DNA of 60,298 nucleotides from positions 1-60,298 of the IMG/VR virus record IMGVR_UViG_3300030397_000466; one strand, 5' to 3'. The DNA is from a virus. Taxonomy: Duplodnaviria; Caudoviricetes. How positions within the stretch are numbered: position 1 is the first letter of the stretch; each line of letters starts with the position of its first letter. The notes beneath the pieces were generated by a model. That model searched no databases. It was not told the DNA's origin and worked only from the letters and a program-made list of their open reading frames with translations. Positions 1-60,298 of the stretch are shown piece by piece. A program made the position numbers and the translations under genes.

Positions 1-17683: not shown

Positions 17684-18151
17684 TTGAAAAAATTCACATT
17701 AATAGGCGACGTGATTTGTTTGGGTTTGGGACACTCTCCAAGCATCGGAACGAATCTGTGGATGGCGCCTGATGGGACCATTGTTGCTAGTCGTGGTGCC
17801 CAGCCAGTAAGAAAAGTTAAAAGAGAAGAAATGCTTCCATTGAGAGAGCAGATACAAAAATTGCTTAATGAAATAGATGAATGCATACCGGAAGAGGGGA
17901 AAAGTTATTCATACGAAGCTGAACTATTTATCGACCAGGCAAACAGTTTATTAGAAGATATGAAGAACAGCAAGAAAGAAACAAAAGCAATTGAAAAAGT
18001 AATAAAAGCTTTGATTGAAGAAAAAGCATCGACAAAATCAAAGAGTATACCTTCAGTCAAAAAAAGAAGAATGGGAATGAATACATTCGCAACTGCAATA
18101 AATGAAACAATGAGAGCAACTGGAGTTAGCAGAGAACCTGATAATATTTAA
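17684..18151 (+). CDS. Hypothetical protein
   Basis: 155 aa, TTG start. Confidence 0.55.
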   Translation: MKKFTLIGDVICLGLGHSPSIGTNLWMAPDGTIVASRGAQPVRKVKREEMLPLREQIQKLLNEIDECIPEEGKSYSYEAELFIDQANSLLEDMKNSKKETKAIEKVIKALIEEKASTKSKSIPSVKKRRMGMNTFATAINETMRATGVSREPDNI

Positions 18152-18158
18152 AACAAAC

Positions 18159-18178
18159 AAGGGGGCAAAAGCCCCCTT
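18159..18178. terminator. Hairpin terminator between convergent genes
   Basis: AAGGGGGC-AAAA-GCCCCCTT. Confidence 0.75.
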
Positions 18179-18181
18179 ATC

Positions 18182-18847
18182 TTAAATAGAAAGTTTAGTC
18201 TCTCTTTTATATCCAATAACTTTTTCATATAATCGTTGTGTGTCTACAACATCCATGCGACAATGTTCAAGGATATAATTCATTGACTCCTTGCAACCAA
18301 GGCCAGCTTTTTTCCAAAGCTGAAAATCGAGCCTGGTTTTATTTGTGCTACCAAGCAAGTATTCAGTGGCAACTGCAAGACTTGAGCGACTTAATTTAAA
18401 CTTATTTCTTATAATATAATAAAGATCAGTGTGACAAAGTTCTCCATGAATAGGAAAATCTATGTCATAATGAACTGCCTTGGAACGAATATAAGGAATA
18501 TCAAAGCCGGTGCCAAAATAGGTAACTATACGGTCAAAGCGCTTGAGGTCTTTAACACACTTCTTAACGACAGCTCGATCGATGTTGTCGTAAACGCCTT
18601 TTTTAAACTTGGCAGCACCCTCGTAAATCTTATCGGAATCCATATCCTTAATGCAATAGCAAAGAAGCAAACCATTGTTTGCCTTCAAGTCGGTTACTTC
18701 TATATCGAAGAAGCCGATACGACCATTGTTAGGGTTCTCTTTCATGTAGCAGGAATAATGTTCAAGATAAGTATGGCCATGCTTGCATTTATGTGCATTC
18801 ATCCATACCAATTCTTGCTTAGTCATCCTGTTTATAGGAAGCTTCAT
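18182..18847 (-). CDS. RNase H-like DEDD exonuclease (YprB/RNase_H_2-like)
   Basis: FFDIE, GFDIPYI, HCRMDV; N-terminal CKHGH..H..C. Confidence 0.8.
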   Translation of the reverse strand: MKLPINRMTKQELVWMNAHKCKHGHTYLEHYSCYMKENPNNGRIGFFDIEVTDLKANNGLLLCYCIKDMDSDKIYEGAAKFKKGVYDNIDRAVVKKCVKDLKRFDRIVTYFGTGFDIPYIRSKAVHYDIDFPIHGELCHTDLYYIIRNKFKLSRSSLAVATEYLLGSTNKTRLDFQLWKKAGLGCKESMNYILEHCRMDVVDTQRLYEKVIGYKRETKLSI

Positions 18848-18905
18848 AATTTCTCCAAATTAATTTTAACTAATTGTTTATACTAAAAATAAAGGAAATT
18901 GTTCC

Positions 18906-19190
18906 ATGTATGTGATAATTGGACATGCGTACAATTTGATATCAATTCCCGCAATGATTTTTAAAACATTTGAAGAACTACAAACCTTCATAGAAGAAAA
19001 TTTTCCATTCAGAATAGCTGAAAGCGAGCTTCCTTTTCATTTTTATTCTGATAGAGTTGAAAATATGACAGTTGAAGATGTAGCTAAAAAACTATATATA
19101 TCTTACTATGGCGGCTGTGGAGAGCTGGATGCAGTTATCATAAAAAAGGTCGCACCAGGGCAGAAACTTACCCATTTTAACCTGGACTAA
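18906..19190 (+). CDS. Hypothetical protein
   Basis: AAGGA RBS. Confidence 0.6.
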   Translation: MYVIIGHAYNLISIPAMIFKTFEELQTFIEENFPFRIAESELPFHFYSDRVENMTVEDVAKKLYISYYGGCGELDAVIIKKVAPGQKLTHFNLD

Positions 19191-19206
19191 AAAAGGAAAA
19201 TATTCT

Positions 19207-19770
19207 ATGATTCAAGCCAACATTCTGGAGCTTCCAGAATTTCACAAAATAACAACAAGGGCTGAGTATTGTAATTTATTTACAATGGTTGCCATAAAAA
19301 TTGAGTATGAAGATAGTATTGGCTACCCATTTCAGTGTTATGTTTATTCTCTTGTTGAAGATAAAAAAGGATGGTCGATAACATTTGACCCCTCTGGCTT
19401 TATAGTAAACAAAGTAATGTATCATCACAATCAAGATAAAAACTATGGAAGCGCTGCCTGGGGCTCTACATATATAATAGAGCTAACTGAAAAAGAAGGA
19501 GTTGTTACAACATATATGATTGAAGAAAATTTTAAATGGTTATTTAGAGCGCTTGGAATTGCAAAATTCTTTAATGTATTTGAAGATCAAATTCTTGAAA
19601 GAATAAACTCCATAAAAGAAGAGCTGAAAGGCAAAAAGGCAATTGAATTAAAGCCGCCAGCAGATATGAATATCGAAATAGTCGAAGACCAGGAAGCTTC
19701 ACACAAAAAAAGAGTAACAATTGGACCGGAGGACCCCCCAGAGGAGCCCAAAAACGGAGTTCAAGTTTAA
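19207..19770 (+). CDS. Hypothetical protein
   Basis: AAGGA RBS, 187 aa. Confidence 0.65.
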   Translation: MIQANILELPEFHKITTRAEYCNLFTMVAIKIEYEDSIGYPFQCYVYSLVEDKKGWSITFDPSGFIVNKVMYHHNQDKNYGSAAWGSTYIIELTEKEGVVTTYMIEENFKWLFRALGIAKFFNVFEDQILERINSIKEELKGKKAIELKPPADMNIEIVEDQEASHKKRVTIGPEDPPEEPKNGVQV

Positions 19771-19782
19771 TCACCTCACAAC

Positions 19783-19820
19783 ACTATTCCCCCCCTTCTG
19801 CTGGGGGGGGGTAGTATAAT
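19783..19820 (+). promoter_or_regulatory. C7/G9 hairpin followed by TATAAT
   Basis: ACTATTCCCCCCC-TTCTGCT-GGGGGGGGGTAGT then TATAAT and AAGGAG. Confidence 0.4.
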
Positions 19821-19832
19821 ATAAGGAGATAA

Positions 19833-20081
19833 ATGGTTTTTCAATTTTTAAATTTAGACGAAAACAGGTTGCACATAATCAACGCAAAAGACCTAAGATT
19901 GGTTTATGACACACGCCCAGGAAGTAGAACACCATACACAATCCAATTGAATGATTCGTGGGTTGAAGTTTCTCGGCAAACATTCATGGATGCAAGAGCT
20001 TTAATGTCCGAAGAAGGAATGTTGCCACTTGGAAATGCGGAAAGAATAGAAGAAATAAATTTAAGGATAGAAAATGACTAA
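19833..20081 (+). CDS. Hypothetical protein
   Basis: AAGGAG RBS. Confidence 0.65.
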   Translation: MVFQFLNLDENRLHIINAKDLRLVYDTRPGSRTPYTIQLNDSWVEVSRQTFMDARALMSEEGMLPLGNAERIEEINLRIEND

Positions 20082-20517
20082 ATACTACCACCTTCCATTT
20101 GGGGTAAACAGAGATGCAATAAAACACAATATTGAAAGCGATTATAATCCAATAGTTGCGAAGCAGGCAATGGAAATGGCTAAAAACGACTTGCCTTTAA
20201 TGATAAGAATAACAGATGGATATATTGAAGTTTTTAAAACTCACTCACAAACAAAAAGAAATTTTAAAATGGAAACTGAGACCGATTATCATGAAAATTC
20301 AAACTGGGATAATGAAGACCCTTTATTTGATGAGTGGCAATCTAAAAACGTATCAAGTGTTACAGTTAATTTCGATCTTGATGCGGCGTGGTTCACAATG
20401 AAAGATGGAACTACATGGGCGCTGCATGATCCGACAGGTAAAGCAAGTCTAATTTTGAAACGCAAAAAAGCGGGTGAAGCCGTCTATCACACAATAGGTG
20501 CACCAGATAATTATTAG
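20074..20517 (+). CDS. Hypothetical protein
   Basis: Tiled, RBS. Confidence 0.6.
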   Translation: MTKYYHLPFGVNRDAIKHNIESDYNPIVAKQAMEMAKNDLPLMIRITDGYIEVFKTHSQTKRNFKMETETDYHENSNWDNEDPLFDEWQSKNVSSVTVNFDLDAAWFTMKDGTTWALHDPTGKASLILKRKKAGEAVYHTIGAPDNY

Positions 20518-20525
20518 GAAAAAAT

Positions 20526-20888
20526 ATGAAATGTCCACAATGTAAAATAGATAGATCAAAAGCCACTGTTCCAGGAACAGAGAAATATATAAAAGAAAGA
20601 GGTGTATGTGATACATGTTGGGAAGAAAATCTTCCATTAATTAAAAGAAAGGAAGGCTATTATGTCCCGGGTGGATATGATATCTGGCCAGATACAATGG
20701 AAGAAAGAATACCCAACGATTGTGAAGATGAAAAAGCAAGACCACCAAGAATAGAGTGGAGTGAAAATAAACAAAAGTGGGCTTTAGTATTTGATTCAGC
20801 AGATTGTGGTGGATACGATGTTCAAAGTTTTATTTATTATTTTGACACAAAAAAAGATATATATGCATTCCTAGAAGAGGAAAATTAA
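20526..20888 (+). CDS. Zinc-ribbon protein
   Basis: CPQC...CDTC. Confidence 0.6.
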   Translation: MKCPQCKIDRSKATVPGTEKYIKERGVCDTCWEENLPLIKRKEGYYVPGGYDIWPDTMEERIPNDCEDEKARPPRIEWSENKQKWALVFDSADCGGYDVQSFIYYFDTKKDIYAFLEEEN

Positions 20889-20978
20889 TGCTTATAGAAC
20901 TTGAGATTTTAAGCAAGGTGGCAGTAGCTTTAAGTATATTGATGTTAACTGTTTATGGAAAAAAACTAAGGAAAAAAA

Positions 20979-21422
20979 ATGATCGTCATCGTAAAATGCA
21001 AAAATGAACATATACATTATATAAATATAAAAAATATTTCAATAATGAACAACACAGAAAAACTAATTTGGATGAAATCTGGATTGTATATTGAGCCAGA
21101 ACCTGAAGAGTTTGAGAGAATTCTTGTTTTATGGAAAATTATAAACAGCAACAATACAGATGTTTTTTTCAAAAAAAATCTTTTTAGGTTGAAAAAAATT
21201 AACAACCTTAGTGTTGGCGATATATTTATATGGAACAACACAGTTTTTAAAAAAATTGCAGATTATAAATATAAAATATTAGCTTTTAGAGAGATTCCAG
21301 AATATTACAATGATGGAAATGCCGAAATAGGAGAAATCCTTGAATATGTTGATGGCTTAAACATATACGGAATAGGTGATGCAATAGAAAAAAACTATAA
21401 AGTTTTAGTTTTTTATATCTAA
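20979..21422 (+). CDS. Hypothetical protein
   Basis: AAGGA RBS; L..GD.F motif shared with next gene. Confidence 0.6.
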   Translation: MIVIVKCKNEHIHYINIKNISIMNNTEKLIWMKSGLYIEPEPEEFERILVLWKIINSNNTDVFFKKNLFRLKKINNLSVGDIFIWNNTVFKKIADYKYKILAFREIPEYYNDGNAEIGEILEYVDGLNIYGIGDAIEKNYKVLVFYI

Positions 21423-21508
21423 AGGAGTTAATATATATAGATTTATCCAATAAACATTACAATCCGTTCGGATTTAAAGACTTAATCAAAAAACAGAAAG
21501 AAATAAAT

Positions 21509-21745
21509 ATGAGTATATTTGTTGACGATACAGCTAGAAGCACACCCAGAATGGTTGAGTTTGGCAAATTAAATAAAGGAGATGTATTCATAATCGACCT
21601 ATCCTTGTTTGTCAAGACAAGTAGTGACTCAGCTATTTCGATTATGAATAAAAATAATCTTGAAGCAAAATTAGAAAAATTTGATGAGAACACAAAAGTT
21701 CTAACTCAACCAAACTTGAGTGTGCAAGTTGTTATATTCGATTAA
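21509..21745 (+). CDS. Hypothetical protein (frame open to about 21431)
   Basis: FGKLNKGDVF; last plus-arm gene. Confidence 0.55.
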   Translation: MSIFVDDTARSTPRMVEFGKLNKGDVFIIDLSLFVKTSSDSAISIMNKNNLEAKLEKFDENTKVLTQPNLSVQVVIFD

Positions 21746-24700
21746 TCATTTACCCAATTGAAGACTACGTTGACTGGGAGTGTTAGAAATACGGGCAACA
21801 TAAGACGGGCTACGTCCCACCCGAGATCACCCCAGTTTTCGTTATCTTCTTCATCTATCATGGATATCAGGGCTAAATTAAACATAAGTCTACCAGCTAT
21901 AGATAGTGCAGGATTCTCGCCACCCCTAATCATAGAACCCATCTGTCGATGGAATGGTGATCTAAGAAATCCACTTAAAAATGGTATAGCCTGTAAACCA
22001 ATAGAGAAGAATGTCATAGCGAATCTGGTGGATATAAGTCTAAGCATGGCCACCGCTTCGTGATCGACATTCGAATCAGAGGGATTGTATACTGGCTTAT
22101 TATGAACAATTCTAAATCCGTAGGGACCTTCCCTCTTAATGCGAACATTGGTTAAATGATCAATAGCACCAAAGATGCGTTTGAATACGTCCTCTTTGCT
22201 GACATTCGAATCTAAATACGATTTAAGTATACGCCAGTCATGCAGCATCTGCTGAACAGGATATGCCTTATATAGGCCTATTTGCTGTCCAAGACCTAAA
22301 AATCCATCACCTAGGTATATCTGAGACATACCAAACATAGTATTATTAACTGCATTGCGTGCAATAGTAATAGCTTGGTTGGACATGAAAGCACTTGGTA
22401 TACTAATACTTCTTTCTACACCATCTTCATCTACATAAGTATGAGATGTAGTAGCAGACAAATCTCCCAATGCACCAGACTCAGCAGCGGATAGTAGTGC
22501 CATAACAGCAGTCTGCTTACGCATATATCTTTCACCCTCAGTGAAGGTAAATAGCTCAGGAGCAAACCCCTCCCACCAAAACGAGAGCTTCCAGCCAATC
22601 ATACGCTTCATACGAGTATCAGATACATCACCAAGCAATGCTCTAAATTTAGCTTCTAACTGCTTACTATTTTGCTCAGTCTTAGGAGTCATGAGTATAT
22701 CTAAAAACAATTCACGAGTTCTACGAACAGTGGCTCTTTCACGAGAATCTTGTAAGCGTTGTTCTTCACGCTCTAAGGCCTCAAGCTGTTTAAGAAATAC
22801 TCTCTTTTTTCTACTATCTTGTAAGCGTTCCAGGACATACCGGCGTTTAACATCTATTCTTTTCTGTGCATCTTCAATTTTGTTCAACTCCACCAACTTG
22901 GCTATTGCATTGAATCTGGGTAAACCATCTTCTACAAATTTCTGACGATTATTCCTGATCAGTCTTGTAAAATCTCTAAAAGACTTAGTAGGATACTGAA
23001 CACCGGTTAATGGTATATCCACCAATCCGGCATCCATCTCTGTTAGCTTACCACCATGAGCCATTAAATCCATAAACATATTTGTTACTTCATCAATACC
23101 AGTTGCCTCTATAATAGCATCAATTTTAGCCTTGGGCCACTGCGGGTCTTTGCCATCCAGTATATGCATAGAACGCTTAAAAGCTTTCCAACCATATCTA
23201 ATCAATGGATTAAGTATCTGAGTTCTATTGGTTAGTGCGCCACTACTGCCCAACAATGCAGAAGCAAACATACCCTTGGTAGTATTAACAAACTTCTGGA
23301 TACTCTCAGGAGTGTGCTTATTGTCACCTTCTTCACCAAAACTATTTAACCAGTCAGCCATATCCTTGAATGAATATCTAAGCTTGCCAAAGCCAGCCTC
23401 AAGCTCAGGATCATAGAATGCAACCTTAAGCCTATTAACCATCCACTGCATAACATCAGAGTTGACAGGAACACCCATCTTCTTCAGTGCAGCAATAGTT
23501 TCAATAGACTGAATCATCAACTTATTCTTCTGAATAGAATAGAACACTTTCTGCAAATAGTCACTATGCACACCAGGGTCTTTTCTCCTGGCATGAAGAT
23601 CAGTAAAATTAGCTCTACGCTTACCAAATACATTCTGCCTTGCAAGAACAGTTCTACCACCTATGGGTGCAGTGTCACCATCTTCTAACAGCTTCTCTAT
23701 ATCATTCATCTCGTAAGAGCCAGGTGCAAGATTCTCACGCTTCTTCATGAACCTGCCCAATTGCTCTTCAAGCGTAGACGTATCCTGTCCAGGCTGAGCA
23801 GTTTCCAGTGCTTCTTCTATACCAGCTATGGTTTCATCAATCATTCTGATAACTTCAGCCTTCTCATACAGTGCAGGAGCATAGTATCTCTGCTTCTTTT
23901 CAAAACTACTGTTACCAGTATGCAATGAGCCGTGCTCATCAACATAAACCTGCTCACCAATATTAAATATTCTTAAGAAAGTGTCAAGATAGTCAGTCCC
24001 ATAGCGATCTTTACCAGTAACTCCATCACCTAATAGTCTTCGTAATTCATGTGCATCATTCTCCAACCAGAAAGTAAGCTTCTTCTCTTCAGCTCTTGAC
24101 TGATCAACAAGCACATCGCCAACCTCGTCATAGATAGCCCTAAGTTCAATAATAACATCTATTAAGCTCTTGCTACCAGAGACCTCTGTTCTGTCAGAAC
24201 GACCAGTAACCAGCTCAGTGCTAGGCTGATTTTCTATATAAAGATTTTCAATTCCGTCAAAAGACCAGTCTTTTACACGACGATTGTCTTCATCATAATC
24301 TTCGTAAGCTCTATGCTCTTCAGACTTGAAAAAACCATCTCTTGCCCAGCTAACATCTACGACAGAGGGAACTTGGTTTTTTTCTGAGTCATAGTAATAT
24401 TCATTGCCATTTGAATCTCTCTTCCATACTATATACCCTCTTGTGGTCTCAAGACCAAAATTCTTATCAGGGTCTAACAGGACATACCGGTAAGCTTCAT
24501 CACCAATCTCGGTATAGTGAATACCAGAAATTCCCTTAACCATGTCAACTTCTGCACGATTGGCATCCTGCAATCTCTGGATAAGGAGATCAATTACTTC
24601 TTTATCTCTCCCTTCGGGAGAATCTTTCCATTCAACATACCTTGTCTGGCCGTGTAAAAGATCATTAACAAACTCGTATGCCAACTTCTCAATAACTTTT

Positions 24701-25509
24701 TCCTTTAAGAAGTCTTTAGCAAGCGCTTTTTCAGGTAAAAATTGAATTTCTCCAGAAGCCATTCTAACGCGATGAACTATGCTACCCATATCATCTGTTG
24801 TCGAACCTAAGAACGTCGATTCTGAGCCATCCTCAAGCGTTATACGCACACCATCAAGGGTATATTCGGCTGGGATATACTGAACTTTGTCAATAATGTT
24901 GGAAACTGACTCAATATAGCCTGACATTGCCTGACTATATTTTTCATTATATCTTCTTGCGGCATTACGAGAACCCTCTACAAGTGTAGTAGCATTGCTT
25001 ATAAAACTAGACAGCTTGCCAGTGGGGTCTATTCTTGATACGAATATGTTGACTGGAAGCAGTGCACGCTCAAGCCAGGGCAATTTCTTGCCCCAGCGAG
25101 TGCGTTGCAGATGCACAATCTTATTAATGTGTTTAGATATAGCCAACATCCTTCTGGCATTAGAGTCCACAAACAAGCTCTTGGGATCAGCAGGTATACC
25201 AACCTGTCGCTGGACAACCTCAACTAGTGCCTCAAGATATGTATTAGGATCATAGTTGTCGTAACCCCAGGCATTGGCAGTTTGTGCCATAGTTTGGATA
25301 AGATTATTACGCATCTTCTCCCACTCGGCAATAGCTACCTGACCAATCTTCTGATCGGCTACACCTTGAGCTGCAAGTTTAGACTCAACTTCACCCTTAG
25401 TTCCTATCCACCCAGACACTGAGCTGATAATGTTACCAAGAACTGCATCATTATACTCATTTGCTTGCGAATCATTGTAAACAGTTTTAAATTCACAGAA
25501 ACTAGCCAC
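21742..25509 (-). CDS. Large internal virion/ejection protein
   Basis: 1255 aa helical protein, last in podovirus-type late operon. Confidence 0.65.
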   Translation of the reverse strand: MASFCEFKTVYNDSQANEYNDAVLGNIISSVSGWIGTKGEVESKLAAQGVADQKIGQVAIAEWEKMRNNLIQTMAQTANAWGYDNYDPNTYLEALVEVVQRQVGIPADPKSLFVDSNARRMLAISKHINKIVHLQRTRWGKKLPWLERALLPVNIFVSRIDPTGKLSSFISNATTLVEGSRNAARRYNEKYSQAMSGYIESVSNIIDKVQYIPAEYTLDGVRITLEDGSESTFLGSTTDDMGSIVHRVRMASGEIQFLPEKALAKDFLKEKVIEKLAYEFVNDLLHGQTRYVEWKDSPEGRDKEVIDLLIQRLQDANRAEVDMVKGISGIHYTEIGDEAYRYVLLDPDKNFGLETTRGYIVWKRDSNGNEYYYDSEKNQVPSVVDVSWARDGFFKSEEHRAYEDYDEDNRRVKDWSFDGIENLYIENQPSTELVTGRSDRTEVSGSKSLIDVIIELRAIYDEVGDVLVDQSRAEEKKLTFWLENDAHELRRLLGDGVTGKDRYGTDYLDTFLRIFNIGEQVYVDEHGSLHTGNSSFEKKQRYYAPALYEKAEVIRMIDETIAGIEEALETAQPGQDTSTLEEQLGRFMKKRENLAPGSYEMNDIEKLLEDGDTAPIGGRTVLARQNVFGKRRANFTDLHARRKDPGVHSDYLQKVFYSIQKNKLMIQSIETIAALKKMGVPVNSDVMQWMVNRLKVAFYDPELEAGFGKLRYSFKDMADWLNSFGEEGDNKHTPESIQKFVNTTKGMFASALLGSSGALTNRTQILNPLIRYGWKAFKRSMHILDGKDPQWPKAKIDAIIEATGIDEVTNMFMDLMAHGGKLTEMDAGLVDIPLTGVQYPTKSFRDFTRLIRNNRQKFVEDGLPRFNAIAKLVELNKIEDAQKRIDVKRRYVLERLQDSRKKRVFLKQLEALEREEQRLQDSRERATVRRTRELFLDILMTPKTEQNSKQLEAKFRALLGDVSDTRMKRMIGWKLSFWWEGFAPELFTFTEGERYMRKQTAVMALLSAAESGALGDLSATTSHTYVDEDGVERSISIPSAFMSNQAITIARNAVNNTMFGMSQIYLGDGFLGLGQQIGLYKAYPVQQMLHDWRILKSYLDSNVSKEDVFKRIFGAIDHLTNVRIKREGPYGFRIVHNKPVYNPSDSNVDHEAVAMLRLISTRFAMTFFSIGLQAIPFLSGFLRSPFHRQMGSMIRGGENPALSIAGRLMFNLALISMIDEEDNENWGDLGWDVARLMLPVFLTLPVNVVFNWVND

Positions 25510-28500
25510 AGTAAGCTCTTCCTTCTATTCTGTTAAGTATTTTACCAAATGTTGCCAATCTAACATCATCTTTGCCAATACTGGTTTCTCTTCTAGCCTT
25601 ATACAGGTTGTCATAGTAACCATTAGCATACTCAGCCAACACCTCAGGATGCATCATCCATGCAGGAGGTATTGTTTTAAGTTTTGCTACCTTGCTACGC
25701 TTGCCATCACCACGAGAGAATGTGGGACCAGTAAGTATTCTAATGGTGGCCCATCGTTGTTCCATATCAGATAAGGCCTCCCATTTTGGGAACCATACTT
25801 CAAGGAACTCTTTACGCATAATCTCATTGTAGTCCAGCTTAAAACCAAGCTCTCTTAGCTCTTGCTTGGTAAGATTTTTACTTTCAAGGTCTTTCATCAT
25901 TTTAGCAAAAACACCATTAAAAGCGCCATACATTTCGTCGCCAAACTTAAGACCGGATACAGACTCTTTAGTCTCGGCCCCAGGCTGCTCAATCAGGAAT
26001 GGCTCCATAGCCTGAACCGCGTCAGCGTGTGCTGCCCAATAGGAGAAGTCTTTGTCCATAATGATAGGATTATCTGTTAGCGATATACCATTTTCCATAT
26101 TGTTTAGATTCTGGCGCTTGGCAGACAATCCAAGATTGGACATTAGATACTCTATAGGTGTAACCTTATTGTTGGCATTCAAGCTTTTAAGCACGGCACG
26201 ATTAGAGTTTAATCTATTGTTGATTCCATCACGCAAATTACTTGCCACTTCCTTGACAGGCTTAAGAGATATAACACCATCTTTATTGGGTAGTGTAAAA
26301 TACCTGGAGCCTATTTCGTAGCTTCGCTTTATAATGTTGTCAATAGATACATTCTTTCCATTGATCATACCTTTTCTGTCGGCAGAATATTTAAACTCTT
26401 CATAGACTTTCTTAACAGCCTGTAACTCTGTAGAGGTCCACGCACCAGGAACAGGATTCTTACCAAGGTCGGGCCTCTTAAACATTCTAGTCATTACAAA
26501 ATCAGTGAACGACATAGCCCTACCATCTCTGGTTGCAAAATCCAGGCTACCAATCAACCCAAACTTCTCATTATCCACAGCGGCCTGTAGCATGATAGAG
26601 AATTCGTGCTCCTTGGTGGTCTTCAGGTATGCTTTACTACCAACAGTCTCTATAGAGTCACCTTCTTGTAGTAGTTGTTTAAGAAACTTCTTGCCATCTT
26701 CAGTGTCAAGATACTTTGTATCTATGGACCAGTAGTCCATAATAGTAGGCTCTTCAGGCTGATACACTTCAAACTTGATATCTCTGGAAACCTTTTTATT
26801 CTTCGGACCTTCCTTGATTTCTATCACGCCTGAAATGTCCTTGTATGCCATAGTTGCAAGTGCGGTCTTCGCATTTACAATAACACCCTGACTATTCAGG
26901 GACTTGGTATTGTTAGCCAGCCTTGCTAGTCTTTCACTTGCAGAGTGTATACGATTACCAAGAACACCCTTGAGGAACAGAGACAGGTTAACTGTTTTGT
27001 CCTTCTTTGCAAACTCAGGGTCTTGTATCATATTATTCATGGCATCAAGAACAGGGGCATCTTCCTTGTTGAAATATTCTATATGAACAGAATCACCATC
27101 ATGATCTGCTTCATGCAACTGGAAAACATCTTCTTTGGTCATAAACACAACTTGACCATGCTCACCAGGATTGGTGAAGTATTGAATCTTTCTGGGTTGA
27201 ACCTTTGCAAATGACTGGATAGGCTGTCTGTGTATCAATACCCATACATCATTCTCTGCAAGATATTTGTTATACGTAGCTATTTTTGTAGGAACATCCA
27301 TAGACTCCAACACCTCAGGATCAATGGCGCCATTCTCAACCATGTGAGTGCTAACCATGTTCATTGCAGTTGCATTGTCACCAGATATAACGACACTCTT
27401 GTTGTCTTTAAACTGAATAGGTCCAGCAGGTTTCAGATACAGTTTAGTTCCGAGTCCATCATTGTAGCGACGCATTTTAAACATCTTGTCAATAATAACA
27501 GAACGTTGCAATGTATTCAGCATCTGTGTAGCATACTGATATAAGTAAGCAGCCTTAGGCGAAGCCTTGAATGCGGCTTGCAAATCAGTGGGAACCTCAT
27601 CGGGATTTGAGTGCTTTTTGATTAGCTTCTCAACATCTTGAGGCCTATTCTTTAAGCCGAATACGAAGTCACTATACTTCCTCGCAGTCCGGTTGATGTA
27701 GGAAGTAAGCGTCTTCAAGTATTCTCTAGCAGCTTCACTGTTTTCCATAAAGCCCTTGGATAGTGTTAATTCATATCCAGCTACAGGATTGGCAGCACGC
27801 TTAGACGACTTCTCTCCTACAAATAATACACGTGTAGAGCTTTCAGGTAGCTCAGGCAGTATCTCATATTTGGCAGATAGTGCACCAAAACTATCCTTAA
27901 CCTCATCGTTGGTAGCCAGCCTATCAAACTCTTTTCCATTGGCGTCACGCCATGTGCCATTTTTGTATATAGCTATTCGTTTCCCATCTTTTCTTACTTC
28001 AGTATTTTTAAAGGGAACCATTTCAAGCATCTTGGCTGCAATATAATCAGTTCTGTTGTCAGGATCAAGGTGTCTAATCACAGTCTTCCACACTCTGGGA
28101 TTGCCCCTAACACCAGACACTTTAGCCCATCTATCCATCAGCTTAGCACTAGTCATCATCCAGCCATCATGTGCAGAATCCTCTGCATTTCTCATGTGCT
28201 CAAACTTGGTGCCATTATGGAAGAACTCTACTTCATTGGCATTAACAACCATCATCTTGGTGGGTCCAGAGCCTACAGGCACCCAGCCCTTACCAAGGTC
28301 TAGCTTCAATCTCTTGAAGAAATCAGATACAGACTTATATCTTTTAGGTGCAAGATACCCATTGCCCTTAATGGACTTCATCTTGGCATGCCAGCCAATG
28401 GCCTGCGCCCAAGCATAGGGATTACTTCTGGCTAGAGGTCTAATATCGTTAGCCATCTCCTTTAGAACCTTAACACTGGGAATGGTTCCAGCAGCTACTT

Positions 28501-31500
28501 CTTTTGCCATATATTCGAGAAACGCTTGCTCGGTGGTTATGGTGGCAAGCTTTCCGGTAATGGCAGAAAATAGCGCCTGACTGTTGTCACCAGCAACTTC
28601 ACCCAAGAAAAACTTGAGGTGTGGAACACCCTTCTCTCCCTTGGTTTTATTGTATGTATGCCATTCCTTGGCAAACAGCTTGTTGAGATTTTGAACAGAC
28701 TCGGGAGACAGATTGAAGTCACCAATCCCACCAGGGGTAACATACTTCTTGCCCTTGTATTCCTTGTTGATATACACATCTCTCTTAAGAGACAAGTAGA
28801 ACAGTCTGTTGGCTATGCCATTATTAATCTGATCATATTCGATAAAGTTCTGAGGTTCCATGTCGGGGTTCTTTTTAGTTCCCTGCAACTGAGTCTCTTC
28901 TAGCTCTTCAATGCGATTGACAGTAGTAGTTCCAGTTTGCCAGTCCTCGTCAAGAACTAATTGCAATCTAAATCTGTGATCAGGATGTCTTTTACCGCTT
29001 CCTTTAAAATACACTCTTACCTTTGATAAACCTTTCTGATAGAAGTCTTTCAATTTTTTAAGCACCCTCTGGTCTGATAGGTTAATATCCTTGCCTGCTT
29101 CTTTTTTAATTATAGTAGCAACAAGTCCAGAGAATGTAGCAATGTCATCAACATTGCCAAGATTGAGACTGGGATTGGCTTTTGCAACTTCATACATTTG
29201 ACGAAGAGCATCTTTACTCAGGTATACACCATATTCAGCAAAGAACGATTTCTCAAAAGAGGAAATTACATTCTCAACTTCCATGCTGCCATCACGATCG
29301 TCTGTCTCGGGTTCTTTGGACTCCTGTTCCATATAATACGTTGTAGCAGCAACATTCGTTCCAGAGTCTTTGCCTCTTACTCCACCAGTATCAACAACCA
29401 TGAAACCAGCATTCTCGTCCTCAGTAAAATTGGACGTAGACTCGGGCACATCATCAGTGGTGGCATCTTCAAAGCCTTGAATATCTATGTCTGGTGCAGG
29501 CTCAACAGTTTTGGACTCACTAAAGATTTCATTAATAACTTCAGACAAGACATTGTCATCGCTCTTTATACCAAGAACATCTTTGATAATGTCTAACAGT
29601 TCTTGCCAAACAGATTTGCCTGCCCTATACTCTACACCAGATAGCAGTTCTTGAAATGATGGACTACTTAAGGCGCCAGCTAAAAACTCTTCGGGGTTAC
29701 TCATCAAGTAGTGCGCCCTTGCACCAAGAACTTCTCCGGTGTCAAATCTACCATTGAACTCTTCAATCCAGCCAGGGCGGTTCTCGGCAAGCCAGTCACG
29801 TGTATGCTTGTGCAATGCCTTGATCTTTTTCTGAAACTTTTTGTCAGAGAAAAATCTATCATGGGTGATTAAGTGTGTAAGCTCATGCAAAACTACTTCA
29901 ACATCAAGGCCCTTGGGGCTTGGCATTTCAAATACATTCTGATTGAATGCCAGAATTTTGTGAATGCTATTATAGAATCCGGGAATTTCTTTTCCGTTAG
30001 GGCCAATCTTCCCATTATAATACAGAACACCATTGATCTTATTTTCAAGCTTCATGTCAAGAAACTTTTTGACTAGCAATCCAGCAGGGCCATCCTTGTC
30101 TAGCATTTCAAGAAGTATATCTTCACGAAGAGACTCAGGCTCAACCAGCTGAAAGTCTTCAGCATGATCTCTGAAGCCGGGCATGCTGTCAACTATCTCA
30201 TCAATCAGTATTTCATTTTTAATGCTTTCTTTTATACCATGAGCAGTTAACCTGCCATTTGCATCAAAGTCATAAGCATTGCCTGTAGCATATTCCACAA
30301 CTTCAACAAAATAATGAGCTAAGTCTGCATTGTGTTTTTTGTTGCCCTGATTTAAAAATTTATCCCACTCAGATTCAGCACGAGATTTTACATCCTCTAT
30401 GGTCTTAAGTTTTTCATCTTTAGGCAGGGCCCTAATCCTGGCACCCTCTTTTTTGGCTGCCTCAGTTTTTAGCCCTACTTCTTGAACGACGCTATCAGCG
30501 CCAGAATCTGCAACACTACTTCCTTCAGCTGCTTGAATATTTGCGGGAGCGTCTGGAAGATCGTCATCATCTTCGAGTAAAGCTGCTTGAGCCTGCTCGG
30601 CAGTGAGCTGTTTTCCCTTAACAGGCTTAGCACCTGTCTTAGAATCACCAGTATCCCCGACAGGGGCACTTTTCTTATTACTTCTAGTATCAGCCTTATA
30701 ATATTCATCTAGGTTCTCCACCCCTGTTAGGGCTCCAATTAATCTCAGATACCTGTCAGGGTTTTTATTTTTCTTAAAATCTTTTTTAGCTTCCTCAACA
30801 CTGGCCATATAATTACGAATCTCGGGAGATTGATAGCCATACTTCTCCCCCACAACTGCCAAGTGATCTTCAGCCAGCTGGCTTACCTTGTCAAGATCAA
30901 CAAACTTTCCAGTTCTCTTATTGCTAACCTTGGGAAGACTTGCTTTAGCTTTCGGGCTTTCAGGTAAATCAGTAGTAGCAGCAAGCTCTTTAGCCCCGAA
31001 TGCATCTTCTGCATCGAGTTGATATTCTGCCTGTGCCGGGCCAAAGCCCTCTACAAATCTAATCTTTCCACCAGTAGAGCCAAGGTTTTTGTCAAAGAAT
31101 ACAGTAGGCCTAGACTTGTTCCTTCTGGACCACTTCAACACATTAAAGATTAACTCTTCGTTCCATTCACCATTTTTCTTTAGCAAGTCTTCAGGTATAT
31201 TGGCTTCCTGGTATACAGAGCCCAATGCTGCAAGCACTTGCTTCTTTTCGTGACCAGGCAGTGCATTGTATTCTTTGTCGGCAGCGGTTGTTGCAGAGAA
31301 ATAATAGGCCAGCTTTTCTCTATTGCTTTTGCCAGGTATTCCACCAACAGCTTTTTCTTCAGGGTCGGCCATACGAGACACCGGACTACGCTCTTCTTTT
31401 TTAGGAGGCTCAGCAATGGCTTCTTCCAGTGTAGGCTTTTCAGGCTCTTTGGTGGGAGCTTTTTCTACTTTTGGTTTTTCCTTTGTAACAGGCTCAACAG

Positions 31501-32863
31501 GGGCAGACGACTCTTCGGTCGGTAAATCTGCTGAAGTCGATTGTGGTTGATCCTCAGGCGTTTCAGTGAGGGATTCCTCGGTCTTCTCAACCACCTCTTT
31601 TACTTTGGGACTTAAAGTTTCAAACTGTCCCTTGCCGACCTGCTCTACAAACTTGGCTTTCTGAAAACCATCGAGCTTCTTTAAGAACTCATTAAAAATT
31701 GTTGCTTTAACAGGATCATTTAAGTCATGGTCCTTGACAAGACCAAGATAAGCTTTAGCAGCCTTCTCCCCGTCCTTGCTAAACTGTTTGGCTACATTAG
31801 CTGCTCCAGAAGGGCCAGCACCGCCAAAAAGACCACCAGCAATAGATTGATGAAACTGAGGGTCCGAAACAGCTTCCTTGAACCATTCTCCGTCAATTTC
31901 ACGGTTGTCCACCTTATAGTCGATTATTCCTTTCTGGGAAAGAAACTGGACAGCTTCAGTTAAAGCCTCTGTTCCAGAGTCCAGTCCAGTAGCACCAATC
32001 ATGCCCTTAACCCTAGAGTATATGCCCAGGTTTTCCTGAGCGAGCCGACTGAATGCCTTGGTCGCAATTTCAGAGCTATTAGCAGCTCCTGCCTCAGTGG
32101 CCTCTCTTAAAAATTTAGCAGAGAAATCTCCAAAAGCATTCTTGCCAACCAAGCCCAGTGATTTTGTTACAGAGAAAGGAACGATAGATTCTAATGCACC
32201 GGCTATTACACCATACATTAGTCCAGATTCTGCTGCAAGTTCCTGTATCTTCTCTTCGGAATAGCCTTTCTTGCGAGCACGTTCTTCAGCTTCTCTGTAT
32301 GCGTCAGATGCTTCAAGTGCACCACCAGCAGCTGCGGATGCAGCAAATGCAGCTACAGGATTACCACCAGTTAATAAACCGGCAGTGGCACCAGCACCAA
32401 TAGTCACGGCCATAGAAGACGCGACAGATGATATCGTGGAGGAGAACATGGCGGGATTTGTAAAGAACTCGCCCCACTCAAATGGATTCTCTCCAGCCCA
32501 CTGTCTATAGTTAGACAGGGTTTTATCGTTTTGCATTTCCAGTTCTGCAAGATGCGATGCAGACTTATACCACTTTCTGGCTGATTCTTTAAGTTCGTCT
32601 GTTCCGCCAATAGCATCAGAGTATATATTGCCAAGTGCGGCAGCAGTTTGTTCACCTCTGAATACCTGCTCCCTGATAGGCTCAATAAAACCACCAACAA
32701 ACCCAGGGTTTTCTGCTGGCTCTCGCTTGAACTCTATTTTATCAAGAAACCCAGGGTTTGAGGCCTGGGTCACTTTTAAAATAGCATCATCAGATAAAGT
32801 TCTATACTTGTGCGGTAGCGAATCTCTTAATCTGTTTACAAAATCTTTTTTAGTAATCGGCAA
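25502..32863 (-). CDS. Giant ejection protein with zincin domain and two-barrel RNA polymerase motif (virion RNAP)
   Basis: HELTH...EEFLA (29873-29887); HRQP...EADHDGD (27092-27112); N-terminal G/A-rich hydrophobic region. Confidence 0.7.
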   Translation of the reverse strand: MPITKKDFVNRLRDSLPHKYRTLSDDAILKVTQASNPGFLDKIEFKREPAENPGFVGGFIEPIREQVFRGEQTAAALGNIYSDAIGGTDELKESARKWYKSASHLAELEMQNDKTLSNYRQWAGENPFEWGEFFTNPAMFSSTISSVASSMAVTIGAGATAGLLTGGNPVAAFAASAAAGGALEASDAYREAEERARKKGYSEEKIQELAAESGLMYGVIAGALESIVPFSVTKSLGLVGKNAFGDFSAKFLREATEAGAANSSEIATKAFSRLAQENLGIYSRVKGMIGATGLDSGTEALTEAVQFLSQKGIIDYKVDNREIDGEWFKEAVSDPQFHQSIAGGLFGGAGPSGAANVAKQFSKDGEKAAKAYLGLVKDHDLNDPVKATIFNEFLKKLDGFQKAKFVEQVGKGQFETLSPKVKEVVEKTEESLTETPEDQPQSTSADLPTEESSAPVEPVTKEKPKVEKAPTKEPEKPTLEEAIAEPPKKEERSPVSRMADPEEKAVGGIPGKSNREKLAYYFSATTAADKEYNALPGHEKKQVLAALGSVYQEANIPEDLLKKNGEWNEELIFNVLKWSRRNKSRPTVFFDKNLGSTGGKIRFVEGFGPAQAEYQLDAEDAFGAKELAATTDLPESPKAKASLPKVSNKRTGKFVDLDKVSQLAEDHLAVVGEKYGYQSPEIRNYMASVEEAKKDFKKNKNPDRYLRLIGALTGVENLDEYYKADTRSNKKSAPVGDTGDSKTGAKPVKGKQLTAEQAQAALLEDDDDLPDAPANIQAAEGSSVADSGADSVVQEVGLKTEAAKKEGARIRALPKDEKLKTIEDVKSRAESEWDKFLNQGNKKHNADLAHYFVEVVEYATGNAYDFDANGRLTAHGIKESIKNEILIDEIVDSMPGFRDHAEDFQLVEPESLREDILLEMLDKDGPAGLLVKKFLDMKLENKINGVLYYNGKIGPNGKEIPGFYNSIHKILAFNQNVFEMPSPKGLDVEVVLHELTHLITHDRFFSDKKFQKKIKALHKHTRDWLAENRPGWIEEFNGRFDTGEVLGARAHYLMSNPEEFLAGALSSPSFQELLSGVEYRAGKSVWQELLDIIKDVLGIKSDDNVLSEVINEIFSESKTVEPAPDIDIQGFEDATTDDVPESTSNFTEDENAGFMVVDTGGVRGKDSGTNVAATTYYMEQESKEPETDDRDGSMEVENVISSFEKSFFAEYGVYLSKDALRQMYEVAKANPSLNLGNVDDIATFSGLVATIIKKEAGKDINLSDQRVLKKLKDFYQKGLSKVRVYFKGSGKRHPDHRFRLQLVLDEDWQTGTTTVNRIEELEETQLQGTKKNPDMEPQNFIEYDQINNGIANRLFYLSLKRDVYINKEYKGKKYVTPGGIGDFNLSPESVQNLNKLFAKEWHTYNKTKGEKGVPHLKFFLGEVAGDNSQALFSAITGKLATITTEQAFLEYMAKEVAAGTIPSVKVLKEMANDIRPLARSNPYAWAQAIGWHAKMKSIKGNGYLAPKRYKSVSDFFKRLKLDLGKGWVPVGSGPTKMMVVNANEVEFFHNGTKFEHMRNAEDSAHDGWMMTSAKLMDRWAKVSGVRGNPRVWKTVIRHLDPDNRTDYIAAKMLEMVPFKNTEVRKDGKRIAIYKNGTWRDANGKEFDRLATNDEVKDSFGALSAKYEILPELPESSTRVLFVGEKSSKRAANPVAGYELTLSKGFMENSEAAREYLKTLTSYINRTARKYSDFVFGLKNRPQDVEKLIKKHSNPDEVPTDLQAAFKASPKAAYLYQYATQMLNTLQRSVIIDKMFKMRRYNDGLGTKLYLKPAGPIQFKDNKSVVISGDNATAMNMVSTHMVENGAIDPEVLESMDVPTKIATYNKYLAENDVWVLIHRQPIQSFAKVQPRKIQYFTNPGEHGQVVFMTKEDVFQLHEADHDGDSVHIEYFNKEDAPVLDAMNNMIQDPEFAKKDKTVNLSLFLKGVLGNRIHSASERLARLANNTKSLNSQGVIVNAKTALATMAYKDISGVIEIKEGPKNKKVSRDIKFEVYQPEEPTIMDYWSIDTKYLDTEDGKKFLKQLLQEGDSIETVGSKAYLKTTKEHEFSIMLQAAVDNEKFGLIGSLDFATRDGRAMSFTDFVMTRMFKRPDLGKNPVPGAWTSTELQAVKKVYEEFKYSADRKGMINGKNVSIDNIIKRSYEIGSRYFTLPNKDGVISLKPVKEVASNLRDGINNRLNSNRAVLKSLNANNKVTPIEYLMSNLGLSAKRQNLNNMENGISLTDNPIIMDKDFSYWAAHADAVQAMEPFLIEQPGAETKESVSGLKFGDEMYGAFNGVFAKMMKDLESKNLTKQELRELGFKLDYNEIMRKEFLEVWFPKWEALSDMEQRWATIRILTGPTFSRGDGKRSKVAKLKTIPPAWMMHPEVLAEYANGYYDNLYKARRETSIGKDDVRLATFGKILNRIEGRAYCG

Positions 32864-32865
32864 GA

Positions 32866-34317
32866 CTATTTTCCTTCAATGAGATTTTTAAGTTGAAGAA
32901 TTGCATTATCCCCGCCATAAACCATCAGCTCCAAAAGCTTGTTTGGGGGAGAGTGCTGGAAGCCACCCTTTACGGCTGACCAGATATTCTTTCCATAGCT
33001 TAACTCTGGATAGGGGCCAATCGGACCATACCCTGTAGACTTGAGTGCATTTACAAGAAATTCACCTCTGGCATCCGACAACGCATCCTTTGCCGCAAGA
33101 GACTCTTCTTCTTGTTCGAGCAGGAGCTCTGCCTGTCGTTTGATTAGCCGTTGCATTGCCTGTGGATCGTTAATAGCTCTTACGGCGTCTAATTCATCCT
33201 GATACTCTTGTAGGGTTTGGTAGCCACGAATCAGATCACCAGCATATTCCTTGTGCTCTCTGTTCTCACCATTGAATGGCCAGGGCCAGCTGCTGTAGTC
33301 CATGTTTCCGACCAGTGAAGGCACATCTTTGGATACCGCCCTCATTAAATCGTTGGCCACAGATAAAGCACCTTCAGTGTCGCCTTGATTTCTGAGCTTC
33401 TTATACTCAGACATTAAGGACTGATACTTTTCAGGTATGGCACTGTCATTATACTTTGTAGCCATTTCAACTAAGTTTCCCGCTAGGGCATTCATACCCT
33501 CAGATAGATTAGTAGCACCAGAATCTACGTCTGGCATCATAAACCCACCATCTGTAATTTCAAACTCTCTATTAGTGTCTTCAAGCTTGCTTTTGAGCTG
33601 ACGATAACGAGATATAACATCCTTACGTAAAACATCTAAATTTGGACCAGAACCAGAAGTTTTTTTCTGGTTAGCCATTTTACGACGAAGTTGAAAGTTT
33701 CGCTCTTTGTCAAGCTGGTCAAAGGTTCCGCTCATAAGCTCTTGAAATTTTGCTTTAATGCCAGCTATCTCATCTTGACTTACCGGGGCGCCACGATCCT
33801 TGGCCATTTGATTGATTAGTTGAGCCATTTCGCTCTCGCTTACTACCGCCTGGTCTCTTAGTGTTTTGCTCGGGTCTAGTTGTCTTGCAGTTTCATATTT
33901 ATCAAGAGCTTGATTGTATCCAGTATAATACTCTTGGGCACGCCCCAGGAGAGCTTGCCTGCGTTCGGCCAGGGAGTTAATCTCACTAAGCATCGAATCA
34001 CGATCTGAGGCCATTCTCGTGCGCTCTGCATCCACTATAGAGCCAGCATCTGTTACCTCACCAGTGCTTGCAGATATATTGTCTACCCTTTTCTGAACAC
34101 CAGATAGCTTTGCAAAGTCTCTTTCCATTCGAAAGACTTCATCTTGCATAGCTCCCAATCTTCTATTAACTCTATCGAGTTCACGTTCATCTGATTGCAC
34201 TCTGAGGCTGAGCAACTGCATAGCACGACCTTCATCACGCTGAGCTTTGTTGGCCTGCTTATCGATAATACTATTGAGCAAACCAATGGTTTGCAATGTT
34301 CCTCTGTCTACTGCCAT
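32866..34317 (-). CDS. Internal virion/ejection protein
   Basis: Coiled-coil rich, position. Confidence 0.55.
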   Translation of the reverse strand: MAVDRGTLQTIGLLNSIIDKQANKAQRDEGRAMQLLSLRVQSDERELDRVNRRLGAMQDEVFRMERDFAKLSGVQKRVDNISASTGEVTDAGSIVDAERTRMASDRDSMLSEINSLAERRQALLGRAQEYYTGYNQALDKYETARQLDPSKTLRDQAVVSESEMAQLINQMAKDRGAPVSQDEIAGIKAKFQELMSGTFDQLDKERNFQLRRKMANQKKTSGSGPNLDVLRKDVISRYRQLKSKLEDTNREFEITDGGFMMPDVDSGATNLSEGMNALAGNLVEMATKYNDSAIPEKYQSLMSEYKKLRNQGDTEGALSVANDLMRAVSKDVPSLVGNMDYSSWPWPFNGENREHKEYAGDLIRGYQTLQEYQDELDAVRAINDPQAMQRLIKRQAELLLEQEEESLAAKDALSDARGEFLVNALKSTGYGPIGPYPELSYGKNIWSAVKGGFQHSPPNKLLELMVYGGDNAILQLKNLIEGK

Positions 34318-34330
34318 TATTTAGCCTTTC

Positions 34331-34843
34331 TTAAAACAAGCCCAAAAATTTCTGTTTAGATTGCTGGTCAAACATTTTCTCTTGACCTTTGAGTTCTGAC
34401 ATTTTAACATCCAGGTTCGCCTGGTCTCTGGCTACACCTTGATCGATAGATAGCTTGTCCTCGGTAAATCTATCATACAAAGAATCCTGAGAATTGCTAA
34501 ACGATCTACGAGCAAACTTGTCGTTGACAGCTTGATTGCGTTCAACCGTTCCGGAAAAAGCCATACCTGCTTTTTGTGTCGCAGCATTGGCTGCTTCATT
34601 AGACTTGAACAATCCCTCGTTTACTCTATCCATCAAAGACTTAACCTGGTTGCCATATACATTTGTGGCAAACTCTTTGCGAAGCTTGCCAAGCTCATTA
34701 ATCTGCTCTCGCTGTTCACCAATCCTACGCATCTGATCCTGGACATTGGCCTTCTGTCTGCGACCATGCTGTCTGTTCTTACCGGCACCAGTAATACCTT
34801 CATACAGGGTAACACCGAGCCCTATTGCTGCAAATAAACCCAT
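34331..34843 (-). CDS. Internal virion protein
   Basis: Hydrophobic G/A N-terminus and Q-rich helix, as in podovirus ejection proteins. Confidence 0.55.
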   Translation of the reverse strand: MGLFAAIGLGVTLYEGITGAGKNRQHGRRQKANVQDQMRRIGEQREQINELGKLRKEFATNVYGNQVKSLMDRVNEGLFKSNEAANAATQKAGMAFSGTVERNQAVNDKFARRSFSNSQDSLYDRFTEDKLSIDQGVARDQANLDVKMSELKGQEKMFDQQSKQKFLGLF

Positions 34844-35235
34844 TAGTATCCCCTTATAGCTTTAAGAAGGTTCTGCTCACCTTGATAATCGTCATATGCT
34901 TTAAGGCCAAGGATGTGCTCACGCCCATACTGTTTGCCTTCCATCATAAACTTAGGATTCCCAAACCAGTTAGTAAACTTGTTAGACTGTGTAGTAAAGC
35001 CCTTGCCTTCTGCGTAATCAATCAGTTTTCTATTGTCTTTATACATATCATACAAGCTTGCACCCGCATTGAGTAGTCCGCCAAGAGCTGCAAAATTGTT
35101 TGATCTGTTTTGCATCTTTTGCTGATGTGCTCTATCTTCATACTGAAGATTAACACCAAGGGAGCGAAGCTTGCCATCTGTGGATGCTACCTTTTGCTGA
35201 GCACTGGCAAGTTTTGAATATAAAGTATTTGCCAT
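34843..35235 (-). CDS. Putative internal virion protein
   Basis: Position, coupling. Confidence 0.5.
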   Translation of the reverse strand: MANTLYSKLASAQQKVASTDGKLRSLGVNLQYEDRAHQQKMQNRSNNFAALGGLLNAGASLYDMYKDNRKLIDYAEGKGFTTQSNKFTNWFGNPKFMMEGKQYGREHILGLKAYDDYQGEQNLLKAIRGY

Positions 35236-35246
35236 TTTTTTTTCTC

Positions 35247-35456
35247 CTAGGCCCGAGTAAATGCAACTTTGTATAAACTGTTTTTAATTCTTACATACAT
35301 GCATACACCAACTCCGGCAACGTCTCGAACTTTTATTTCGCCTTCTTTTATATCATTCAATCTAAGCTCTCCGCCGGAGTCAAAGCTTATATCAATACCT
35401 TTGCTGTGCTGCAACCTCTTTACCAGCGAAAAAACTTCTGATCTTGGTAAGTTCAT
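35247..35456 (-). CDS. Small tail-associated protein
   Basis: Coupled to tail nozzle gene. Confidence 0.5.
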   Translation of the reverse strand: MNLPRSEVFSLVKRLQHSKGIDISFDSGGELRLNDIKEGEIKVRDVAGVGVCMYVRIKNSLYKVAFTRA

Positions 35457-37819
35457 TATCTTACTCCAAGCACTCTATAGATTATTTGTATTCCATCAAT
35501 TTCAAAATCTGAGCCAACAGCCGCACTTGAATCTATCACTACACCAAACGAATCTACGTTTCTGGATGCAGTAGAACTTGCTACAGTCATTTCAGTTACT
35601 ACAAAGGTAGAAGCGTCGGGCAAGACAGGCGGGCTGAAGGCCAACAAGTCCGATGTGCCATCAACCCTGTATCTCACCCTGACGTTTCCATCAGAATTTT
35701 TATGTCTTATATACAGAGTATAGATGCTCTTCTTAGTTCCAGGCAATCCAAAGTCAAGGTCTCCTGTCTCTAGGTATAGACTAGTAGTGGATGTAGTAGA
35801 AGAAGAATTCCATCGTTCTATGTTTAAATCTTGCCCATCTAGTATGATAGCCTGATTAGAACTATTCACATCCCAGTTGGTCAATGTGTGTGTAGCAGCA
35901 GTAGAGCCTAGCTTCGCGATGCCCTTAGTCCACAGACCATCTTCGATCTCATAGATTAGCATATCTTGAGCTGCCGCACCTGTGCTTCCAGCAGTAACAA
36001 GTATCTTCTTGTCTAGTGGGTCATACCCCAATACAGGCTTGGCCGTAAGGAATGCATTCCAGTTGGCAAGAGATATCTTGCGCTTAGAAGGATCACGATT
36101 GTCAAGCAATAGGTCAACTATACGATTGCCATCAAACACATAGCAACCCTTAGTGTTGGCCCATACCACTCCAAAGTCTGTTCTCACAACCTGTGCAGGG
36201 GTTGCCACACCTAAATAGTCATATTGACCTTCAAGAAATTCTATACCCTGGGCAATGTTAATTATATTCAGGTTTCTTCCCTTGAACTCAAGAATGCGAT
36301 CTGCATACTCCTCCAGCTTAACTATGGACTGACCATCACCCTTGACAGCTTCAAGTCTGTTCTCTGGTATAATAGTGTCGAAAGAGTTGGGTATAGACTT
36401 GAATATTGCATCGCCATATACTGTGCCATCATGCTTAACATTGCCATAGTAGGCAGTTCTATTGGTCACTACAGCTGTTTTATACTTGCCAATTCTCTCA
36501 ACATTAATATCAGTGATGCCAGTAAGAGAATTAAACGTATCAGGTTGTAAACCATAGCTTGTTACAAAAACTCTTAGATACTGCAATGCAGTAGATATAT
36601 TAGTAGACGCACGCGTAGGCGTGTATGTAGTAAATCCGCCAGGGTCACTGTTTGTCAGACTTACATATCCACCAGTTTTAAAGTCAAAGGTTGCAACATA
36701 AGACCAGTCATCTTCGTCTGCCACTCTCCCATACAGCCTCATTCCTTTGATGTCTGGATCGATAGGTCCAGTAACCATTAAGTTGAATCCAAGCTTGTAT
36801 GGTGCAGTCTTCGTATTGTTTGTTAGAGCTATAGAGAATGTTGACTCACCAGGATTAGACTCTCTACCATCCGTATACAAGTTAGTGAAAGCCATATCGT
36901 ATGTGGCACTTAGATATGTGCCATCATTAGTAAGCTCTGTGTCTCCATACAGTAACCAATTGAGTATTACATCGCCAGCAGTATTGCCAAACATTACTAC
37001 ACCAGCAGATGCCCAATCATTACCACCGCTTAGATCATCAGTGACCAATGCAGTGCTACCGGTTCTGGTTAGCACTCTTGCAACCTCGCTACTACCCACA
37101 TGCAATGCAAGCAGGTTTGTGGCAGGACTTGGGAATGCTAAAGCCGAGTAATAATCCAAACTTGTGGTCATTAACAAGTTGGATGTAGAGCCATTAGAAC
37201 TTGCTGTTTGAATCAGTGTATTTGATATAGTTATAGAACTAGTCGGAGACGTTGTTCCGAATGCTGATACATACCACTTGCCCAGTGTTTCTTCGTAGGT
37301 AGTTCCTTCCCATCTTGTCTGTTGAATATAGGAAAGAGTCTGGTTGGTAGTCTTGGTTGTATCAAGATTGCCATCACCTATGTATAGGGTGTTGTCTACA
37401 GCAAATACAACAGGGTAGAACGGAGTTGTGTCTCCAGTAGCAATAGTTAGATATGCTACGCCAGAGGTAGTAGATATAGCTACACCTGACTCGTTGAGCA
37501 CTTCAACTACTTTGTTGTTGCTACCATCTTTTCCAGCTATTACAGTATAGGCTGTAGGCGACAGGTTGCCTGTAGAGCCGAAGTCCGACTCAAAGGTGTA
37601 TAACCCATAGCCTGGCTCTATAGTCGTAACCTGAGTGATCTTCGAGGACCAGTCAGGGCTTGTGATGGTTTCCATACTGCCAAGAACCTTGATAGAGCCT
37701 TCCTTGCCCAGGTCTACGTCATCAGCCCTCTGGAACTCGCCAGGGTTGAGATTGCGACCAGTGGGGTCGTCTACAAGTCCGCCAGAAAAGTTTTCTATTA
37801 ATACTTGCTGTTTAGGCAT
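35456..37819 (-). CDS. Tail nozzle/stabilisation protein (P22 gp10/T7 gp12-like)
   Basis: NFSGGL start, beta-rich, TGDLDFG..GTKK C-terminus. Confidence 0.7.
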   Translation of the reverse strand: MPKQQVLIENFSGGLVDDPTGRNLNPGEFQRADDVDLGKEGSIKVLGSMETITSPDWSSKITQVTTIEPGYGLYTFESDFGSTGNLSPTAYTVIAGKDGSNNKVVEVLNESGVAISTTSGVAYLTIATGDTTPFYPVVFAVDNTLYIGDGNLDTTKTTNQTLSYIQQTRWEGTTYEETLGKWYVSAFGTTSPTSSITISNTLIQTASSNGSTSNLLMTTSLDYYSALAFPSPATNLLALHVGSSEVARVLTRTGSTALVTDDLSGGNDWASAGVVMFGNTAGDVILNWLLYGDTELTNDGTYLSATYDMAFTNLYTDGRESNPGESTFSIALTNNTKTAPYKLGFNLMVTGPIDPDIKGMRLYGRVADEDDWSYVATFDFKTGGYVSLTNSDPGGFTTYTPTRASTNISTALQYLRVFVTSYGLQPDTFNSLTGITDINVERIGKYKTAVVTNRTAYYGNVKHDGTVYGDAIFKSIPNSFDTIIPENRLEAVKGDGQSIVKLEEYADRILEFKGRNLNIINIAQGIEFLEGQYDYLGVATPAQVVRTDFGVVWANTKGCYVFDGNRIVDLLLDNRDPSKRKISLANWNAFLTAKPVLGYDPLDKKILVTAGSTGAAAQDMLIYEIEDGLWTKGIAKLGSTAATHTLTNWDVNSSNQAIILDGQDLNIERWNSSSTTSTTSLYLETGDLDFGLPGTKKSIYTLYIRHKNSDGNVRVRYRVDGTSDLLAFSPPVLPDASTFVVTEMTVASSTASRNVDSFGVVIDSSAAVGSDFEIDGIQIIYRVLGVR

Positions 37820-38349
37820 TATTGCATTCCTACTTCAATAAATTGGTTTAGTTTGTCGCCAGTTCCAATAACTATAATAAAACGCATAGAGTCCCCAACT
37901 GCGTTGCTGTTAAAGTTAGCTGCCGGGAAATAAAGATTCGATCCACCAGTATTGACCAATGAGCGTGCAAGCGTATCAGCCTTGCCATCAGCGCCTACAG
38001 AGTAGGTATACCAAGTGTCATTGATTTTAATCTGCGGAATAACTGTCATACAGCTATCGGATTCGCTGGCACCAGTAGTGCTTGTAGTGTCTGTCTGAAT
38101 ACCAAGAGTGATAGCACCACGAAACATGCTAACCGGGAATGCGTTAGTTGTGTCACGAGTTGTAAACTGCTTCTTTGCACCAGCATCACTATATATAACA
38201 AACTTGCCATACTTCTGCGTAGCGGCTGAGCTGAAGCCCTGTGCTTGGTAGTAATTGGGTGTTTGCAATAGGTTCAAAGAGGATGTTACTCCACGAACGG
38301 CTAGTAGGCCAACAATAGCTATACCAATCCATTTAAGAATATTCTTCAT
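37819..38349 (-). CDS. Late protein with N-terminal signal/TM
   Basis: MKNILKWIGIAIVGLLAV. Confidence 0.6.
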   Translation of the reverse strand: MKNILKWIGIAIVGLLAVRGVTSSLNLLQTPNYYQAQGFSSAATQKYGKFVIYSDAGAKKQFTTRDTTNAFPVSMFRGAITLGIQTDTTSTTGASESDSCMTVIPQIKINDTWYTYSVGADGKADTLARSLVNTGGSNLYFPAANFNSNAVGDSMRFIIVIGTGDKLNQFIEVGMQ

Positions 38350-38825
38350 TACTTATCCTTACTTTTGTTTTCTAGTTCGATAACCCTTGCTACGAGGTGC
38401 GCCTCTCTAACTTTAAGGGCTTCATGATCTACTAATAGATCGTTATACTTCTTGGTGATGGCTTCCTTCTCTTCTTGAAGGGCCTCAATTTGTGTTCTCT
38501 GTTTTGCGGTTTCATCCTCTAAAACCAGCAACTTTGTCTGCAACTCCCCAAACTTTACGAATAACTCCGCTGTCGCCTTCCTTGACTCGTCTAGTTGTTG
38601 GGTAAGATTGATAGCGTATTGTTCAGCTGCTTCAGTAAGAGAAATTTGAATGTTGGCATTTGAGCCTCTTCTCCCGAAGATGCTCTTGATCAGCTGAAGT
38701 CCAACGCCACCACCCAGTAAACCCACAGCCAGAGTAACGAAGTCGAAATTCTCCACGTTTACTCCTTCAGGTGTAGGGGGCATAAAGCCCCCAACTATTA
38801 GTTTTGTATTATCTGAGTTCATCAT
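38349..38825 (-). CDS. TM plus coiled-coil protein (lysis candidate)
   Basis: VTLAVGLLGGGVGL followed by heptad repeats. Confidence 0.5.
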   Translation of the reverse strand: MMNSDNTKLIVGGFMPPTPEGVNVENFDFVTLAVGLLGGGVGLQLIKSIFGRRGSNANIQISLTEAAEQYAINLTQQLDESRKATAELFVKFGELQTKLLVLEDETAKQRTQIEALQEEKEAITKKYNDLLVDHEALKVREAHLVARVIELENKSKDK

Positions 38826-39150
38826 CTTTAATAAGATATTGATTGATAAACAGGAAGTTTCTGAGAATGAGTTCGTTTAAATCTTCGATCACAGCCTCAA
38901 AATCCAAATCTTCTGGTGCGAAAACAGAATTGAGTTTAGCGATAAGCTGATCTCTTTCTGCTTCGTCCATGTCTAAAGCTTCGTCCTTAACCTCACCGAT
39001 GCCTACAGCTGCTGCCGGTAATGCACTAATAGCATTAACTAGGTGCGGGAGACCATCGAGATAGTCACCACTCTTGCGGATAGCAGCAAAAGCATTAAGA
39101 AGTTGTCCGAAAACTACGTAGACTTCTTCAAGATTCTTAATTCCAGCCAC
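38809..39150 (-). CDS. Hypothetical protein
   Basis: GTG start after AAGGAG. Confidence 0.6.
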   Translation of the reverse strand: MAGIKNLEEVYVVFGQLLNAFAAIRKSGDYLDGLPHLVNAISALPAAAVGIGEVKDEALDMDEAERDQLIAKLNSVFAPEDLDFEAVIEDLNELILRNFLFINQYLIKDDELR

Positions 39151-39491
39151 TAAATTTCTCCTTTCAGTTTATAGTAGATTTCAAATGGCAATATACACTG
39201 TAGGATGTTTCTATCAGGATTCTTAACCCACAGTATGTGAATCCCTATATTGTAAATCGTAAAGTGGCCTAGCAACATATATACAAGCCAGACCCATGTA
39301 AAGCCTTCCCACAACCAGACGTATCCAGCAATTGTCAACCATGCAGCTGTGTGGTCTGTATCCCCATGAGGTGGCAATATCACAGGCGAATCCAACCATT
39401 TCCATCTCAGCTTGTCGGGCTTTCTTGTAATTATTTGTGACAGACTGTGAAAGAGTGCCAGCAATGCCCAACTAATATATAACGTATTCAT
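39150..39491 (-). CDS. Multi-TM protein (holin candidate)
   Basis: Trp-rich hydrophobic segments. Confidence 0.45.
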   Translation of the reverse strand: MNTLYISWALLALFHSLSQIITRKPDKLRWKWLDSPVILPPHGDTDHTAAWLTIAGYVWLWEGFTWVWLVYMLLGHFTIYNIGIHILWVKNPDRNILQCILPFEIYYKLKGEI

Positions 39492-40302
39492 TGTTCATCA
39501 CAGTTGACATTTGTTGAATTTCCGTATCTGTATAAACTCCATCCATAACAACAAGCCTCAATATGGAACCAGAGAAGTATGCAGTCAACGCAGCAGAAGG
39601 ATTCCTTCCATACCCAACCTTTATTTCTTCGCTTGTCAGGTTTACAGTATTCGTAGGGTTGGCTTCTGCGGTTGAAGTTTGTTTGGCACCGTTCTGCCAA
39701 AGCTCGGTAGCTCCATAATTGGTTCCAAATTTCCAGATCAATACAGAGTAGTTGGTTACTGCCGAAACATTTTGCCACCGCTTATTGCCATTATTCCACC
39801 TGGCGCTAGGATCGGGAGGAGTAGACTCATCTTCAAATGAGGTGATCAGAACAGTTCCAGCGGAGCCAGAAGAGTCTCCAATGTGGAATATTCTTCCGCT
39901 ATTAGTCCCTTTAACGACTGCTATAACAACGATGTTTGGGTTTCCAGTTAATCCAATCCCAGATAGGGAATACAGCCTTTCATTGCTTGCCGCATCAAAT
40001 GTTACAGCATGGTGTCCTGCCTGGCTTAGAGAGTCATGCAATGGAAAGTATGGATTTATAGACTTTAAATTGTATCCATTTCCACTATTGTCTCCCCAGT
40101 TTGTCACATTTCCAGAACCATTTACTGTTATGTTCAGGTCTCCATTCCAGTCCGCTCTTACAGTTCCAATTTCTGCTAGAGTTGTAGGCTCACTGGTGGA
40201 GACTGTCGGGTTTGATATGTAGTCACGATGAGACTTGAACTCCTGGAACTGCCCATGCGCCTGGATGACTAGCAGGAGCATTAAAAATATTTTATACATC
40301 AT
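39472..40302 (-). CDS. Signal-peptide LamG/concanavalin-like protein
   Basis: Signal ...AHG|Q; VTNWGDNSGNG, ELWQNG, FSGSI. Confidence 0.65.
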   Translation of the reverse strand: MMYKIFLMLLLVIQAHGQFQEFKSHRDYISNPTVSTSEPTTLAEIGTVRADWNGDLNITVNGSGNVTNWGDNSGNGYNLKSINPYFPLHDSLSQAGHHAVTFDAASNERLYSLSGIGLTGNPNIVVIAVVKGTNSGRIFHIGDSSGSAGTVLITSFEDESTPPDPSARWNNGNKRWQNVSAVTNYSVLIWKFGTNYGATELWQNGAKQTSTAEANPTNTVNLTSEEIKVGYGRNPSAALTAYFSGSILRLVVMDGVYTDTEIQQMSTVMNNEYVIY

Positions 40303-40307
40303 GCCAC

Positions 40308-42482
40308 CTATTGTTGTATGTTGTCTATGAAGACTCTTGAGCCGTTGTCGTTTCGCAATTTCAAAAGAACCAGCCTATAAAAATTCTCAAGTCCGCCCGT
40401 TCTGTCTGATCCATCTGCCGCAGATACAACATAATAGTTATAGTTAGAATCCATAGGGTTGGTGCCAAGAAATACTACCGGCCTTGGAAGTGTTATAGCC
40501 CAGCCGCTAACCCGCTTGTATCCATTCTGGTATTGGATTGGATAATCCTGAACACTCCAGTTATTTATTTGTAGCGATGTGTTTGTGGCCCATCTTGCCA
40601 CCCTTCTAGCTCCAGCTACACTATAATAACAATACCATGTAGAGCCAATCTGCTCTATCGTTGGTCCTTCAAGAACATTCTCCTGTCCACTTTCCGCAGT
40701 AATATCCATTATGCCAACTTCGGTATATCCAGTTCCTGGTTTAGTAGAAGACAGCAAAAAGAGTCTTTGGTTGTTTGCAATTGCCATATAGTATGTGCTT
40801 CCACTCTTGAATACATATGGATCAAGAACACCCTGGGCAGAAGAGCCCCCCGTTGGGATACCAGTCCATGCAGTATCTTTTGCAGACCATGTGGCACCAG
40901 AGTCTACTGAGTGCCATGTAAGGATTGTTGAGTCACCAGCACCTAAATTTACCCAGTCTTGGGCATAAAGCCAAAGAGTATCTCCAGCGGCATCATAATA
41001 CAATGCCGGAACTGCCGCAAGTGTATCAATCTTTGTAGAGGTGTTTAGTGTTGCCAAAGAATCTGTGCTAGTAGCCATCCTTAGAGTTCTGTCGGTTTTT
41101 TCATAAAAGAATATTCTCCAAACATCATCCACGGAGTCGTATAAGCCGGCGTAAAGAACTGGTCTCTTTGTTGTCGCCCCAGAGTCTGGATACTGAACTT
41201 GAGTTGCTGCAAAGAAGTCATCTTCTTCTGTGTAACTTTGAAATGTTGTTGATGCAAGATAATCTTTTACATCAACGCTGTAGTTATAAGCAATCTCTGT
41301 TGAGTTCATTATTTTATCATATTTTCTCCAAAACTTCATAGCGCCAAAGAAGGATTGATCTATACTTCCATTATGGCTACCACCGATAATAAGAGCCGTT
41401 GAATTAGTTGGAAGCGTGGCGGGTAAGGGCTTGTTCCATGTATTGACACCATTCCTGTAGAAATGGATACTGTCAGCACTCGCACTAATTACAATTGCAA
41501 TAGAATACCATGTATTTCTTTCTAGGACGCTTGAGCTATCTATTACACTTCTAAGGCTGCCGTTGTAGTAGTCAAAAGAAAGATATCCGTCGGAAGCCCT
41601 TCTGTAAACATGATAATTTAAAGACGATGATCCAACAATACCCTTACTAAATAAGCTTTCCAAATTGCCATCTTGGGCACCATACGGGGTTGAAAAGAAT
41701 ACACCAAATTCAATAGTTTTCGATGAATCCAAATCTAATCCTGATTCGTTGGCATCTGAAATGAATCTGTTTGCCGCATACACCATCCCATCGCTTGGAT
41801 AAGACCAGCTTCGACCGGGATGAGGTTCAGAACCACCAGTCCATGTCTCTCCAACTTCGGTTGTTATGATGGTCCCAATGTTATCGTTCAACGTGTCAGT
41901 TCTTGTATCTGTTTCATTCCAAATAAACTCGTGTGATAAAGAGTTTGCAGCTCTTGACCCAACGGAAGCGTCGATAAGCGATTGAACCTCACTGGAGTCT
42001 ATGTATGTCTTCCAAGAAGTTCCATGCCACATTTGAAACTTGTTTTTTGTTGTATTGTAGACAATACGGCCCTTGTCTCTATTAGAGGCAGGGCTTGGTC
42101 TATTAGCAGATGTGTAGTTTTCTGGATATGTTGCAACTCTTGTCCAGTAACCGCCCGTTGCTGCAAATACATTCATTGGGTGAGCAGTTCCAGAGGTTTT
42201 CCAAACAAATAATCCGCCACCCGTTCCGTCAGAGTATATTTTGTCAAGCGACACTAGAGTTCCAACGCTATCAGCTGAAAAATTTTTGATTGCTGCTGTA
42301 TCGCTAAACTGCTGTATATCCCCAAGGTGGTTTGTTATGTAGTTATCCATAGTTCTGAAAACACCATCCTGCGACACATAGACCGTATCCATTCTTGCTA
42401 TTCTGTCGCCCTTTGGAACACTCTGCGAATATACAGAAAGGAATGACAGAAGGAATGAAATTAATATAATAAATCTTTTCAC
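40308..42482 (-). CDS. Signal-peptide protein with LamG domain and glycosidase-like beta-propeller
   Basis: Signal ...VYS|Q; NTWYSIAI..HFYRNG; Asp-box SVDSGATW; DPYV, EGPTI. Confidence 0.65.
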   Translation of the reverse strand: MKRFIILISFLLSFLSVYSQSVPKGDRIARMDTVYVSQDGVFRTMDNYITNHLGDIQQFSDTAAIKNFSADSVGTLVSLDKIYSDGTGGGLFVWKTSGTAHPMNVFAATGGYWTRVATYPENYTSANRPSPASNRDKGRIVYNTTKNKFQMWHGTSWKTYIDSSEVQSLIDASVGSRAANSLSHEFIWNETDTRTDTLNDNIGTIITTEVGETWTGGSEPHPGRSWSYPSDGMVYAANRFISDANESGLDLDSSKTIEFGVFFSTPYGAQDGNLESLFSKGIVGSSSLNYHVYRRASDGYLSFDYYNGSLRSVIDSSSVLERNTWYSIAIVISASADSIHFYRNGVNTWNKPLPATLPTNSTALIIGGSHNGSIDQSFFGAMKFWRKYDKIMNSTEIAYNYSVDVKDYLASTTFQSYTEEDDFFAATQVQYPDSGATTKRPVLYAGLYDSVDDVWRIFFYEKTDRTLRMATSTDSLATLNTSTKIDTLAAVPALYYDAAGDTLWLYAQDWVNLGAGDSTILTWHSVDSGATWSAKDTAWTGIPTGGSSAQGVLDPYVFKSGSTYYMAIANNQRLFLLSSTKPGTGYTEVGIMDITAESGQENVLEGPTIEQIGSTWYCYYSVAGARRVARWATNTSLQINNWSVQDYPIQYQNGYKRVSGWAITLPRPVVFLGTNPMDSNYNYYVVSAADGSDRTGGLENFYRLVLLKLRNDNGSRVFIDNIQQ

Positions 42483-42778
42483 TAGGTAGTTCCTCCGGAT
42501 GGAATTGTTAATATGTTGTCACCCCAGTAAATTGCACCTTTATACCATGCAGGGACAGTTACACCTGTAGTGCTCGGGTAGGTAATAACCAGCGTTCCCT
42601 TTATAGTGCTTGTAATATCAGCATAGTAATTGCCATCACCACCATCCGTGTAAGTGTATAGGGCTACACCTGTATAGCCTGATGTTCCAGTAGAGAATGA
42701 GTAGAGCTTAACCGTAAGCCCTTCATACCCTGCATATCCATTACCGCTGGGGCGTGCTATGTAAACTTTATTTACCAT
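42482..42778 (-). CDS. Virion-associated protein
   Basis: T/G-rich, coupled. Confidence 0.55.
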   Translation of the reverse strand: MVNKVYIARPSGNGYAGYEGLTVKLYSFSTGTSGYTGVALYTYTDGGDGNYYADITSTIKGTLVITYPSTTGVTVPAWYKGAIYWGDNILTIPSGGTT

Positions 42779-43191
42779 TATTTAATCACTCCCGGACCTT
42801 GCGGTATGATGAATGCCACTCTTCCATGACCTTTACGGTTTGTCATTTCTCTCTGAACCTTGGCATGAAACTTACGCATACAGGCTTCCGCCAGGCGCTG
42901 GTCCTTAATGTTGTTGTTCTCTTCCAAAAGTTTTGCCTTGACGTATTCTATTACAGCCAGTGAAAGGTTTCTCGAAAGTCCCAGACTGGATGTTTCATCT
43001 GTAGGAACACCGCCTCTAGTTGTATACCTTATAAGTATAGCATTAGTGTCAGCGGTATCTGGGGTTGTGTAAATGTCTTCGTCAAAGTCCACATAGGGAT
43101 CGTATATTACGTCCTTATTTCTCTGAAGGAGAGCAATTTTTCTACCATCAATATGATATCTATAATCATAAAAATCATTGCCAGTTGACAT
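42778..43191 (-). CDS. Head-tail connector-like protein
   Basis: Position; LAVIEYVKAKL helix. Confidence 0.5.
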   Translation of the reverse strand: MSTGNDFYDYRYHIDGRKIALLQRNKDVIYDPYVDFDEDIYTTPDTADTNAILIRYTTRGGVPTDETSSLGLSRNLSLAVIEYVKAKLLEENNNIKDQRLAEACMRKFHAKVQREMTNRKGHGRVAFIIPQGPGVIK

Positions 43192-43199
43192 TGCGCCTC

Positions 43200-43511
43200 C
43201 TATATAATAATAATCTCTGTAGAAGACAGGGCAGTAGTGCCAGTCTCGTGGAGATCAAGGTTGTTTATACTACCAATACGAACATACTGGTTTCTGTTAT
43301 TGCTTGTAGCGTAGTGTCTGTAGACACCCAACAGGTTTATATAGTTAGCGGGCAGGTCGTAAAAACGCTGCCCGGCTACTATGTTATAAACTAAGTATGT
43401 AGTTCGCTCTGGTATGAGTTCTGCTATTTCAGTGAGAGCATCTTCGACATAGGCTTTAACCTTGTTGGTCTGCCTACTGCCCACTCTCTCCATTATTTCC
43501 AGTAGGTCCAT
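43200..43511 (-). CDS. Head-tail connector-like protein
   Basis: VAGQRFYDLP motif. Confidence 0.5.
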   Translation of the reverse strand: MDLLEIMERVGSRQTNKVKAYVEDALTEIAELIPERTTYLVYNIVAGQRFYDLPANYINLLGVYRHYATSNNRNQYVRIGSINNLDLHETGTTALSSTEIIII

Positions 43512-44325
43512 TATAACCTCTTAGCATAAAGCCCAACCTGTTGTCAGCTTGAGTAAACAGGTCTCTGGCTCTCATAATAAACTGTTGTGTAATTTGATTA
43601 GTTAAATTGCCGTTCTGAATTTCAGCCATAGCTCTTTCAACTTCCTGCCTAGCCACTTGAACAATTCCGCTCATCATTTCGGTGTCTTCGTTCTGGATAT
43701 AGTATTCTACATCCTGACCTTGTGATAGACTGGTAGAGTCATCTATAAGGACTTTAGCCTTGTTCAGGGCACCCCTAAAGTCACCAGAGGCATTGTCAAG
43801 GTCTGCCGCATATTTGCTAGACCAATAACCAGATTGAGCATAGCTGTCTAGTCCGGCTGCATAAAGCACTGCTACTGCATCAAGTTCTCTGTAGACTGTA
43901 GATGTAGTAGAGGATGTGAGAGTGGGAAAGTCTAGCTTTGTCACCTTTCCTGGTGAGCCAGCTGTTGGGTCTGGCTTGATGTAGACTAACCCTGTTCTCA
44001 CATAAAATACTGGAAAGATATTAGTAGCTTGAAACAGGCTCTCTGTTCCCAGTTGATTGCTTTGTGAATATACCATGTCCTCTGGAATCTGGACGCATGT
44101 GAATCCATTGCGCCTAACAGAGAGAATATGGCTATGAGTAATGTCATAACCAGTGCTGCCCGTGATATTTGTGCTATCCACGCCCGCGTATGCAAGCTTG
44201 GCTACCGGAACCTGGTTGAGTATATAGTCATACCCATCAGACAGAAACTCTACCACTTCAGCATTAGAAGTAACAGTCGTATCACTTCCAGTAATGGATC
44301 GCACTTTAGCTACTAAGGTTGCCAT
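43474..44325 (-). CDS. Head-tail adaptor/tail protein
   Basis: YIKPDP, AVLYAA; position. Confidence 0.5.
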   Translation of the reverse strand: MATLVAKVRSITGSDTTVTSNAEVVEFLSDGYDYILNQVPVAKLAYAGVDSTNITGSTGYDITHSHILSVRRNGFTCVQIPEDMVYSQSNQLGTESLFQATNIFPVFYVRTGLVYIKPDPTAGSPGKVTKLDFPTLTSSTTSTVYRELDAVAVLYAAGLDSYAQSGYWSSKYAADLDNASGDFRGALNKAKVLIDDSTSLSQGQDVEYYIQNEDTEMMSGIVQVARQEVERAMAEIQNGNLTNQITQQFIMRARDLFTQADNRLGFMLRGYNGPTGNNGESGQ

Positions 44326-44333
44326 ATATTATC

Positions 44334-44675
44334 CTAACCTATAAATTTTTCCCATACAGGTAAGTGTTCAACCGTAATCTTGTTTTGCTTGTCGAGGTTC
44401 TTCAAGCTCTCAACGATTGCACCGGCTACCAGTGGGTCAAAGTTCATCTCTTTTTGATAGTTCTGTGAAGCTTCATCATCGAATCGTAACTGACGAGCGC
44501 CGTTAGGCATAATAACTGTCTCAATGCTAAACTTTCGACACTCATCTTCGGTGAATACCAGCTCTTTGTCTATGAATTCTTTAATAGCTTTCATAGTCTT
44601 ATAATTGTGAAACTGCGGTAATACTTCCAAGAGCTTAGCTCTTTCACGTATTTTAAGCTTCTTCTTCATCGTCAA
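44334..44675 (-). CDS. Hypothetical protein
   Basis: Tiled ORF. Confidence 0.55.
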   Translation of the reverse strand: MTMKKKLKIRERAKLLEVLPQFHNYKTMKAIKEFIDKELVFTEDECRKFSIETVIMPNGARQLRFDDEASQNYQKEMNFDPLVAGAIVESLKNLDKQNKITVEHLPVWEKFIG

Positions 44676-45264
44676 CCCTCCATTGCGGGATTAAATAACC
44701 GTATAAAAGTCCATCTTTAGATTTAAGGAGCGATGTTACATCGTGCTGTAAATTACATTTAACACCCATGCCCATTGCTCTTCCCAGCCAATACTCTACG
44801 CTAGGCTTCTGTTCCTTGTATTCCAGAAGGACGGTCATATTGACACCGTAGAAGTTTAGCTCTGTTGCACCATTGTATAATGCGAATGCCATCATATAGT
44901 CGATTGTGTTGGTAAAATAACAAACACCAAAATGCTCGACCATTTTATCTAGCGGATACTTCTTTGAGTTCTCAATCTTATCCCAGACATCCAATGTGTA
45001 GAACTCCATGTCGGGACGCTCTTTTGCTACTTCTATACATTTCTTTGTGCTATATTTGCTTTTCTCTTGCTCTAAAAATACATCCATATCATGCATATGG
45101 AATGTTTTGCTCACGAAGGGACACGGAATAAATACATCATTACAGCCATAAGTCTCAGAACCTTCTAGCTTGCCTGCTGCATGATCCTCGAAGATTCTAC
45201 GCCAACCGTCACCCTTGCCCAGGATGTTGATTACTTTTTTCTTTTTCATAATATTAAAAATCAA
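44653..45264 (-). CDS. Putative sialyltransferase-like (GT29/GT42/Maf-fold) glycosyltransferase
   Basis: ILGKG, YGCN, FHMH, NTIDYMMAFAL..G..ELNFYGVNM...EY. Confidence 0.5.
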   Translation of the reverse strand: MIFNIMKKKKVINILGKGDGWRRIFEDHAAGKLEGSETYGCNDVFIPCPFVSKTFHMHDMDVFLEQEKSKYSTKKCIEVAKERPDMEFYTLDVWDKIENSKKYPLDKMVEHFGVCYFTNTIDYMMAFALYNGATELNFYGVNMTVLLEYKEQKPSVEYWLGRAMGMGVKCNLQHDVTSLLKSKDGLLYGYLIPQWRVDDEEEA

Positions 45265-45296
45265 CCCATCAAGGGGACCGAAGTCCCCAAGACGGG
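45257..45296 (-). terminator. Intrinsic terminator after capsid genes
   Basis: Minus strand CCCGTC-TT-GGGGAC-TTCG-GTCCCC-TT-GATGGG-TTGATTTTT. Confidence 0.75.
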
Positions 45297-45319
45297 AGGA
45301 TGGAGGTCTTAGTTAATTA

Positions 45320-45784
45320 CTAAGTAGTTACCCACTGGCGAAAATCACTAGTGGACAAGTCAACGATCGGAATCGGAGTATATGTCACGAACACGTCAAC
45401 TTTACCGGCAGTTGCATCTGTGGTGCCGAGGATAACATCAAATGTATCAGCAGCGCCCAGAACGATCGGAAGAACATCAGAGGTCGTAGACGGACCAACG
45501 ATGGTATCCAATGTCAACTGGCCAGAAGTCAGGGCGGAACTAAGAGCATCAGTTCCAGAGAATCCCAATTGAACAGTTCCCGCACCAGCGGTCTCTACAG
45601 CTTCAACTACACGAGCAGCAAAGCCATAGACAGTAGCGCCTTTGGGGAATACTTCCGTCTGACGGGTGCCAGTAGTGCCAGCACCGAAGTCAATACGAAA
45701 CGCCCGAGTGATCGGGAAGGATACAGTCTGAAAACGATTAGTGCCCTGAACAGGATAATATTTACCTACATTCTGTAAGGCCAT
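45320..45784 (-). CDS. Capsid decoration/cement protein
   Basis: Directly after MCP, T/G/A-rich beta protein. Confidence 0.6.
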   Translation of the reverse strand: MALQNVGKYYPVQGTNRFQTVSFPITRAFRIDFGAGTTGTRQTEVFPKGATVYGFAARVVEAVETAGAGTVQLGFSGTDALSSALTSGQLTLDTIVGPSTTSDVLPIVLGAADTFDVILGTTDATAGKVDVFVTYTPIPIVDLSTSDFRQWVTT

Positions 45785-45840
45785 TGTAAATCCTTTCTAG
45801 GTGGGTTCTTAACCTTTTGTTCACCTAATGTTAGTTATTA

Positions 45841-47322
45841 TTATTTCCACATAGCGTGGCATTCCGGCATGGTAAATTCACAACCAGCTTCGGTCAGAAT
45901 TAAGTCCACACGCTTATCCACACCACTGTTTTCCAGGGTCTGAACACCAACGTATACCGAGGTGTCACGATTCAGGCCGTTGCCAACCAACGGACGGTAT
46001 TTAATGTAGTTCATGTTCAGTGCCAAGATATGAACACCGGTTCCGTCCAAGTGAACGTTGCGAACGATATTCAAGTCACCATAAATGGTGCTAATCTTGT
46101 TAACGGCTACGCCACCAATGTTGGAGCGACCGCTAAAAGCGAAATCAGCACGGAATTGAGAATCAATACCGATAGTATTGCTGAAATAGCCACTGAGTTT
46201 ATTCAACCAGTTATATGTATGAGTATCACACATAAACATAGTTGAACCCATAGCATTGTAACGAGGATCAGTGAACTGGCTCAGATCATCAAGGAAATCG
46301 TCAGAAGTCTTAGATGAGTGATCCAGGCTGAACAAGTTACCATACTGAGTTACATAGTCAACAGCACCCTGAGTATACTGAACGCCATTAGCGTCTGTGT
46401 ATTGAGTTCCAAACAGCATATCAGTTTCGATATCCCACTTGTGCTCAATCAGTTTCTCTTTCCAGATACGAGCCCACTCGTTACCGGCATACTTCAGCAC
46501 ATGGGCACGCGTGGTGTTATCCATTGCCAGAGCAGTCTTCCAGATTTGAGTTTGGCCATATCCGGTGCTGTAGGGGTTGTCCGCCCAGGTTTCCGGATAA
46601 CCAGAACCTTTTTCGAACGCATTACCTACAACATAAGAACGCTTAGATTCGAGATTCTCGATATCATTAGCATTGGCTACATTGTAAACAGTGCTCATCG
46701 GAGCGGATGCAGAAGCCCACTGAAGTTCCAGATAGCTGGAGCTAGGAGCTTTTACAATAAGAAGCTTAAGAATAACATCTTCATCAGTGCTATTCGTTAC
46801 TTCTACTACTTTACCCAAAATATAGTCATTCGGGATATTATAAGCACCACCAGTGTTGATCTTAATCAACTGGTTCGGCAAGAAGTGTTGCGGCTGAGTG
46901 CCTGCATCACCGACATCAATTTTGTTGTTGATGTTGCCGAAACGGCTAGTGATATTACCAGCGGATTTGAAGTCAGACTTCATCTTAACCCACCAGGATT
47001 GTCCAGCAGCTACGTCAGCAGCAGCTACAGTAGCATCGCCAGTAGTATAAGAACTACCATCGTTACTATGAGCAACCACATAGCCGTAACGCTTGTGGAA
47101 CGAATGACGCTTCTCAGTAAACTTGAACTGGGAATCATCAGTAGCCTCTTTCCGGTAAAGACTCATCATCCGGAAGAAGGGGTCTTGAGCGATGTTCAAT
47201 TCGGAAACCATAGACCCAAAATTAAACTTTCGCCTCAAATCACCAGTATTCAGAGTAGAGCCAGTAGAGGCGGCGCCATTCTGAGTTAAACCGGTAAAAT
47301 TACTAATTGTGAAAGTATCCAT
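45841..47322 (-). CDS. Major capsid protein (HK97 fold)
   Basis: 493 aa after scaffold; TQIWKT, EHKWDIE..MLFG, TIYGDLNIV. Confidence 0.85.
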   Translation of the reverse strand: MDTFTISNFTGLTQNGAASTGSTLNTGDLRRKFNFGSMVSELNIAQDPFFRMMSLYRKEATDDSQFKFTEKRHSFHKRYGYVVAHSNDGSSYTTGDATVAAADVAAGQSWWVKMKSDFKSAGNITSRFGNINNKIDVGDAGTQPQHFLPNQLIKINTGGAYNIPNDYILGKVVEVTNSTDEDVILKLLIVKAPSSSYLELQWASASAPMSTVYNVANANDIENLESKRSYVVGNAFEKGSGYPETWADNPYSTGYGQTQIWKTALAMDNTTRAHVLKYAGNEWARIWKEKLIEHKWDIETDMLFGTQYTDANGVQYTQGAVDYVTQYGNLFSLDHSSKTSDDFLDDLSQFTDPRYNAMGSTMFMCDTHTYNWLNKLSGYFSNTIGIDSQFRADFAFSGRSNIGGVAVNKISTIYGDLNIVRNVHLDGTGVHILALNMNYIKYRPLVGNGLNRDTSVYVGVQTLENSGVDKRVDLILTEAGCEFTMPECHAMWK

Positions 47323-47336
47323 TAGTTAACCTCTAA

Positions 47337-48227
47337 TTAATTACCAAAGATATTTCCACTCTTGTCAGAAGCAAGGATAGCAGCAAACACTTGTTGCTCT
47401 GGTGTTGGGGTGTCTTTGCCCGTAGGCGCTGATACTCCAGCCAGGCTTCCATTGTGCTGTCTCATCTTACGACGATGTGCATTCTCTTCCTCAATTAGCT
47501 GTTGGCGACTAGCGTCACCGGCGTTTTCTCTCTGGCGTAGATATAATACATCTTCCAGTTCGAGTGTCTTGTTTCTGGCATAATTAAGTAGATCATTTAC
47601 TTGTTCGTCATTGAGACCGTGCTTAGCCTTGACGGCATTAATCATATTCTGTTCACGCATTGTAGCTTCCTGGCGAGTTTGTAGTTCATTAACTCTTGCA
47701 GAAGCCACCCGATCAACGGCTTGGTTAAAATATTTAGCGGAATCAGAGTTTGGATTGCCGAGAGCATCTTCGAAATCGAAAACGAAATCTTCCGGTAGCT
47801 CCAACTGCCCTGATGGATTCATCTCTGTATTGTCACCGTTGAGGTAGTTATAGACCATTTTGGCCAGGTTCGGGTCTTTGCGAATAACGTTGATTACAGG
47901 TTCATACTCTTTAAGTTCGCTGAGTTCCTTATACAACCTCTTAGCTTCCGTGCTGGAGGCATCATATCGCTGCTGTAGGGCTTCTAAGTCCTTTACCTCA
48001 CCATTAGTAGACTTATCGCCTTCAGTGCTTACTTGACCTTCCTGAGTCGTGTTATTGACTGTCGGAGGTGTATCGTAAGCATACCCATTTACTTGTGCTT
48101 CAAGTGCTGTGAAAAATGCTTCTGAATCAAAGTCCGGTTGGCTCTGCTTGTTATCGCCACCTTCGGCTGCTTTTTCTCCAGTTTGAATGTTGTTAAAGTC
48201 AACAGTCGTTGCCTTGTTATCGGCCAT
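47337..48227 (-). CDS. Capsid scaffolding protein
   Basis: Acidic/coiled, RYDASSTEA, position. Confidence 0.7.
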   Translation of the reverse strand: MADNKATTVDFNNIQTGEKAAEGGDNKQSQPDFDSEAFFTALEAQVNGYAYDTPPTVNNTTQEGQVSTEGDKSTNGEVKDLEALQQRYDASSTEAKRLYKELSELKEYEPVINVIRKDPNLAKMVYNYLNGDNTEMNPSGQLELPEDFVFDFEDALGNPNSDSAKYFNQAVDRVASARVNELQTRQEATMREQNMINAVKAKHGLNDEQVNDLLNYARNKTLELEDVLYLRQRENAGDASRQQLIEEENAHRRKMRQHNGSLAGVSAPTGKDTPTPEQQVFAAILASDKSGNIFGN

Positions 48228-48229
48228 GA

Positions 48230-48673
48230 CTAGTTCCTTTCTTCTAAATCAAAAAATTTGGCATGTAGACAACTGATACCGTGTTTACGATACATATCAA
48301 CTACAGACGGTTTATCATCAACTGCTAGGGCTATATTTTTAATTCCCAATTGCTTGATAATAGATTCTTTAAACTTGTCGTCAGGTTTCCCTACCCATTC
48401 ATCTGGCCTGTAGAGAATACCATCGAAGCTTTTGTATAGTTGCCACTCTTCCAGCCATTGTCTTGTTATCGACTCACGGCTTTGATGCCTTCCAGTTAAT
48501 CCTAATATGCTGTGCTCTGACCATGCTGTGGCCAGGCCATCCAGGAGCCATGCTCCTTCGTCGAACAGTGGGTCAACCTCCATAAGTTTGTTATACTTTT
48601 TAGAGTCTGGGTCCACACCAATTCTATGCCGATAGTCGGCTAATACACCATCAATATCAAATAAGATAATCAT
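48230..48673 (-). CDS. HAD phosphatase (PNKP-like)
   Basis: DIDGV, TGR, K, VDD motifs. Confidence 0.85.
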   Translation of the reverse strand: MIILFDIDGVLADYRHRIGVDPDSKKYNKLMEVDPLFDEGAWLLDGLATAWSEHSILGLTGRHQSRESITRQWLEEWQLYKSFDGILYRPDEWVGKPDDKFKESIIKQLGIKNIALAVDDKPSVVDMYRKHGISCLHAKFFDLEERN

Positions 48674-50973
48674 TATTCCTTTTTCTTACCTTCTGAGTCA
48701 GACTTCTTTTTTTCCATTTCCTTTTTGAGAAGTTCTCTGCTCATCTTTAATTCATCCCTGATTCTTTGATCAGCAAGCTCCTGAGACATTGAGACCTTAT
48801 TGGTTCCTCTGTCTATTTCCATTCTGGCTTGCATTACTTGCATTTTGATACCAGCCTGAACCAACTGTCTTGAGAGCGTTTCTATTGTGCCCTCTTTCTC
48901 CTGGATTACATCCTCAAGAGACTCGACCTGCTGTTTCATCTGTTTGATGGCGCTTATTCTTTCAAGGATTTGATCCTTGTCTTCGATGTCAGTCTCCTTG
49001 AGGAAGGCTATATCATCGATAACACCCATTTCCAGATATTGCTTATACTCTTCCAACACTGCCCATCTATTAACAGGTAATGTTGAACCGGCTACAAGTC
49101 TAATATCATAGCGACCAGAAGAGTAATCATTGTATCTTCCAACGATCTCTCCCATGTCGTCATACATAGGTGCGTTCACCTCAAGTATTCTAGTATCATA
49201 TCCGCCTGTGTTATTAGGCTGAATGATTCTGAATATTTTGTGAGTGCTATATGTGTTTCTTGCTACTTCCTGGAATACTCTTCCAATATGAACAAGAGCA
49301 GGTTCTACAATAGTATTAACCCATGCCTTGATTCTGCGTGTTCCATACTCATCCTTTGCAAGGAATCCTCTATAAGTCTCGTCAGACTGTCCAGAACTCA
49401 TACCCATAGATACTGGGTGAATACCGGCCATGTATTCGAGGTCTGATTTGGAATCTTGCTCAGCAGTAAAGAATGCATTATTGATAGGCTGAGGATAAAT
49501 CTCTCTCGGTCCCTGTTGGGAGTAACCAGGTCTATAATAAAGAACGGCACCAGAGGATGATGCATAACTGGACCATTCATCGTTGTCCACCTCTCCTTCC
49601 ACTGCCAGCCAGCGTAGAGAACTTGATAGGTTAGCGTGGTGAATCATAATTTGATGTGCCTTGTTGATTTCACGCTGCTTGCCCACAAGCGGTGTCACTG
49701 CTGACATCGGGTAGGGTGTCCCAGTGTGCATGTAGGGAATAGCAACAAGAGGAAGGTATTTGATGTTGAGTAGTTCCTCATACAATAGCTTGTCGCCTAC
49801 TACGCACGTTTTCTTAATTCTTCTCTCATAGAACTCGACTGCATCAACTATATTCTTTGCAACCTTGCTCTTGATTAAAATCTGATATTCTTCATCTGTA
49901 ACTACTTTACGCTCGATCTTGCTGGCCTCTTCCTGAATAGCTCCAAGCAATAACTGACGCCTCTCGGCTACAGCCTGCTCTTGCATCTTGGCAGCACGCT
50001 TAAGCTCTAACTGTGCTCTTAATGGAATAATTTCTCCACGCTGAACAGCGTTCTCAAGCTCTAGCTCTTTCTCTGCCAACTGGACTTTCAGCTCTTCCTG
50101 AAACTCTGCAAGGTCTGCTTCCACTGATCTGCTTGCTTCTTGCATTTCTGCATCAGAAGGCGGAGACTGAACTGTTAGATTCCAGAACAATACCTGCTCC
50201 GGCTCATACAACTCATAGTAGCCCAGAACATCATCGACTTTGCCATCCCAGAGTAAAGGTTCGTCAAGGTCTGGCTCTTGGATGGAGTCACTGTGCTCCA
50301 GGTCTCTATAGGTAAAATAGTTGTTATCTCGTTGGCCATTTGCCTTTTTGATAGTGTCAGCATACTTGGGCAGCATATCCATCAGTGCAGAGCGAGGCAT
50401 GTCTTTTTTGATGATCTGCCATTTAGCATCACGCTCAAAAGGATCGTAAGTCATGGAATTTGTGTAAACGTGAAATGGGTCTACTCTTGTAAACTTTACT
50501 TCACCTAAACCTCTGTCAGCATCCGGATCGACATCCACAAGAATGTAACCTTTCCCCTTCGTCAAAGAGTCTAAGACGGCTTGTGAAAAAGCGGCCTGAC
50601 CGTCTGAATTATACCAGGCGTAATCAATTACATCCGTATGCATTCGTGCCAACTTAGAGTCGGACCCATCCACGCCTACAGCTTTCCAGCGAGGTGCATT
50701 AGCAGTTACGAAATATTTCATCGTTTCTATAACAGGTGTGATTCTGTTAATAATAAAAGTGGGCATACCAGCAGCTTCGAGGGCGTCTAGCTCTTCAGCT
50801 GTTAATTGATCGTTCAGGAAGAAGTCATAAGAACGCTGCTCTCTTTCTTGCCATGTAGAACGCAGTCCACCTTTTGCGTTAAACCACAACTGTCTAACAC
50901 GATAAGCTTTTTTATCCCCTGGACCTTTCTTGTCTGAAGGCTCTGGGGTCAAATTTGAAAAGTAGTTAGGCAT
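48673..50973 (-). CDS. Portal protein (P22-like)
   Basis: 766 aa; INRITP, QREINK, C-terminal coil. Confidence 0.85.
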   Translation of the reverse strand: MPNYFSNLTPEPSDKKGPGDKKAYRVRQLWFNAKGGLRSTWQEREQRSYDFFLNDQLTAEELDALEAAGMPTFIINRITPVIETMKYFVTANAPRWKAVGVDGSDSKLARMHTDVIDYAWYNSDGQAAFSQAVLDSLTKGKGYILVDVDPDADRGLGEVKFTRVDPFHVYTNSMTYDPFERDAKWQIIKKDMPRSALMDMLPKYADTIKKANGQRDNNYFTYRDLEHSDSIQEPDLDEPLLWDGKVDDVLGYYELYEPEQVLFWNLTVQSPPSDAEMQEASRSVEADLAEFQEELKVQLAEKELELENAVQRGEIIPLRAQLELKRAAKMQEQAVAERRQLLLGAIQEEASKIERKVVTDEEYQILIKSKVAKNIVDAVEFYERRIKKTCVVGDKLLYEELLNIKYLPLVAIPYMHTGTPYPMSAVTPLVGKQREINKAHQIMIHHANLSSSLRWLAVEGEVDNDEWSSYASSSGAVLYYRPGYSQQGPREIYPQPINNAFFTAEQDSKSDLEYMAGIHPVSMGMSSGQSDETYRGFLAKDEYGTRRIKAWVNTIVEPALVHIGRVFQEVARNTYSTHKIFRIIQPNNTGGYDTRILEVNAPMYDDMGEIVGRYNDYSSGRYDIRLVAGSTLPVNRWAVLEEYKQYLEMGVIDDIAFLKETDIEDKDQILERISAIKQMKQQVESLEDVIQEKEGTIETLSRQLVQAGIKMQVMQARMEIDRGTNKVSMSQELADQRIRDELKMSRELLKKEMEKKKSDSEGKKKE

Positions 50974-51980
50974 TATTTCTCTAGGAGTTGGTTTTTCTTA
51001 ATATCCTTCTTCAATGGCTTGCCTATAAAATCGTCTTTTTTGCTCCAGGGGTATCCAGTGCCAGGACTAACCATTATAAGGTCAGACTCTTTAAGCACAT
51101 GCCCTTTAGGTAAATCTTTTTTAACTGCTAAAGACCGGCCAATCCTCATTGCCTTTTCAGCAATAGAAGGTGTCAATTTGAATTCACCATTGCCTAGCAT
51201 CTTGACTGTCGCCTTAACATCTCTTGCGTATTTGAACATACCCTCAGGTCCAAGTGCTCCTAAGTGGTCTGATCCTTTCTGCATCCTGTCAAGTGTAACA
51301 TGGCGCTCGACAACGGTCGCACCGAGAGCTACAGCAAGAGGACCACCTTTAATGCCTACAGTGTGATCGCTATATCCAATCACATGGCCAGGGAAATAGT
51401 CCTTCAGTGTTTTAACCCTCATTATGTCAGCTTCTGCGTCCGGCGTAGGATAGCTGGACACGCAAGCCATAATATAAATCTTGGCAGGCTCTATGAATCC
51501 CATAAGGAATTTGACAGCTTTGTAGATGTCTCTAAGAGATGCCGCCATACCAGTAGATATCATGATAGGTTTATCTCTTTCACAGGCCCGCTTTGCCATC
51601 GCTTCTAGCAATGGATAATTCTGCATATCTCGTGATGCTACTTTGTAGATATCCGGGTTTACCCATTCTAGCACCCCGGGATTGGTAAATGAAGCTACAA
51701 ACTTCAATCCAATACTACGGGTGTAGTTTTCAAGTAAACCGTATTCGTCACGTGTAAGTTCCAACTTTGCCCTATGACCCCCATACGTCACATCAAAAGC
51801 ATTAACAGAATCATACTCTGACATAGCTAATTCGGGTGATAGTTCATGTTTCAAGTCTCGAATACATACCTTGACAGCATCTGCTTGTGTATCACTAATT
51901 TTGTCCACTAAGGCAACCGCGTCTCCAAGCTGCCCATTGTGGTTTTGTCCAATTTCGTATATTAACAACGGACTGCCCAT
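50973..51980 (-). CDS. neuB: N-acetylneuraminate/KDN(-9-P) synthase with SAF domain
   Basis: EIGQNHNG, KVAS, ISTG, SSYP, GYSDH, ERHVTLD..GSDH, SPGTG. Confidence 0.92.
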   Translation of the reverse strand: MGSPLLIYEIGQNHNGQLGDAVALVDKISDTQADAVKVCIRDLKHELSPELAMSEYDSVNAFDVTYGGHRAKLELTRDEYGLLENYTRSIGLKFVASFTNPGVLEWVNPDIYKVASRDMQNYPLLEAMAKRACERDKPIMISTGMAASLRDIYKAVKFLMGFIEPAKIYIMACVSSYPTPDAEADIMRVKTLKDYFPGHVIGYSDHTVGIKGGPLAVALGATVVERHVTLDRMQKGSDHLGALGPEGMFKYARDVKATVKMLGNGEFKLTPSIAEKAMRIGRSLAVKKDLPKGHVLKESDLIMVSPGTGYPWSKKDDFIGKPLKKDIKKNQLLEK

Positions 51981-52495
51981 AATTCTAGTGCATCCTCATA
52001 GTCTTCTTCTGTGTGAATTTCATGACCAGGGTTGAACAAGGATGTAGTATATACATCATATGCAAATGCATTGTTCTTCCAATAGTCTCTATTAATAACA
52101 TAAAGCCCGTTCTCATTGCCATCTATGTCGTATGTTCGACACACACAGCTGCCCTCCTTAACCTTTTCAACTGCCAACTTAATATTCTCTTCCAGTATAA
52201 ATGGATTTGTTGGCATTAGCACTACCACTATATCAGCCTTAATCTTGTGGTGTTTAAGGAACCAGTCTACGGTATCTTGTAATGGCATATCGCCAGCTTC
52301 GTGCTCTGCTGGGCGTTCATATGTTTTAACACCATCAATCTTATAGTCTGTTACTACATAAGTTTCAATGTTGCAATTTCTAAGCTTGTTATAAGCAATC
52401 TGGATAAGATTGCCGTCATCATTCATTTCTAGTATATTTTTATTTGGCAGTCTTTCGCTGCCCACTCTTGCACATATAATTCCAACTACGTTCAT
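51962..52495 (-). CDS. neuA: CMP-nonulosonate synthetase (cytidylyltransferase)
   Basis: ICARVGSERLPNKN, PTNPF, ENGLY, EIHTEED; likely start MNVVG. Confidence 0.85.
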   Translation of the reverse strand: MNVVGIICARVGSERLPNKNILEMNDDGNLIQIAYNKLRNCNIETYVVTDYKIDGVKTYERPAEHEAGDMPLQDTVDWFLKHHKIKADIVVVLMPTNPFILEENIKLAVEKVKEGSCVCRTYDIDGNENGLYVINRDYWKNNAFAYDVYTTSLFNPGHEIHTEEDYEDALELWAVRC

Positions 52496-52584
52496 TGTTT
52501 TTTCCTGCTCTTCCATTTGTCAATTAGCCCACCAATTACAAAGGCTAATGCTATTACCAATATAGGAAACCAAATTAAGTCCAT
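52492..52584 (-). CDS. 30 aa membrane peptide
   Basis: MDLIWFPILVIALAFVIGGL...; ends TGA with TAG two codons later. Confidence 0.5.
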   Translation of the reverse strand: MDLIWFPILVIALAFVIGGLIDKWKSRKKQ

Positions 52585-55235
52585 TACATCCACCACGGTC
52601 TTGGTTTGCGTTTCTTTTTAATTATTCTACCAGTAGTATCCTCACGAGCCATATTCCTCGGTGGAGCTGCCAGTAGCGTTGCATAATACAGTGACTCTAT
52701 TGTGTCATCGTGAGCCATCTTGGGTCCAAACTTAACAATCTCGTCTATTAGTTCGTAGTGGTCTTTCTTGACCCATATTAGTCCATTGCTGAACTTGGAG
52801 TTTAGTCCACTATAGATTCTGTTGAGTTTCTCACGACCACCAGGCTTCATGGGAGATATTGCTACGTCCCACATCTGCCCCTTAGCCCTCAGGTCATTGA
52901 AGGCTTGAAAGATTGACCTATTCATTGCTACATCTTCAACCACTGCGATCGAACAGTGATACTTCTTATACAGCTCCAACAAGTAATCTACGACACCCTT
53001 ACGACCAACATATTCTCCATTGGCATCCTGTATTCCAGAGGTGGGTATGTTCCTGTGTCGCTCATAATCCAGGACATATATATTCTCCCTCTCATCTACA
53101 GCTATAACCATTATCACGGAGAAGTCTGCATACTTTGTCTCAATATCCGTTGCAGGATCACACCCTATATAGGTCTTGACAGGAACCATCTCATTGTTAA
53201 TTACCAGATAGTTCTGGCCATCATGATATTTGTAATAGCCCTCATGGTATTTGATATGGCTTCTGGTCCACATAGCAGTTTCCTGATTTTGAACCTCAAG
53301 CTCATACTCTTGATAGTATCCACCAACACCCCTCGGTGAGCCTCTGTATACCTCCTTAATCTCATCAAGAACCTTACGAGGCATATGGCTATGCCACAAT
53401 ACTCCGCCTTCCATATCAGGCTGTGTGGCCTTATAGGAGATCACTCTCCAGGGAAACTTCTCTATAGCCTCATCACCCTTCTTCTTTGCAATAGCATAGT
53501 CATCCAATATGTTCTGTGCAAATGCATCAAAATGGACTGGTGTCTCGATGAGGAACATTCTACAGCCAGGTATTCTCTTTTCGATAGCAGGATATATACC
53601 ATTCATGATATTATCCTTGATCTTGTCTCTGGCCATCTGAGTTCTGGTATTGTCCTCATTCTCAGCATCATCAATAAATACGCCAGAGTATCTCAGTGCA
53701 CCCTGGTCTACTGTGGCAAGTGTATCACCACGCATTGAGCTAAGGTTTGAAGATGACAAGAGTCTGTCACCATAGCCTGTAATAATGTTCTCTTCATTGT
53801 CCTTCAGGAACTTAGCAATCTGCTTACCGAAGTAATAATGTATACGTTCGTTGGTCTGAAGGTGCAATCTAATATAGTGAACATTCTGGATAGATTTCTT
53901 CTGATTAGAAGATACCCATCCGTAGAACAGTTTGTGGTGATGCTCAGACAATCCCCAGTCTTTGGCAAAATTACTGAAACAAAAGTCTCTAATAATCTTG
54001 GCCTTGGTCAGAGTGGTATTGTGTGTCAACATAAAATCACCTGCCACAAATAACTCATCCTCCGAATCTACCTTCAAGCATCTACAAAAGGCTCCAGGTA
54101 GTTGCTCTATGCTGACTATCGCATTAAACAGCTTGTCATGTGGAACAAACCTTTTGGCTTTTCTTTTTAGTCTAAAAGGATTATACTTAATAGATATCGC
54201 CAATCTATAATATCCACCATAACCGTTTTTGGTATGTTTCTTAATGGCGGTTCCGCCAAGACTTCTAACCAAATACATAACATCTTTAGCTAGTTTTTCG
54301 CTAACAGTGCAAAAATAGACTTTTTTCCCACCACTGCTTTTTGTTGAAAGCGTTCCATCTGTATCCATAAGACCGCGAAGCAATTCTAGCCTCTGATCTA
54401 CAGACGAGTTGAGGTATTCTTTTGGTATAAACTTATAATGAGAATTTACGTCAAGCCCCAGCTCACGAATCTTTGAAACAGTATTAAGTATAGAAAAATA
54501 TGGACAGCGCCCTTTAGGGTATTTTTTTCTAGTCTCGTATGGTATGTATGATGTAAGCTCTTCTATATCATCCTTGGATGAGGTAATCCTGGGGGTTGAT
54601 TTTAATGACCCATCACCTATCATTACTCCCAGTGTATAAGGATCAATGGGCAGAACAGACTCGCTAAACTCAATCGCCTCTGCATTGTCTATTGCATAGG
54701 TATAATCAACCCTCTTCGAGTTATACCTGGAGTCTGTTCTGTTTTTTTTATAGTTCAACAAAAGTTCTTCGGTCGTTTTTGTCTGATATTTGTAAGGATT
54801 TTTTGCTCCATTTAAAACCCTGACAGTCCACAAATGGTCATCAGATACGATTAAAGTTTTTCCATCCCTGAGGACAACTTTATATATCTTGTCTTTATAC
54901 ATCACATCAGACAATCCACTAATTTCTTTTAGCTTTCCGTTAGAGCCATAAATTTTATTACCAGGCATTACATCTGCAATTTTTTTCCAACCATTATCAG
55001 TAAGAACTGGCTGATCCAACCTCAGAAACTTTGCATGGCCTCTAGGTATGACAATCGCACAGGGCTTATTTGATGGTGCTATAAGCTCCCGTGCAATCTC
55101 ATAGTGAAACTGTGGAGTGGCTGACTTACGAAAGTCACCTGGTATAAATAGTTTTCCAAATGTGATCAGGTCTTCGTATGCAGCCACTATAAGTTCGTCT
55201 GCCTTATTTGGTAGCATCTTTATTATGTTAGCCAT
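52584..55235 (-). CDS. terL: Terminase large subunit (intein-containing)
   Basis: Spliced Walker A PRGHAK|TT, FIDD, GCDPA, HDD. Confidence 0.92.
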   Translation of the reverse strand: MANIIKMLPNKADELIVAAYEDLITFGKLFIPGDFRKSATPQFHYEIARELIAPSNKPCAIVIPRGHAKFLRLDQPVLTDNGWKKIADVMPGNKIYGSNGKLKEISGLSDVMYKDKIYKVVLRDGKTLIVSDDHLWTVRVLNGAKNPYKYQTKTTEELLLNYKKNRTDSRYNSKRVDYTYAIDNAEAIEFSESVLPIDPYTLGVMIGDGSLKSTPRITSSKDDIEELTSYIPYETRKKYPKGRCPYFSILNTVSKIRELGLDVNSHYKFIPKEYLNSSVDQRLELLRGLMDTDGTLSTKSSGGKKVYFCTVSEKLAKDVMYLVRSLGGTAIKKHTKNGYGGYYRLAISIKYNPFRLKRKAKRFVPHDKLFNAIVSIEQLPGAFCRCLKVDSEDELFVAGDFMLTHNTTLTKAKIIRDFCFSNFAKDWGLSEHHHKLFYGWVSSNQKKSIQNVHYIRLHLQTNERIHYYFGKQIAKFLKDNEENIITGYGDRLLSSSNLSSMRGDTLATVDQGALRYSGVFIDDAENEDNTRTQMARDKIKDNIMNGIYPAIEKRIPGCRMFLIETPVHFDAFAQNILDDYAIAKKKGDEAIEKFPWRVISYKATQPDMEGGVLWHSHMPRKVLDEIKEVYRGSPRGVGGYYQEYELEVQNQETAMWTRSHIKYHEGYYKYHDGQNYLVINNEMVPVKTYIGCDPATDIETKYADFSVIMVIAVDERENIYVLDYERHRNIPTSGIQDANGEYVGRKGVVDYLLELYKKYHCSIAVVEDVAMNRSIFQAFNDLRAKGQMWDVAISPMKPGGREKLNRIYSGLNSKFSNGLIWVKKDHYELIDEIVKFGPKMAHDDTIESLYYATLLAAPPRNMAREDTTGRIIKKKRKPRPWWM
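54018..55028 (-). mobile_element. Class 3 intein with LAGLIDADG homing endonuclease (337 aa)
   Basis: Starts FLRLDQPV; HLW, RCLKV, THN|T; LGVMIGDG and LRGLMDTDG. Confidence 0.9.
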
Positions 55236-55342
55236 TCTATCCCTAAATATGTATCAAATTGAACCCAGGCCGCCAAGCGTCCATCAATCCATTCAGTATA
55301 AGCAATGGGATACTCTTTTCCATTAACTATTATTGTATTCAT
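55223..55342 (-). CDS. 39 aa hypothetical protein
   Basis: MNTIIVNGKEYP...; fills gap. Confidence 0.45.
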   Translation of the reverse strand: MNTIIVNGKEYPIAYTEWIDGRLAAWVQFDTYLGIEWLT

Positions 55343-55584
55343 TATAGAGACTGTAGTTTTGCAAAATCTTGAAGTTTTTCAATTAACACTTCTCTTATTT
55401 CAGCTGCCGTATTGGCGCTGTCCTTGAGCGCAATTCTCACATCAAAATTTTCATCTCTGTAGTCAAAAAAGTTTTCAAGAATCCACTGTTCAACTTGTTG
55501 TCTAGTCATAGCAGTTTTTATCCTTCCACGCTTCACATTCAAGAAGAATCTTTGTATCGAAAGATATAAACCCCCTACTGTCAT
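55342..55584 (-). CDS. Hypothetical protein (start uncertain)
   Basis: Tiled. Confidence 0.45.
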   Translation of the reverse strand: MTVGGLYLSIQRFFLNVKRGRIKTAMTRQQVEQWILENFFDYRDENFDVRIALKDSANTAAEIREVLIEKLQDFAKLQSL

Positions 55585-55723
55585 ATGAAGCTTTAGTGTA
55601 ATTACTTCTAAACAAATCTAATCCATTTAACCTGTCTTCAACAATCGCCAAAACCATTTCAGGACGATCAAGGTAAATAACAACTCTTGTATCTTTTAAG
55701 TTGACCGGTTTTGTATTGGCCAT
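55502..55723 (-). CDS. Hypothetical protein
   Basis: Tiled. Confidence 0.5.
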   Translation of the reverse strand: MANTKPVNLKDTRVVIYLDRPEMVLAIVEDRLNGLDLFRSNYTKASYDSRGFISFDTKILLECEAWKDKNCYD

Positions 55724-55953
55724 TTGCTTCCAACCTCTCTTTTGGATATTCCCATTTCAGTTCTAATACTTTTAATGTTTTTGGCTAAGTAGTAGCCTAC
55801 GGTATACCAACTAAGTAAAGCTGGCATTCTGTCCTCGTCTTCACCTGCACACATTCCTAGTGCTGCAAAATAACCAGGAGCCCAAACTCCCCAGGTTATA
55901 AAGAATAGTGTCAGTGCAGGATATAAAAAGTTGTCTGCTATAAAACCCAACAT
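55696..55953 (-). CDS. Membrane protein
   Basis: MLGFIADNFLYPALTLFF...; TAATG coupled. Confidence 0.5.
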   Translation of the reverse strand: MLGFIADNFLYPALTLFFITWGVWAPGYFAALGMCAGEDEDRMPALLSWYTVGYYLAKNIKSIRTEMGISKREVGSKWPIQNRST

Positions 55954-56144
55954 TAGAACAATCCATCCGTTTCTATATCGTGCTTCTCGAAGAAGTTGTT
56001 TGGGTATACTACAATATAATCTTCTCCATTGTAGGAGTATCGGCAATTGCCCATCTTCTCGTCAATCTTAATCCACTCAGGAAGCTCGTCTCTTTGATAG
56101 TCAAATACCGTTTCTCCGTTCACATATTTAACAATTACAGCCAT
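55953..56144 (-). CDS. Hypothetical protein
   Basis: Coupled both ends. Confidence 0.55.
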   Translation of the reverse strand: MAVIVKYVNGETVFDYQRDELPEWIKIDEKMGNCRYSYNGEDYIVVYPNNFFEKHDIETDGLF

Positions 56145-56902
56145 TATTCCTCCAGTGCTAACTTTTCAGATTGGATAGCTTTAAGCTCATCAGCCCCGAA
56201 TGGTGAGTGCAGATGCAGATGTCTTTCATTTGTCTGATGGTGAATTTCTGACTCATCTTTCAATAACTTGACAAGCATCTCAAGGGCTCTTAATCTAATT
56301 GAGTCACTGTTAGACTCTTCTGCAATAGCCTTAATATTAATAAGGATGAGTTTAAAGTCTATGCCAAGTTCTTTTGCTGCATCTTTAGCGTTTTGACTCA
56401 TTAGTTTAACAATCCTTTTTTGTTTAATTATTTCACAGAAATGCTTCTTCCAGTTAGTCTTAGGTGTATATGCTGCCTCATATGCATTCTGTGGTGTGTG
56501 CCCAGAGATTAGTGCTGCTACCATTATTCTCTCATTTTTGGTGGGCTTGGTCCTTGTAAATACACGGTGCCGCTTACCTCCAAATGAATACCTCGTCTCA
56601 CGCTTGCTGAAATCGGTATCCATTTTGATTTGCGGCTCCATGATGAAAGCACCAACAACTGTTCTGCAATACTTTCTATCTTTATTTCGCTTCTTTGCAA
56701 GTGCAGGACTCTTGAGAGGTAGAACCCTCAGTAGCTGGACTATAGCGCCATCATCTGATACAACCCAGTCACCTTCTTCCCCCTGTCGCCAGTCTTCAAT
56801 GAGCGAGGGCACCTCCTGACCTAAAGCCAGGAAGTGCGTCTCAAACTCATCCTTGTCGGAGAATACGAAATGTTTAATACCTTTAATCTTCTGATACTTC
56901 AC
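56144..56902 (-). CDS. Terminase small subunit-like protein
   Basis: HTH-like AYEAAY and IRLRALEML; upstream of terL. Confidence 0.55.
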   Translation of the reverse strand: MKYQKIKGIKHFVFSDKDEFETHFLALGQEVPSLIEDWRQGEEGDWVVSDDGAIVQLLRVLPLKSPALAKKRNKDRKYCRTVVGAFIMEPQIKMDTDFSKRETRYSFGGKRHRVFTRTKPTKNERIMVAALISGHTPQNAYEAAYTPKTNWKKHFCEIIKQKRIVKLMSQNAKDAAKELGIDFKLILINIKAIAEESNSDSIRLRALEMLVKLLKDESEIHHQTNERHLHLHSPFGADELKAIQSEKLALEE

Positions 56903-57188
56903 TTAAATCACCTTCCGACGTAATCAGCATTTGATGAAGAGATGAAGATAGTAAATCAACAAATTGCTCATCTCTTGCTAGTTCTTTGTAGTATATTTTG
57001 TCCAGTATCAAATGTATAACTTCATGTAGAAATACCTGATACTCTCCACCTGGAATGTCATCATACAAGCTTATCTCTTTTTTGATGAAGTTGGCAAGTC
57101 CGTATGCATTGCTTTCGTGGAGCAAGGTGTTGTCATACTTTACAGATATCTCTTCATCTATCAAATTAAATTTTTTCGGTATCTTCAT
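56883..57188 (-). CDS. HEXXH metallopeptidase-like protein
   Basis: FLHEVIH...DEQFV. Confidence 0.65.
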   Translation of the reverse strand: MKIPKKFNLIDEEISVKYDNTLLHESNAYGLANFIKKEISLYDDIPGGEYQVFLHEVIHLILDKIYYKELARDEQFVDLLSSSLHQMLITSEGDLSEVSED

Positions 57189-57543
57189 CTTCAATATACC
57201 ACATAAAAGTTTTAGCATCCAGCTTAATAGGGACCTCTGACTCTATAAACATCCTCATTTGGTTCATCTGCCCCTTTATAAGCTTCAAATTCTTTATTAC
57301 ATCCCTATTAACGTCTTTCTTCGTAGAATGCTTTTCATTGAATACATTGTCAGCACTTCTGGCTAATTGGTCAACAAGTCTAAAGCAGTTATAAAAACCA
57401 TTGAAATATGCCAACTGATCCTTAGTTATATTAATTTTTGCTTGAGATAATTGTTTTTCCTGACTCTGGTCCGCCTTGGATGACTTGGTTGGTTGCTTCT
57501 TCTGCCTTGTATTGCTCATAATCCCATACTCTCCTGTGAACAC
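57166..57543 (-). CDS. Hypothetical protein (start uncertain)
   Basis: Tiled. Confidence 0.5.
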   Translation of the reverse strand: MFTGEYGIMSNTRQKKQPTKSSKADQSQEKQLSQAKINITKDQLAYFNGFYNCFRLVDQLARSADNVFNEKHSTKKDVNRDVIKNLKLIKGQMNQMRMFIESEVPIKLDAKTFMWYIEDEDTEKI

Positions 57544-57688
57544 CAGTTAAAGTTCCAATAGTATCTGCTAAATCTTTTAAACCTTGTGCACGGTTAAGGA
57601 TGTCTGCCGACTCCATACCGTTAGTAGCTTCTGCCAATGCTGCAATAAGTTTTTCAATACTTGCGTAACATGCTTCAGATGATTTCAT
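57431..57688 (-). CDS. Hypothetical protein
   Basis: GAGGA RBS. Confidence 0.5.
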   Translation of the reverse strand: MKSSEACYASIEKLIAALAEATNGMESADILNRAQGLKDLADTIGTLTGVHRRVWDYEQYKAEEATNQVIQGGPESGKTIISSKN

Positions 57689-57689
57689 C

Positions 57690-58043
57690 TTATTCCTCGC
57701 TAGTTCTTTGTGTTGTTAGCTTAAGTAATTCTGATAGTTCTAATACTGCGTAAGCCTTAGAAAAGTTCCGTTTGAAGATTAATAAGGGAATACGACCTTC
57801 TCCAGTATTTTCTTCTGCTTGTTTGATAGAGTCCCATAAGTTAAGTCTTTCTACGTTTTTACATTCTATATCGAATGGTATTTCACTCTCCGCCATAGGT
57901 GATAGGAATATATCCCTACCAGTTTCTCCCATAACAGCTGTCTTAACATCATTGTCTTGTAACAATGGCCAATACTTGTGCAACTGCTCTTTCACCCATT
58001 TCTGGAATCTGGCACCTTTATTCTTCGCTGATCTAGCTTTCAT
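57690..58043 (-). CDS. Holliday junction resolvase (Hjc-like PD-(D/E)XK)
   Basis: KNKGARFQ, GRDI, IECKN, QA. Confidence 0.8.
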   Translation of the reverse strand: MKARSAKNKGARFQKWVKEQLHKYWPLLQDNDVKTAVMGETGRDIFLSPMAESEIPFDIECKNVERLNLWDSIKQAEENTGEGRIPLLIFKRNFSKAYAVLELSELLKLTTQRTSEE

Positions 58044-58300
58044 TATATAATGCCTACTGGCTCGTAATACGGCGTCCACTCCTGGTGAGGTTCATCGCCT
58101 TCGTTAATCTTATTACCCAGTGGACAAATCTTCCTCACTGGTTTCCAGTTATATAAGTTCTCTAGTGGTTGCCCTACAAACTTCTTTAATATGGGTGCTG
58201 TCTTAATAATAGTCTTGCTGTCATCTGTATGCACCCCACAACAGAAGCTGTGTGATACCACCCAATACCAGTTTTTCATATTACTCCTTATCGTCTTCAT
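58043..58300 (-). CDS. Hypothetical protein
   Basis: Coupled to resolvase. Confidence 0.55.
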   Translation of the reverse strand: MKTIRSNMKNWYWVVSHSFCCGVHTDDSKTIIKTAPILKKFVGQPLENLYNWKPVRKICPLGNKINEGDEPHQEWTPYYEPVGII

Positions 58301-58389
58301 AAATATTATCTATCCATGTCATTCCAAACCATAAAAAGAAAAATAAACAATATAAGAAAAAACACTACTGATATTTCCATACTTCCTCC

Positions 58390-60298: not shown

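Follow-up and report, generated by a model that had tools for sequence, protein, structure and literature searches.

In-frame TGA codons in three adjacent replication genes and depletion of TGA stops in a 60-kb podophage genome

The genome described here raises the question of whether UGA is a dependable stop codon in the cells that the phage infects. The window, that is, the whole 60,298-nt stretch of DNA that was analysed, is a complete podophage genome. Its minus-strand arm encodes structural and packaging proteins, including a SU10-type capsid protein, a P22-type portal, the large terminase and two giant ORFs (Table 1). Gene calls are mechanical ORFs, and "early" and "late" were assigned from gene content. 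TGA is depleted as a stop, ending only 4 of the 81 accepted ORFs of at least 60 aa. An earlier note had interpreted the absence of TGA stops from the late arm as what RF1-only termination later in infection would predict, and as independent support for a model based on RF2. As detailed below, ending a gene in UGA is probably unsafe once a cell is infected, and the late arm contributes little to this conclusion.

Table 1. Features of the podophage genome discussed in the text
Feature	Position	Strand	Remarks
Early gene	2281..2994	+	TGA stop, ATGA overlap with next gene; next in-frame TAA/TAG 22 codons on
Early gene	2991..3332	+	TGA stop in ATGA overlap with next gene; phrog_26268 match
tRNA-Arg(TCT)	5158..5232	+	Sole canonical tRNA gene; not a suppressor
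Early gene	8962..9588	+	TGA stop; next in-frame TAA/TAG 53 codons on
RimK-like ATP-grasp gene	10700..11578	+	Ends TGA; last TGA stop of the plus arm
Rad52-type single-strand annealing protein gene	14887..15454	+	18-codon frame-0 leader, then predicted +1 shift; in-frame TGAs 15059, 15119
prfB-like shift cassette GGAGG-TGT-CTT-TGA, then T	14930..14943	+	Exact match
Small gene, 82 aa	16214..16462	+	One in-frame TGA at 16331; TAA overlaps DnaB start
DnaB-type helicase gene	16455..17645	+	In-frame TGAs 16563, 16713
Late (structural and packaging) arm	21742..58300	-	37 non-nested ORFs of at least 60 aa; stops 24 TAA, 13 TAG, 0 TGA
Micro-ORF, 30 aa, hydrophobic	52492..52596	-	Ends TGA-ACG-TAG; sole ORF of the late-arm chain with a TGA stop

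Stop codons of the two arms

Inside 21742-58380, 50 minus-strand ORFs of at least 60 aa were found. Thirteen of them, each lying for the most part inside a longer minus-strand ORF of another frame, were dropped as nested (5 TAA, 3 TAG and 5 TGA stops), and the stops of the 37 that were kept reproduced the earlier count exactly. The 36 junctions between neighbouring ORFs comprised 23 overlaps and 13 gaps. The former description of the overlaps as mostly TAATG held within the one-base class (8 TAATG, 2 TAGTG and no ATGA among 10) and failed for the overlaps as a whole, 13 of which are 8 to 113 nt long and probably reflect longest-ORF start calls. Between the gene for the terminase and that for the cytidylyltransferase lies a TAATG...ATGA chain that contains the micro-ORF; the TGA of this ORF is within the ATGA overlap and is followed, as had been reported, by a TAG two codons later.

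Among 34 late ORFs (12,000 codons), 169 TGG and no in-frame TGA were counted. Off frame, TGA (828) is more frequent than TAG (474), and the trinucleotide as such is therefore not scarce. Each of the 13 late stops other than TAA is a TAG (p = 2 × 10−6 against off-frame composition). Taken alone, the late-arm stop count is a modest compositional clue.

In the plus arm, TGA stops were confirmed at 2994, 3332, 9588 and 11578 and, apart from the micro-ORF, in no other accepted gene. The next in-frame TAA or TAG lies 6 to 53 codons beyond these four stops, and read-through would add 6 to 53 aa. The product of the 2991..3332 gene reaches position 112 of 116 of the phrog_26268 profile at residue 111 of 113, and this nearly full-length match indicates that the TGA at 3332 is the normal end of the family. 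Beyond 11578 none of the 19 plus-arm genes ends in TGA, as the earlier note had it, and from 11.6 kb onward, late arm included, every stop (TAA or TAG) is readable by RF1. The contrast between 4 of 22 TGA stops up to 11578 and 0 of 56 after it is significant (p = 0.005). Within the plus arm it amounts to 4 of 22 versus 0 of 19 (p = 0.11), which does not establish the suggested timing, later in infection.

In-frame TGA codons and the frameshift cassette

The genome contains five in-frame TGAs, all within three adjacent replication genes (14.9 to 16.7 kb). Both TGAs of the annealing-protein gene fall in near-invariant Trp columns, W being the residue of most of the 17 homologues. In the DnaB gene, which under table 11 is open only for its C-terminal 294 aa, TGA 16563 aligns with W in the four closest homologues (P0003, P0004, P0005 and P0160) and with F or Y in all the others aligned, and TGA 16713 occupies a variable column. 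Thus 3 of the 5 sense TGAs are at conserved Trp or aromatic columns, the codons at 16331 and 16713 being in unalignable or variable ones. A similar break occurs in a relative, whose DnaB ORF fragment P0302 ends at the residue that immediately precedes a W in full-length P0160.

Trp is encoded by 5 TGA and 3 TGG in these three genes and by 0 TGA and 265 TGG elsewhere (p = 5 × 10−9), a contrast that holds despite the A-bias of the plus arm, where A-ending codons make up 75% of the K, E and Q codons. Since only 5 of 273 Trp codons are TGA, all of them in the three genes, TGA is not used freely across the genome. The roughly 650 codons of this island are interrupted by the five TGAs only, with no TAA and no TAG. 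Contigs of three runs, with coverage of 142 to 316x, show the same in-frame TGAs and the same extra T; the runs belong to a single study, and the source sample may be among them. "Stop" and "sense" TGAs resemble one another in context, mostly TGA-A, and coding density hardly changes between code 11 (0.920) and code 4 (0.923). Judging from the alignments, TGA stands for Trp in the three genes of the island, and the view that it is not only a stop in this genome is demonstrably right at the conserved Trp positions of the annealing-protein and DnaB genes.

The annealing-protein gene also carries the cassette GGAGG-TGT-CTT-TGA, which has only one exact match in the window (0.08 expected by chance). 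Its TGA is codon 19 of the gene, three bases separate the SD-like GGAGG from the CTTT that follows it, and the TGA is followed by T where prfB has a conserved C. The N-terminus of P0164, a relative without a break, can be aligned with the 18-aa leader; a structure model of P0164 has a RAD52/Mgm101/Sak fold, and the part after the shift matches P0164 at 53% identity. As both parts match P0164, the two frames make up a single protein. Homology thus confirms the predicted +1 shift at a prfB-type cassette, and the frameshift site that had been proposed, with its TGA at 14941, is real.

No suppressor tRNA was detected by ARAGORN, Rfam and pattern scans of the genome, in which only tRNA-Arg(TCT) was seen. 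A Pfam search of 74 ORFs, 25 of them rescanned at E up to 0.5, revealed no release factor or TrpRS domain.

Explanations for the avoidance of TGA stops

The explanation that we favour is that UGA would be read as Trp in infected cells often enough for the three adjacent replication and recombination genes to depend on it. Such decoding would make UGA unsafe as a stop, and selection may then have preserved or created TAA or TAG ends in all genes from about 11.6 kb on, those of the 36-kb late arm among them. As the phage family is already poor in late TGA stops, this purge would have been small, with only about two stops lost. In the preferred mechanism, the host has the standard code and its RF2-dependent termination is weak, or weakens upon infection. 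UGA would then be read by the tRNA-Trp of the host itself, and the CTT-TGA cassette would shift +1 when UGA recognition is slow. We infer the host supply of the decoding, the weakness of RF2 and any timing within the infection. The two ATGA overlaps, the PHROG profile end at an early TGA, the standard-code relatives and the cassette suggest a standard-code host. Against this explanation, the late-arm count is not robustly different from that of the relatives (0 of 37; Fisher p = 0.043, or 0.19 without the outlier locus L006), and no RF2-weakening or UGA-decoding factor was found in the genome. Further points against it are the T after the shift-site TGA, the likeness of stop and sense contexts, and the two TGAs (16331 and 16713) without an assignable residue. 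It also counts against it that two UGAs plus a frameshift would yield almost no product if each UGA were read only by a near-cognate tRNA-Trp competing with active RF2. As a whole, the explanation is put forward tentatively, as one that may well be right but that we would not call probable.

Alternatively, the zero in the late arm could be due to an ordinary stop preference. Highly expressed genes generally prefer TAA and avoid leaky TGA; the abundantly expressed late genes of an AT-rich family would favour TAA, then TAG, and the zero would be baseline plus chance, not linked to the TGA-containing replication genes. Nine non-redundant standard-code relatives were compared, and these use TGA as a stop. 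Their 133 late ORFs end in 97 TAA, 21 TAG and 15 TGA (7 TGA in 114 without L006), and their rare late TGA stops have close backup stops. In G1, G2 and L131, in which no mid-gene in-frame TGA was found, TGA ends 12 of 45 early-arm versus 5 of 82 late-arm ORFs (p = 0.002). The probability of 0 in 37 is 1.6 × 10−4 at the 21% TGA share seen in 20 phage loci that are unrelated but similar in GC, 0.012 at the relatives' late rate of 15/133, and 0.096 at the 6% baseline of 7/114. Relatives without in-frame TGA, which the earlier note had named as a comparison that could refute its view, thus show largely the same late-gene bias, and this makes the late-arm count weak as independent evidence for the RF2 model. 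The late structural genes of the whole family are TGA-poor, in line with the general TAA preference (stop trends in the cited part of PMC8789281).

Several observations are nevertheless not accounted for by such a preference. All non-TAA late stops of the window are TAG (13/13; p = 0.0009 to 0.009 against the relatives), and the late TAG share is 13/37 versus 21/133 (p = 0.018). According to the cited part of PMC8789281, TAG use is roughly constant across bacteria as GC varies, so the extra non-TAA stops of the window, at its higher GC of 42%, would be expected to be TGA. The later plus arm has 0 of 19 TGA stops versus 12 of 45 (27%) in the relatives' early arms (p = 0.003), and the only late TGA stop is the one backed by a TAG. 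Moreover, 35% TAG with zero TGA occurs in a genome that has TGA at conserved Trp codons and, by alignment, demonstrably reads TGA as Trp. The 0/19 of the later plus arm, the 13/13 TAG and the island Trp ratio (5:3 versus 0:265) are stronger signals than the late count, and stop preference appears unlikely as the full explanation, while deserving serious weight. The RF2 model thus retains the sense TGAs, the shift site and the RF1-only stops after 11.6 kb, and loses the late-arm count and the infection timing.

A somewhat less likely possibility is a host that natively uses code 4 and lacks RF2, for example a Mycoplasmatales-like one or a code-4 member of the Patescibacteriota. TGA would then never be a phage stop, the late arm would simply obey the host code, and translation of the four early genes would run on past their TGAs as far as the following TAA or TAG. 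The cited passages describe code-4 bacteria without prfB among Mycoplasmatales, several insect endosymbionts, some Eggerthellaceae and Minisyncoccia, a class of Patescibacteriota (PMC12421855, PMC13695967, bioRxiv 10.64898/2025.12.01.691617). As in these bacteria and their phages, so far as those passages describe them, the late stops are TAA and TAG only and TGA encodes Trp, and 35% TAG is what an RF1-only organism would give. As neither a suppressor tRNA nor RF1 nor TrpRS was detected in the phage, the host must supply the decoding, and the TGA share of island Trp codons (5/8) and the relative's DnaB break at a Trp position suggest long and efficient reading of UGA as Trp. A contig of one relative was binned with a Peribacteria MAG, although that MAG has two PCRF-domain genes. 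However, TGA accounts for none of the 265 Trp codons outside the island, although third positions are A-rich, and a code-4 host would therefore need a very recent host change plus an imported island. Four early genes end in TGA without backup for 6 to 53 codons, the stops at 2994 and 3332 lying in two consecutive ATGA translational-coupling overlaps and the PHROG profile ending at the latter. For a CTT-TGA cassette with an SD, no role is known in organisms in which UGA is a cognate sense codon, and the relatives use TGA stops. As a weaker point, tRNA-Arg(TCT) carriage is unusual for phages of AT-rich code-4 hosts, and neither this gene nor the phage GC (35 to 44%) suggests such a host. A host that never possessed RF2, and equally one in which UGA is constitutively leaky, would lead to such a late arm, as would RF2 loss during infection.

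In a more elaborate and rather doubtful form of the favoured explanation, RF2 activity would serve as a phage clock. The first genes would be expressed in the standard code, with TGA ends allowed. An early function would then disable or outrun RF2, a candidate being the block of amidoligase, ATP-grasp, amidotransferase and cyclotransferase genes between 7.9 and 14.9 kb, directly upstream of the first in-frame TGA. UGA would become a slow Trp codon through the host tRNA-Trp, switching on the helicase, and the annealing protein would be switched on through its prfB-type RF2-sensing frameshift and two UGA codons; the TGA-free late genes would be indifferent to the switch. If so, the rare late TGA stops of the relatives, with their close backups, would point to UGA leakiness late in infection across the family.

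Finally, a recent and largely non-functional import of the TGA block from a code-4 phage, with only the table-11 C-terminal helicase fragment in use and the late-arm pattern unrelated, is very improbable: no DnaB homologue was found in G001, G002 and G003, none of 13 early proteins had a homologue in any locus compared, and a frame change in DnaB ORF P0301 on a relative's 19-kb contig hints at decay in some lineages, but the interruptions are exclusively TGA, at Trp positions wherever testable, the single frame change falls on an exact prfB-type cassette, and the phage is abundant in all three runs.

Comparison with known recoding systems

The frameshift site resembles that of prfB as described in the cited passages of PMC12421855: an SD-like motif three bases before CTTT, an in-frame TGA, two frames for one protein, and a location near the gene start (the site of E. 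coli prfB is at codon 26). It differs from it in lying in a Rad52-type gene, in the T after the TGA and in the SD, GGAGG instead of AGGGGG. Two more downstream UGAs must also be read as Trp here, and the RF2 dependence is putative. In those same passages, sensing RF2 is the only known use of the CTT-TGA cassette.

Phage stop-codon recoding is currently described as holding back late and lysis genes, and is detected through a gain in coding density. In the cited parts of Borges et al. (bioRxiv 10.1101/2021.08.26.457843), TGA-to-Trp phages occur in standard-code hosts and only 35% of them carry suppressor tRNAs. Like the Jade and Agate clades of that account, this phage has in-frame TGA at Trp positions, depletion of TGA as a stop, a genome part compatible with the standard code, standard-code close relatives and no detectable suppressor tRNA, as is often the case there. 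Unlike them, it has only five sense TGAs, in three replication and recombination genes, and none in late, structural or lysis genes, a distribution that reverses the published pattern of late, structural and lysis concentration. The gain in coding density is also near nil, suppressor tRNA, RF1 and TrpRS are all absent, and the source is aquatic, not gut.

On the best reading, the phage is a variant form of the known stop-codon-recoded phages. Its genome would represent a cryptic, minimal recoding, in which five UGA-Trp codons and an RF2-type cassette occur only in genes for replication and recombination, with no suppressor tRNA and a late arm written code-neutrally. With so small a difference in coding density, such phages would be missed by current code-prediction screens. 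This reading would also mean that prfB-type cassettes have been recruited outside prfB, and the phage could offer a tractable system for identifying what decodes UGA where the phage lacks a suppressor tRNA gene.

Arms and stop codons of the genome

The 60,298 bases are a complete virus record in which two arms converge. The plus arm (124 to ~21.4 kb, GC ~0.35) carries small genes of no assigned function, one tRNA-Arg(TCT), a block encoding an amidoligase, an ATP-grasp, a class-II amidotransferase and a gamma-glutamyl-cyclotransferase, and genes for a PD-(D/E)XK nuclease, a DnaB-type helicase and an RNase H-fold exonuclease. Genes of the minus arm (58.3 to 21.7 kb, GC ~0.42) encode a large terminase that contains a LAGLIDADG insert, a portal of the P22 type, a capsid protein and an adaptor of the SU10 type, NeuB and a cytidylyltransferase. 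The plus and minus arms are labelled early/middle and late, respectively, from gene content alone.

The region 21742-58380 contains 50 minus-strand ORFs of at least 60 aa, of which 13 (five of them ended by TGA) were discarded because longer ORFs in another frame enclose them. The other 37 have TAA (24) or TAG (13) as their stop and never TGA, exactly as counted in the earlier note. The ten one-base overlap junctions of this arm are TAATG (eight) or TAGTG (two), with no ATGA, and the sole TGA-ended ORF chained into it is a 30-aa hydrophobic micro-ORF, whose TGA is followed by ACG TAG. The TGA trinucleotide itself is not rare, since it occurs off-frame in the late genes 828 times, versus 474 for TAG. 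In the plus arm, TGA stops were confirmed at 2994, 3332, 9588 and 11578, and at none of the 19 genes beyond 11578. Two of these early stops are located in ATGA coupling overlaps, one coincides with the end of a PHROG profile match, and none has a nearby backup stop. Reading on to the next TAA or TAG would lengthen the four proteins by 22, 24, 53 and 6 residues, respectively.

Further features are listed in the table. The LAGLIDADG_3 domain of the terminase suggests an intein or a homing-endonuclease insert. Each of the three tRNA-like elements has an acceptor-type stem; the T arm is of the GGTTCGAATCC type in the first two and CTAGG-ATCGATC-CCTAG in the third, while a short linker or a 3-bp hairpin stands in place of a normal anticodon arm in all three. 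Two of them are called by ARAGORN, at the 80% threshold alone, and Rfam gives a weak antisense match alone. These elements may represent tRNA genes in decay or small RNAs that mimic tRNA.

Coordinates of features in the window and of giant-ORF counterparts in two related loci
Feature	Position	Strand	Description
tRNA-like elements	1293-1340, 1747-1812, 2133-2205	+	in the 1.3-2.3 kb gap
Second GGACT match	3981-4559		weak
Peptide-modification-type block	7931-14877	+	GGACT, phiEco32-like COOH-NH2 ligase, RimK-like ATP-grasp, amidoligase-like protein, class-II glutamine amidotransferase; directly upstream of the first in-frame TGA
Annealing-protein gene	14887-15454		in-frame TGA at 15059 and 15119
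Small gene	16214-16462		one in-frame TGA
DnaB gene	16455-17645		in-frame TGA at 16563 and 16713
GTG-started ORF (table 11)	16761-17645	+	294 aa; would give the DnaB C-terminal (RecA-like) domain but no N-terminal domain
Adjacent giant ORFs	21742-32863	-	2453 and 1255 aa; no Pfam or PHROG match
Giant-ORF counterparts, locus G1	17483-29391		~3000 and ~1000 aa
Giant-ORF counterparts, locus G2	531-12610		~3000 and ~1000 aa
NeuB-family nonulosonic acid synthase, cytidylyltransferase, HAD/PNKP-type phosphatase	48230-52516	-	amid portal and terminase genes
Micro-ORF	52596..52492	-	30 aa, ends in TGA
Large terminase	52584-55235	-	883 aa; LAGLIDADG_3 domain at residues 280-348, between two terminase halves

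In-frame TGA codons and the frameshift site

Three adjacent genes between 14.9 and 16.7 kb carry in-frame TGA codons. Under table 11 the DnaB gene is open from 16761 on, and phrog_19 matches residues 18-393 of its read-through translation. The column of its first TGA holds W in the four closest homologues and F or Y in the others compared, and its second lies in a variable column. Both TGAs of the annealing-protein gene fall in columns with W in most of 17 homologues; the small gene has no informative homologue. In these island genes the Trp codons TGA and TGG are found in a ratio of 5:3, versus 0:265 in the rest of the genome (p = 5e-9). Code 25 (TGA = Gly) and selenocysteine were both rejected, as the three informative TGAs occupy conserved Trp/aromatic columns.

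The gene at 14887 starts with a good Shine-Dalgarno sequence and an ATG, followed by 18 codons and a TGA within GGAGG-TGT-CTT-TGA-T. The remainder of its protein is encoded in the +1 frame, which is devoid of start codons up to 15020. In the unbroken relative P0164, the 18-residue leader aligns to the N-terminus and the +1 frame to the remainder, showing that both frames together encode a single protein; the predicted junction peptide is ...RRCL-DALATP.... The window has a single exact copy of the cassette, against 0.08 expected by chance. The prfB site, as described in PMC12421855, comprises an SD-like element, a three-base spacing, CTTTGA and a C after the stop; the cassette shares all of these except that final C. 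The predicted structure of P0164 (pLDDT 90), which is 53% identical to the window's own product and was modelled in its place, matches RAD52, Mgm101 and a phage Sak protein, so the gene is assigned, through this model, to the Rad52-type single-strand annealing proteins. Contigs from three runs (142 to 316x), which belong to one study and may include the source sample, were identical over 13900-17700, which makes assembly slips an unlikely origin of the extra T and the TGAs.

The closest relatives of the island lie on contigs of 19,426 and 8,004 nt, and the TGA nature of their breaks is judged from protein fragments alone. One such fragment of a relative's DnaB (P0302) stops immediately ahead of a W in the full-length homologue P0160, which would point the same way as a TGA at a Trp position. 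A relative's DnaB ORF (P0301, 19,426-nt contig, available as protein alone) goes out of frame after ...NLLII and continues in a shifted frame, and a 91-aa ORF (P0159), on a contig also of 19,426 nt, takes up the correct frame again. A frameshift, a further recoding site or decay could each account for this. The public gene call of the present record (P0001) is the truncated DnaB form. The DnaB query found no relatives in the viral contig collection, P0164 found none in viral contigs, and P0160 found relatives at ≤35% identity alone in metagenome and viral contigs. Blastn with the capsid-to-portal region as query gave no match among 50,697 phage records, and 13 early proteins gave none by tblastn in any of the loci retrieved.

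Stop usage compared with relatives

The strength of the late-arm TGA absence varies with the yardstick chosen. Twenty unrelated phage loci of similar GC, some of which are the same contig from two collections, have 21% TGA stops and none is TGA-free; at that rate the probability of 0/37 is 1.6e-4. Against off-frame composition, finding TAG at all 13 non-TAA late stops has p = 2e-6. The fair yardstick is the phage's own family, for which capsid and portal searches gave 13 loci, reduced to nine relatives after removal of four near-duplicates (at least 94% nucleotide identity). Their 133 late-strand ORFs end in TAA (97), TAG (21) or TGA (15), with eight of the 15 TGA stops supplied by locus L006. 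At this rate the probability of 0/37 is 0.012, or 0.096 without L006. Comparing the window with the relatives by Fisher's test yields p = 0.043 with L006 and 0.19 without it.

Three relatives (G1, G2 and L131) are represented by both arms, and in these TGA ends 12 of 45 early genes versus 5 of 82 late genes (p = 0.002), and no mid-gene in-frame TGA was found in G1 and G2. Similar avoidance in relatives without in-frame TGA, which the earlier note had named as evidence against its reading, was thus largely observed. Because of these late arms and this contrast, a late arm poor in TGA is characteristic of this family of standard-code phages, and family baseline plus chance is a viable, ordinary explanation of the late-arm count taken alone. 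Other comparisons set the window apart: its late TAG share (13/37 versus 21/133, p = 0.018), the restriction of its non-TAA late stops to TAG (p = 0.0009 to 0.009 against relatives) and the lack of TGA stops in the later plus arm (0/19 versus 27% in the relatives' early arms, p = 0.003).

On the late strands of G1, G2, L006, L008, L130 and L131, a TAA or TAG follows within two codons in 6 of the 15 TGA stops versus 14 of 117 TAA/TAG stops (p = 0.012), a post-hoc comparison made after the pattern was noticed and between frames that differ in composition after ATGA and TAATG overlaps. Such close backup stops may mean that UGA is leaky across the whole family; with all relatives and both arms pooled, the test was marginal.

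Decoding of UGA, host and proposed interpretation

No phage-encoded means of UGA decoding was found in the window. ARAGORN and Rfam gave tRNA-Arg(TCT) alone, and lowered ARAGORN thresholds, together with a scan for a UCA anticodon arm beside a T-arm, gave nothing credible; the low-threshold calls, including a 'tRNA-SeC(tca)' at 23495-23559 inside the span of the 1255-aa ORF, were taken as noise. A Pfam scan of 74 ORFs detected neither a release factor nor TrpRS, likewise when 25 were rescanned at E up to 0.5. Borges et al. (bioRxiv 10.1101/2021.08.26.457843) give suppressor tRNAs for 35% of TGA-recoded phages.

The NeuB search found no match in genome contigs, and the best named protein matches were mostly Bacteroidota at ~40% identity. 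The phage uses Shine-Dalgarno sequences in 41 of 67 genes versus a 9% background. Heavy use of this kind argues against a Bacteroidota host. With the portal profile, three MAG-binned contigs of relatives were retrieved from genome contigs, and their taxa (Roseobacter, Poseidoniales and Peribacteria) are mutually inconsistent as a guide to the host. Matches between the first 20 kb of the window and these MAGs were confined to tRNA genes. The Roseobacter and Peribacteria MAGs have two PCRF-domain genes each.

Taken together, the TGAs at Trp positions, the prfB-type shift site, the four early TGA stops and the lack of any TGA stop afterwards fit best with UGA being an unreliable stop that would be read as Trp in the infected cell. 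The favoured host would use the standard code, with RF2 termination weak or weakened in the infected cell, because two early TGA stops lie in coupling overlaps, one lies at a profile end and none has a nearby backup stop, because no Trp codon outside the island is TGA even though A is the third base of 75% of the plus-arm K/E/Q codons, and because the cassette makes sense solely where UGA recognition is slow. Standard-code hosts are predicted for most alternatively coded phages by Borges et al. The main rival, a native code-4 host, would account for the absence of decoding machinery from the phage and for the island's high share of TGA, and code 4 is reported in PMC13695967 for some aquatic-type Patescibacteriota. 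This rival requires both that the host was changed very recently and that the island was imported, and it leaves the cassette unexplained.

The earlier note had read the late arm as RF1-only termination later in infection and as independent support for an RF2 model. The pattern is indeed consistent with TGA not being a safe stop, yet it is not independent evidence for such a regime. Nor is the timing supported: the gradient within the plus arm is not significant (p = 0.11), and the same genome would be expected with a host that is constitutively leaky. The window sequence is present in aquatic-metagenome runs, all of one study, among which no RNA run was found.

A full-text literature search found no description of a phage with such an arrangement. 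Among stop-codon-recoded phages, this genome is a new variant, which combines minimal recoding in replication genes alone, a prfB-type frameshift and a code-neutral late arm.
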